Shown here piece after piece: positions 1 through 42,924 of a stretch of 42,924 nt of DNA; positions within the stretch are counted from its first letter, which is position 1; the number at the start of each line of letters is the position of its first letter. A program made the position numbers and the translations under genes. Below the pieces are notes generated by a model that was given only the letters and a program-made list of their open reading frames with translations, had not been told where the DNA came from and did no database searches. Source of the DNA: a virus (taxonomy: Duplodnaviria; Heunggongvirae; Uroviricota; Caudoviricetes). Location of the stretch: IMG/VR virus record IMGVR_UViG_3300042549_003167; one strand, 5' to 3'.

Positions 1-135
1 GCACTCCCTTGCCTTTGCTTATTGGTATTGGTTTTGGTTGGGGTTGGTCGTTATGGTTTTGGTCTTGCACTGCTTCCAGTGGTTAGGTTGGTAGGGTAGT
101 GTTTTAAGTAGGTGGTTGAGGTGGGGATATGCTAA
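1..135. other. G/T-skewed non-coding segment
   Basis: Plus strand almost entirely G and T with many GG tracts (ggttttggttggggttgg, ggttaggttggtaggg); no ORF; unlike the A-rich sequence that follows. Confidence 0.6.
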
Positions 136-184
136 AGATATTAGTTACTAAATAGCTTAGCCAATTTAACAAATGGGTTATGTT

Positions 185-250
185 AAAATTTTGTGAAAGG
201 TTTTTTATTGTGTTCTAATTTACATAAATGCGTATTATATTGCAGTCTAA
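185..250 (+). promoter_or_regulatory. Possible Bacteroidota-type promoter for the early cassette
   Basis: TTTTGTG upstream and TATATTGCA at about 236-244 resemble -33 TTTG / -7 TAnnTTTG but are imperfect; lies before the first ORF. Confidence 0.35.
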
Positions 251-289
251 TAAGGGAATAACCCAAAAAACATATTAAAAAAAATTATT

Positions 290-541
290 ATGAATTATTT
301 AAAATTGATGGAAAAAAACCCGACTAAGTACGGAGAAATTAAAAACAATTTAGGGCAATTAATTGTATTTTATGAACACCCAGTAAAAGGAGATGAAAGC
401 CCAGTAATTGCAGTATGCCACGAATTAAAATTAGCCGAAGTAACTGATTTTTACGAATTGGATGATATGACTGCAACTGAAGAAGATTATCGCCCTATGT
501 TTGTAGATGGTGCTTTGCGTATGGGTTATGAATTTATGTAA
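290..541 (+). CDS. Hypothetical early protein (83 aa)
   Basis: ORF with A-rich leader (aaaaaaaattattATG); first gene of the plus-strand array. Confidence 0.75.
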   Translation: MNYLKLMEKNPTKYGEIKNNLGQLIVFYEHPVKGDESPVIAVCHELKLAEVTDFYELDDMTATEEDYRPMFVDGALRMGYEFM

Positions 542-550
542 ACAATTAAA

Positions 551-576
551 GGGGCTTGAAATATAGCCCCATTTTT
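551..576 (+). terminator. Intrinsic terminator-like hairpin
   Basis: GGGGCT-tgaaatat-AGCCCC followed by ATTTTT, just after the 290..541 stop. Confidence 0.6.
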
Positions 577-586
577 GAAAAAAATA

Positions 587-619
587 AAACAAATAAAAAA
601 ACAAATAAAAAAACAAATG
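587..619 (+). repeat. Tandem 12-bp A-rich repeat ending in a start codon
   Basis: AAACAAATAAAA x2 plus AAACAAATG. Confidence 0.7.
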
Positions 620-1165
620 GAAAACACTTTAACAACTAAAAGCTTTTTTAACCCTTATTTTTTAGGAAATAAGCAATTAAATGCTATTAATGTATTTAAT
701 AGTAACGAAATTTTATGCTCTTTTAAATGGCTAGGAAATAATAACAAATACCCCCAAGTCCAGTTTGAAGAAATTAAAATGAGAAATAAATTAGATCTAA
801 ATAAAAAAGAAGTTTTTTGCTTTAAAAATGAATTATATATTCATTCGGAATTATGCGATTTTCAAGAATTAGAAGAAGAACTAAATTATAAAAGCGAAAC
901 GCACAACCACTATAAAACAAAGTTTAGCATTACCTTGAATTGTTCCCACGATATGCCCTATTTAAACGAATTAGGGAAGATTAGCTATAAACTAACCCCA
1001 GTAGAAAAAAGAGTAATAAACGACTTTTTCAAGCATAGAAGCGAAGAAACTGAACAAGGTGCAAGACTGCTAGAAATTCAAAAGAAACTTGATAAAATCA
1101 CTGGTAAATATATTAGTGCCGAAGATATTTTAAAGATTGAAGCAGAATTTAATATAAAATTTTAA
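617..1165 (+). CDS. Hypothetical early protein (about 182 aa)
   Basis: Track ORF 575..1165; ATG at 617 preferred because 575 lies in the terminator tail and 617 has an aaacaaATG leader. Confidence 0.75.
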   Translation: MENTLTTKSFFNPYFLGNKQLNAINVFNSNEILCSFKWLGNNNKYPQVQFEEIKMRNKLDLNKKEVFCFKNELYIHSELCDFQELEEELNYKSETHNHYKTKFSITLNCSHDMPYLNELGKISYKLTPVEKRVINDFFKHRSEETEQGARLLEIQKKLDKITGKYISAEDILKIEAEFNIKF

Positions 1166-1267
1166 ACCCAGTAATATGTTAAAAGTTATTTTATTTATAC
1201 TCCTTTGCTTAGGCTTAGGTATTGAATTTATTTATTATTTTTTCTAATTTTCAAAAATCAAAAACAA

Positions 1268-1480
1268 ATGAAAAAGAACACAAACGAAATGCGATTAAAA
1301 AAGTTAATTGCTACTAACCATCCTTTGCTAAATGCTTTGCTAGTGGAAAGGATATGTAAGATTATGGAAATAACCGAAGCCGATATAAAAGAGAATCCCC
1401 AAGAGTGGAAAAGGTCTATCATTCATCCCTCGTTATTTCACGACCTTAATAGTAATGTTAAAGAGATTTTCAATAGTTAG
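1268..1480 (+). CDS. Hypothetical early protein (70 aa)
   Basis: ORF, aaaacaaATG leader. Confidence 0.75.
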   Translation: MKKNTNEMRLKKLIATNHPLLNALLVERICKIMEITEADIKENPQEWKRSIIHPSLFHDLNSNVKEIFNS

Positions 1481-1498
1481 TAATAAACCCCCAAAGTT

Positions 1499-1525
1499 GG
1501 CAGACCTTCAAAACTGCCTAATTTT
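1499..1525 (+). terminator. Weak hairpin, possible terminator
   Basis: GGCAG-10 nt-CTGCC followed by taattttt in an intergenic gap. Confidence 0.3.
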
Positions 1526-1531
1526 TAAGCT

Positions 1532-1732
1532 ATGAATAAACCAGTTAAACTAATGCAAAAAGTATTTGCCCTAGATAGGCAGATTAAAACCGGTAAATAT
1601 AACCCCTACCCACTTATTAAGCTAATTGATAAGCATAGGCAAGAAATATGTTGCCAGTTAAAACTAGATGCAAATAGTACATTTTTAGACATAGACAATA
1701 GACTAAAACAAATCAAATTTGAATCACAATAA
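1532..1732 (+). CDS. Hypothetical early protein (66 aa)
   Basis: ORF in tandem array. Confidence 0.7.
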   Translation: MNKPVKLMQKVFALDRQIKTGKYNPYPLIKLIDKHRQEICCQLKLDANSTFLDIDNRLKQIKFESQ

Positions 1733-1741
1733 AAAAACCTT

Positions 1742-1951
1742 ATGAAACTAGAGCAAAAAACCTTTGAAGAAATTTACTTAATTTTTGTTAATGATTTTTT
1801 AACCATTGAAAAAATGGCAGAATATTACAAAGTAAACCAAGACTTATTAAGACATTGGATTGATTGTGGTAAGACTGCGAATAACACACAAGCAGAAGAC
1901 TGGGAAGAATTGCAAGACAAAATAAATGAATTATATTTCAACCTTATCTAA
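1742..1951 (+). CDS. Hypothetical early protein, possible helix-turn-helix (69 aa)
   Basis: LTIEKMAEYYKVNQDLLRHWI resembles an HTH segment. Confidence 0.65.
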   Translation: MKLEQKTFEEIYLIFVNDFLTIEKMAEYYKVNQDLLRHWIDCGKTANNTQAEDWEELQDKINELYFNLI

Positions 1952-1979
1952 TTTTCAAAAACAATAAACAAAAAAAACT

Positions 1980-2381
1980 ATGCCAGTATTTAATTTTGAA
2001 TTATTACGAACCTATTCAACAATCTTTGAAATAGAAGCAGACACCCAGTTAGATGCCATTAGGCAATTTAAAGAACTTGGGGATAGTATTTATACTGAAG
2101 AAATGAAACAATGCGAAGTAATTGAAGAAGTAGTAAAAGGGGATAAATATGCTCGTTCTTGTACTTGCTGTGGGAAAGGTATGAATGAAGGATATTTTAT
2201 AAACTACGAATATTTTTGTAGTGATAGTTGCAGAAGTACTGAATATCCAACGGATGTTTGGTTAAAACTCTATGAAGAATGCGAAGCAAATGATGGAGAT
2301 TATTGCTACTGGACACACTGGGAAGATGAATCCGACTACCAGTACCAAATTATTGATGGCAAATTGCAACAAATTAATTAA
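1980..2381 (+). CDS. Acidic Cys-rich early protein, probable Zn binding (133 aa)
   Basis: CTCCG...FCSDSC motif; N-terminal FEIEADTQLDAI resembles the DpnD/PcfM-like small fold. Confidence 0.7.
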   Translation: MPVFNFELLRTYSTIFEIEADTQLDAIRQFKELGDSIYTEEMKQCEVIEEVVKGDKYARSCTCCGKGMNEGYFINYEYFCSDSCRSTEYPTDVWLKLYEECEANDGDYCYWTHWEDESDYQYQIIDGKLQQIN

Positions 2382-2401
2382 TAAATATAAATTTTAATCA
2401 A

Positions 2402-2677
2402 ATGGAAAGAACCCAGTTAATAGGGGAACTGCAAAGCAAATACCCTAAAATGTTTTTAAGTACCACCGAAGAATTTAATGGAGAGGAAGGTGGGATATGG
2501 ACAAGTGGAGAAGATGCCCCAGTAAACGCAAGAGGATTGCCAATTTTCGACTATTACACCGAAAAGTACGATAAGTACGATTTAGGCATAGAGTCCAAAT
2601 TTAGCGAATACCTTGACAAATTAGGATGGTATTGCGAATGGTATGATTGTGGAACTATATTTATTTATCAAAATTAA
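2402..2677 (+). CDS. Hypothetical early protein (91 aa)
   Basis: ORF with GWYCEWYDCGT motif; tandem array. Confidence 0.75.
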   Translation: MERTQLIGELQSKYPKMFLSTTEEFNGEEGGIWTSGEDAPVNARGLPIFDYYTEKYDKYDLGIESKFSEYLDKLGWYCEWYDCGTIFIYQN

Positions 2678-2688
2678 AAAATAAAATT

Positions 2689-3210
2689 ATGAAGATTGAA
2701 CTAAAGCAAATCAAGTATTCGGATTGGGCAAGTGAGGAAACTTCTTGCTTCCAAGCAAACATTTATCTTAATGGTAAAAAAGTAGGTTTTTGCAACAATG
2801 ATGGCAAAGGTGGATGTACCAGTTATAATAGGGTAACTGGCATTAGTTACGAAGTAATTCACGAAATGGAAACCTACTGCGAAGGATTGCCCCCAATAGT
2901 GTATGAAAGTAACTTGTATAAAGATGGTAAATGCACTATTAAAATGAATTTAGAGCATTACTTGGATGATTTATTTTATGCCTATTTAAAGGCTAAAGAC
3001 AAGGCTAAAATGGACAAAAGGATGGAAAAGGCAATCTTGATAGGCAATGACTATAAATATCAAATTATCAGCTTCAAAATGCCATTAAAAGATATATGGG
3101 AACAAAGCCCCCAGTATTTTGCTAAAACATTAAAAGAAAGTCTAAATAAATATGCCGTAAATGGTAATATTTTACTTAATAAAAACATTCCTCAACAATT
3201 TTTAAATTAA
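2689..3210 (+). CDS. Hypothetical early protein (about 173 aa)
   Basis: Track ORF 2647..3210; in-frame ATG at 2689 has an aaaattATG leader; SEETSCFQANIYLNGKKVGFCNNDGKGG motif. Confidence 0.8.
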   Translation: MKIELKQIKYSDWASEETSCFQANIYLNGKKVGFCNNDGKGGCTSYNRVTGISYEVIHEMETYCEGLPPIVYESNLYKDGKCTIKMNLEHYLDDLFYAYLKAKDKAKMDKRMEKAILIGNDYKYQIISFKMPLKDIWEQSPQYFAKTLKESLNKYAVNGNILLNKNIPQQFLN

Positions 3211-3221
3211 AAACAAAAAAA

Positions 3222-3515
3222 ATGGCAACACCACAAGAATTACAAAATTTTACCATATTTAATATGGAATCGGTTAGACTTGTACGAGTAAGTACCACCA
3301 GTAGTGATGAAGAAGACTTTTTACTGGTTACTGACTTACTGGATGATGAGATACAAGATATTGTTACCCCTATTGTAGAAGCCGAAAGGGAAAACCCACA
3401 GGATGATGTTCATTTCTACGATAACGAAGGCTTGATATGGTCATTAAAAGACCATTACCCAAATAATTTAATAATACAATATACTATTGATAACCTTGAT
3501 TTATTAACAATTTAA
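3222..3515 (+). CDS. Acidic hypothetical early protein (97 aa)
   Basis: ORF, poly-A leader. Confidence 0.75.
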   Translation: MATPQELQNFTIFNMESVRLVRVSTTSSDEEDFLLVTDLLDDEIQDIVTPIVEAERENPQDDVHFYDNEGLIWSLKDHYPNNLIIQYTIDNLDLLTI

Positions 3516-3525
3516 AAATACAATT

Positions 3526-3852
3526 ATGGGAATTTTTGATAACGAAAAGGCTGAAAGAGAATTAGCCAGTAAAGAGCATTATTTCTATGTAGAAAGAAAA
3601 ATAACTACTTGGGTAAGGGAAAGACATTGCATTGAAGCAGAATCAAAAGAAGATGCTATAAAGCTAATGTTTGATACCTTCAAATTAAATGAATTGGAAT
3701 GTACCGATACATACATTGAGCAAGAGCATTTATACAATACCGATACCCCAATGAGTATTGAAGGTAATGAAGGTAACGCTACTTGTGAACTATATTATGG
3801 TAGTAATCAAGAGGAATTTATTATTGATAACTTAGGTAAAACAACAATTTAA
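3526..3852 (+). CDS. Acidic hypothetical early protein, DpnD/PcfM-like segment (108 aa)
   Basis: VERKITTWVRERHCIEAESKEDAI pattern. Confidence 0.7.
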   Translation: MGIFDNEKAERELASKEHYFYVERKITTWVRERHCIEAESKEDAIKLMFDTFKLNELECTDTYIEQEHLYNTDTPMSIEGNEGNATCELYYGSNQEEFIIDNLGKTTI

Positions 3853-3854
3853 TT

Positions 3855-4076
3855 ATGAAAGTATTAAAAGCAAATGATGGCTTTTTGTGGGCAGATGTTA
3901 CCCAAATAGCCGAAAGTTTATGGTACACCGGAGATTGGGATTTGTATGCCATTTATGATGATGGTAGCGAAATAGAACACTTAATTGAAAGTGAACAAGA
4001 ACTAGAAAGGCTTGTAAAAGAAAAAACTACGATTGCCATTGAATTATGTCCTATTGAAGAAATTACTAATATTTAA
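3855..4076 (+). CDS. Acidic hypothetical early protein (73 aa)
   Basis: ORF in tandem array. Confidence 0.7.
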   Translation: MKVLKANDGFLWADVTQIAESLWYTGDWDLYAIYDDGSEIEHLIESEQELERLVKEKTTIAIELCPIEEITNI

Positions 4077-4094
4077 AATTTAAAACTAAAAATT

Positions 4095-4739
4095 ATGCCA
4101 AATTGGTGCTACAATTCACTATGCGTTAGTGGAAACAAAGAAATACTTGCAGACTTTGTAAGTAAAACATTAGTCCCTTGCAATATGTCAAGCGAGGATG
4201 AATATGATGAGTCCCATAGATTCACATTTAATATCTTACACCCTACCCCTCAAGCATTGGAAGGTAATACCTCTCCATTGAGGATATTAGAAGGAGAAGA
4301 TGAAACCCAGTTTAAAAAACGAATGGCTGAAAACCTACGATTATATGGTGCAGAAGATTGGTATAGATGGCATTTAGATAATTGGGGGACAAAATGGGAT
4401 GCTAAAAGTACCAGTGTTGAACAATTAGATGATACTAATTTTAATGTTCAATTTCATACTGCTTGGAGTCCACCGATTGACTGGTTTGAGAAAATTATCC
4501 CAATGTACCCACAATTAGAATTTGATTTGATTTTTGATGAAGAATCATTAGACTTTTGTGGTAGGATGACTGGCATTGAAGGAGAAGTAGATTTACAAGT
4601 AGGTAAACCCTATTTTACGGATGAAGAAGACAATAGAGTAATCTATGATTTAGACAAACACCAGTGGAAATACGAAGATAGTGGGAAACTCATTGATGAT
4701 GAGGATTTTTTCCCTATTGATGTAAACCCCTTTGGATAA
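4095..4739 (+). CDS. DUF1281/Api92(YubB)-like ferredoxin-fold protein (214 aa)
   Basis: MPNWCYN start, DWYRWHLDNWGTKW and FHTAWSPP motifs characteristic of this family. Confidence 0.8.
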   Translation: MPNWCYNSLCVSGNKEILADFVSKTLVPCNMSSEDEYDESHRFTFNILHPTPQALEGNTSPLRILEGEDETQFKKRMAENLRLYGAEDWYRWHLDNWGTKWDAKSTSVEQLDDTNFNVQFHTAWSPPIDWFEKIIPMYPQLEFDLIFDEESLDFCGRMTGIEGEVDLQVGKPYFTDEEDNRVIYDLDKHQWKYEDSGKLIDDEDFFPIDVNPFG

Positions 4740-4797
4740 ATATTTTTTTAATTAAATTAATTATTATACCTTTAATTTTCAAAAAAACAAAACGAAA

Positions 4798-5382
4798 ATG
4801 AAAACAACAACTACCAACCTTTTTGCTTCAGCAACTAAGGTAAAAGAAACCACCAAAAAGACCGACAAGAAGGTCATTTCTAGCCCTATTTTGGGCAACA
4901 AAGTCCAAAGATATGCCGAACTCAAGCAACTGATTGATTCTGCCACTGGAGAGCTTAAAATGATTGAAGGCGACATCAAGGCAGAAGGCAAAAGCCTTTT
5001 TATGAAAGAGTATCGTACACAACGAAGTACGCCCGACAATTTTAAGATTCAAGATGAAACTGGCAATTCTTGTATGTTTATTTGTATGGATAAATATACT
5101 ATTGTAGATGAAGGGAAGGCAAGTATTTTAGGTCAATTTGATGGCTTACTGGCTGAAAATGTGGTTTATAAGTTTAATGCCGACCTTGTTGAGAAATATG
5201 GTGCAGTATTAAGCGAATTAATCATTAATTGCCCCAATATTGATGACTTGGACAAGGGAAACCTTATTACTGGAGAGAAAACCTTTTCAGTAGCTAAAGG
5301 AAGTATTGATCGTTTGATGCAATATGATAACCCCGAACAGGTTTTTGAATTAATTAACCCTATTGTAGCACTTAAAAAATAG
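4798..5382 (+). CDS. Hypothetical early protein with N-terminal coiled coil (194 aa)
   Basis: ORF, A-rich leader, heptad segment RYAELKQLIDSATGELKMIEGDIK. Confidence 0.8.
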   Translation: MKTTTTNLFASATKVKETTKKTDKKVISSPILGNKVQRYAELKQLIDSATGELKMIEGDIKAEGKSLFMKEYRTQRSTPDNFKIQDETGNSCMFICMDKYTIVDEGKASILGQFDGLLAENVVYKFNADLVEKYGAVLSELIINCPNIDDLDKGNLITGEKTFSVAKGSIDRLMQYDNPEQVFELINPIVALKK

Positions 5383-5386
5383 TATT

Positions 5387-5698
5387 ATGAATAATTTATT
5401 TTTATACCCCGAAGACTTTGCCAGTCATAAAGACTGGATGCAAGTATGCGATTCATTAAACATACCTTATGAATCTATCTCCGTTGAAGTTATATACGAA
5501 AGAGTATATGCAGAGGAAGAAGAAACTAACCGAATATATTGCAATCTTTGTGAATCTGCCTATATTGAAACAAGGCAAGAAATAACAAAAGATACATTTT
5601 ATTGTTGCAATATGTGTAGGGAATATGAAAACTCCAATGGGGCAGAAGTTAGAGTAAACAATTTTGATGAATCTAAAACCCTTGATTATGCTAATTAA
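5387..5698 (+). CDS. Putative Zn-finger protein (103 aa)
   Basis: CNLC...CCNMC pairs. Confidence 0.7.
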   Translation: MNNLFLYPEDFASHKDWMQVCDSLNIPYESISVEVIYERVYAEEEETNRIYCNLCESAYIETRQEITKDTFYCCNMCREYENSNGAEVRVNNFDESKTLDYAN

Positions 5699-5723
5699 AG
5701 AAACCCTTAAATTTATATTTGAG

Positions 5724-5828
5724 ATGCTAAAATTCTTTTTTATTAGTGTCCCCCTTGCTTGTTGCGTATATTTTACTGCTCACCTTTATTTTGAAATTAA
5801 AAGATTATATAATGGAAAAAACAGCTAA
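5724..5828 (+). CDS. Small hydrophobic ORF not in the track (34 aa, MLKFFFISVPLACCVYFTAHLYFEIKRLYNGKNS)
   Basis: Manual translation; fills the gap between 5698 and 5812; preceded by TATATTTG at 5714-5721. Confidence 0.45.
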   Translation: MLKFFFISVPLACCVYFTAHLYFEIKRLYNGKNS

Positions 5829-6045
5829 AAAACTCTTATGTGAAACAATGTTTAAGATGTTTAAAACTGATGCCTTACCACATTTAGATATGGAAGACTT
5901 TATTGTAATGTGGAGAGCACTAGCAGAAAAATGGGATTGTGATACTATGGATGATGATTGGGCAGAATTTACCGAAGAAATCAACTGCATAGCCTCAAAC
6001 CGAGAAAATTATTTTAATGAAATCTTTGAAAAACATTTTGAATGA
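5812..6045 (+). CDS. Acidic hypothetical early protein (about 77 aa)
   Basis: Track ORF 5746..6045; in-frame ATG at 5812 preferred; ATGA overlap with next gene. Confidence 0.7.
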   Translation: MEKTAKKLLCETMFKMFKTDALPHLDMEDFIVMWRALAEKWDCDTMDDDWAEFTEEINCIASNRENYFNEIFEKHFE

Positions 6046-6701
6046 TACCATATCTAAATTTTAACTACATATACCCCCCTCGCCCCGAATATAAGATACC
6101 ACCAAAAGACTTGGATAACTTTGATACTGGAGAATACATAGTGCAACCTAAGTACAATGGTACTTGTTGCATAGTATTTACTAATGGCAAGGAAGTTTAT
6201 GTTTACAATAGGCATAAACAACCTTTGTCTTGGTATAGTTCCGATATTGAATTTGATAAACTTGCTCAAAGCAACCAGTGGTATGTTTATACTGGAGAAT
6301 ACCTTAACAAAGGCAAATTAGGGGAAACTGGCACAAAAGAAAAGGACAAGTTTATTATATGGGATATTCTTGTATGGGCAGACCAGTATCTTATTGGGGA
6401 TGACCTACTGACAAGAGTAAAACTATTAGAAGAAACATTCCCTTGCCAAAGAGCAAAGATAAACGAGGATGGCTTAGAAATGTATGAACATTTATGCCAA
6501 ACCGACCTTCAAAACATATACAAAGCCCCTAGTTATATGAATGGCTTTTCTAAGCTATTTAAAGACATCTGCAAGATTGACTTGTACGAAGGCTTAGTAA
6601 TTAAAAAGATCGATAGTAAGCTATCTTATGGCTTTCAAGAATTAAACAATCACGACTGGCAGATAAAATGCCGTAAACCAACAAAAGTATATCATTTTTA
6701 A
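6042..6701 (+). CDS. ATP-dependent ligase-type nucleotidyltransferase (adenylation domain only, 219 aa)
   Basis: Motif I QPKYNG, Ia YNRH, III TGEY, IIIa FIIWDIL, IV EGLVIK, V WQIKCRK; no OB-fold domain follows. Confidence 0.8.
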   Translation: MIPYLNFNYIYPPRPEYKIPPKDLDNFDTGEYIVQPKYNGTCCIVFTNGKEVYVYNRHKQPLSWYSSDIEFDKLAQSNQWYVYTGEYLNKGKLGETGTKEKDKFIIWDILVWADQYLIGDDLLTRVKLLEETFPCQRAKINEDGLEMYEHLCQTDLQNIYKAPSYMNGFSKLFKDICKIDLYEGLVIKKIDSKLSYGFQELNNHDWQIKCRKPTKVYHF

Positions 6702-6849
6702 AAAAAAACTATGGAAAAAGAAACAACAAAAACAATTTATTTGCACTTGCAAGATGACGGAAGTTATAATACTTTGCTATTTAAAATTATTTAACCAAGT
6801 AACAAACAATTTAGTAGTAACATTAAAAAACATTTAAAAAATAACAATT

Positions 6850-7062
6850 ATGGCAAAGTATCAATTAATGCAAAAGACAGAAAACAATGGAGAAGTATGG
6901 TATTACATTCTTAAAGAAGATGGTATGTCGGTAAATAATAGTTGGACAATGACATTAGAAAAGGCAGAAGAAATGTTTGAAGAAATTCAAAAAGGCAAAC
7001 CTACTGAACCTATTATTAAAATTTTAAAAACAATAGAAGTAGATGATTCAAATGATAATTAA
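6850..7062 (+). CDS. Hypothetical protein (70 aa)
   Basis: ORF, acaattATG leader. Confidence 0.7.
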   Translation: MAKYQLMQKTENNGEVWYYILKEDGMSVNNSWTMTLEKAEEMFEEIQKGKPTEPIIKILKTIEVDDSNDN

Positions 7063-7204
7063 TTATTTTTCTAAAGAAAATAAAGAAAAAAGACAAATGT
7101 TAAGAATTTTGAATAATAAAATAGCTGAAACTAATGATTATGAAGAATTACTTAAACTAATAAAGATTTATAATAAATTAAAAAATGAAAACAAAACAAA
7201 TTAG
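7052..7204 (+). CDS. Possible small ORF not in the track (50 aa, or 35 aa from ATG 7097)
   Basis: Manual translation MIINYFSKENKEKRQMLRILNNKIAETNDYEELLKLIKIYNKLKNENKTN; fills a gap. Confidence 0.35.
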   Translation: MIINYFSKENKEKRQMLRILNNKIAETNDYEELLKLIKIYNKLKNENKTN

Positions 7205-7388
7205 TGTACTGGAATACTCTCAAAAAATAAACCCAGCTTATTTTAGAAAAAATAGGAAGTATCCAGAGATGCCAATAACAAGACATACTATTATGTATAG
7301 AATTAGAAACAATATGGAACTACCCGAAGTACTTAAATATACTAGGGTAGGTAAAGTTCATATATTAATGGTAAACGAAAATTTTTAA
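7185..7388 (+). CDS. Basic small protein, possible HTH/excisionase-like DNA binder (67 aa)
   Basis: ISVLEYSQK...ITRHTIMYRIRNN...TRVGKVHIL pattern. Confidence 0.6.
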   Translation: MKTKQISVLEYSQKINPAYFRKNRKYPEMPITRHTIMYRIRNNMELPEVLKYTRVGKVHILMVNENF

Positions 7389-7397
7389 AAAACAAAT

Positions 7398-7631
7398 ATG
7401 ACAAATAACATTGAAGACATTTTGGGTAAACCCAGTGAGCCTAGTAATTTTAGTACCTTTGGAGATTTTACTCCCTTTGAAAGGCAAATGATTATGGCTG
7501 AACTATATCATAATGCTTGGTACGATCAAGAAAGATTTGAGCAGATGTATGACCTTTATAACAAATGGGCATCCAGTCCAGTTAAGGAATGTAAATTTAT
7601 ATTACCCGAAATCCAAGAAGATGAAAAATAA
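7398..7631 (+). CDS. Hypothetical protein (77 aa)
   Basis: ORF, aaacaaatATG leader. Confidence 0.7.
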   Translation: MTNNIEDILGKPSEPSNFSTFGDFTPFERQMIMAELYHNAWYDQERFEQMYDLYNKWASSPVKECKFILPEIQEDEK

Positions 7632-7809
7632 ATATGTAATGAGTCCAAATTACATTCTTACCTTAGAGAATGAAGAATTAAGGGATAGAATAATGGAATT
7701 AACGAAGCAGTTTAATGAATTAAAAAAGAAATATGAGAACGAATTTGCCGAAGGAGTGGTACAAAGTAAAGGGATTCATGAGATTGTTCAAGAACGACAA
7801 ATTAATTAG
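7621..7809 (+). CDS. Coiled-coil hypothetical protein (62 aa)
   Basis: Track ORF 7513..7809; in-frame ATG at 7621 avoids a long overlap. Confidence 0.6.
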   Translation: MKNKYVMSPNYILTLENEELRDRIMELTKQFNELKKKYENEFAEGVVQSKGIHEIVQERQIN

Positions 7810-7924
7810 GGAATTTAAGTTTCAATCTGCTCACGATAGAAGAAGAATGTTAAGAATATGGAACTCGGAAATTAAACCAAATGGTGCTGATTGTTATGAA
7901 TTAACAATAATTAATTTAGACTAA
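7733..7924 (+). CDS. Hypothetical protein (48-63 aa), last gene of the plus-strand cassette
   Basis: ORF; true start may be ATG 7778. Confidence 0.55.
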   Translation: MRTNLPKEWYKVKGFMRLFKNDKLIREFKFQSAHDRRRMLRIWNSEIKPNGADCYELTIINLD

Positions 7925-8081
7925 TTATATCAATATCTCCTTCGGGAAGTAAATCCATTTCTTTTATCATTACTACTTCCATGTTCTTAAACTGATTAAG
8001 AACCTCAAGCAAAGACTCGGCATAGACCAATTTAGTTAGGTTTATGCCGTTTTTTTTGAAATATACTCGGTATGCTCTCAT
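7911..8081 (-). CDS. Small ORF not in the track (56 aa, MRAYRVYFKKNGINLTKLVYAESLLEVLNQFKNMEVVMIKEMDLLPEGDIDIISLN)
   Basis: Manual translation; ATGA overlap with the stop of the upstream minus-strand gene. Confidence 0.6.
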   Translation of the reverse strand: MRAYRVYFKKNGINLTKLVYAESLLEVLNQFKNMEVVMIKEMDLLPEGDIDIISLN

Positions 8082-8353
8082 TTCGTGCCGTCTTGGAATG
8101 GTTCGTGGTCAGTGGACTGGTCAATTCTTCTATACCCTTCTTGCCATAAAATCTTGGTCAAGGTAACGGACTTTTTAATTATCATTTCTTCGGAATCTTT
8201 GGGTTGTAATATATGTAGCAGTTCATGTAAAAGCACCTCCAGATGCTTGCGAGATTTCAGTCTGCTATCAATTTCTATGATACCATCACTTGAAGCTATG
8301 CCGTAGGCTTGCTCCTTCCCTAGTTTGCGATATATAATTTTGATGCGGGCCAC
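8078..8353 (-). CDS. Small zincin-like metallopeptidase (about 91 aa)
   Basis: LLHELLHIL HExxH motif; GTG at 8353 follows the upstream stop (track start 8419). Confidence 0.7.
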   Translation of the reverse strand: MARIKIIYRKLGKEQAYGIASSDGIIEIDSRLKSRKHLEVLLHELLHILQPKDSEEMIIKKSVTLTKILWQEGYRRIDQSTDHEPFQDGTK

Positions 8354-8354
8354 A

Positions 8355-9362
8355 TTAAACAATTTTCCCTTTAAAGATACGTTTATTATTGAATTCAAAG
8401 TCTTCTCCATTAGGATCAAGTTCTACCTCTGCAAAACCATGATTCCACTTGTTTAAAGGCATATAGGCCGGGTGCAATTCGCTTAGGCATCCCAACGACC
8501 AAGTAGTTACCATCTTCCCAGTAAGAGTGGGTTCTGTATGTTCTGATGTTTGGTGGTTATGACCTTGAAAAGTGCTGACCTTTGCTTTAAGGAATAATCC
8601 TCTAGCAGGATTTACAGGCGCTGATATTCCACCAACATATTCGTGACCATGAATTCCCCAAAGGTTATTTAGTTTCATTGGTCTTTTGTCCCCTATTATT
8701 TCTATGCCTCTGGCTCTTGCCTTAATGATATTTTCAAACTCAAACTCTTCTATACCCACTAATTCACCGGCTTTCTCGTAAAGAAAATGCTCGTATCTTT
8801 CCTCGTGGTTTCCAATTTTGAAATATATTTTGCACTTTAGTTCCTTCTCAAAGATATCAAATAGGGCTTTGAATGTATCTAGTTCTAGCTTAAAGTTTCT
8901 TTTCTTGGGGTCTTTGATAAATCTGCTTAGTCTATGGCAGTCAATAGTATCGCCATTTAGTAGTAGTGCATCGGGTTTTGTTTTCTTTGCATATTGGATG
9001 GCTGCTGTTATCGCATCTATGCTATGGTATGGTACATGGATATCAGATAGGATTAAAACTTTCTTATGCCCTTTAAAGATGTATGGTTCAAATGCTGTTT
9101 CATCTGATTTAGGAAGATTGTAAGGATTGTATGGTCTAGCTTCGGCCTTTATAAATTCACTATTTTGGATAGTTTTTTTTGACCTATGTATGTTTCCATT
9201 TTTACCTTCAATGTATCTTAAAGAAGACCTAGCCCGTTCTTCATTTATGAATGTTAGATTATTTTCTGCGTACATTATCCTAGCTAATTTCTTAGTAGGC
9301 ATATCGGGGTGTTTGGTTCGGTAGGTTTTTGCGATTAGGCTGTTCCCGTTGTTGGATGGCAT
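8355..9362 (-). CDS. Calcineurin-like metallophosphoesterase with N-terminal helical extension (335 aa)
   Basis: SDIH, GDTID, GNHE, HGH and GHNH motifs in order. Confidence 0.9.
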   Translation of the reverse strand: MPSNNGNSLIAKTYRTKHPDMPTKKLARIMYAENNLTFINEERARSSLRYIEGKNGNIHRSKKTIQNSEFIKAEARPYNPYNLPKSDETAFEPYIFKGHKKVLILSDIHVPYHSIDAITAAIQYAKKTKPDALLLNGDTIDCHRLSRFIKDPKKRNFKLELDTFKALFDIFEKELKCKIYFKIGNHEERYEHFLYEKAGELVGIEEFEFENIIKARARGIEIIGDKRPMKLNNLWGIHGHEYVGGISAPVNPARGLFLKAKVSTFQGHNHQTSEHTEPTLTGKMVTTWSLGCLSELHPAYMPLNKWNHGFAEVELDPNGEDFEFNNKRIFKGKIV

Positions 9363-9390
9363 ATATTTTATTTGTATGGAGAATAGTGTG

Positions 9391-9879
9391 TTATTTCACT
9401 AGTTTTTCATTTCCTTTATATGGTAAATAGTGAGGTTTGCCATCTTTTTTCACACAAATCAATACTTCATTTTTTAAATTTGCTTCATCGTAACTAACAT
9501 GACACCAAGACAATTCTCCATTTATTGGATATTCAGCTATTAATTGCTTAAATTTTAGATTGTCTTTTATATAATGAAACACTTCATTATTGGTAACGCC
9601 ATGACTATGCCCGTCTTGGTCAAGGTCTAGCGCCCTCCCCTTGGAATGGTCTGATGTAAGAGAAGCTCCCGGCGTGCAAGCATTCAGTTCTTTAGACCTA
9701 TAGCCCGAACTGATATGAATAGGACAACGGAAATTGTTTCTTATTTTTTCAAATACATTCTCTGCTAACAATTTAAAGTTAGCTATGTGTTCTTCTGTTG
9801 GCATATTAGATATGCCTTGACGCTTGGCAGTTTCGCTACGAATTACTTCGGCTAAGGATAAATGTTCTGATAATTTCAT
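9391..9879 (-). CDS. Endolysin, peptidase M15 family (162 aa)
   Basis: ISSGYRS, SDHSKGRALD and WCHVSY Zn-peptidase motifs; next to holin-like gene. Confidence 0.9.
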   Translation of the reverse strand: MKLSEHLSLAEVIRSETAKRQGISNMPTEEHIANFKLLAENVFEKIRNNFRCPIHISSGYRSKELNACTPGASLTSDHSKGRALDLDQDGHSHGVTNNEVFHYIKDNLKFKQLIAEYPINGELSWCHVSYDEANLKNEVLICVKKDGKPHYLPYKGNEKLVK

Positions 9880-10103
9880 TAGTCTTGTGTTTTATCTTTT
9901 TTAAATATTTTTTCTACTGCTGTTAATCCTAAAGTTCCAAAGGCTAATAAAGCTACTGCTTCTACTAAAACGGGACTTGGAGCAAAATGCTCCTCACTAA
10001 ATTGGTTATGGTACATAGTAGCACATAAAGCTATTGTACATAATAAACCACATAAACGCTTCATACTATATCTGCCATTATCTTCTTGAAAAAATTGTTT
10101 CAT
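9879..10103 (-). CDS. Holin-like protein, two TM helices (74 aa)
   Basis: Two hydrophobic segments, basic C-terminus, overlaps endolysin start. Confidence 0.7.
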   Translation of the reverse strand: MKQFFQEDNGRYSMKRLCGLLCTIALCATMYHNQFSEEHFAPSPVLVEAVALLAFGTLGLTAVEKIFKKDKTQD

Positions 10104-10498
10104 TATTTTAAACTTTGAAATTGTAAAAATATTATTCCTATAAGGATGACTTTTTGGGCGAAGTCGTACTTTTTGTCCTTTTCTTTTTCGGCTTCTCTGG
10201 CAATATAGATGTTTCTATTTGCTTCATATTTCCACTTCCAATTATAGAAGCTATCTTTTGTTTGATATATTGTTTGATAAAGGCTATCATATTTTTCTTT
10301 TTTAATTGTTAACGAATCTTTTAATGTACTTATTGTGTTGTTATATGAATTAAATAATAAATTTATTGTATCAGCTTGCGAAACTTTCATTATAACCACT
10401 GAATCACCTCTAAATATCCTTTTTACGGGGTATTGGGAGTAAGACAAATGGTATGATAGTATCAGCATTAGCGCTATCAAGCTTAACTTTAACTTCAT
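10103..10498 (-). CDS. Exported coiled-coil protein, spanin-like (131 aa)
   Basis: Signal peptide, helical middle, hydrophobic C-terminal stretch, four D(S/T)x sequons. Confidence 0.6.
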   Translation of the reverse strand: MKLKLSLIALMLILSYHLSYSQYPVKRIFRGDSVVIMKVSQADTINLLFNSYNNTISTLKDSLTIKKEKYDSLYQTIYQTKDSFYNWKWKYEANRNIYIAREAEKEKDKKYDFAQKVILIGIIFLQFQSLK

Positions 10499-10736
10499 TT
10501 AACTCTGTTTTTAAATCTTTGTTTTCTTCTTTTAATGTTATTATTGTATTAACGGCTTCCGTTACTATTTGTGATTGTTTTTTACTAGCTTCTTTTTGAA
10601 CTTTAGCACTTGCTTGTGTGTTTTCTTCTACTTTTGATAATAGGTTTTGGAACTCCCTATCTTTTTTTGCAGTTTCACTTTCGTTCTGTGCAGTAGCTTG
10701 ACATCCAAACAAAAATATTAATAAAAAATATCTCAC
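10410..10736 (-). CDS. Lipoprotein with coiled coil, o-spanin-like (108 aa)
   Basis: MRYFLLIFLFG-C lipobox, long heptad region, Pro-rich C-terminus; overlaps next gene. Confidence 0.65.
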   Translation of the reverse strand: MRYFLLIFLFGCQATAQNESETAKKDREFQNLLSKVEENTQASAKVQKEASKKQSQIVTEAVNTIITLKEENKDLKTELNEVKVKLDSANADTIIPFVLLPIPRKKDI

Positions 10737-10852
10737 TTTTTATTTTTTTTCTCTTTTATTCTTTCATATACATACATTCCCATAAATGCCCAACACATCC
10801 CCACTAATAATAATTGGATATGAAACCCATAATCGTAAAGAAATTCTCTCAT
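10733..10852 (-). CDS. Small single-TM protein not in the track (39 aa, MREFLYDYGFHIQLLLVGMCWAFMGMYVYERIKEKKNKK)
   Basis: Manual translation; TAATG overlap upstream and GTGA overlap downstream. Confidence 0.65.
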   Translation of the reverse strand: MREFLYDYGFHIQLLLVGMCWAFMGMYVYERIKEKKNKK

Positions 10853-11154
10853 TATTTGATGGATTTAATTGCGCCTAATTCCTGCAATGTTCTTAATTGA
10901 GTAGTAGATACAGCTTTAGCTGAGTCGCTTCTTCTTAAAGCTTCTTGTACTAAGTCTAGTCTATTCTCTACTTTTTCAATTCTAACATCTTGAGATTTAG
11001 CTTGTGATTGGAATGTGCTTCTTATATCTATATATAAATATGAAATCGCAATTAGAACAACAAATAAAGTCCCAACTACGGGGTTTTTTGAAAATTCTTT
11101 AAAACTCAATGGTAAAGGATTAGCTCCTATGTTTACTTTTTTACTTGTAGCCAT
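10852..11154 (-). CDS. Single-TM coiled-coil protein, i-spanin- or holin-like (100 aa)
   Basis: TM VVGTLFVVLIAISYLYI followed by a coiled coil. Confidence 0.65.
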   Translation of the reverse strand: MATSKKVNIGANPLPLSFKEFSKNPVVGTLFVVLIAISYLYIDIRSTFQSQAKSQDVRIEKVENRLDLVQEALRRSDSAKAVSTTQLRTLQELGAIKSIK

Positions 11155-11155
11155 T

Positions 11156-11707
11156 TTAGAATAATTTTTTATATAAGCCTAGACTTATTTGGTTAGTGGT
11201 AAAACTAATGGTATAAGCCTCTTTTTGTTTCTTGTAATTTAAACCAACTCCTGCACCTATCTTATTATCAAAACGTCTAATATCACCTAATAAGCCTATA
11301 AAAAGCTCGTTCTTAGGCTTGTGGTAGATGTCGTTGGTAATTGTGATGGTTTTTTCGGAAAGATTGGCTACATATGACCTTCCTATGATTCTATTTTGTG
11401 TAATAGTATCTTGAATATATACGCTGTTATCCGCATTTATCTGTAAAGTATCCGAATAAGCCTTGATTGTATTGTAGTCATTGACGATATAAGTAGTGTC
11501 ATGTACTTCGTCAATTTGATAGAGAGTATCTAAAACGACAAAAGGGATGTCATTCCCTTTCTTATATTTTTTTATTGTATCGTGCTTTATTATAGTGTCT
11601 ATCTTAGTGATAACTTTGGTACCACCCCCTCCATTATTAGGGGCAAGTACGAAAAATAGCACCACAATTATTAGTGCTAAGATTAATATGTTTTTAGCTA
11701 TTTGCAC
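11156..11707 (-). CDS. Membrane-anchored envelope protein with DT-rich linker and beta-rich C-terminus, spanin-like (183 aa)
   Basis: N-terminal TM, six DT(I/L/T) motifs, amphipathic strands ending in Phe. Confidence 0.7.
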   Translation of the reverse strand: MQIAKNILILALIIVVLFFVLAPNNGGGGTKVITKIDTIIKHDTIKKYKKGNDIPFVVLDTLYQIDEVHDTTYIVNDYNTIKAYSDTLQINADNSVYIQDTITQNRIIGRSYVANLSEKTITITNDIYHKPKNELFIGLLGDIRRFDNKIGAGVGLNYKKQKEAYTISFTTNQISLGLYKKLF

Positions 11708-11879
11708 GATTCTTTCTTTCTTTATTCTTATAGTAATAATGTCTTAGTGCAAATAATCCAGAGCAAATACCAATTAGACTAGCAAGTAAGCTAATATATG
11801 GTTGAATTGTAGTTATAGATACAGCAGCACTTAATAAACTTACAGATGCAGATACGTCAGCTAATGTGTTATTTCCCAT
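11694..11879 (-). CDS. Small membrane protein, holin/antiholin-like (61 aa)
   Basis: Hydrophobic core, basic C-terminus; first gene of the lysis cassette. Confidence 0.6.
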   Translation of the reverse strand: MGNNTLADVSASVSLLSAAVSITTIQPYISLLASLIGICSGLFALRHYYYKNKERKNRANS

Positions 11880-11892
11880 GTCAATTTTTTAC

Positions 11893-11916
11893 CAAATATA
11901 GCCAATAATTAAATAA
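11893..11916 (-). promoter_or_regulatory. TAnnTTTG promoter for the lysis cassette
   Basis: Minus strand TTTAATTATTGGC-TATATTTG ending 13 nt before ATG 11879. Confidence 0.55.
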
Positions 11917-11944
11917 ATTTACTTATATTGTCCACTTTTTTTCA

Positions 11945-12169
11945 TCATATTGTCCATTTAGCCCTTGGACAAGCTCCGGAACCTACAGGAGTAAACACCT
12001 TAATTTTTGTAGCGCACCCGCAAGCTTTGCAATGTTGTACTATGGCATCTTTTGCCCATTCCTCGCAATCCATACATATTTCAAGTCTTTTTTCGGCCAC
12101 TTCTTTTTGTTCTTCTGTTGGGTTCATAGCAGTCATATAAGACAGCAAGATTTCTTTTACTTTGTTCAT
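11945..12169 (-). CDS. Small Cys-rich metal-binding protein, DUF6171-like (74 aa)
   Basis: RLEICMDC...CKACGC...CPRAKW pattern. Confidence 0.7.
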   Translation of the reverse strand: MNKVKEILLSYMTAMNPTEEQKEVAEKRLEICMDCEEWAKDAIVQHCKACGCATKIKVFTPVGSGACPRAKWTI

Positions 12170-12957
12170 TTTTTAAAGTATTTTTTGTAGTAGTTTTCGT
12201 TAAATTTAAAAGCATTTATATTAATGTACTTGTAATATTTATCGTAGGTATCTTCTAATTCTTTTGATGTTATTGGTTTTAATGGTTCTGTTGGAATATC
12301 GCCCGATGCTTTTTTATGGTTTTCAAAATTGTCTGGATTGTCTATATCACCACTTTGTTTATGCCCAGCTACCTCTGACGGGTCGCCCCAATTAAAGCAA
12401 TATGATGGCAAATAATCTTTATTATGCTCATCTAATTGACCTTCATCTCTTAGTTTAGTGTACCAACTTAAACCTTCAAATCCTGTTTTATCCACTCTAA
12501 AGCCTATCTCCCTTATTTTATCCATTTTAATAATAACACTAGCTTCCATTGTATTCATTACTAATTCAAGCTTATCTTGTGTAGCAAAAAAGCTCATCTC
12601 TGGTTTCCAAGCATCTTTACCATTAGCCTCTATCCCATCTACTGCTTGTTCTAAATGCCATGGAAGGTAAATATCATCATCATCTGCTAGCATAAAATAA
12701 TCACCCGTAGCATGAGTAACTGCATCTCTACATATTTGCCCGCGATTCTCGTATGGATTACCGGTTAGATAGTCTATGTCATTATTAATTATAATTACTG
12801 CTGGGTCTTGAATATCTAATTCATAGGAATTTTCCTTATCAGTATTAAATATTATTAACTCCTTATTTGGATATGTCTGAGCATAAAACTGCGATAATAT
12901 TCTTCTTACGCAATAATACCTTCTGTAGCTAGTACAAACAAAACTTACTTTTTTCAT
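12166..12957 (-). CDS. Glycosyltransferase, GT2-like (263 aa)
   Basis: VSFVCTSYRR, QTYPNKELII and ADDDDIYLPWHL motifs. Confidence 0.85.
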   Translation of the reverse strand: MKKVSFVCTSYRRYYCVRRILSQFYAQTYPNKELIIFNTDKENSYELDIQDPAVIIINNDIDYLTGNPYENRGQICRDAVTHATGDYFMLADDDDIYLPWHLEQAVDGIEANGKDAWKPEMSFFATQDKLELVMNTMEASVIIKMDKIREIGFRVDKTGFEGLSWYTKLRDEGQLDEHNKDYLPSYCFNWGDPSEVAGHKQSGDIDNPDNFENHKKASGDIPTEPLKPITSKELEDTYDKYYKYININAFKFNENYYKKYFKK

Positions 12958-12966
12958 ATTTTTAAT

Positions 12967-13767
12967 TTACCAAATACCCCCATCCATAAATTCTTGCAAA
13001 TATGGGGTAGCATTTGTGTTTATATTTTTTTCTTTTATAAAATCTAAAATTCTTTCTCTGCCATATGATTGTTGCATAGCGACACCACCTTCTAATAAAA
13101 TGCCATTTTCATCATTTTCGGTATATTTAATTCTATCTGGTATTTCTGTTTGTAATAATTTAGCAAATCTTTGTTCAAAGATTGCCGTATTATCATCCAC
13201 ATAATTATACCATCCCGACTTAGCTATAATTCCTGATAAAACTTCAGGTCTGCAACCAAATACTCTAGTAGACCTTTCATCTCCACCTATATACGCTCTA
13301 TGCCAAGTAATAGCATCGGCATCTTTTAAATGAACCTTTAATTCAGATAATATATCATATTTTAATATAGATGTACCAGTAAGTTTTAAACACATATTAG
13401 GGCTAGCGCCATAGCACCTATTGCCCATTAATGCGGCTTGCATAATACCTAATGCCATAGATGTAGAATCTCCTCTTTGCTTATTTAATCTGGGAGTATA
13501 ATGAATTACTTTATACTCTTCTAGCTGTTTAAAATATTTTTCTGCTTCATATAGCAAATTAACATCTGAACAATAATTATTAGGTTTCACTACATTGTAT
13601 GGGTCTTCTATTTGATGCAGTTCGCAAGCTTGCTCTGCTTCTATGTTTGGCGTAGAGCTGTCAACAATAACAACAGCAAAATTATTTTTTATTATTTGTG
13701 CATTTAAAGATAAAGACAATAATACTTGCTTTATTCTATTGCATGATGTCAACATTAATACATTCAT
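12967..13767 (-). CDS. Putative GT-A-like protein in the glycosylation operon (266 aa)
   Basis: VVIVDSS and CLKLTG segments resemble degenerate GT-A folds; operon context. Confidence 0.5.
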   Translation of the reverse strand: MNVLMLTSCNRIKQVLLSLSLNAQIIKNNFAVVIVDSSTPNIEAEQACELHQIEDPYNVVKPNNYCSDVNLLYEAEKYFKQLEEYKVIHYTPRLNKQRGDSTSMALGIMQAALMGNRCYGASPNMCLKLTGTSILKYDILSELKVHLKDADAITWHRAYIGGDERSTRVFGCRPEVLSGIIAKSGWYNYVDDNTAIFEQRFAKLLQTEIPDRIKYTENDENGILLEGGVAMQQSYGRERILDFIKEKNINTNATPYLQEFMDGGIW

Positions 13768-13768
13768 G

Positions 13769-14452
13769 TTATTTAATTAATCCTTGAGCGAATTTCTCTT
13801 TGTTTGTATGCTCCCAACTATATAGAGCATGGTGTTTTAAAATAGTATTTTGGAATGTATTATAATCTCCATATTCTATATTATGTTTTTCTAAATTTTC
13901 TCTCATAATTCTGTGGTATTCCCATATTTCATTGCTAAATTCATTATCTAATCCTAAGTATTTTTTTACTTCAATACCAGTCCATCCGGGCGAATATGGC
14001 GCATTGCTATAATCTTTAACCAATGGCATATTATCAATCATATGCTTAACCATAGGATGATTTTTAACAAAAGCATAAACATTATTTGTAATAGTATAAT
14101 CACAATGCTGCCAGCCATACCCCCAATGTCCAAAAACAATGGCATCTCTATTTTCTATTGGCAATGTATTTAGATTATCAATATATTCCCAATCTATATC
14201 CAAATACCATCCTCCATAATTATATACAATAAGCCATCTTAACATATCTGCACAAAAAACATAATCTTTATTTTCATACATTAACCAATACATCTCTTTT
14301 AAATTTTCTGGTATTTCTGGGAGATTATTATCAGTCCATAAAAAATACTCGTAATCAGGATGATTTTCTTTTAATTGATTTGATATATGTCTTTCTCTAA
14401 TTGGGATTTCGTATCCACCCACCCAAATTTGATGTATAATTTTTGGAATCAT
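13769..14452 (-). CDS. Glycosyltransferase, GT32/OCH1-like DXD family (227 aa)
   Basis: MIPKIIHQIW, ADMLRW, YNYGGWYLDID motifs. Confidence 0.9.
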   Translation of the reverse strand: MIPKIIHQIWVGGYEIPIRERHISNQLKENHPDYEYFLWTDNNLPEIPENLKEMYWLMYENKDYVFCADMLRWLIVYNYGGWYLDIDWEYIDNLNTLPIENRDAIVFGHWGYGWQHCDYTITNNVYAFVKNHPMVKHMIDNMPLVKDYSNAPYSPGWTGIEVKKYLGLDNEFSNEIWEYHRIMRENLEKHNIEYGDYNTFQNTILKHHALYSWEHTNKEKFAQGLIK

Positions 14453-15033
14453 TATTTAAACTTAATTAATTGACTACCTCTAAAAGTGGGTAAATACTCA
14501 TTCCATTCTATATGTTCTGCATATTCTTTTAAAAAGAAATCAGTAGAATTTCTTACATCTTGATGATAATCATAGTCGTCTAATATTACATAATTACATT
14601 TCCCTATGCATAGTTTTAAATCATGAACTTTGCAATCATAATCGTGGCATCCGTCTATAGAAATTAAGTCAAAGAACTGAGGCAATTCGGTTTCTAATTG
14701 AGAGTCTTTGTGAAGTATTTCCCATTTTGCATTTCCTGTATAATATTTTGCTATGTTTTCATTAGCAATATTATTATCACCATAAGTTTCCAAATCCCAA
14801 CCCAGTGCATATTCTAATTTATCTGATGCCAACATTGTAGGTAAGAATGAAAAACCAAATCTAACTCCTATTTCTAAAAATGATGTTGGCTGTATTACTT
14901 TACCCAATGCCCAATACCATTCAAAACAATTACCACTCCATACATAATCGTATGAATCGTATTTAGTGAAAAATTCAGATGGAATAACATCATGAATTGA
15001 TTGTGGTTTTTCTTTTAATAATTCTTCTATCAT
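14452..15033 (-). CDS. Class I SAM-dependent methyltransferase, Methyltransf_24-like (193 aa)
   Basis: FLEIGVRFGFS and ISIDGCHDY motifs. Confidence 0.85.
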   Translation of the reverse strand: MIEELLKEKPQSIHDVIPSEFFTKYDSYDYVWSGNCFEWYWALGKVIQPTSFLEIGVRFGFSFLPTMLASDKLEYALGWDLETYGDNNIANENIAKYYTGNAKWEILHKDSQLETELPQFFDLISIDGCHDYDCKVHDLKLCIGKCNYVILDDYDYHQDVRNSTDFFLKEYAEHIEWNEYLPTFRGSQLIKFK

Positions 15034-15959
15034 AATAAAACGGATTTTTTTTCTAGTTTTTGAATAATTTCATAATATTTTTTTGAAGCAGTCCCTTCAT
15101 TAATTTCTAGATTTTTGTTGTAAGGAAGCTCATTCATATAAATAGCTTTGTAAAATAATCCGCCTGCTGCGTCTGTGACACCGGCGTTGTGGAAAATATT
15201 TAATCTATCCCAATCGGCTTCTGTACTTGTTGCCCATGCAAATTCTAAATCGGGATGGCAAATGCTTTCGTAGCCTAGTTTCCAGCCATTCCAAAGTACG
15301 GCCCACATATCTGAACACCATATTTGTAGTTCATGGTATGATGGATTAGCTGCTTTCTTTTCGTTGTTTATGTCGGTAATTTCTTTGAATAATCTTTCGC
15401 AATCTTTTTCTACATTAGCCCAAAATTGAGCGTTGATTCCTTTCATTAAGTATTGAGCGCCTATTGCATTTAGTTCGTTGTCTTTTACTAATTGCTTGTC
15501 TATGTCTACTATTTCGCACATTTTATCTAATATATCTTCTCCTTTGGAAATTATGTAGTCGTGGCCTATGTACCACCTGCAATCACTTCCGTACCATTTA
15601 TTATCTTGAAGGAATTGTTTCCAATTTATTGGTTTGGTAAATACAATATCGCAGTCATGATAAAGTATAGCTTCGTTCTCTAGTTCTGGATTTTTTGTAA
15701 AGTGTTGCTTTAAAATGTTGGGACGGATGGAAGAAATGTAATGTCTAGTTTCTCTAGTGTCATCATAAAAAAAGAATCTAGCAGGATAGCCATTAGCTAA
15801 TTTGCTATACTCTTCGGGGATTTCTCCTGTCTGCTTCCAACAAACAATATCTACTTGATTAAGATTAATGCCCATTTCAATAAAGTTATTTAGCATTGTT
15901 TCGAGTTGCCAAGAATAATACTTTATAGCGGGCTGAGCGCAAATAAATCTTAGGTTCAT
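15030..15959 (-). CDS. Glycosyltransferase resembling plant peptidyl-serine galactosyltransferase/HPAT (GT96/GT95-like, 309 aa)
   Basis: YYSWQ, SIRP, LYHDCDIVF, IGAQYLM and WCSDMWA motifs in the order recalled for SGT1. Confidence 0.6.
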   Translation of the reverse strand: MNLRFICAQPAIKYYSWQLETMLNNFIEMGINLNQVDIVCWKQTGEIPEEYSKLANGYPARFFFYDDTRETRHYISSIRPNILKQHFTKNPELENEAILYHDCDIVFTKPINWKQFLQDNKWYGSDCRWYIGHDYIISKGEDILDKMCEIVDIDKQLVKDNELNAIGAQYLMKGINAQFWANVEKDCERLFKEITDINNEKKAANPSYHELQIWCSDMWAVLWNGWKLGYESICHPDLEFAWATSTEADWDRLNIFHNAGVTDAAGGLFYKAIYMNELPYNKNLEINEGTASKKYYEIIQKLEKKSVLL

Positions 15960-15970
15960 ACTTTTTTTAG

Positions 15971-15992
15971 CAAAGTTATTTAATTAAATTAA
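15971..15992 (-). promoter_or_regulatory. TAnnTTTG promoter with upstream TTAATTTAATT element
   Basis: Minus strand TTAATTTAATT-AAA-TAACTTTG ending 11 nt before ATG 15959. Confidence 0.65.
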
Positions 15993-15997
15993 TAAAC

Positions 15998-16375
15998 CTA
16001 ATATTCTTTGTAAGATTTTTCTTCAGTTAGTTCTGAGCCGTATTTTGTATTGATTTGTTTTTTGATGATGGCTCTGACATCGTTTAATTGGTAAACCTCT
16101 CTAGCTAGTTCTACGAACTTCTCTCCAAAGTCTTTTTTGTGTTCATAGTCCCTTAGACTATCTTCTACTGCCCATAGTTTTTTGTTTATGGAATAAAGCT
16201 CTTGGACTAGGGGGTCTATTAAAATGACTGAGTGTTTCTTGTGGAGGGCGTTTTTTACCATTTTCCACTCTTTATCTATGTTTATAAGCTTTTCTGTATC
16301 GTGTATTAAAAGCTTTTTTATGGTTAGGATGGTATATTTGTCCACCACTTCACCGATGCTGACTTCTATTTTCAT
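15998..16375 (-). CDS. DUF6165-like protein (125 aa)
   Basis: IEVSIGEVVDKYTILTIK and LYSINKKLWAVEDSLR motifs; family usually lies beside glycosyltransferases. Confidence 0.75.
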   Translation of the reverse strand: MKIEVSIGEVVDKYTILTIKKLLIHDTEKLINIDKEWKMVKNALHKKHSVILIDPLVQELYSINKKLWAVEDSLRDYEHKKDFGEKFVELAREVYQLNDVRAIIKKQINTKYGSELTEEKSYKEY

Positions 16376-16405
16376 GGGTTAAAGATAAGATTTTTACCAT
16401 TAATC

Positions 16406-16425
16406 ATTAATTTAATTAAATTAAT
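16406..16425. promoter_or_regulatory. Perfect 20-bp AT palindrome in a divergent promoter region
   Basis: ATTAATTTAATTAAATTAAT between divergent genes starting at 16375 (-) and 16449 (+). Confidence 0.65.
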
Positions 16426-16448
16426 TACTACTTTTACAAAAACACTAT

Positions 16449-17810
16449 ATGCCTACAAGCTACCCCATCTACAAAGATTCTGTCCGAAATTGGTTTCTGC
16501 AAAATGTCCCTTTAGATACTACTATATTAGATATAGGAGCAGGATGTGGTACTTATAGTGATTTACTAAGGGGATATGGTTACAAAATGGATGCAGTAGA
16601 AATATGGGAGCCATACATAAAACAATATGGGTTAAAGAGTAAGTATGGGTGGGTGTATGAAGAAAATGTCCTTAAAATGCCTCTTGATGTACTTGGAGCC
16701 TATGATTTTTATATATTGGGTGATGTTTTGGAACATTTGTCTGTGGAAGATGCTGAATGGCTAATGAAGTTTTTAAAGTTTGCAGGCAAACAATATCTTA
16801 TTGCAGTCCCTTATTCTATGGAGCAATCCGAGTATGAAGGCAATGTTTATGAAACCCACTTACAGCCTGACCTTACGCCTGAAATAATGCTAGAAAGATA
16901 CCCTGATTTAGAACTGCTTTATGGCAATAATTTCTATGGTTATTACACAAATAAAAAACAAAAACATGAAAAAGCTTATGTCCTTTATGCTGACGATTCC
17001 TATTATGACCTTGTGGATGCTTGTTGTCGTTCCATTAGAAATTTTAGTACTTATCCTATTTATGTTTATATGCTTAACTCGAACAATAAAGTATTAGTAG
17101 AAAATACCATTACCAAAAGATGGGATTGCGATGTAAAGCATTTAAACAAGCGTAATGATTATATAGTTAGAGAAGATAAACAGATTTATAAGCTTTTAAT
17201 TGAAAGACCTAAGATTGTTAAAGATGCTTTGAAGTATGCTGAAGTTGTGGCTTATGTGGACACAGATAGTGTAGCTAGCCCTTACTGCGATAGAATATTT
17301 GACTATTACAATAGCGAAGATGGTTACCCTTTTTTTACTGCTGGTATTTATGATTATCTTATTATCAATGGTAGAGGTGGAGCGAATAGCCGAGATGAAA
17401 TGAATAAAACATTAGAATATGATGTTTGTAGATTATTTAATGTAGACCAAAAAGAATCAAGAGAAAATTACAGGCAAACAGGATATTTTGTTTGTGGGCA
17501 AAAGTCTATATGGTTTTTGAATGAATGGGCGTGGATGTGCAATCACCCAAGAATTTTAGATGGGAATGCCATATACGCACCTTTTAACGAGGAAACAATA
17601 ATGAATGTGTTACGATGGAAGTATAAGCTTGATAGAGGTTTGCCATTAGTTTATGTTAATGGATTACGCAAGGGGCTTGAGTTTAAAGGGCATGAGTACT
17701 TTATGGGTGAATGGTTTAAAGTGCCAGCACAAAAAGATGATTTACTTTTTTACCATGGAGAAAAAGATATAAATAAGATTAATGAATTTATAGAATATTT
17801 AAAATTATAA
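16449..17810 (+). CDS. Methyltransferase-glycosyltransferase fusion (453 aa)
   Basis: N-terminal ILDIGAGCG and GDVLEHL (class I MTase); C-terminal YVDTDSV DxD, NEETIMN and FYHG (GT8/GT-A-like). Confidence 0.8.
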   Translation: MPTSYPIYKDSVRNWFLQNVPLDTTILDIGAGCGTYSDLLRGYGYKMDAVEIWEPYIKQYGLKSKYGWVYEENVLKMPLDVLGAYDFYILGDVLEHLSVEDAEWLMKFLKFAGKQYLIAVPYSMEQSEYEGNVYETHLQPDLTPEIMLERYPDLELLYGNNFYGYYTNKKQKHEKAYVLYADDSYYDLVDACCRSIRNFSTYPIYVYMLNSNNKVLVENTITKRWDCDVKHLNKRNDYIVREDKQIYKLLIERPKIVKDALKYAEVVAYVDTDSVASPYCDRIFDYYNSEDGYPFFTAGIYDYLIINGRGGANSRDEMNKTLEYDVCRLFNVDQKESRENYRQTGYFVCGQKSIWFLNEWAWMCNHPRILDGNAIYAPFNEETIMNVLRWKYKLDRGLPLVYVNGLRKGLEFKGHEYFMGEWFKVPAQKDDLLFYHGEKDINKINEFIEYLKL

Positions 17811-17812
17811 TT

Positions 17813-18010
17813 ATGACACCAAAAGAAAAAGCACAAGAATTATTTGATAAATATTTTGAGGTAACAAATAATTATTATCAAGCTAAAGAATGTGCATTAA
17901 TATCAGTAGTAGATGAGATAATGAATGTTTTAAATAAGCACTTGCCTGCTGAAGATTATAAAGTAATGAATTATTACCAAGAAGTTAAACAAGAAATAGA
18001 AGCATTATGA
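17813..18010 (+). CDS. Hypothetical protein (65 aa)
   Basis: MTPKEKAQELFDKY start, a type common in Bacteroidota phages; coupled to next gene. Confidence 0.7.
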   Translation: MTPKEKAQELFDKYFEVTNNYYQAKECALISVVDEIMNVLNKHLPAEDYKVMNYYQEVKQEIEAL

Positions 18011-20055
18011 AGATAGTTTATTTAGCTCCTCACCTCAGCACAGGTGGATGTCCACAATTTATTTTAAAGCGTATTCAATCTTTGCTTACGCATACCGAAG
18101 GCATTGAGGTTTATGTCGTTGAGTATAGTTATCATGGTGATGCTTATGTGGTACAAAGAAATGCCATAAAAAAATTACTTGGTAAGAATTTTGGCGCACA
18201 TTTTAGTACAAAAGTAGAAATTGCAGATTATATAGGACTTATTAACCCCGATATAATTCACATAGATGAAATGTCTGAAAGATTAGACCAACATTTGATG
18301 AAAGCTTTGTATAGAAATGATAGAAAATGGTATATCATTGAAACTTGCCATGATATTGCATTTGACCCAAGTACAAAGGTTTTTCACCCAGATTTGTTTA
18401 TGTTCTGTAGCCCTTACCATGAAGATACATTTGCTGATTTGGAAAGCTTGTATGAAACAATAGAGTACCCTGTTGATTTTAAAGTTATTGGTAATAAAGA
18501 AAAGATTAAAGCCAAGATGCAGTTAGGAATGGACTTAAATAAGAAGCATATTCTTAATGTTGGTTTATGGACTAAAGGTAAAAACCAAGGTGAGATGCTT
18601 GAGATAGCTAAAAAATATCCAGAAATGATGTTTCATTCAGTTGGTAACCAAGCAGGCAATTTTGCAGATTATTGGCAGCCATTTATGAAAGATGTCCCAT
18701 CTAATGTTAAGATATGGGGTGAGAGAGCAGATGTAGAATTGTTTATGACTGCGGCAGATGTTTTTATGTTTAATTCTACTTGGGAATGTAACCCATTAGT
18801 TTTGCGTGAGGCTATGGCACATACGCTACCGATAGTGGCTAGAAACTTACCACAATATGGCGATATGTTTACCAAATACCTAGACCCTATTGATACAGAT
18901 TTAAGAACCATTACTAGAAAATATAAAACTTCTAATGATAAAAATTCAAGAGCATTTGCCTTAAAGCATGAAAGAGCGTATAAGGAACTTATGAAGATAC
19001 CAATTAGAAAACAGCAAGTATCAATCACGCAACACTTTGTAAATCAGCCATTTTTAGAGATAAAAGGTAATAGTGAAAGCGACTTTTTAGTTCAATTTTT
19101 AGACGAAAAAGGTAGTATATATTACCAAAATACGATAAAAGCAAACCATTGGGTACGATTAAATAGGCAGTGGTACACAAAATGGAGGACAAAAGTTTTC
19201 GAGGGGAAAGACTTGATTTACAATAGTACCATGGACTTGGAAGGTAAAAAAGTTTTTATAGCTATTGATAGTAAGAGTCTTGGAGATACATTGGCTTGGA
19301 TTCCGTATGTGGAAGAGTTTAGAAACAAGCATAATTGTACGGTGGTTTGCAGTACATTTTGGAATAAGATATTGGACTATCCAGAGATTGAATTTGTGGA
19401 GCCGGGGACGATGATAGGATGTTATGCCATGTACACTTTGGGGTGGCATTGGAACGAAGATAAAGAACCAACCCTTTGCAATACCATTCCTTTGCAACAA
19501 TCAGCTAGTAATATCCTTGGATTGGATTATGTGGAGCTAAAACCACGCTTAAAGTACGATATTGGAGATAATAAGTATGGCAAGTATGTCACAATCGCCA
19601 CAAACAGCACTGCGGGGCTTAAATTTTGGCTTAAACCATCTTGGCAACAAGTTATCAACCACCTACACGAAAGGGGCTACAAGGTCATAAATACGTCCAA
19701 AGAACGCAATCTATTTGAAAACTGCTACCAATTAGAAGATACAAGCATAGAAAATACCATGTCTGTTATCTATCATAGTGAATTTTTTGTAGGGCTTTCG
19801 TCAGGTTTAAGTTGGACAGCCTTTGGGCTTGGTAAGAAGGTGGTAATGATTTCAGCCTTTACAGAAGCTGACCACGAGTTTGACTGCATCAGACCCCGCA
19901 ATAACAATGTATGTACAAATTGTTGGAATGACCCTAAGATTAAATTCGATGCGGGAGATTTTAATTTCTGCCCGCATCATAAGGGGACTGAGAGAATGTT
20001 TGAGTGCCAAACTAGTATCACACCCGAAATGGTTATTCAGCAATTGCCTCTGTAA
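18007..20055 (+). CDS. GT4-type glycosyltransferase fused to an Aah/TibC-like protein O-heptosyltransferase domain (682 aa)
   Basis: N-terminal HLSTGG, KGKNQ, ECNPLVLREAM (GT-B/GT4); C-terminal DSKSLGDTLAWIPY, FFVGLSSGLSW and CTNCWND...CPHH...EC Cys cluster. Confidence 0.8.
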   Translation: MKIVYLAPHLSTGGCPQFILKRIQSLLTHTEGIEVYVVEYSYHGDAYVVQRNAIKKLLGKNFGAHFSTKVEIADYIGLINPDIIHIDEMSERLDQHLMKALYRNDRKWYIIETCHDIAFDPSTKVFHPDLFMFCSPYHEDTFADLESLYETIEYPVDFKVIGNKEKIKAKMQLGMDLNKKHILNVGLWTKGKNQGEMLEIAKKYPEMMFHSVGNQAGNFADYWQPFMKDVPSNVKIWGERADVELFMTAADVFMFNSTWECNPLVLREAMAHTLPIVARNLPQYGDMFTKYLDPIDTDLRTITRKYKTSNDKNSRAFALKHERAYKELMKIPIRKQQVSITQHFVNQPFLEIKGNSESDFLVQFLDEKGSIYYQNTIKANHWVRLNRQWYTKWRTKVFEGKDLIYNSTMDLEGKKVFIAIDSKSLGDTLAWIPYVEEFRNKHNCTVVCSTFWNKILDYPEIEFVEPGTMIGCYAMYTLGWHWNEDKEPTLCNTIPLQQSASNILGLDYVELKPRLKYDIGDNKYGKYVTIATNSTAGLKFWLKPSWQQVINHLHERGYKVINTSKERNLFENCYQLEDTSIENTMSVIYHSEFFVGLSSGLSWTAFGLGKKVVMISAFTEADHEFDCIRPRNNNVCTNCWNDPKIKFDAGDFNFCPHHKGTERMFECQTSITPEMVIQQLPL

Positions 20056-20212
20056 CTTGAGCTTTGTCTAGTTCTATGGCTACTTTCTCAATAAATCCTA
20101 GTATTTCTTTACCATATTTAGTTGGTAATTGCTCGTTAGCATAATTCATTAATACTTGAACTTGTTCAGCTGTTAATGATGGTACTGGTAATTGTTTAGT
20201 TTCTTGGTTCAT
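20033..20212 (-). CDS. Small ORF not in the track (59 aa), possible fibre assembly factor
   Basis: Manual translation MNQETKQLPVPSLTAEQVQVLMNYANEQLPTKYGKEILGFIEKVAIELDKAQVTEAIAE; has its own promoter. Confidence 0.65.
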   Translation of the reverse strand: MNQETKQLPVPSLTAEQVQVLMNYANEQLPTKYGKEILGFIEKVAIELDKAQVTEAIAE

Positions 20213-20227
20213 ATATTTTTATTTTTA

Positions 20228-20251
20228 CAAAGATACTTAATTAATTTAATT
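20228..20251 (-). promoter_or_regulatory. TAnnTTTG promoter with upstream TTAAATTAATT element
   Basis: Minus strand TTAAATTAATT-AAG-TATCTTTG ending 15 nt before ATG 20212. Confidence 0.65.
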
Positions 20252-20263
20252 ATCCAAATGTAG

Positions 20264-21466
20264 CTACAACCCTGCTTTGTTTAATCTTTCATTTAATTCT
20301 TGAATAGCTTTTACTAGGTATGTGATATATCCTGTTGGGTTATACATATAATATCCATCTTTATCTTTCCCATAAGCCTCTGGGAAATTATCTACCATAT
20401 CTTGAGCTAAGAATCCTTTATAAACTACTGATTCGTCTTCATCAGCTATATGATTATATGTTTTTAATTTAGCATTATTAAATAATGGTAAAACAGATTC
20501 TTCAACATCTTTAATATTTGATTTTAACCTTGCATCAGAAGGGCCTGTATAAAATTGTAATGTTGATGATGTAAGATAATTTATACCTCCTGTTTGGCCT
20601 CCACTTGAATTCATAAAATAAATATAGTTACCACCAGGATATGTATTTTGAATTGATATAAGATTATATTGTAATGCAGAACCTTTTATATTTAATAATC
20701 CAGCTCCTACTGCAGTTGTACTACCAATACAAACTTCAGCTCTATTTGTAATACGCATAACTTCAAGAACAGTATCAGAAAAAAAGTTTCTTGTATAAAA
20801 TCCAATAGAACCATAAGCAACATTATCTGCTCCTAAAATACCTCTAATATTAGCTACATTTATATTATTGTTATTAAAAAACCCAATATTTAAACCATCG
20901 CCAATTGCAGTTGTTCCTGTAAGTCTTAGACTTATCATATCTAGGTTTTCAACACCACTACCTGCCTTTGCCTTTTCTAAACTTAATAATGCATTAAGAC
21001 TAGTTGTACCAATACCTACATTACCATTGTCTAATAATATCAATTTTGGATTAGTTCCATAAGCAGTACCATTTGCTAAATATGCTCCAAAGTTTAAATA
21101 GTTGCTTGAATCACTATTAATTTGCCAATAATAATCATTTGCACTTCTATTTAATTTTATACCATTGCTACTTTGTATTTGAACACTACTAGAGAAAGTA
21201 GCTGCTCCTGCATTTAAATTTGCATAACCATCTGCATTAGTTAACATAGAAAAAGTAGTGCCTGTATATTCAATTCTTCTATATCCTGCTATTGAACCAA
21301 CAGCAAAACCTGTTGCAGCACTTACCCTTAATACCCCACTAAAATTACTTGTACCAGTTACTTCTAATTTATAACTACCACTAGGTGCTGCTCCTATTCC
21401 TACGTTGTTAGATGCGTCAGTTAGTATTGCTAAAGGGATTGTACCCAGTTTTTGTGTAACACCCAT
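20264..21466 (-). CDS. Tail fibre/spike with C-terminal peptidase S74 intramolecular chaperone (400 aa)
   Basis: GNVGIGT shaft repeats; SDARLKSNI...GFLAQD...LVKAIQEL chaperone. Confidence 0.85.
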   Translation of the reverse strand: MGVTQKLGTIPLAILTDASNNVGIGAAPSGSYKLEVTGTSNFSGVLRVSAATGFAVGSIAGYRRIEYTGTTFSMLTNADGYANLNAGAATFSSSVQIQSSNGIKLNRSANDYYWQINSDSSNYLNFGAYLANGTAYGTNPKLILLDNGNVGIGTTSLNALLSLEKAKAGSGVENLDMISLRLTGTTAIGDGLNIGFFNNNNINVANIRGILGADNVAYGSIGFYTRNFFSDTVLEVMRITNRAEVCIGSTTAVGAGLLNIKGSALQYNLISIQNTYPGGNYIYFMNSSGGQTGGINYLTSSTLQFYTGPSDARLKSNIKDVEESVLPLFNNAKLKTYNHIADEDESVVYKGFLAQDMVDNFPEAYGKDKDGYYMYNPTGYITYLVKAIQELNERLNKAGL

Positions 21467-21467
21467 A

Positions 21468-22598
21468 TTATTTGTTTTTTAACTCGTTTATTTGAGATTG
21501 TAATGATGTGATTAATGCTTGTTGCTCTTGTACTGCTTTAACTAAAGCTGATGTAATAGCTTGATAATCTAAACCAATAAATGTTTTATCGCCATTTATA
21601 TTTTCACAATATGCTTGAGGAATAAAATCTTTTACTTCTTGTGCAATAAATCCTAAATGCTTATCAACAGATTCTTCTTCATCTATCATTCTATAAAGAG
21701 TAGGTTTTAAACCTAATATAGCAGAAAGTCCAATAGTAGATTGTTCAAAATCTTTCTTTTTATTTACATCAGATAAAGGAGTAAAAACTCCAGTAGTAGG
21801 ACTAATATTAGCTTTTGAAACACCTTGATAACCAAAATAAAAATTAGCATCTCCACCATTAACTAAATTCCATACTTGATTTCCTGTATTAATTAAAGAA
21901 AGTCCTTCATTATGACTATTTGCTGATTGTTTTATTTGTACTTGACCCCCACTTGTGATAACCATTCTATAAGCAGATGCATTATTATCATAAACTATAA
22001 ATCCTAAAGTATCACTACCAATAATAAAGTTTCTAAAACTTGTTGGTGCAAAATTCATATAAGCATCAGTAGTACCACCTATTGATAATTTTGTAGTAGG
22101 ACTTGTTGTACCAATACCTAAATTTCCTGATGCATTTATTGTAACTCTTGTAACATTATTTGTACCAAATCTTAATATATTATTTGCATTATCTCCTTCA
22201 ATGTAATTATTACCACCTCCAAAACCTACATAACCAGTTGCAGATAATACTATACTATTACTAAATGTAGCTAAACCTGTTGAGGATATGGTCAATCTTC
22301 TTGAACCTCCAGCACCAAATACTAAATTACCAGATGCGTTATTATTCCAAATTGATAAACCATCTGCATCTCTGCCGTCATAACCAATATCTCCTATTTG
22401 AGTACCTGCTGAGTTTCTAAATGCTATATAATTATCTACACCTGTTGGAGTTAATCTTAATACTTCTCCACTTCCAGTAATAGTTGTAGTAGAACCATCA
22501 TCTTGTATTAAGCTATTGCCTATGGTAGTTCCATTTGCTTTTAGTACATAGTTGGTGGTAGTCAAAGGTGCTGTGGCAAGTATGGTATTTAATGACAT
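21468..22598 (-). CDS. Tail fibre/spike with C-terminal peptidase S74 intramolecular chaperone (376 aa)
   Basis: GNLGIGTTSP repeats; SDVNKKKDF...GFIAQEV...LVKAVQEQ chaperone. Confidence 0.85.
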   Translation of the reverse strand: MSLNTILATAPLTTTNYVLKANGTTIGNSLIQDDGSTTTITGSGEVLRLTPTGVDNYIAFRNSAGTQIGDIGYDGRDADGLSIWNNNASGNLVFGAGGSRRLTISSTGLATFSNSIVLSATGYVGFGGGNNYIEGDNANNILRFGTNNVTRVTINASGNLGIGTTSPTTKLSIGGTTDAYMNFAPTSFRNFIIGSDTLGFIVYDNNASAYRMVITSGGQVQIKQSANSHNEGLSLINTGNQVWNLVNGGDANFYFGYQGVSKANISPTTGVFTPLSDVNKKKDFEQSTIGLSAILGLKPTLYRMIDEEESVDKHLGFIAQEVKDFIPQAYCENINGDKTFIGLDYQAITSALVKAVQEQQALITSLQSQINELKNK

Positions 22599-22609
22599 TT
22601 TTTATTCTT

Positions 22610-25600
22610 TTATATTTGTTCTACAATTGGTTCAATTGTTTCAGCTGGTTCAGCTGGTTCAGTTGTTTCAGTTGGCTCAATTGGTTTTAATGGTTCCACT
22701 ATTACCTTACCATTTTCATCTGTTATATCTGTATCCATAATAAATTCGTCTTTTCTTTCACCTATTACCATCCAAGATATTTCATCTGTTGAATTTGCAT
22801 TTTGACTTTCTATGTAAATAATATTACCAATAACCTTTCCTTTGACTAAATCCCAACCACTTTCATTTGTTGTAAAACATTGTACTTCTCTACATAATGC
22901 TTCAAATGTTCCATCAGTCATAGTAGATATTTCGTCTATATTAGCTTGAGCTTTACCGTTTACTAAGGTAAGTTTGCCTCTATAAATCAAATCTGCTTGA
23001 GGTGATTCAACACTAGTATGACGTAAATTATGTGTTTCTTTTAAATTTGAAAGGGGATGTGGAATTAAAAATGATTTTGAAGAAGCAGAGAAAGCACCTG
23101 CTACAACCACATTACCATTGTTAGCAATTGTCATTCTAGCACCAAAACCATCAGCATTGAAACTATAATATATAGTTCCTGCTGTAGCACCTGCTGAGCT
23201 TTGCCAACTAAATTTACCATTACCTGCATTGTAATCACTTGTTCCATATCCTGAAGTTCCCCATTGTATATTTCCTACAAAACCACTTGAACCTAAAATA
23301 AGTGTACCGTATGTTGTTGTATTTCCACTAGAGTCAATTTTTACTTTATCTGTACCTGCTATAGAAAGGTATATTTCTGAACCGCCTATTGCTATTGGCT
23401 GATAAGACCCAAAAAAAGTATTATTTACACCGAATATAGTGCTTCTACCTGAACTAAAAGTTCCTCCATTATCTATTCTAACTCCGTAAGCAGTTCCACC
23501 AAAAGCTGCTGAAGTACCATTTGCACTATTATATACTTGAAATTTTTGGCTTGGGCTGACACCAACACCAAACTGACCTGATGAATTTATTCTTGCAGCC
23601 TCAACGAGAGTTTGTCTTGTACTACCTGAGCCTACTGATGGAGCTGTTGAAAATATAATATTAGATGTAGCACCATTACCTGTTCCTAAACCTGCACTTA
23701 TATAAACAGCTCCACCTTCATTATTAGTACCTGTTGTAGAATCTGCACCTTTTAAAGTTAATGCAGGAGCACTACCTAATGTACTTTGGTTCATACCAAT
23801 AGTAGTAGCTGTATCCCCACCAAATGATAATCTAAAACTTGGAGCTGTTGTTCCAATTCCAATTAAACCATTACCTTGGATTCTCATTATAGTGCTAGTA
23901 GTATGAGCACTATTATAAAACGAATGGAAATCCATATAAGTATATGGACTTGTAAATGACATTCCAATAGCACCTACTACATTACCACTATCGTGCCAAA
24001 TAATATTTTTCTTGTAGTTTGCACTTCCACCCCAAGATGGCATCTCCATCTTAATATAGTTAACATCAGCACTAGTTGATGGATAATATATACTTAAAGG
24101 AGAAGTTGCATTAGTTGTTCCAATACCAACATTCCCTGCAGTAGTTATTCTCATTCTTTCTACAGCTGTATTTAATGAACTACCAGCAGTTCCAACAGGA
24201 GCAGTATAAAAAGTTAAATCACCACCAACTCCTGTTCCTGTACCTTGTCCTCCCTGTATTCTAAATTCAGCACCAGCTATGTTTGTTCCACTACCATCTG
24301 TACCTTCTATTATTGCAGTTTGTGGGGTAGCTGATGACTGACCATTACCAATGAAAAGACTTGTACCATCATCATAAATTAAGCCATTACCAATTGTATT
24401 TGTTCCAGTAAATTTAGCGTGATAACCACTTGTACCACTACCACCAATACCACTATAAGCTCCTACTGAATAAGAGTAAGCATAAACTACTACTATATCA
24501 TTTAATTGACAAGCTGTTGCTAATATTATACTTGTACCATTGGTTGCAGTATATTCTGATTGAGCTAGATTAGAACCATTATAAAACACATCTATTAATC
24601 CTTGTGTATATGTTACTGTGAATGTTGTCTGAGCAGCTGTGGCTGTGAAGGTTGTTATTGTTCTTAGTGCATTGGTTGGTAAGAATGCAGTGAGGTAGTT
24701 ATCAATTTCAACAATATTACCAGCAGCCAAAGGAGCTGTCATAACTACTGTTGTACCATCTGTTGCTGTATAATCTACACCATTTACAAACTTAACACCA
24801 TTCACAAATACATCTATCATTCCAAGGTTGTAACCATTGGTTACAGTGAATGTTGTTTGACTTGCTGTGGCAGTAAAAACTTCAACACTTCTTGCTGAAG
24901 AGCTTGCAAATCCAGAAGATCCAGAAGACCCTGAAGATCCACTTGTTCCACTTGTACCTGATGATCCTGCAGTTCCTGTTCCACCTGCTGTTCCTGAAGA
25001 ACCAGATGTTCCTGTTGCTCCACTTGAACCACTTGTTGCACTGGTACCACTTGATCCAGATGTGCCTGATGTAGCAGAAGTTCCAGATGAACCATCACTA
25101 CCTGCTGTACCTGACGTACCTGCAGTGGCTGATGTTCCACTAGATCCAGAGGTGCCACTTGTTCCACTTGTTGCAGATGTGCCACTAGACCCATCTGTAC
25201 CACTAGTTCCTGATGTTCCACTACTTGCTGATGTACCACTTGATGCTGATGTACCAGAACTTCCAGAAGTTCCACTAGATCCATCAGTTCCAGACGAGCC
25301 ATCTGTACCACTTGTTCCACTTGATGCAGAAGTTCCACTAGATGCAGATGTTCCACTGCTTCCAGAGGTTCCACTTGATCCATCAGTGCCAGATGAACCA
25401 TCAGTACCAGATGATCCATTAGTTCCACTTGTTGCACTAGAACCACTAGAGCCACTTGTACCACTAGACCCATCCCCTCCACTCGCACCATCTAAGTTAA
25501 CAGACCAAGCAGAATAAGTTCCACTACCCACTGTTCTAGTTGGTGCTGCGAATGATAAAGAACCTGTTGCTGGATTATAAGCTGTAACCTCACACTCTTG

Positions 25601-27205
25601 GAAGTTATTAGCGTCATAAACCACAATGATAGATTGAGCTACTGTATATGCTAATTGAGTACCTACAGTTATTGTTCCTGCATTACCCAATGTAAATGTT
25701 GTTGTTGATGTTGTGGCATATCTGTCACCTGAAAGACCTGCTGTTCCACTAGATCCTGAAGTTCCACTTGATCCATCTGTACCAGCTGTACCAGACGATC
25801 CACTTGTTCCAGAGCTAGCTGATGTTCCTGATGATCCATCAGTACCAGTAGTTCCACTCGTACCACTTGATGCACTTGTTCCAGAAGAACCATCTGTTCC
25901 ACTAGTGCCACTAGAGGCTGATGTTCCTGAAGAGCCAGCTGTTCCATTTGTACCACTTGTTCCAGATGATCCGTCTGTACCTGAACTACCATCAGTGCCA
26001 CTAGAGCCATCTGTTCCAGATGTACCACTAGTTCCTGAAGAAGCACTTGTACCACTAGTTGCTGATGTACCTGAGCTACCACTAGTTGCAGATGTTCCAC
26101 TAGAACCTGATGTTCCAGAAGAAGCTGATGTACCAGATGAACCATCAGTTCCACTAGATCCACTTGATCCACTAGATGCTGAGGTTCCACTTGACCCACT
26201 TGTACCTGATCCACCAGATGTTCCAGAAGAGCCAGATGTACCAGCATCTCCTGATGTTCCACTTGACGCAGAGGTTCCACTAGTTCCTGAAGAACCAGCA
26301 GTTCCAGATGAGCCAGATGTTCCACTAGAGCCACTAGCCCCTGCTGAGCTTTTAAGTAGGGCTACAGAGGGGCTAATTTTTATGTATACAGGAAGTATTC
26401 CTGTTAAAGGTTGTATGTCTGTTAAGTTTCCAGGTGCTGCTGGATCGAAGTATAATATATCTCCAACACTACCAACAGTGATGTTTAAATCATTCACTAT
26501 TCTTCCTAAAGGTCTAACTCTTAGATTTCCTTGTTCTGGTGTATTAACAGATGTCACTATACCAGCAATGCTCATTAAATCATTTTCTGTAGTTCCTGTT
26601 ACTTTGACAAACTGCCCACTAGAATTTATCTTAACAAAGTCTCCTTCATTGAAGGCTGCGTAAATAGTTGAATTAATGTCTAAAGAAAAGAAGTCTGTAA
26701 GATAGTTTCTGAAGCGAAATCTACCAGTGATGTCATTGAACCAGTTGGTTAAATCTCCTATTTGAGATCTAATCTGTTCTGTTGGTGTGATGATGGGAAG
26801 ACCATCCAAGCCTATATTAAAGAACAATCCTGTAAAACCTTCCACAGGAAAGTTATTACCCATTCCTGAGTTGTCTGTAACAAGATTGTAAAGATCAACA
26901 TCCTCAATAACAATAGTGCATGATGTCCCTGCTGGGTTTACGCTTGTTATAGATTGAATTCTATAAGCGTAACCATTAGGAAGACCAAACCACATTCCTG
27001 CTACTAAGTTGCTAGCATTATAAAGAAGTTGGGGGGTTGTATCGTAAGAGCTGGTTTCTTGGGGTAGTACTGTAAGAGTACAAGTAAAAATAAATGGAGA
27101 GCCATCCCAAGGGGACAACGCATTACTATACGTAGAAGTTGTGCTTGTAGACCCAAAGTTGATACTTGCAGGAATACAAATTGGTGGGGTTATTAAACTC
27201 GCCAT
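22610..27205 (-). CDS. Long tail fibre/appendage protein with Gly-Ser/Thr stalks (1531 aa)
   Basis: Two long (G-S/T-X)n tracts, two FTATAxQTTFTV modules, GNVGIGT repeats, C-terminal SKSFLIPHP...ESPQADLIYRG domain. Confidence 0.85.
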   Translation of the reverse strand: MASLITPPICIPASINFGSTSTTSTYSNALSPWDGSPFIFTCTLTVLPQETSSYDTTPQLLYNASNLVAGMWFGLPNGYAYRIQSITSVNPAGTSCTIVIEDVDLYNLVTDNSGMGNNFPVEGFTGLFFNIGLDGLPIITPTEQIRSQIGDLTNWFNDITGRFRFRNYLTDFFSLDINSTIYAAFNEGDFVKINSSGQFVKVTGTTENDLMSIAGIVTSVNTPEQGNLRVRPLGRIVNDLNITVGSVGDILYFDPAAPGNLTDIQPLTGILPVYIKISPSVALLKSSAGASGSSGTSGSSGTAGSSGTSGTSASSGTSGDAGTSGSSGTSGGSGTSGSSGTSASSGSSGSSGTDGSSGTSASSGTSGSSGTSATSGSSGTSATSGTSASSGTSGTSGTDGSSGTDGSSGTDGSSGTSGTNGTAGSSGTSASSGTSGTDGSSGTSASSGTSGTTGTDGSSGTSASSGTSGSSGTAGTDGSSGTSGSSGTAGLSGDRYATTSTTTFTLGNAGTITVGTQLAYTVAQSIIVVYDANNFQECEVTAYNPATGSLSFAAPTRTVGSGTYSAWSVNLDGASGGDGSSGTSGSSGSSATSGTNGSSGTDGSSGTDGSSGTSGSSGTSASSGTSASSGTSGTDGSSGTDGSSGTSGSSGTSASSGTSASSGTSGTSGTDGSSGTSATSGTSGTSGSSGTSATAGTSGTAGSDGSSGTSATSGTSGSSGTSATSGSSGATGTSGSSGTAGGTGTAGSSGTSGTSGSSGSSGSSGFASSSARSVEVFTATASQTTFTVTNGYNLGMIDVFVNGVKFVNGVDYTATDGTTVVMTAPLAAGNIVEIDNYLTAFLPTNALRTITTFTATAAQTTFTVTYTQGLIDVFYNGSNLAQSEYTATNGTSIILATACQLNDIVVVYAYSYSVGAYSGIGGSGTSGYHAKFTGTNTIGNGLIYDDGTSLFIGNGQSSATPQTAIIEGTDGSGTNIAGAEFRIQGGQGTGTGVGGDLTFYTAPVGTAGSSLNTAVERMRITTAGNVGIGTTNATSPLSIYYPSTSADVNYIKMEMPSWGGSANYKKNIIWHDSGNVVGAIGMSFTSPYTYMDFHSFYNSAHTTSTIMRIQGNGLIGIGTTAPSFRLSFGGDTATTIGMNQSTLGSAPALTLKGADSTTGTNNEGGAVYISAGLGTGNGATSNIIFSTAPSVGSGSTRQTLVEAARINSSGQFGVGVSPSQKFQVYNSANGTSAAFGGTAYGVRIDNGGTFSSGRSTIFGVNNTFFGSYQPIAIGGSEIYLSIAGTDKVKIDSSGNTTTYGTLILGSSGFVGNIQWGTSGYGTSDYNAGNGKFSWQSSAGATAGTIYYSFNADGFGARMTIANNGNVVVAGAFSASSKSFLIPHPLSNLKETHNLRHTSVESPQADLIYRGKLTLVNGKAQANIDEISTMTDGTFEALCREVQCFTTNESGWDLVKGKVIGNIIYIESQNANSTDEISWMVIGERKDEFIMDTDITDENGKVIVEPLKPIEPTETTEPAEPAETIEPIVEQI
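22624..22685 (-). repeat. Short 9-bp tandem repeats encoding an EP(T/A) tail
   Basis: PIEPTETTEPAEPAETIEPIVEQI at the C-terminus. Confidence 0.6.
24911..25480 (-). repeat. Gly-Ser/Thr-X coding repeat tract 2 of the 1531-aa fibre (about 190 aa)
   Basis: SSG/TSG/TDG/TSA triplets. Confidence 0.95.
25736..26342 (-). repeat. Gly-Ser/Thr-X coding repeat tract 1 of the 1531-aa fibre (about 200 aa)
   Basis: SSG/TSG/TDG/TSA triplets. Confidence 0.95.
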
Positions 27206-27213
27206 GTTTCATT

Positions 27214-28575
27214 TTAAACTTTTGCTAAGAAATAAAGAGTCAGTGTGGAACTACCTGTTGAACTATATCCTGCATTTGTAGGATTCAAACTGTAGAAAGT
27301 CATTCCTGTATATGTGCTATTTTGGAACATTGAATAGTTACCTGTGGTATTTCCTACAAAAGTTCTTGTAAGCACTACAGTGTTATTTACACCACTTGTG
27401 TAAGCACCCACAATAACATTTCCTAATGGTTGTGTGATATCAAATATTGTTGCAGAAGTAACAGTGAATGCCCATCCTGGAGCACCAATCAAATTAGCTC
27501 CATTAGGATCTGTAGCACTAGCTACAGTAGATAACAATCCATTACTAGTATTAATTACAATAGTGTACACTTCTAATGTTCCTATTGCTGTAGCACCAGA
27601 CGTACCAGATGATCCTGTTCCACCACTAGTACCTGTTGTACCAGCAGTTCCACTTGAACCATCAGTTCCAGTTGTACCAGCAGTACCACTAGACGCACTT
27701 GTACCAGCAGTTCCACTTGTACCTGCTGTTCCACTAGAGCCAGATGTGCCAGACGTACCACTTGATCCATCAGTACCATTGGTTCCACTAGAACCACTTG
27801 TTGCAGATGACCCACTAGTACCACTTGAACCATTGGTTCCAGAACTTCCTGAAGTACCTGAGCTACCGTCACCACCACTTGCACCATCTAGATTAATAAC
27901 CCAAGAGCTATATGTTCCAGATCCTACAGTGCGTGTAGGAGCAGCAAATACTAACAATCCTGTAATACTATCATAACTTACCACTTCACATTCTTGGAAG
28001 TTATTAACGTTATATGTAATGATGATAGACTGTACAGGAGTGTATGCAAGTCCTGTTCCTACAGTCATACTTCCACTATTACCTAATGTAAAAGAGTTAG
28101 TTGATGTTGTTCTATATCTATCTCCTGAAAGACCACTAGATCCACTAGAGCCACTAGAAGCAGCTGTACCAGCTGTACCTGTAAGACCACTAGAGCCTGA
28201 TGTACCTGCAGAACCACTTGTTCCTGTAGAACCAGAAGTTCCACTTGTACCCTTTACACCACTAGAACCAGAGCTTCCTGATGTGCCACTAGTACCAGAC
28301 CTACCACTAGATCCACTTGTACCACTAGCACCTGATGTGCCAGCAGTTCCAGATCTACCACTAGAGCCACTAGATCCTGAAGTTCCACTAGCACCAGATG
28401 TACCAGAAGAACCAAACAAACCTGCACCACATACAGCAGCATCAAGTTTCTCAATAATTGTTTCGAGATTGTCGTTGGTATTAATACCAGAGCATATTAA
28501 GTTAGGGCCTTCGTAGAATACGCAGGTCGAATCCAATATAACTGGACAAGGGGTTGCAGAGCAAGTAACGTTCAT
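27214..28575 (-). CDS. Virion fibre/collar protein with Gly-Ser/Thr stalks (453 aa)
   Basis: Cys-rich N-terminus CVFYEGPNLICSGINTNDNLETIIEKLD (type recalled from crAss-like fibre proteins), two GS/T tracts, module shared with the 1531-aa protein. Confidence 0.8.
   Translation of the reverse strand: MNVTCSATPCPVILDSTCVFYEGPNLICSGINTNDNLETIIEKLDAAVCGAGLFGSSGTSGASGTSGSSGSSGRSGTAGTSGASGTSGSSGRSGTSGTSGSSGSSGVKGTSGTSGSTGTSGSAGTSGSSGLTGTAGTAASSGSSGSSGLSGDRYRTTSTNSFTLGNSGSMTVGTGLAYTPVQSIIITYNVNNFQECEVVSYDSITGLLVFAAPTRTVGSGTYSSWVINLDGASGGDGSSGTSGSSGTNGSSGTSGSSATSGSSGTNGTDGSSGTSGTSGSSGTAGTSGTAGTSASSGTAGTTGTDGSSGTAGTTGTSGGTGSSGTSGATAIGTLEVYTIVINTSNGLLSTVASATDPNGANLIGAPGWAFTVTSATIFDITQPLGNVIVGAYTSGVNNTVVLTRTFVGNTTGNYSMFQNSTYTGMTFYSLNPTNAGYSSTGSSTLTLYFLAKV
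27594..27876 (-). repeat. Gly-Ser/Thr-X tract 2 of the 453-aa protein (about 94 aa)
   Basis: Triplet repeats. Confidence 0.95.
28132..28413 (-). repeat. Gly-Ser/Thr-X tract 1 of the 453-aa protein (about 94 aa)
   Basis: Triplet repeats. Confidence 0.95.
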
Positions 28576-28651
28576 AGTGATAATGTGTTATGTGTAATCT
28601 ATTGATATACAAAGAAGTGCATCAAACTTATAGAATGTGCACTAATTGTAG

Positions 28652-28675
28652 CAAAAATAGTGAATTTAATTTATT
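28652..28675 (-). promoter_or_regulatory. TAnnTTTG promoter for the fibre operon
   Basis: Minus strand AATAAATTAAATTCAC-TATTTTTG in the only large intergenic gap upstream of 28575. Confidence 0.55.
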
Positions 28676-28727
28676 TTCAATGAGTTATAAAAATTATTCC
28701 TACATAATATAGCAATAACTATACTGT

Positions 28728-31700
28728 TTATTTACCAAATGGTTTAGCTTCAGATTGTGCTTTCATGCCAAGGTCTTTAGCTACATCTGGATAGAACATT
28801 AATAATATTGCATCCACCTGTGAAGCTATGGGGAATCCTTTTAATGCATACTTAATCACTTGGTTTTTCTTGGCTAGCTCTTCATCCCCTACACCTAGAG
28901 CATACATTTCTGTACCAAAGTTTAGGAATAGCTTCTTGAAGTTATCTAAGTAACTTATTGCTGGGAAGATACCTGATGTGGTTAGGCTTAAGAATGATGT
29001 TGGATTGTAGAAATAAGCAACCTCATCTCTAATCTTATCCATCACTCTAAGCATATACTTATATCTATTCTTTGTGGCTTTGTCATCATCATCATCATCT
29101 GGCTGTGCAACTTTAGCTCCTATGATTAATGTAGACAATGCAAGATAGAACATGAAATCTGTCATTTGATTACGTATGTTACTACTAACCAATTCTACAA
29201 ACTCACCTTCTGTCATCCTTAGTTCTTTACCTGTATCTTTTTCATAGTCAGATCTTTTTGATTCATAAAGTCTCTTTATTTGATCGACAAACTTTTGGTC
29301 ATCTCCTTTTATAGAACTCATTAAGCTATCAACAGAACCCATAAAGTCTTCTGTTAGAAGTCTGAACATGTTTCTAGTTCTACCCCACTCATAAGCTTCT
29401 GTAGCTGAGTTATATTTTAAGTTACCAAATCTTACATCTACAAGTCTTGGTATCCAGTTCTTGAACACCATGAATGACTTACCATATATATTTAAGTTAA
29501 TCTTTCTAAGGTCATCCTCAGATAGATTACCTAATGCATCCTTAGTGATAGCCTGTACCTTTCTTCTAAGTTCAATCACACTATCAGACTTTCTATCTAA
29601 GCCATCCACTACAAGCTCATTACCTTCAACTCTAGCTAGTTTTAAAAAGCCTTTCTCATCAATTAATCTCTTTACTTCTGTATCAAACTTTTCTTTTAAT
29701 TGACTTCTTTCTTCAGCTGTACCTGTAAACATATTAGCAAACTCTGGCTGTTTCTTAAGATATTCTCTTACATTAAACACCTTACCATCTTCTACAATAG
29801 AGTTCTCTAGATAACTAAAGAAGTTAATAGACTGCACATATTGATCTCCAGTTCTCATCAAAATCATTAAGAAGTCTTGTATTCCTTCTTGACTAAACTT
29901 ACTAACAGATAATTGCTTAGCAAGAATGTTGTTGTAGTTTTCTGTCAAAGGTTGAAAGTATTGAAGAGCTCCAACATATTTCTTAGAGTCTATTCCATTC
30001 ATCTTTTGAGCCATCATAAACTCATTACGTACAAAGTCTGCCTTTGTGAAGAATTTACCAGCATTGATATAACTTTGGAAGCTACCTCCCAAGAAGTTTG
30101 ATAATGCTGAGATAGGATTTAATCCTAATGTCTTCATTTGGAATACAGTATTTAACTGTGTGATTGTCTTGTTCAAAGATATCTGAGCATCATCATAGTC
30201 TTCAGTAAATATCTTTCTACCTAATACTTTGTTTGCTCTCTTACCAAAGTTTGCTATACCTCCTAATAACTGATCAAAGTTTTCACTCTCTACATACTTC
30301 TGACCATATACAATAGCTGCCATCATGTCTCTTACAAGCTTAGTGTTGTCAGAGTTGTCTGATGTAGTTTCAAGTGTACCATCAGGTCTATATTTAGTTT
30401 TACCAAAGTAGGATGTCTTTATGGCTTCTTTGTTTGACTCAACCTTAATAATTACATTTAACTGGTGCTCAATGTTACTTAAATACTCATAACGAATGGC
30501 CATGTTATTTAACAGAGTCATGTTTCTGAACAAGTCTTCACTTGCTTCTTCTACAGTTTCTCTAGTGAAATATTTAGGAATAGAATATACTGGCTCTTTA
30601 GTAATAGGATCTATCTCACCATAACCTACGTCTCCTTCTGTGATAGTTATGTTTCTTAACAAAGACTCACCAAGTTTATACTCACCACCCATTACAATCT
30701 TCTCTGTAAGACTCTTTCTTACAAATGGTAAAAACACCCTAGCATCTCTACTATTAATATATTTGATTCCCACTAGATATTCATTTCTACCTTTAATATA
30801 ATCAAAGAACTCTTTAGCAGGTTTGTTCTCTGGTTTGTTAAGTTCTTTCCATGCTTCAGACTCCCATCTCTCCGCCTTGGGAAACTTACTAACAAACTCA
30901 TACAATAACCAACCAGGAGAATCAGTTGTTGATGTATTGTATAAAGCATTAACATCAGCAACCTCTCTCTTCTTCTCTTTGTTTATACTTTCTTCATCAC
31001 CAAATCTAGGTTTATCTTCTATTCTCTTAAATTCTTTTTCCTTCTGTTCTTTTAAGAATTCATTATACTTTGATACATCAATGTTATCTCTAACCCATTG
31101 TGTATCTTTCTCAGCAATCTTACTCTTCAAAGTTTCGTAGAACTCAGAACTAAACTCATTTATTAATTCATTCTTGTTCTTCTTCTTGATAATATCAAAG
31201 TAGTTTTTGTTTGTAAGCCCCTTAGACTTAGCCCACTTATCATACTTCTCTTTAATAGCTAAAAGTTTGTTTCCTTGTTCTGACGTTTCAATAGACGCAA
31301 GACCAAAGGCTCTGTTAGCCATCTTATATAAAATCTCAGCAGACTTAAGCTGTATTACAGACGTAGAGTTAAATAACTTACTAAATCCTTTAATAACCTT
31401 CTCAGGTTTTAATAAGTCCATAACGTTTACATCTTTTGCAATAACATTCTCAGCAAAGTCTTTTCTTACTTCTTCAAGATCTGCTTCTAACTCATTTGCA
31501 CTTTCTGCAGTGTCTCTAATGTCTTGCCACAATGCTTGATCTTTCTCAGACAAGTCTTTCTTGAACAAAGACTTTAAGTCTGTTGCCAAAGATGTATAAA
31601 CCATCAGAGAGGTTTCATAAGATAGGATTCTATCAGATAGGTCATTCTTTTGTTTATCTGTAAATGCTCCTGGATCTTTACCTTTCCACTCATTATTATA

Positions 31701-33734
31701 TGTATCTATAACTCTTTGAACGTCAGCATTTAATAACTTAGCCTGTCTAATAAGGGGCTCAACATTCTCTCTCATTTGTAATTGTCTAATAGACTCATAC
31801 AATGAGTTTAATAATTCAGCTTTACTTCTTTTCTCTTCAGGACTAGCTTTCTTAGAAGATATAGTGTCATATATCTTATTAAGCTTTTCAATCAACGTAT
31901 CTAGTTTCTTATTACTAGTCTTTTCAGTTTCTAAACCTACAGGTAGTAAGTATGCTAGTTCTTCTTTGTTTAAGTTTACATCTCCTATCTGAACACCTGT
32001 CAACTGTGGTAGCACTCCTTCTTTAGGAATAGCTCCAGAATAAATTGCTCTGATAGGAATCATTCTTGTTTGTTCAAAGTCTTCTGGCTTAACACCATAC
32101 CCCTTTTCTATAATAGACTTGTATTGTTTCATTTGTTGTCTCCAAGCACTTACCTTATACCAAGGAACATCTTTATATCTTTGAACATTAAGGTCCATAA
32201 ACTTCCAGTCTAAAATGCTTACCTTTCCTTCAGGAGTAACAGCAATAAAGTCTATAGTACCAGCTACATCACGTGATGCATTATATACAGTCATCTCAGC
32301 AAGAAACTTTGTATTAGCAGGGAATGTTTCCAAACGAGCTGCCATGTTTCTTTTAAGAATATTATACATATCCTTGTTCTTAGGATTCAACTGAGATATA
32401 TATCCATTATCATCAGGTCTTTCATTCTCAGGTATTAATGTACCATCTTCATTTAAGAAATAGTTCTTAAGCATGTGCTCTATATCAGCATGTCCTGCTG
32501 TACCTTTTTCTTTCTTAAGATCATCTACAGCTTGGTCATACTCAGACTTAGTCAAATCTTTGTTAGCAAATCTTGTGCTGTACCAATCTTTAACAAAGTC
32601 AGTAACTCTTCTTTTGATTCTGTTACCATTAATCATATAACCAGTGTCATCTTTTGTAATTTGATTACTAGTTAATTTTAACTTATCAATTATAAGTTGT
32701 TGAGTGTTAACGTTTTGTTGGAAGAATATTCCTTCTTTGTTTCTAATATCATCAGCAGTGCCAATCTCTTCACCAGATAAAACCATCATTGCTGCTTGGT
32801 CAAATCCAGACTTAACAAATAATCCTTTTATAAAGTCAACTATTGTATTCCACCAACCTTCCACCTTAGCTAATAGCTCAGGCTTCTCTGTAGAACCTTC
32901 ATTCTTTCTAATGATAGTTTCAGCTAATATTTTACCAATAGCCTCCACCTTTAACTTTCTGATGTTAGGTTTGCCATCAGCAGTTTGATATTGTTTGTAC
33001 TTACCATATGTAGCTAAGACATCAGAATACATTTTGTATCCATTGATTTCTCCTAGTAATCTATTAAATAACTGAGGATTCTTTTGCTCTAATATTTCTA
33101 CAACAAAGTGCATAGCTTCTTCTGTAAGGGCTACATTCTCTTTACCTTCTACCACTTGTACAAGTTTCTGTACAATGTTTGCAACACCATTTACATCTTG
33201 CTTAACACCATCCACTTCTATAGCTTGTAGTGTTTTAATATCTACACCTATTCTATTTAACAAATCTTTAACAAGACTTACAGTTTGAGGAGCTGCTTTA
33301 GAAGCAGGTATCTCTCCTGTTTGTAATAACACTGTGCTATCTCCATCAGAGTTAACACCAAATGTAGTATCGTTCTCAAGATCTAATCTGTTAGCCTCAG
33401 GTATTTCAAGATCTAATTCAGCCAAAGCTTGTTCAAGCTCAGCTGCATCTTTTGCATTTAATGCATCCAACTGCTTAACTGTAGGAGCAATAATTACTCC
33501 CACCTTATCTGAATATTGTTTAGGATAGAATACCTTTCCTAGGGCAATTTCAGAATTGATTGCTTTGTTAAGAGTGTCTGCTACAGAACGAGATACTCCA
33601 TAGAAGTTGTTAGAATTAACTTTCTCCTTAGGAGAGGTTCTAACTTCTATAAAATCCTTACCATCAAATCTTAAGTAAGGCTTGTTCTGTACATATTTCT
33701 CAACTGCAGTTTTTATACCTGTTTGACAACTCAT
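28728..33734 (-). CDS. Giant virion/ejection protein with degenerate zincin-like and PD-(D/E)xK nuclease domains (1668 aa)
   Basis: EEAMH at 33108-33122; GTAGH...AEMTV...GTIDF...ILDWK at about 32200-32500; long helical remainder; coupled to the RNAP gene. Confidence 0.75.
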   Translation of the reverse strand: MSCQTGIKTAVEKYVQNKPYLRFDGKDFIEVRTSPKEKVNSNNFYGVSRSVADTLNKAINSEIALGKVFYPKQYSDKVGVIIAPTVKQLDALNAKDAAELEQALAELDLEIPEANRLDLENDTTFGVNSDGDSTVLLQTGEIPASKAAPQTVSLVKDLLNRIGVDIKTLQAIEVDGVKQDVNGVANIVQKLVQVVEGKENVALTEEAMHFVVEILEQKNPQLFNRLLGEINGYKMYSDVLATYGKYKQYQTADGKPNIRKLKVEAIGKILAETIIRKNEGSTEKPELLAKVEGWWNTIVDFIKGLFVKSGFDQAAMMVLSGEEIGTADDIRNKEGIFFQQNVNTQQLIIDKLKLTSNQITKDDTGYMINGNRIKRRVTDFVKDWYSTRFANKDLTKSEYDQAVDDLKKEKGTAGHADIEHMLKNYFLNEDGTLIPENERPDDNGYISQLNPKNKDMYNILKRNMAARLETFPANTKFLAEMTVYNASRDVAGTIDFIAVTPEGKVSILDWKFMDLNVQRYKDVPWYKVSAWRQQMKQYKSIIEKGYGVKPEDFEQTRMIPIRAIYSGAIPKEGVLPQLTGVQIGDVNLNKEELAYLLPVGLETEKTSNKKLDTLIEKLNKIYDTISSKKASPEEKRSKAELLNSLYESIRQLQMRENVEPLIRQAKLLNADVQRVIDTYNNEWKGKDPGAFTDKQKNDLSDRILSYETSLMVYTSLATDLKSLFKKDLSEKDQALWQDIRDTAESANELEADLEEVRKDFAENVIAKDVNVMDLLKPEKVIKGFSKLFNSTSVIQLKSAEILYKMANRAFGLASIETSEQGNKLLAIKEKYDKWAKSKGLTNKNYFDIIKKKNKNELINEFSSEFYETLKSKIAEKDTQWVRDNIDVSKYNEFLKEQKEKEFKRIEDKPRFGDEESINKEKKREVADVNALYNTSTTDSPGWLLYEFVSKFPKAERWESEAWKELNKPENKPAKEFFDYIKGRNEYLVGIKYINSRDARVFLPFVRKSLTEKIVMGGEYKLGESLLRNITITEGDVGYGEIDPITKEPVYSIPKYFTRETVEEASEDLFRNMTLLNNMAIRYEYLSNIEHQLNVIIKVESNKEAIKTSYFGKTKYRPDGTLETTSDNSDNTKLVRDMMAAIVYGQKYVESENFDQLLGGIANFGKRANKVLGRKIFTEDYDDAQISLNKTITQLNTVFQMKTLGLNPISALSNFLGGSFQSYINAGKFFTKADFVRNEFMMAQKMNGIDSKKYVGALQYFQPLTENYNNILAKQLSVSKFSQEGIQDFLMILMRTGDQYVQSINFFSYLENSIVEDGKVFNVREYLKKQPEFANMFTGTAEERSQLKEKFDTEVKRLIDEKGFLKLARVEGNELVVDGLDRKSDSVIELRRKVQAITKDALGNLSEDDLRKINLNIYGKSFMVFKNWIPRLVDVRFGNLKYNSATEAYEWGRTRNMFRLLTEDFMGSVDSLMSSIKGDDQKFVDQIKRLYESKRSDYEKDTGKELRMTEGEFVELVSSNIRNQMTDFMFYLALSTLIIGAKVAQPDDDDDDKATKNRYKYMLRVMDKIRDEVAYFYNPTSFLSLTTSGIFPAISYLDNFKKLFLNFGTEMYALGVGDEELAKKNQVIKYALKGFPIASQVDAILLMFYPDVAKDLGMKAQSEAKPFGK

Positions 33735-36700
33735 TAGAATTTACATTTAAAGTCTTTAGTACTTAGATCTGTTTCTGTTTCAGGCTGTGAATTTACTTCA
33801 TTTTCAACAATACCTGTAAAGTATTTTATAATCTCTGAATTAGGAATCTCATCAGTCACCTTACCTGTGTTATTATCTAACTCAGAAGGTTTATTAAACT
33901 TATAGTATTCAGAAATAAATTGTCCATCACCATATAAGTTTACCATCTTGAATACAAACTTTCCTTGATATGTTCTCAATGCTTCACCACTTATAAACTT
34001 AACTTTCTGATAACCAAACATTTGTCCAATTATAGGATCACCTTTGGCTTTTAATTCTGCATATCCTGCTCTTGTAATAGTCTTACCAGTCATGAAGTCA
34101 ATCATCTCACCATACTTAGTGGTGATGATACGTGGAATTGTAATCATATCATAGCCAGCAGCTTTAGATCTTTCACCTACAGATAGTACAAGTTTATCAT
34201 TCTCACCTATACCAACCTCTGGGATTTCTACAAAGCCTGTAAACTTGTATTGAGAAACTATTTCATTCTTAAACTCACCAAGTTCTGTTATAGACTCTTC
34301 ATCAATATAAGGAGCAATAGCAGGAGTGATATCTGGATTCTTCCAATTGTTTCTTTGGAACCAATTGTTCTTAGCAAACTCTTGAACGTTCGTATCTACC
34401 ACAGCTGTGTTTACAATATCTTTTACTTCTGTAGAATAGTCTTCAATAGGAACAATGTTCTTAATAGATACAGCAGATTGATAGGTACCTTGTATAATAG
34501 CTACTTTGATAAGATCTTTGAATAGTTGGTTAGTATTTGGATTGTCTCTCAACTCTCTCATCATACCAATATACATGTTCTCGTCATAAGCTTCTTTAGT
34601 ATTAGCTTTAAGCTTAATAGTCTTAGGGCTATTTGGTCTTTCTGCAGACACTACAACTAAGTCTTGTAGTATTTGCACATTAGGATATTTTTGTTTATCT
34701 TCTTCTAACTTCACTGCTACAGATCCTGGACCAAAAGATAACTCACTGATATTCAATGCGTTCTTTCTACCTGTTTGAATAATATAATCAAGTAAGCTTG
34801 CTGTTGCTTTCTCAGCCACTCTATTAAATGTATCCTTAGCCATGTAAAACTTCTCAGCATATTGTTGAATAGTATTCTCAAGCACCCCTCTGAATTCAGG
34901 TTGGTTGAACTTAAGAATGGCACCTAGTGCTGAATTAGATTGATCTAACACAGTCTTTTCTGTACCTAAGAAAGAACTGTCTAACACTTTCTGTGGAGAG
35001 CTAATAGCTCCTTTATTTTGTGCACGATCAGTCATCATTTCTTTTCTGTAGAAGTCATCAGCATTTCTAAATGTACTGGTATCATAATTGATAGCCTGTG
35101 TGAAATTGAAGTTCTCATCAGCTAGGGTAACATAAGATAAGAATTCATTCAATATCTTGTGTTGTTCAGCATTCTGAGTTTCATTCATTGTATCCTTAGC
35201 GTAAGAGGATATGTTATCCTCAAAGTTACCTTCAGCAACTGTAGCTGCTTGGATAGCTTTTGTACTTGCAGGGAAGTTTATCTTAGCCTGTTTGATATAA
35301 TCAGCATTGCTTATTGCATATCTAGGAGCACCATTAGCATCTAAGTTCTTAATGTGTTCTCTTATAATAGGCTGGTTCATAAACATAGCCACTGTCTTCA
35401 TAGGAACACCTGCACGCTCTAACAACATAAATGTACCTACAACTCTATTGCTGTATATAATCTTCATGATGTATGGGTCTTTAGCAATATCTACGAAAGC
35501 ATTCGCATACATTGATAACTTATCAGAGATATACTTAGGTTCTTCTGACTGGTCTTTCATACCAGAAAGAGATATATGCTCAAATCCACCATCTTTAAAC
35601 TTGTTGTGTGATAAAGCCATTTCTGTTTGTGGATTCTCTACAAACACATCTGTCTTTTGTGCAAGAGAATTACCTGTAATGTTTACAGCAGCAATACCAA
35701 TCCATCTCTTACCAGTCAAGAATGCATGTCTTTGATTAGTCATGTAGTTTCTATCTAACAATCTATTCTTGATATCACCTTCATCCTCTCCTCTTAATGT
35801 ATCTAAATTACCAGCAATCTCTTTAAGAGTTGTATCTGTATTAGGAGAAGTCAATCTATCAAAGTTATCTGGTAGAGTTAGTAATGTTTCAAGAGATCTA
35901 AAGTATTCATTCTCAAGAGATTGTTTGTATAACTTGTCAGCTAATGTACCATAGTCATCAATTCTACTTCCAGATATCTCACTATTGATATCTAACATTG
36001 CTTTGATATCTTCCTCAAAGATGAATTTCTTGATAGCCTCTTTAGCTTGATCTCCATATCCAAAGAATGGTACAGACTTGATTTCTCCAGAAGGAGTTAC
36101 ATATATGTTCTTTAAGTATAGATTTAATTTATCTATGTCAAAGTCAGATCCAGCCTTTGTAGTGATTTCAGAAGGAACTACAATTGTCTTACCCATAAAC
36201 TCAGGTAAGAAACCTTTGATTCTAAATACCTCTGCAGAGTTTAATCCCTGTGTTGGAATACGAAATCCTATACCTTTTAATATCTCTGAATCTTTCAATA
36301 ACTCAATTAACTCTTCATCAGTTTTACCTTGAGGTAATTGTTTCTTAAACCATGCAGGAAGGTATACCTCCATGTATGGATCTTCTTTACTGTAGAATTT
36401 AAGAGCAGACTTCTTTAATCCTTCTCCTCTAGACTCACCAGCTTTCTCCCACATTGTTACAGGAACCTGTACAGCAGGGAAACCATTTACCTTAGGAGAT
36501 ACAATAGACTTGTCTACAATTGAATACAAGATGCTCTTGATCTGGATGTAGTTTGTTGATGCTTCGAATGGAATATAAAACTCTCCAATTTCTGGATCAA
36601 TAGATATACTATCAATACCATTCTCAGACATTTTTCTCTTAAGCATCTCCTGTCTTAATGTATCAGCTACAACAGTCTTATCTTTAACAACAAAGTTGTC

Positions 36701-39700
36701 ACCTAGATCTTCAATACTAAGCTTTCTTAATAACTCTTGATATCCATTAAGTAACATCTCTTTCAACACCTCAGTGTTCTTTTCTACTGCCTTTTTAGCA
36801 GCTTCATTATTAGCTTTACCATCACTGTATAAGTCAACAGTGGCAAGCTTAGTTAACTGAGAACCAAGGGTTTGTTTGCTATCTTTATCATAGCTATTCT
36901 CTACTTGAATACCATAAGCATCCCAGCCAACATTGATTGTATTGTTAAATGCTTCTTCATTAAAGTTACCATCTTCATTATATAATTTGTGTAACTTCTC
37001 AGCACCCACCTTTCTACCAGAAACTACAACAGCATAGTCATAACCTTCTTTGAACATCTTCTCATAAAGCTTACCTAAATTAGTTCCTTTGATAGCCTTA
37101 TAATATAAAGGCATTTGAGAGAACTTATCTAATACAAGGTCAAAGTTTGTTTTACCAAACTTATTACCAGATACAATAGGTTTTAATTCCTCTATAAAAT
37201 TCTTAGGCTCAGATTGTTCTATTAACGCTTCATCATGTTTACGAAGAGCTTCGCTTTTATATTTGTAGCCAGGAACATTCTGTCTTGTGTAAGCCATTTG
37301 CCATTGATGCCATACTTCAGCCTCATCAGACCATTGACCATTCTTTAACTTCACTTCTTTAAATGCACCATCCATAATCCAAGAAGCAGCATCTGCCTCA
37401 TTTGTCTTAGGATAAAAACTGTCTGTCACTTCTACATCAGCAGCTGTGAATGTCTTAGCAAAGTTTTTATGCTCATGATATCCATAGTCTTCTGATGTTA
37501 ATTGAACACCAGCCACTGTGTTGTATTCACTATTGAATAAGTTATTAAACTCATCAGAGTTTACAGTGATTCTTCTTGGAGATAAGAAAGACTTAATACG
37601 CTTAGTCTCATCTAATTGATTGCCTTCAATCTTAAACTGATATGGATCACCAAACAATATCTTATGGAACTCCACGTTGTTAATCATGTAGTTAGCATTA
37701 GCAAACTTTATAACATTATTAACATCTTGATCTGCCAAAGCTAATTTATTCAAGCCAGCCTTTTCAGTGAATCTATTCTCTAGCTCAGGCATTAAGAAAC
37801 TACCTGCTTGTTTACTAGCAATAACCTTTTGTGTTTCCACTAAGTTTTGTCTAGTCTTGGTAACAGTGTCATTTAATGATTTTAGAATGCTTGAATCTAA
37901 ACCTGGTTGTTCCTCTTTATCCTTACGATTCTTAGCAATGAAATTATTAATCTCTGCTTCTGATGCTCTCTTCTCAATAAGAGTATTTATCTTCTTTAAC
38001 AAGTTAGCAGGAAGCATATCCTTTAAGAATCTAAGCTCTGTAGCTTTATCTCCTACGTTTCTAAGCTTAGCTCTGTTAGTGCTATCTTGAGCTAACTTAA
38101 TCTCATCCTTTAAATATCCTAAGAATGTATCAGTGAATAGCTTATCTGCATTACCAGCAGCTACGTCTGTATAGGCAATTGTATTACCTAAGTTCATCAT
38201 CCACTCTCTAGAACTATCTGCAGGGATTAATACATAATATCTACCATCTAGGTTTTGGTTCATTTCTGTAATGTACCTATCGCCTATGCTTAGAGAAGAT
38301 GTTGTCTTTCCTTCATTGTCTACAACATCCTTAACTCCCTGTATGTATTGTAACTTAATCTCAGCAATTCTATTACCTTCTTTATCAAAGAAGTTACCAC
38401 CTAGTTTTAACACTTGGCTGTTTATAGAGAATACATCATTTAACTGAGGCATGTTCTGCTTCAATTCTTTTAACGTGTCAGAAGAGTTAAATACGTATTC
38501 TAATAAAGAAGGATAGTTTGCATCTGTGTCAGATTGTATTCTATTACCATCTACACCAAAGTATGTGCTGTCTTCTGCAGGAGAAGCAGCAACTGTATAT
38601 AACTTAGCCAGCTCATTTAACTGTGTACGAATACCAAGCTTTCTACCACCAAAGCTCATCAACTCATCTGTCTTACTAAGACCTATCTTAATACCACTTA
38701 CAGCATCACCAAAAGCTTTCTTGTTCTTCACCTTATTGTACACAGCCATTGGAAACTCTATACCCAACTGTGCTAAGAACTCTATCTTATCTTGTGGAAG
38801 CTTAATATTATAATCCTCTTTCTTAACTTTATATACTTTTCCATTAAAGCTAATGATAGAACCAGGCTGTTCAGCCTTAGTCTTCATGTTCTCTATCCAC
38901 TCAGATCTTGTTGCAGCAATAGCAGAAGCTTGATTAGCAGGAGCAGTGTATACATTATTACCATCCATGAACATAGCTAACGCATCAGGTCTTTGTTTTG
39001 TAAACACCTGATAGAAGTTAGTAAACAATCTAATGTCATGAGGTTTGTAAGAATTAAAGTCAATCTTACCAGTGGTTAGGTTACCACCTAAACGTTCAAA
39101 CAATCTAATATAGTCACTGTTTTCTTTAGCTAATTCATGTAGCTTAGATACAAACTCAGGGATACTTCTTGTGTTAGAAAGTCTATTCATTAAAGTTGTA
39201 AACGCTTGATTAAAAGGCAATAACTTAAGTCCACCAATACTAGATGTATCAGCTTCACGACTCAAACCTTTTGTCTTAATCAAAGTACCAATCAATAACT
39301 TAACAGCATATGGAGAAGACTTCTTGAAATTAACAGTGAACGCTTCAGCAGCATAGTCCTTTCTATTAGCTCCATCATCATTAACTGTAACTCTACTATC
39401 TTCATCAAACTCAATTCTGTATGTCTTCAAGAACTCTTTAGTTCTTTCAACTAACTTAGCGTATTGATTCTCAGAGATTTGTGTTACTGGGTTGTCACCA
39501 ATAACATTGTTCTGTATATATTTTTCTCTGATTCTATTAAATAAATCAAAAGCTGTAATATCTTCTATATTAAACAAAGAGCTATTGTTGGCAAATATCT
39601 CACCAAACACTCTAGCTGTAATGTCTTGTACAAACTCATTAGTTTGTTTAGCATTTACACCTTCAATCTTTCTATACTCAGCAGCTTGATTCTTAACAGT

Positions 39701-42700
39701 TTCAGGAAGTGTTCTATCTGCAAACTCACCTGTATTTATAGCTTTGAATAAGTCTTCTTTCAATGTAGGTTTATTTACAAATGATTTGAAGAAGTCCATA
39801 ATAGCTTTGAAGAAGTTCTTAATCTTTTCTGTAAGGTTTCTAGCAGGTAACTTACCAAGTCTAAACTCAGCAAAGTCATCAGCTATTCTTTCCTTAGCTT
39901 GTTGATCTGTAGCATTAGCATAATCTATTCTTCTACCAGACTCTCTGTCTAAGAAAGAACCTGTTTGAGCTTTGAACTCATCAAGGATAGATTGTTGCTC
40001 TCCTTGAGATAAAAACCCTTTCCAGATACCTTCAAATATCTCATGGTATTCTGTACCTCTCTGAGCTCCCTTAAAAAACTTAGCTACACCATTCTCAAAT
40101 GCTCCCCATGCTTTCTCTGTGTTATTAATCTTAATAACATTCTCTAACACTTGATAAGGAATGTTCTTAGCATTCTTAGCATGCCATTCTTTAAACAATG
40201 CAAGCTCAGCATCACTTATTCTATCTACATCTGTTCTACCTATTCTTCTATATTCAGCATCACCAATATTAATGTTCTTAGGTTGTTCTGCTTGTTCAGC
40301 TTTCTCTTCAACAGGAGCTACTTCTACTCTATCTTTAACAAGCTTAGCTGTAATGAACTCAACAGCAAACTTAGCAGCAGTCTCAATAGGTTGATCTAAC
40401 TCATCATACTTACCTAGGTCTTTAAGTTGTTGTGTAGCAACAGCCATTAATTGTGGGTTATCTACAATCTTCTGAATGTTTGGATTCTCACCAACTAACT
40501 CTACAGTGAAGTCACCTTTACTGTCTGTTGTAACTTTATATGTAATAGCTCCTACATTAGACTTATAAGTCTCCACTCCAGCTTCTGCAGGTTTAGCTAC
40601 AGATTGTTTTGGAAGCTCTAAGCCATTTAGAATAATATACTTTTGTTTGTGTGTGTAAGGAACAGCCTCTGTAGGTTTAGCCACAGTGGTTGTTAAAGGA
40701 GCTATACGTCCAGATCCATCAGGATTCTTACTTGCTAACAAATAAGACTGATAGTTCTTCCAGCTTCTTTGTGCTAACTTACCAGCAGCATCTACATAGA
40801 ATTCTATAAAAGGTTCACCTAGTCCTAAGTTAACTGTGAAGCTATTTACATTATGGAACACTCCTTGTAAATCACTTATAATAGGAATCTCTTGCTTTTC
40901 TATATTAGCAAAGTCATATGTGTTGCTTCCAATGTGCAATATAGATCCCTCTATATAAATACGATTGCCACTTCCTTCGCCTACACCTTTTGCTACAGCA
41001 TCTGCATTAGTATAGAATGTAACTCCTTGTAAAAATCTTTTATATATCTCATTAAACTTAACTGGCTTCTTAGCAGCAATTTGTTGCTTAGCTTCATTAG
41101 ACATAGCTTTGAGTACATTATAAACTGCACTTGCTTGGTCTTTAGTTAAGTTAGAATTGTTTAAATATTCTAATGTGTCTTGGTTTTGGAATACAGGTCT
41201 GCCATTAGGAAATTTATAAGTTATACCATCTATATGGTCAATACCTTCTTTAGTCACAACAGTTAAGACTTGTTGTGTAGCAATCTGATTCTCAGGAATA
41301 AGAACACCACCTACAGACTTTTTAACATCATCTGTATTAGCAATACCTCTAGATGGAGTAAAGTTAAATATTGGATACTCTTCTTCAGCAGCCTCTCTTA
41401 AGTCTTTACGATATACTTCGTATGCAGCTAACTCTAATGCAGCTTGTTCTTCTTGACCAGCTCTGTTTCTAGGTTCACCTTTACTATTGTCTAGTTTAGC
41501 AGCAGGCATACCTGTAAACACCACCTTGTTTAATTCCACTTGCTCACCCACCTTACCAATAGGATTGCCATTCTTATCTACAAATTGTCTTTCTCCTTTC
41601 TTATCTTCTACAAACACAAGACCAATGAAACCATAAATAGGATCATTCAATAAGGCTGTATCAAAGTTACCTTCTCTAAAAGATAGTTCACCAAGACCTG
41701 CTAGTCCTAATGCAGCTTCTTGTTTCTGAGTGACAACAATAGCTTTGATATTCTTCTTATTCTTAAAGGTCTTTACCTTGTTTATAAACTCATTGTAACG
41801 TGTAATGTTAGGAGCTAATACTTTCTCCCAGTCAACAGAGGCAGACGTAGAAGAGGTAAACAATATACTTGCATCTTTCTTAGGAGTCTCCTTAGGACTA
41901 GGTGTATTCATTAAGTCTTCATCATTGTTGCCTGTTGGGACAACTCCAGATGTAGCAGCAATATCAGTTTGTGCAGACTTAATCTTATCTGCTACAGCAT
42001 TCATCTTCTCTCTATTAGCTTGAAGATCAGCTTGTTCTTTCAAATATGTTTCTGAAAGTGTATTGAACTCAGTCTCAACAGCATCAATTAATTGTGCATT
42101 GTCTAAAGAGTTAATATACACTAACTTATCTTCTCCCTCAGGAAGTGTAACACCTGCAAACTCAGGAGTAGATAATACATTATCAATAGCAGCATCCATG
42201 ATGTCTTTCAACTCTGGTGACGCTGCACCCTCATCTGCTAAGTCTATTGTTGCAAAATCTTCAGGAGTTAAGAAACGCACATCACCTCTAGGTAACTGCA
42301 CTTCATATTCACCACCCAATGTTTGAGATAACACTTTAATCTTAGGAGCTAATGTAAGTGTATTGTCTTGCTTTCTAACAGGTTGTTTTAAGAAGTACTC
42401 CTTACCAACCTCTAGTTTTCTTTCTGTTTGTATAGGAAAGAACTCTCCTTCTGATGTTACATCTTCTTCTTCTTCTATCACTGTTACAGGCACTTCTCCT
42501 GTAGCACCAAACTCTACGTCAGGCTTAAACTGAAAGTCTGTAGGTTTAGATTTAATAGCATCATATTCATCAATGAATAACTTTCTACGTAAACCTAATT
42601 CAATGATATCAGACAATGCTGTCTTCAAGTCATCTTTAGTCTCAGAAGTTACATCCATCTCATTGATTTGTTTCAATGATTCTTGTACAGCTTCTTTATT

Positions 42701-42924
42701 AGGTTTGTTTTCTTTAATGATACTTTGTAATATGTCTTGTGTATTAACCCCTGCTGTGAACAATAGATTATTTACCTCAGGAATACGTAAGTCATAACTA
42801 CCCACCTTAGCTAAAGAATACACCATTTTATCTAAGATCTCTGATGTATAGCCAGGTTGATTACCATACTTTCTACCCAATGAATCATATAGGTCATCAA
42901 TATTTTTAGTAATCCTTGTAATGT
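33734..42924 (-). CDS. Virion RNA polymerase-containing giant protein, crAss-like, 5'-truncated (>3060 aa)
   Basis: GFRIPTQG and GSDFDIDKL (DFDID at 36131-36145); zincin-like HEIFE at 40031-40045; the frame stays open from the track start (TTG 42880) to the window edge. Confidence 0.9.
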   Translation of the reverse strand, partial: ITRITKNIDDLYDSLGRKYGNQPGYTSEILDKMVYSLAKVGSYDLRIPEVNNLLFTAGVNTQDILQSIIKENKPNKEAVQESLKQINEMDVTSETKDDLKTALSDIIELGLRRKLFIDEYDAIKSKPTDFQFKPDVEFGATGEVPVTVIEEEEDVTSEGEFFPIQTERKLEVGKEYFLKQPVRKQDNTLTLAPKIKVLSQTLGGEYEVQLPRGDVRFLTPEDFATIDLADEGAASPELKDIMDAAIDNVLSTPEFAGVTLPEGEDKLVYINSLDNAQLIDAVETEFNTLSETYLKEQADLQANREKMNAVADKIKSAQTDIAATSGVVPTGNNDEDLMNTPSPKETPKKDASILFTSSTSASVDWEKVLAPNITRYNEFINKVKTFKNKKNIKAIVVTQKQEAALGLAGLGELSFREGNFDTALLNDPIYGFIGLVFVEDKKGERQFVDKNGNPIGKVGEQVELNKVVFTGMPAAKLDNSKGEPRNRAGQEEQAALELAAYEVYRKDLREAAEEEYPIFNFTPSRGIANTDDVKKSVGGVLIPENQIATQQVLTVVTKEGIDHIDGITYKFPNGRPVFQNQDTLEYLNNSNLTKDQASAVYNVLKAMSNEAKQQIAAKKPVKFNEIYKRFLQGVTFYTNADAVAKGVGEGSGNRIYIEGSILHIGSNTYDFANIEKQEIPIISDLQGVFHNVNSFTVNLGLGEPFIEFYVDAAGKLAQRSWKNYQSYLLASKNPDGSGRIAPLTTTVAKPTEAVPYTHKQKYIILNGLELPKQSVAKPAEAGVETYKSNVGAITYKVTTDSKGDFTVELVGENPNIQKIVDNPQLMAVATQQLKDLGKYDELDQPIETAAKFAVEFITAKLVKDRVEVAPVEEKAEQAEQPKNINIGDAEYRRIGRTDVDRISDAELALFKEWHAKNAKNIPYQVLENVIKINNTEKAWGAFENGVAKFFKGAQRGTEYHEIFEGIWKGFLSQGEQQSILDEFKAQTGSFLDRESGRRIDYANATDQQAKERIADDFAEFRLGKLPARNLTEKIKNFFKAIMDFFKSFVNKPTLKEDLFKAINTGEFADRTLPETVKNQAAEYRKIEGVNAKQTNEFVQDITARVFGEIFANNSSLFNIEDITAFDLFNRIREKYIQNNVIGDNPVTQISENQYAKLVERTKEFLKTYRIEFDEDSRVTVNDDGANRKDYAAEAFTVNFKKSSPYAVKLLIGTLIKTKGLSREADTSSIGGLKLLPFNQAFTTLMNRLSNTRSIPEFVSKLHELAKENSDYIRLFERLGGNLTTGKIDFNSYKPHDIRLFTNFYQVFTKQRPDALAMFMDGNNVYTAPANQASAIAATRSEWIENMKTKAEQPGSIISFNGKVYKVKKEDYNIKLPQDKIEFLAQLGIEFPMAVYNKVKNKKAFGDAVSGIKIGLSKTDELMSFGGRKLGIRTQLNELAKLYTVAASPAEDSTYFGVDGNRIQSDTDANYPSLLEYVFNSSDTLKELKQNMPQLNDVFSINSQVLKLGGNFFDKEGNRIAEIKLQYIQGVKDVVDNEGKTTSSLSIGDRYITEMNQNLDGRYYVLIPADSSREWMMNLGNTIAYTDVAAGNADKLFTDTFLGYLKDEIKLAQDSTNRAKLRNVGDKATELRFLKDMLPANLLKKINTLIEKRASEAEINNFIAKNRKDKEEQPGLDSSILKSLNDTVTKTRQNLVETQKVIASKQAGSFLMPELENRFTEKAGLNKLALADQDVNNVIKFANANYMINNVEFHKILFGDPYQFKIEGNQLDETKRIKSFLSPRRITVNSDEFNNLFNSEYNTVAGVQLTSEDYGYHEHKNFAKTFTAADVEVTDSFYPKTNEADAASWIMDGAFKEVKLKNGQWSDEAEVWHQWQMAYTRQNVPGYKYKSEALRKHDEALIEQSEPKNFIEELKPIVSGNKFGKTNFDLVLDKFSQMPLYYKAIKGTNLGKLYEKMFKEGYDYAVVVSGRKVGAEKLHKLYNEDGNFNEEAFNNTINVGWDAYGIQVENSYDKDSKQTLGSQLTKLATVDLYSDGKANNEAAKKAVEKNTEVLKEMLLNGYQELLRKLSIEDLGDNFVVKDKTVVADTLRQEMLKRKMSENGIDSISIDPEIGEFYIPFEASTNYIQIKSILYSIVDKSIVSPKVNGFPAVQVPVTMWEKAGESRGEGLKKSALKFYSKEDPYMEVYLPAWFKKQLPQGKTDEELIELLKDSEILKGIGFRIPTQGLNSAEVFRIKGFLPEFMGKTIVVPSEITTKAGSDFDIDKLNLYLKNIYVTPSGEIKSVPFFGYGDQAKEAIKKFIFEEDIKAMLDINSEISGSRIDDYGTLADKLYKQSLENEYFRSLETLLTLPDNFDRLTSPNTDTTLKEIAGNLDTLRGEDEGDIKNRLLDRNYMTNQRHAFLTGKRWIGIAAVNITGNSLAQKTDVFVENPQTEMALSHNKFKDGGFEHISLSGMKDQSEEPKYISDKLSMYANAFVDIAKDPYIMKIIYSNRVVGTFMLLERAGVPMKTVAMFMNQPIIREHIKNLDANGAPRYAISNADYIKQAKINFPASTKAIQAATVAEGNFEDNISSYAKDTMNETQNAEQHKILNEFLSYVTLADENFNFTQAINYDTSTFRNADDFYRKEMMTDRAQNKGAISSPQKVLDSSFLGTEKTVLDQSNSALGAILKFNQPEFRGVLENTIQQYAEKFYMAKDTFNRVAEKATASLLDYIIQTGRKNALNISELSFGPGSVAVKLEEDKQKYPNVQILQDLVVVSAERPNSPKTIKLKANTKEAYDENMYIGMMRELRDNPNTNQLFKDLIKVAIIQGTYQSAVSIKNIVPIEDYSTEVKDIVNTAVVDTNVQEFAKNNWFQRNNWKNPDITPAIAPYIDEESITELGEFKNEIVSQYKFTGFVEIPEVGIGENDKLVLSVGERSKAAGYDMITIPRIITTKYGEMIDFMTGKTITRAGYAELKAKGDPIIGQMFGYQKVKFISGEALRTYQGKFVFKMVNLYGDGQFISEYYKFNKPSELDNNTGKVTDEIPNSEIIKYFTGIVENEVNSQPETETDLSTKDFKCKF

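Follow-up and report, generated by a model that had tools for sequence, protein, structure and literature searches.

The word CCAGT, with its complement ACTGG, is strongly overrepresented in one block of small genes in the window, by which we mean the whole 42,924-nucleotide stretch of viral DNA analysed here, and its sites turn over between related phages: enrichment has arisen convergently, and other relatives have purged the word or hold it in one orientation. Our results support an enrichment that acts at the DNA level, is limited to this cassette and is tied to a word of restriction type. Rather than a fixed signal, CCAGT seems to mark one extreme of an arms race against a host restriction system, and, judged from sequence patterns, it appears to behave like the site of an orientation-dependent, Type III-like system acting on the probable leading region of the genome. 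We put at roughly 0.4 the probability of our preferred reading, namely that the word is contested by restriction of this type and that its density in the window lineage and in a distant lineage (L152) has been favoured by selection.

Count and distribution of CCAGT in the window

The enriched domain (76..7582) holds 45 sites, 26 in the plus and 19 in the minus orientation, at 5.7 per kb and at exactly the coordinates listed in the original prediction, with a further 32 sites across the other 35 kb of the window. The excess over base composition held, at an expectation of about 8 sites rather than the roughly 6 first given, as did the statement that CCAG is almost always followed by T: within positions 1-7700 other followers occur only twice (one CCAGA, one CCAGC). 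Spacing is random (coefficient of variation 0.99), and the sites fall in both orientations and all three frames without conserved flanks, 43 of the 45 inside ORFs, with sites also in two intergenic gaps; a longer motif around the word could be ruled out, as the flanks follow base composition.

Protein coding does not explain these sites, in agreement with what had been claimed. When the sequence was shuffled synonymously, with proteins and codon usage kept, the excess survived (45 observed, 16.7 +/- 3.2 expected), the highest count among 2000 shuffles being 28 (z 8.8) and repeat runs on the cassette giving z 8.4-9.8. The window cassette uses 43 of its 116 synonymously possible CCAGT/ACTGG sites, and its glutamine codon is CAG in 10 of 10 cases in a C_T context as compared with 5 of 74 elsewhere; together with the spread over frames, these results reject codon usage or coding as the source. 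Nor is the word one of many equally skewed 5-mers: CCAGT/ACTGG tops all 512 strand-merged 5-mers, the next independent enriched word being CCCTA (z 5.4). A change-point scan confirmed the confinement to the cassette, setting the boundary for CCAGT at 7750 and most other k-mer boundaries at 19-25 kb.

The neighbouring region (8081..20055) is depleted, with 5 sites where the synonymous shuffle gives 12.3 +/- 2.8 (p 0.003); about four had been counted for 8-20 kb, one short of our recount, and the four sites at 8.5-14.8 kb all share one orientation. That a depleted stretch adjoins a hyper-rich cassette may mean no more than that lineages have exchanged modules. The window is itself a mosaic, with a junction near 28186 in a fibre gene (27214..28575, minus strand): the window's left part matches a family of ~67-kb phages, and its right part shares 96.9% identity with a crAss-like contig (G001). 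While a mosaic structure could point to an artefact of repeats, paralogous genes or chimeric assembly, such an origin of the excess is extremely improbable: the junction lies 20 kb from the CCAGT feature, positions 98-9807 recur with zero differences in a Logan contig of 9,710 nt, assembled from a lake run that may be the window's own sample, and repeats or paralogues were rejected as a source because no repeat family carries the sites. Other public runs, which may be the window's own source sample, hold 97-98% of the words of that Logan contig.

Erased, one-oriented and hyper-rich cassettes in related phages

The first nine related contigs were collected through a stand-alone ligase/capping-type nucleotidyltransferase domain (6042..6701, plus strand), and 74 related cassettes with a 194-aa protein (4798..5382, plus strand) as the marker. 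The latter is the most conserved cassette gene product, at 82-93% amino-acid identity in relatives; its AlphaFold model was unusable (pLDDT 42). The family comprises lake-water phages, probably with Bacteroidota as hosts.

CCAGT is absent altogether from 32 of the 74 cassettes (about 40%), and those of the window, L138 and L152 are hyper-rich at 5.3-6.1 per kb. In L152, the first 8.35 kb carry 55 CCAGT/ACTGG and the following 4.8 kb another 5 (60 observed, 13.4 +/- 3.4 under a dinucleotide shuffle). The sequence is 73.6% identical to the window and has 5 sites in common with it, 18 being found only in the window and 13 only in L152; the orientation split is 19:36 in L152 and 26:19 in the window cassette. 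Other lineages hold the word in nearly one orientation, either within the cassette (L139 16:2, L142 14:2, L191 0:8, L190 0:7) or downstream of it (L151 13:0, L170 and L171 14:1 each, L186 9:0), and orientation is heterogeneous across lineages (chi2 65.4, df 26, p 3e-5). In the complete genome L002, the purge is limited to the first 20 kb, where 5 CCAGT remain; the other 46 kb hold 88. Across the family, with one off-composition locus set aside, no other of the 512 5-mers is as bimodal as ACTGG. Its gains are recurrent: the change from AATGG, which replaces Asn by Thr, occurred three times, and that from ATTGG several times.

The proposed link between CCAGT and host defence is thus well founded, since relatives purge the word or keep one orientation. 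As to the enzyme, the 5-mer is identical to that of BsrI, the type IIS enzyme named in the original prediction. Type IIS enzymes cut single sites in any orientation and would leave no co-oriented survivors. Under such orientation-independent cleavage, the co-oriented sites of the relatives would be unexpected, an indirect argument against such an enzyme, and nothing connects a Bacillus-type enzyme to these lake phages; a Type III-like system accounts better for the dependence on orientation. The sites of Type III enzymes are asymmetric, 5-6 bp long and cut only as inverted pairs, and phage T7 escapes EcoP15I with 36 sites that are all co-oriented (PMC3874151); strand-specific depletion has also been reported for both Type III and MANTIS motifs in phages (10.64898/2026.09.23.753747). 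CCAGT is likewise asymmetric, a non-palindromic 5-mer, and several related lineages show the same escape through a single orientation. In contrast to T7 and EcoP15I, the window cassette is dense in both orientations (26:19), so that its many inverted pairs would be cleavable if unmethylated. A Type III system would also require a cognate Mod/Res pair methylating one strand of the site, and no cognate enzyme is known for CCAGT.

Alternatively, the word could serve the phage itself, at sites where an early or virion-delivered protein binds, loads or nicks; host restriction would have come to target it later, forcing other lineages to drop it. Selection appears to act on density and within the cassette only, and the window carries a homologue of gp66, the virion RNA polymerase of the crAss-like phage phi14:2. 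This giant protein (33734..42922, minus strand), whose ORF runs off the window end, has a DFDID motif at residue 2260 and stands beside a giant neighbouring protein. For the phi14:2 enzyme, which works on single-stranded templates, no early promoter motif is known (10.1101/2020.03.07.982082); that defences evolve towards motifs abundant in phages has been put forward in a preprint (10.64898/2026.09.23.753747). Nevertheless, we consider a function of this kind unlikely. With homologous cassettes free of CCAGT in ~40% of lineages, the suggestion that the word marks early DNA is not supported in the sense of a necessary mark, and it cannot be a conserved promoter, loading or nicking signal, because the relatives' cassettes work without it. 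A promoter or loading site for a virion RNA polymerase would be expected at conserved positions or with conserved flanks and in all relatives, but the CCAGT sites have no fixed position relative to genes, and a homologue of the polymerase was not detectable in most cassette-carrying relatives, including complete ~67-kb ones. Conversely, G001, the closest crAss-like relative of the polymerase module, has neither the cassette nor a CCAGT-rich stretch, and no cassette gene co-varies with site density across the related cassettes.

A Chi-like signal of a host AddAB/RecBCD-type nuclease, enriched near the entering end to stop degradation, appears highly unlikely. Some Chi sequences are 5-mers (AGCGG in Bacillus subtilis), and CCAGT is similarly short, its density apparently being selected close to what is probably a DNA end; like Chi and DNA uptake sequences, it occurs in many randomly placed copies, through synonymous choices and without flank conservation. 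However, Chi and DNA uptake sequences are whole-genome properties of the host, stable across relatives, and Chi acts in one orientation with respect to the end, whereas CCAGT is regional, lineage-specific and erased in sister lineages. Both of its orientations are enriched in the window and in L152, so we found neither the bias toward the DNA end nor the conservation within the phage group that Chi would show.

Avoidance, refuge and selection for density

The rightward cassette (290..7924, plus strand), with ~21 small ORFs that are putative early or leading genes, is almost without ACAG, CAGG, CATG, ACGT, GGCC and 11 of the 16 NCAGN contexts. Observed counts fall well below those of the synonymous shuffle for ACAG (5 vs 34.4), CAGG (2 vs 19.2), CATG (1 vs 14.6) and CTGTA (0 vs 11.3). 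Each related cassette misses 20-37 5-mers, as compared with 7-22 downstream, and even close relatives do not lack the same words.

This background gives rise to the main rival to a self-mark or decoy role. CCAGT, being untargeted in some lineages, could be the main refuge from a shifting avoidance of many words, a functionless by-product that accumulates with time, the window standing on a long branch; we regard this as a real possibility, if on balance a doubtful one. Several observations are what a refuge would produce. The summed density of the motif and its 15 one-step neighbours is near-constant across lineages (17.5-22.3 per kb); with ACAGG and CCTGT forbidden, Thr-Gly and Pro-Val are pushed to ACT-GG and CCA-GT; purged lineages show mirror-image sinks (ACGGG, z 6-8; ATTGG, z 5); and the permissive relatives L005 and L007 have an about 2-fold excess of CCAGT. 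Avoidance-constrained sampling, however, reaches only 20.6 +/- 3.3 CCAGT/ACTGG where 45 are observed, and is insufficient as a full account. CCAAT (21 copies) and AATGG (33) are not forbidden, yet they have repeatedly been converted to the motif, including by amino-acid changes, glutamine CAG is used essentially only where it completes CCAGT, and two distant lineages have come to the same ~6 per kb at mostly different sites with the same sharp cassette boundary. We attribute 3-4 of the ~28 excess sites to refuge for codon pairs whose alternatives are forbidden (ACAGG, CCTGT, CCAGV), the rest needing selection for density. This partition should be interpreted with caution, as the avoidance model also under-predicts CCCTA (21 observed vs 9.1); a model that misses other enriched words is incomplete, which again favours the refuge, and part of the apparent positive selection may be constraint that was not modelled.

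Under our preferred reading, a Type III-like restriction-modification system would act on the first DNA entering the cell, a pressure under which many lineages would purge CCAGT from the cassette and others would keep one orientation, and from which the cassettes of the window lineage and, independently, of L152 would be free. There, CCAGT would have been raised to ~6 per kb through many separate point substitutions at scattered, non-conserved positions, mostly synonymous with a few conservative replacements. It would be favoured because the same specificity module recognises it, with the sites serving, for instance, as 'self' marks that are already methylated or as harmless decoys on incoming DNA. 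We infer both the Type III-like agent and the favouring of sites via the same specificity module; the benefit of dense sites is conjecture. More speculative, and rather unlikely, is the further suggestion that dense CCAGT in the first-entering cassette is an anti-defence device of pre-modified self-marks, decoys or roadblocks, neutralising an orientation-dependent, methylation-based nuclease before the rest of the genome arrives, and convergent in at least two lineages, with sister lineages erasing the word.

How phages and plasmids avoid restriction sites in their leading DNA is being actively studied, and strand bias of Type III sites is in the textbooks; unusual here is that, within one family, the same 5-mer is erased, one-oriented or six-fold in excess depending on the lineage, and that enrichment has converged on one and the same cassette. 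A functional enrichment would represent an anti-defence strategy at the sequence level that has yet to be described. A refuge effect would show how strongly multi-site avoidance can distort k-mer content and mimic a signal, a concern for motif-based host prediction and for the inference of defence targets. Either way, the 74 cassettes provide a natural experiment on restriction pressure in uncultured lake phages.

Position and gene content of the cassette

The label "early" is based on gene layout and position only, and the cassette would be the first DNA into the cell, the leading region. All 9 long relatives have it at the end of their contig, but in another lake sample (run X12) a contig continues for 137 nt leftwards of window position 1. 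Contig depths in public runs, taken from assembled contigs only, are 15.5 vs 10.3 in X1 and 376 falling to ~180 in X2, and do not read as a terminal repeat. Classical restriction-site avoidance in first-injected DNA is seen in T7 and in the first-step-transfer DNA of T5. Motifs in the first-injected region have been found to decide sensitivity to restriction, and in the Murciavirus avoidance of the Type I system Mme2I, as in our phages, short words are missing from one terminal small-gene block and present elsewhere in the genome (PMC12455610). Both hallmarks of such avoidance are seen here: the words lie below a protein- and codon-preserving expectation, and the depletion is limited to one terminal region, as for CCAGT in L002 and, in the window, for CATG (free to ~7 kb) and for GATC and ACAGT (both free to ~24.7 kb). 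Unlike in the described systems, avoidance extends to dozens of 4-5-mers, the window has an excess of the focal word rather than a lack of it, and the order of entry is presumed.

A Pfam/PHROGs search of the early ORFs returned the ligase-type domain and a DUF1281_C domain only, with no methyltransferase, nuclease or known anti-restriction family among them. The methylation envisaged in the original prediction found no counterpart in the window, where neither a DNA methyltransferase nor a restriction gene specific for CCAGT was found; two methyltransferase domains (14452-15033 and 16449-17810) belong to generic small-molecule types. Literature searches for CCAGT/ACTGG methylation motifs returned nothing relevant. 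Among named phages, a DNA-level search gave a single match, of 112 nt, to Cellulophaga myophages.

Enrichment and a partial refuge effect in the putative early cassette

All 45 CCAGT/ACTGG coordinates listed in the original prediction for 76-7582 (26 CCAGT, 19 ACTGG) were correct on recount. As it had also stated, just two CCAG in 1-7700 have a follower other than T; the scarcity of sites in 8-20 kb was borne out, with a count of five rather than about four. Synonymous-codon shuffling of the 21 rightward ORFs of the putative early cassette (290..7924) gave 16.7 +/- 3.2 sites and never more than 28 in 2000 trials, so that the enrichment persists when codons are preserved, and other ORF sets gave z values of 8.4-9.8 under the same shuffle. 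Nor is it one of many equally skewed words, since CCAGT/ACTGG ranks first among all 512 strand-merged 5-mers, ahead of the next independent word at z 5.4. It is also not uniform over the genome: 32 further sites lie in the rest of the 42.9-kb window, and a change-point scan places the CCAGT boundary at 7750, where the rightward cassette ends, unlike most other compositional boundaries, which fall at 19-25 kb. We regard an artefact as extremely improbable. The sites occupy all three frames, both orientations and two intergenic gaps, their spacing is random (coefficient of variation 0.99), and no conserved flanks were found around them in the cassette. A Chi-like signal is very unlikely given the enrichment in both orientations. 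Repeats were ruled out as the source of the sites. Tight inverted pairs at 2819-2840, 5421-5437 and 6275-6295 form short hairpin-capable palindromes (e.g., CCAGTC-ATAAA-GACTGG), in about the number that site density predicts.

Five NCAGN contexts are in use in the cassette (CCAGT 45, GCAGA 24, GCAGT 14, TCAGT 11, TCAGC 8), while the other 11 of 16 have 0-2 copies each. Against a synonymous shuffle of the cassette ORFs, ACAG (5 observed, 34 expected), CAGG (2, 19), CATG (1, 15), CGTC (1, 17), ACGT (0, 6.6) and CTGTA (0, 11) are all depleted, a pattern of massive short-word avoidance that is the usual footprint of restriction pressure. Other words follow other domains, with boundaries that differ from that of CCAGT at 7.75 kb: between 1-20000 and 20000-42924, CpG-containing words collapse past about 20 kb (CCGA 63 vs 2, CCCG 37 vs 0), and GATC (5 vs 62) and ACAGT (1 vs 49) do not appear before about 24.7 kb.

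Avoidance accounts for part of the CCAGT excess. With ACAGG and CCTGT forbidden, Thr-Gly is driven to ACT-GG (9 of 11) and Pro-Val to CCA-GT (7 of 7) in the window's cassette, and the enrichment as a whole could be a functionless refuge effect of this kind, which we consider a serious but rather unlikely alternative. Synonymous sampling with the observed codon usage and the avoided words forbidden yielded only 20.6 +/- 3.3 sites, against 45. The Gln codon is CAG at 10 of 10 places where this completes CCAGT and at 5 of 74 elsewhere, and the alternative CCAAT is not forbidden (21 copies). The change from AATGG to ACTGG (Asn to Thr) had three independent origins, and that from ATTGG occurred several times. 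Relative to the 95% identical locus L138, sites were lost at about the neutral rate and at least three were gained where about 0.6 were expected, these being small numbers. Locus L152, as distant from the window (73.6% identity) as the relatives whose cassettes are purged of CCAGT, has just five sites in common with the window; its initial 8.35 kb carry 55 sites and the 4.8 kb that follow carry 5. These four lines of evidence demand more than avoidance, and we conclude from them that selection is on site density, not position, and is convergent. The constrained model under-predicts other enriched words too (CCCTA 21 vs 9.1), so there are constraints outside the model, and the share of the excess owed to selection should be interpreted with caution.

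CCAGT states among related cassettes

Through a conserved 194-aa protein (4798-5382), 74 related cassettes were gathered, each 2.5 kb or longer. This protein has kept 82-93% amino acid identity while the DNA diverged to 70-84%; it has no family match, the only distant matches are metagenomic phage records larger than 600 kb, and AlphaFold gave a poor model (pLDDT 42). Sites are exactly zero in 32 of the 74, many others have about one per kb, and three are hyper-rich (L152 6.1 per kb, the window 5.7, L138 5.3), counts which are approximate, as some loci may represent near-identical populations sampled separately. Absence in close relatives, which the original prediction had set as an argument against function, is thus what we find, and it changes the interpretation of the motif. 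ACTGG is the most bimodal 5-mer across the family, barring words inflated by one off-composition locus, and its states are scattered over the tree, with 12 sites in L001 against none in the closely related L002 and L003. Thr-Gly at orthologous positions is encoded as ACT-GG in the window and as the rare ACG-GG or ACC-GG in the purged lineages; ACA-GG is used in none. Purged cassettes (L002, L004, L006, L009) over-use the rare CpG-rich words ACGGG, CCCCG and ACCCG (z 6-8), which shows that poor codons are tolerated for the sake of avoiding forbidden words.

The complete L002 genome has 5 sites in its first ~20 kb and 88 in the other 46 kb. A purge limited in this way agrees with work in which sensitivity to restriction was decided by motifs in the first-injected region (PMC12455610). 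In the window, the 12 kb past the cassette hold 5 sites against 12.3 +/- 2.8 expected (p 0.003), the density of the purged L002 lineage, and L144 and L142 show a like contrast between cassette and downstream DNA. Either the modules recombined recently, or a pressure on the neighbouring DNA does not apply to the cassette; the latter would favour a decoy or self-mark role.

Other words vary as well. TCGA and GAGAC are nearly missing from all examined DNA of every relative (L001-L009, whole contigs), and across the same set the combination of absent CATG, ACGT, GATC and CTAG varies by lineage, with 20-37 expected 5-mers missing per cassette. TCAGG/CCTGA shows a similar on/off state: cassettes of some lineages have 18-20 copies each and those of others have none (L008, L150, L157 and L159 versus the window, L001, L006 and L009); in L008, 30 more lie in the following 8 kb.

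Orientation and a possible restriction system

Several lineages hold the word almost or wholly in one orientation. The CCAGT:ACTGG counts are 16:2 in L139, 14:2 in L142, 0:8 in L191 and 0:7 in L190 for the cassette, and 13:0 in L151, 14:1 in L170 and L171 and 9:0 in L186 downstream (heterogeneity among lineages: chi2 65.4, df 26, p 3e-5). Type III enzymes have asymmetric 5-6-mer sites and cleave only at inverted pairs, and T7 escapes EcoP15I with its 36 sites all co-oriented (PMC3874151); Type ISP and MANTIS follow a like orientation logic with longer sites (10.64898/2026.09.23.753747). In light of this inverted-pair rule, the one-orientation lineages suggest that CCAGT is the site of a Type III-like system rather than of the type IIS enzyme BsrI, whose recognition sequence the original prediction had named.

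Our best reading, to which we assign a probability of about 0.4, is that CCAGT is in an arms race with an orientation-dependent restriction system. Sites in the window's lineage would then be under direct selection, most likely because the same specificity module would treat each of them as a pre-methylated self-mark or a harmless decoy. Avoidance in leading regions is already known, as is strand bias of Type III sites; bidirectional, convergent selection on one word in a single cassette family appears to be new, with no description in the literature searched.

Genome context and a junction in a fibre gene

At its right end the window encodes a protein exceeding 3,062 aa, which has a DFDID motif and is a homologue of the virion RNA polymerase gp66 of the crAss-like phage phi14:2. 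The sites might instead be intrinsic to the phage, used for binding, loading or nicking, and have become a target of host defences later, but we consider this improbable, as zero-site cassettes exist, as do relatives without the polymerase, and no gene co-varies with site density.

The left 28 kb, which hold the cassette, lysis genes, a glycosyltransferase island and fibres, are 70-85% identical at the DNA level to a family of ~67-kb contigs, of which CheckV rates four of five examined as 100% complete. This family encodes portal, terminase and primase-helicase proteins, and no gp66 homologue was detectable in it. From 28186 on, the right arm is 96.9% identical to the crAss-like contig G001, which is without the cassette. 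The junction lies inside a fibre gene (27214-28575), whose N-terminal ~130 aa are on the crAss-like side. Given these two affinities, the window is either a fibre-module mosaic of natural origin or a chimera made in assembly.

The DNA derives from lake-water metagenomes, and a Logan contig matches 98-9807 with zero differences. Position 98 is the shared start of Logan contigs from two lake runs; a contig of another run reaches 137 nt left of position 1, and an alternative sequence joins at 297, so the window start is no proven physical end. The terminase of the ~67-kb family is distant kin (28% amino acid identity) of Flavobacterium and Cellulophaga podophage terminases, and, judged from sequence, the host is likely to belong to the Bacteroidota.

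Follow-up and report, generated by a model that had tools for sequence, protein, structure and literature searches.

The locus

The window analysed here, a 42,924-nucleotide stretch of DNA (IMG/VR record IMGVR_UViG_3300042549_003167), comes from an environmental, crAss-related phage. Positions 12166 to 20055 hold an enzyme island encoding eight proteins, next to which lie four fibre genes (Table 1); the ORF list, Pfam, NCBIfam and fold searches place the ORFs and their domains where they had earlier been described. The island encodes two SAM methyltransferases and six supported glycosyltransferase (GT) domains, namely a GT2, a GT32, a GT95/96-like GT-A, a retaining GT-A, a GT4 and a TibC/Aah-type BAHT domain. 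The original prediction had counted about seven GT domains and two methyltransferases. Both methyltransferases and six of the GT domains stand, but the 266-aa protein, which matches nothing in Pfam (also when relaxed), NCBIfam or PHROG, is a language-model lead only, so that the tally becomes six supported GTs and one possible. The accompanying statement that nucleotide-sugar synthesis genes are absent holds for the eight island proteins in Pfam and NCBIfam. None of the eight has a membrane span: the maximum hydropathy over 19 residues is 1.28, against 2.94 in a neighbouring lysis-cassette protein. Searched by megablast against 50,697 phage records, the island returned zero matches, and a promoter and terminator scan of positions 11600–20400 did no better than shuffled sequence (41 versus 47.7 expected) and placed no terminator between the convergent genes.

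Table 1. Genes and candidate acceptor tracts of the island and the adjoining fibre region (window coordinates)
Feature	Length	Position	Strand	Evidence
GT2-family glycosyltransferase, accessory	263 aa	12166..12957	-	Pfam Glycos_transf_2, E 1.6e-8
Possible glycosyltransferase, accessory	266 aa	12967..13767	-	Atlas nearest named cluster 'putative Glycosyltransferase', 0.96, lead only
GT32-type glycosyltransferase with DXD sugar-binding region, accessory	227 aa	13769..14452	-	Pfam Gly_transf_sug, E 1.8e-12
Class I SAM methyltransferase, accessory	193 aa	14452..15033	-	Pfam Methyltransf_24, E 1.4e-6, above its cut-off
GT-A glycosyltransferase, candidate peptidyl-Ser/Thr O-glycosyltransferase	309 aa	15030..15959	-	phrog_4417, E 7.7e-70
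DUF6165 protein, conserved companion	125 aa	15998..16375	-	Pfam DUF6165, E 6.3e-11; Atlas clusters likewise DUF6165
N-terminal class I SAM methyltransferase and C-terminal retaining-type GT-A	453 aa	16449..17810	+	Weak Pfam methyltransferase; fold
GT4 (~residues 160-295) and TibC/Aah-type BAHT (~359-679), putative protein O-glycosyltransferase	682 aa	18007..20055	+	Pfam Glycos_transf_1, Glyco_transf_9
Tail fibre, C-terminal intramolecular chaperone domain	400 aa	20264..21466	-	Pfam Peptidase_S74, E 2.4e-8; PHROG tail fibre
Tail fibre, C-terminal intramolecular chaperone domain	376 aa	21468..22598	-	Pfam Peptidase_S74, E 1.3e-9; phrog_1980 tail fibre, E 5.9e-21
Large fibre	1531 aa	22610..27205	-	Pfam Collagen, E 9.9e-39; PHROG tail fibre families
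Large fibre, tract 2, candidate acceptor	residues 573-773	24887..25489	-	67 triplets, 116 Ser/Thr, 0 Pro
Large fibre, tract 1, candidate acceptor	residues 289-495	25721..26341	-	69 triplets, 119 Ser/Thr, 0 Pro
Short fibre	453 aa	27214..28575	-	Pfam Collagen, E 1e-24; PHROG tail fibre families
Short fibre, tract 2, candidate acceptor	residues 231-332	27580..27885	-	34 triplets, 53 Ser/Thr
Short fibre, tract 1, candidate acceptor	residues 52-153	28117..28422	-	34 triplets, 52 Ser/Thr

Fibres with proline-free collagen-like tracts

The two fibres furthest from the island each carry two Gly-X-Y tracts separated by a knot. The large one consists of a head, a Gly-X-Y tract, a knot of ~80 aa, a second Gly-X-Y tract and a long Gly/Ser/Thr-rich distal part; the short one has a Cys-rich N-terminal domain, a tract, a knot, a second tract and a C-terminal domain, and the two knots are 71% identical. 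Stalks with on the order of 300 Ser/Thr had been predicted beside the GT island, and the four (Gly-Ser/Thr-Ser)n tracts do contain 340 Ser/Thr among their 612 residues, in proteins that match Pfam Collagen at about 1e-38 and 1e-24. Position 1 of the 204 triplets is Gly in 180, Ala in 23 and Ser in one, and the X/Y positions are Ser or Thr in 78% and 84% of cases in the two fibres. The enrichment of Pro/Hyp at X/Y, which in collagen stabilises the helix, is lacking, with no Pro in all 612 residues. Serine is encoded from both the TCN and the AGY codon boxes, which argues that the residue is selected and not a DNA repeat.

A TibC/Aah-type domain behind a GT4 domain

Which of the island enzymes could place a first sugar on such stalks? 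One candidate had been described as Aah/TibC-like, and the 682-aa protein indeed carries a genuine BAHT domain. Residues 359–679 match positions 28–370 of the 374 in the NCBIfam equivalog TIGR04414 (236.9 bits, cut-off 200), and the domain aligns with TibC (PDB 4rap) at E 6.2e-45, covering TibC residues 61–377. The sole characterised members of this family glycosylate Ser in proteins. The catalytic base of TibC, Asp-110, corresponds to D427, its contacts Thr-226, Lys-230 and Trp-305 to T535, K539 and W603, and its iron-finger residues Cys-339/342/358/370 to C636, C639, C655 and C667, a putative iron finger in the phage protein. Across 21 phage BAHT copies (the window protein and 20 others) the Asp, Lys, Trp and four Cys are invariant, and either Thr or Ser occupies the position of Thr-226. 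IMG/VR holds 196 relatives of the 682-aa protein.

Is the sugar a heptose? Arg-286 of TibC, which contacts N1 of the adenine and is the basis of ADP-sugar use, is replaced by T584, making heptose, or at least ADP-heptose, uncertain as the donor; of the 21 copies, seven have Arg at this position, six have Thr, and the other eight have Val, Leu, Ile or Met. The TibC dodecamer requires a thumb β-hairpin and an N-terminal β-barrel. The thumb (TibC 266–282) faces ~10 residues of gap in the window alignment, which begins at TibC residue 61, and Pfam TibC_1st has a match in the Microcystis phage Mel-JY01 but none in the window 682-aa protein. With the Arg replaced and the thumb shortened in the alignment, both donor and oligomeric state may differ from those of TibC. 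Heptose-pathway genes were not found in five records of the window's lineage, four of which are 98–100% complete; across 21 records a gmhA-like gene and an rfaE domain II above cut-off were each found once. The window contains no autotransporter by Pfam and PHROG, and the neighbours of the enzyme are phage fibres.

A two-domain enzyme and its fusions

The adjacent 453-aa enzyme combines two domains. Its AlphaFold2 model (pLDDT 89.1) retrieves class-I methyltransferases (BelI, NTMT1) together with retaining GT6 enzymes (GTA/GTB, α3GalT), and the division into N- and C-terminal parts follows the Pfam match at residues 23–102 and an Atlas lead (GT8/Nucleotid_trans) at residues 170–453. The C-terminal part matches nothing with relaxed Pfam, and against PDB sequences the protein gives only marginal methyltransferase matches (E 0.18 and weaker). 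In many relatives this enzyme and the 682-aa protein form a single in-frame ORF of ~1110–1170 aa, which suggests that the methyltransferase, GT-A, GT4 and BAHT domains act as one unit. Mel-JY01 likewise encodes a GT4...BAHT fusion, of 1226 aa.

A GT-A enzyme resembling plant SGT1 and HPATs

The second candidate initiating enzyme, predicted to be SGT1-like, is the 309-aa GT-A protein. It has no match in Pfam (also relaxed), NCBIfam or PDB sequences, and the likeness comes from its AlphaFold2 model (pLDDT 97.7). The best Swiss-Prot folds, matching over the whole length, are plant SGT1 (GT96, a peptidyl-Ser α-galactosyltransferase; E 1.8e-10, TM 0.64) and the HPATs (HPAT1–3, GT95, Hyp O-arabinosyltransferases; TM 0.66–0.68, rmsd 4.7–4.9), at 11–17% identity in the structural alignment. 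Generic GT8 enzymes (galactinol synthase, glycogenin) reach TM ~0.5 and the best PDB matches TM ≤0.52. In a set of 43 sequences D104 is invariant and D102 nearly so (≥90%). SGT1 and HPATs start O-glycans on extensins, which are repetitive structural proteins (PMC4908140), and are Golgi proteins described as plant-specific (PMC4738400). The phage enzyme differs from these Golgi residents in having no hydrophobic segment or type II membrane anchor (maximum 19-residue hydropathy 0.72).

Homologues of this enzyme occur in phages of other genera, and in all five examined (from Enterococcus, Clostridium, Staphylococcus, Lacticaseibacillus and Chryseobacterium) the gene lies directly behind one with a poly-Thr/Ser tract. 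For four of them, the Firmicute phages, the product of the preceding gene is a major tail or capsid(-like) protein whose C-terminal tail consists of the tract.

Could these enzymes be modifying DNA instead? Phage GTs often glycosylate DNA bases, evading restriction (a general statement in PMC12619734 and PMC10202952). The eight island proteins, by Pfam and NCBIfam, include no hydroxymethylase or other base-modifying enzyme, the literature examined contains no characterised DNA-modifying member of the BAHT family or of the GT95/96-like fold, and the four-domain fusion with BAHT and the association with fibres point to a protein target. Base glycosylation therefore seems highly improbable.

Conserved core and accessory genes

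A comparison of 83 related loci separates two groups of island genes. The 453-aa enzyme is encoded in 66 of the loci, the 309-aa enzyme in 46 and the DUF6165 protein in 39. The GT2 and GT32 genes were each found in a single locus (the latter at 34% identity), and those for the 266-aa protein and the 193-aa methyltransferase in none. Being missing from nearly all relatives, these four genes form a variable accessory set and are not part of the core.

Serotype-converting genes differ among relatives in a similar manner, and GT2, GT32 and GT4 families often build cell-surface glycans. Is the island altering a host glycan (lipopolysaccharide, capsule or a host glycoprotein), to block superinfection or release progeny from debris? 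Such a role has been proposed for GTs in tail-fibre regions of aquatic phages: in pelagimyophages, GTs and rfaE within the tail-fibre hypervariable region were interpreted as modifying the host O-chain (PMC7029224). The eight proteins here, however, have no membrane span, and no flippase, polymerase or lipid-carrier transferase was seen among them. Moreover, the conserved core includes BAHT, for which no acceptor other than protein is known, and action on host glycans does not predict a specific tie to Gly-X-Y proteins of the Ser/Thr type. We regard it as unlikely.

Co-occurrence of the enzymes with Ser/Thr-rich fibres

The link between the GTs and Ser/Thr-rich fibres, part of the original prediction, is backed by the domain fusions and by a comparative test run in both directions. 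In the forward direction, Pro-free Gly-X-Y ORFs, 74–94% Ser/Thr at X/Y, are present in every IMG/VR relative whose downstream flank is long enough. In Mel-JY01 and the 735-kb phage LR756501, GT4/BAHT genes directly adjoin a Ser/Thr-type Gly-X-Y fibre. The record LR756504 has a BAHT, but Gly-X-Y ORFs are missing within 10 kb of it, and the strict pattern matches nowhere in the record. In the reverse direction, viral records were chosen solely by a DNA pattern, (GGN-WSN-WSN)x6 for the Ser/Thr type and (GGN-CCN-NNN)x6 for Pro-type controls, so that the control is one repeat type and not random contigs. BAHT was present in 16 of 42 Ser/Thr-type records and in none of 38 controls (Fisher p = 7e-6, uncorrected for shared ancestry). 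These 16 copies are 29–53% identical to the window BAHT, and nine are at most 10 kb from the repeat. Among 185,579 prokaryote genomes, BAHT relatives appeared only on four short metagenome-bin contigs, which carry no Gly-X-Y ORF within the 3–13 kb of sequence that each provides.

The complete relative G002 encodes five mucin-like proteins with poly-Ser/Thr stretches at 22–37 kb, at least one of which (ORF 26970–27938) begins with a Cys-rich stretch similar, as judged by eye, to the N-terminus of the short fibre.

Are the Gly-X-Y tracts the main acceptors, then? Virion proteins might be glycosylated chiefly elsewhere, on mucin-like poly-Ser/Thr linkers or tails of other appendage or capsid proteins, or on β-structured Gly/Ser/Thr-rich distal parts of fibres. 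The five G002 proteins are in keeping with such acceptors, as are the 309-aa homologues of the five other phages, which pair with poly-Thr/Ser tracts and not Gly-X-Y, and the natural TibC acceptor, a β-helix. On the other hand, the BAHT association emerged from a DNA pattern specific for Gly-X-Y, often with both genes at most 10 kb apart, and in Mel-JY01 and LR756501 the two are immediate neighbours. We consider these other sites rather unlikely as the main acceptors; both sets are nevertheless compatible, as two initiating enzymes may serve separate acceptors.

A proposed model for fibre glycosylation

In our view the island is probably a cytoplasmic O-glycosylation system for the phage's own fibres, an explanation drawn from computational and comparative evidence. 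Apart from the family assignments, the mechanism that we propose is inferred. Late in infection, the phage would glycosylate its appendage proteins while they are being made. The BAHT domain and/or the GT95/96-like GT-A would add the first sugar to Ser/Thr hydroxyls of the 1531-aa and 453-aa stalks, extension of the glycan would fall to the GT4 domain attached to BAHT and to the retaining GT-A, and the fused SAM methyltransferase would modify the glycan. The GT2, the GT32, the 266-aa protein and the second methyltransferase may diversify the glycan among related phages. Sugar donors would be supplied by the host or by genes beyond the window, and the BAHT donor need not be ADP-heptose. Roles of the glycans in recognition, shielding or stability are speculation.

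How does this compare with known systems? The action of Aah and TibC is cytoplasmic and precedes export. The phage enzyme shares with TibC–TibA and Aah–AIDA-I of E. coli (TIGR04414; PDB 4rap/4rb4) a homologous catalytic domain with the same Asp, Thr/Lys/Trp and four-Cys finger, a gene location near that of a long repetitive Ser-rich protein, and a soluble, presumably cytoplasmic nature. It differs in sitting behind a GT4 domain, to which relatives also fuse the methyltransferase and GT-A, in having Arg-286 changed to Thr and a thumb hairpin shortened in the alignment, and in belonging to a lineage without heptose genes. Its candidate acceptor is a collagen-like stalk, whereas the E. coli enzymes modify a β-helical autotransporter passenger; that the TibC acceptor is no collagen-like strand is a point against our explanation.

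Another parallel, in the acceptor, is BclA, a collagen-like glycoprotein of the Bacillus anthracis exosporium, which is O-glycosylated on its Gly-X-Thr repeats and whose glycan contains methylated sugars. The BclA repeats are Gly-Pro-Thr on a spore surface protein, whereas the window tracts are Pro-free and belong to virion fibres. To our knowledge, the enzymes glycosylating BclA are unrelated to BAHT.

Phage-encoded GTs also decorate the phage's own structural proteins in mycobacteriophages, with glycans on the C-terminal ends of capsid and tail tube subunits (Freeman et al. 2023, as cited in PMC12619734). These C-terminal glycans recall the poly-Thr tails beside the 309-aa homologues of Firmicute phages. 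In the window, by contrast, the candidate acceptors are fibre stalks in which hundreds of Ser/Thr lie in collagen register, and the enzymes include BAHT and a GT95/96-like fold.

Implications

We found no description in the open-access literature of phage TibC-like enzymes, phage GT95/96 enzymes or glycosylated collagen-like phage fibres. A more far-reaching proposal, which we put forward tentatively as a possibility with the odds against it, is that in many aquatic phages of widely differing genome size (records of ~40–735 kb) Pro-free collagen-like fibres become both stable and functional only after dense O-glycosylation by a dedicated cytoplasmic methyltransferase/GT-A/GT4/TibC-type enzyme. 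Swappable accessory GTs would then rewrite a sugar code on the fibre, so that host range or evasion would not depend on the protein tip alone, and in viruses of prokaryotes the GT95/96-like enzyme would correspond to the plant enzymes that initiate glycans on extensins.

If fibre glycosylation is true, there would be a testable reason for Pro-free collagen-like stalks, and the island would offer compact soluble enzymes for cytoplasmic O-glycosylation of repeat proteins. The pairing of a GT95/96-like enzyme with a poly-Thr capsid or tail protein in Enterococcus, Staphylococcus, Clostridium and Lacticaseibacillus phages is directly testable in cultured systems. The annotation of GTs in tail-fibre regions, at present read as host O-antigen modifiers (PMC7029224), would change. 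The BAHT family, known until now only in pathogenic bacteria, which use it to glycosylate their adhesins, would be used by phages as well, and virion glycosylation would be widespread among environmental phages and not a mycobacteriophage oddity.

The TibC-type domain and its donor

The 682-aa protein of the enzyme island, in which Pfam supports GT4 and GT9 domains, carries in its C-terminal part a domain of the TibC/Aah protein O-glycosyltransferase type (BAHT). Residues 380-674 align with TibC residues 61-377 (E 6e-45), and with 236.9 bits the domain exceeds the cut-off (200) of the Aah/TibC equivalog model of NCBIfam. The defining residues of TibC were taken from its structure paper (PMC4358343) and mapped onto the phage protein. 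The catalytic base is kept (TibC Asp-110 is D427), as are the residues contacting phosphate and sugar (T535, K539 and W603) and all four iron-finger cysteines. The stereoselectivity position, Pro-300 in TibC, is Ser in the window, as it is in Aah, and the thumb hairpin used by TibC for ring assembly falls in a gap region of the alignment. A comparison of 21 phage BAHT copies finds no variation at the catalytic Asp, at Lys-230 and Trp-305 or at the four cysteines. Position Thr-226 holds Thr or Ser, and position Arg-286 is variable. Judged by these residues, the phage BAHTs appear to be active, possibly with different donors in different phages.

Which sugar would the window enzyme use? In TibC, Arg-286 contacts adenine N1, accounting for the use of an ADP-sugar (PMC4358343). 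In the 682-aa protein this residue is replaced by Thr, and we therefore do not claim heptose as the donor. The heptose genes gmhA and rfaE are absent from the lineage of the window (five records, four of them 98-100% complete) and present in a few other BAHT phages; no nucleotide-sugar genes occur among the island genes. In G002, a complete relative, three genes run convergently towards the GT4-BAHT gene (see table), which hints at further chemistry and may involve activated sulfate or another activated glycan donor. The window has no counterpart of these three genes.

The other island enzymes

Pfam supports GT2 in the 263-aa protein, GT32 in the 227-aa protein, Methyltransf_24 in the 193-aa enzyme and DUF6165 in the 125-aa protein. 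The 266-aa protein gained no family assignment in a relaxed Pfam search, and its sole lead comes from a language model. The 453-aa enzyme was split into N- and C-terminal parts using weak Pfam methyltransferase matches at its N-terminus (residues 23-102) and an Atlas lead (residues 170-453); its model (pLDDT 89) retrieves class-I methyltransferases and retaining GT6-type GT-A enzymes in a fold search.

IMG/VR contains 196 relatives of the GT4-BAHT protein. The conserved set in 83 fetched loci comprises GT4-BAHT (82), methyltransferase-GT-A (66), the 309-aa enzyme (46) and DUF6165 (39), with GT2, GT32, the 266-aa protein and the 193-aa methyltransferase almost confined to the window phage. DUF6165 is kept beside glycosyltransferases in its 39 loci; in the Atlas there are bacterial DUF6165 clusters as well. 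In many relatives the 453-aa enzyme and the 682-aa protein are fused into a single ORF of ~1110-1170 aa, which ties the four catalytic domains to one task.

Could that task lie outside the virion? In one paper, glycosyltransferases of fibre regions are interpreted as modifiers of the host O-chain (PMC7029224). Membrane-span-like segments were found in none of the eight island proteins, in contrast to the neighbouring lysis proteins, which have them. We rank a host-surface target low, and likewise a DNA target.

Genome layout

The window DNA has a low GC content. The 1668-aa giant protein is weakly similar to proteins of crAss-like gut phages, one of which carries the annotation 'putative RNA polymerase subunit'; we therefore regard the window phage as a distant crAss relative. 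A 118-kb contig encodes a 309-aa protein identical to that of the window; complete relatives measure 110-119 kb.

Features of the window and of the phage loci compared with it
Feature	Location	Strand	Remarks
Small early-type genes	left end of window	+	
Lysis block	M15 endolysin 9391-9879, then small membrane proteins up to 11707	-	
Enzyme island	12166-20055		eight genes
309-aa enzyme	15030-15959	-	
125-aa protein	15998-16375		DUF6165
453-aa enzyme	16449-17810	+	methyltransferase-GT-A
682-aa protein	18007-20055	+	GT4-BAHT
Four fibre genes	20264-28575	-	
1531-aa fibre	22610-27205	-	
453-aa fibre	27214-28575	-	
ORFs overlapping collagen tracts	24841-25517, 25669-26663, 27434-28516		long; other frame and opposite strand
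Giant protein, 1668 aa	28728-33734		weak crAss-like similarity; PHROG exonuclease match, residues 400-511
Giant protein, >3048 aa	33734-42924		continues past window end; no family match
G002 314-aa ORF	within L088:54-1869		beside BAHT gene; no Pfam match
G002 APS kinase	within L088:54-1869		beside BAHT gene; Pfam E 5.8e-18
G002 143-aa nucleotidyltransferase	within L088:54-1869		beside BAHT gene; cytidylyltransferase-like
G002 mucin-like proteins	G002:C1:22323-37264 (L094)		five; one is ORF 26970-27938
Gly-X-Y ORF of a relative	L038:12857-22138		at least 3094 aa
Mel-JY01 fibre	PP395634.1 (L085:1-3052)	+	extends beyond record start
Gly-X-Y pattern matches	LR756501.1, from ~103,500-106,000 on	one strand	>1100, overlapping

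Collagen-like fibres and their association with BAHT

The 1531-aa and 453-aa fibres both have Pfam Collagen matches and share a tract-knot-tract plan, their 80-aa knots being 71% identical. Their four tracts total 612 residues, 340 of them Ser/Thr, with no proline at all. The tract serines draw on both unrelated codon boxes, so selection acts on the amino acid itself. The long ORFs overlapping the tracts, with Pro/Val/Glu/Leu-rich translations, were rejected as genes and are triplet-repeat by-products.

The original prediction named co-occurrence of the glycosyltransferases with such fibres as a check. The link finds support in both directions, with one exception in the forward one. In the forward direction, all relatives with sufficient downstream sequence have Gly-X-Y ORFs that lack Pro and carry Ser/Thr at 74-94% of X/Y positions. 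From other lineages, Microcystis phage Mel-JY01 encodes a fibre of the same type (>1000 aa) and, 1.7 kb away, a GT4...BAHT protein, and in the 735-kb phage LR756501 a 695-aa Gly-X-Y fibre is divergent from two GT4/BAHT genes. The exception is LR756504, which has BAHT but no Gly-X-Y ORF within 10 kb and no strict pattern match anywhere in the record. For the reverse test, IMG/VR was scanned for perfect runs of six Gly-(Ser/Thr-type)-(Ser/Thr-type) codon triplets and the records were searched for BAHT. The domain occurs in 16 of 42 such records (15 of the 16 above the curated cut-off) and in none of 38 in a matched control of six Gly-Pro-X triplets (Fisher p = 7e-6, a value that ignores shared ancestry and comes from one control repeat type and mostly fragment records). 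The positive records span 39 to 299 kb, and their BAHT domains share 29-53% identity with that of the window, so they are not a single clade of close relatives. In nine of the 16, BAHT and repeat lie at most 10 kb apart.

Some of these loci have further peculiarities. One relative (L038) has 2730 residues of Pro-free Gly-X-Y, 85% Ser/Thr at X/Y, in a single ORF, far exceeding any window tract in length. For Mel-JY01, the GenBank annotation has the wrong strand: its two Pro/Val/Glu-rich 'hypothetical proteins' are minus-strand, antisense readings of the fibre, and the true C-terminal portion of the fibre appears there as a CDS of its own (177 aa). The matches to the Ser/Thr-type Gly-X-Y pattern in LR756501.1, far away from the BAHT locus (position ~580 kb), imply a putative giant second collagen-like gene.

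The 309-aa enzyme and other candidate acceptors

The 309-aa protein falls into PHROG 4417, a group of unknown function, and its family counts 850 clusters at 50% identity. Its model, built from an alignment of 43 diverse homologues, is a GT-A fold (pLDDT 97.7) that matches only generic retaining GT-A enzymes among solved structures (TM ~0.5). Against Swiss-Prot models, the best nine matches (TM 0.55-0.68 over the whole protein) are the Arabidopsis and Chlamydomonas peptidyl-serine alpha-galactosyltransferases and seven hydroxyproline O-arabinosyltransferases, plant enzymes that start extensin glycans (PMC4908140). The likeness to plant SGT1 seen originally thus stands as a structural resemblance that falls short of proven membership of the family.

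In five phages of other genera a homologue lies directly 3' of a gene with a poly-Thr/Ser tract. This preceding gene encodes the major tail protein in Enterococcus phiFL1A, whose capsid protein bears such a tail too, the tail tube protein in Clostridium phiCTP1 and a capsid-like protein in Lacticaseibacillus R3.3. In Staphylococcus SA2 the homologue is preceded by the major tail protein gene together with a Thr-rich ORF, and in Chryseobacterium MA9V-3 by a pair of genes whose poly-Thr tracts are internal. The tract forms a C-terminal tail in the four Firmicute phages. Mycobacteriophages show a matching layout: according to work cited in PMC12619734, their capsid and tail tube subunits bear glycans on C-terminal tails.

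A close rival to the Gly-X-Y stalks as main acceptors is other Ser/Thr-rich virion proteins, above all for the 309-aa enzyme. It is favoured by the five mucin-like proteins of G002, which have poly-Ser/Thr stretches of at least 30 residues. At least one of them, for example ORF 26970-27938, has a Cys-rich N-terminus resembling, by eye, that of the 453-aa fibre, which suggests interchangeable appendages sharing one attachment module.

The open-access literature searched holds no description of phage TibC-type enzymes or of glycosylated collagen-like phage fibres. On computational evidence, we lean towards an island whose enzymes O-glycosylate the phage's own appendages in the cytoplasm, among which the Gly-X-Y stalks would be the likeliest acceptors of the BAHT module.
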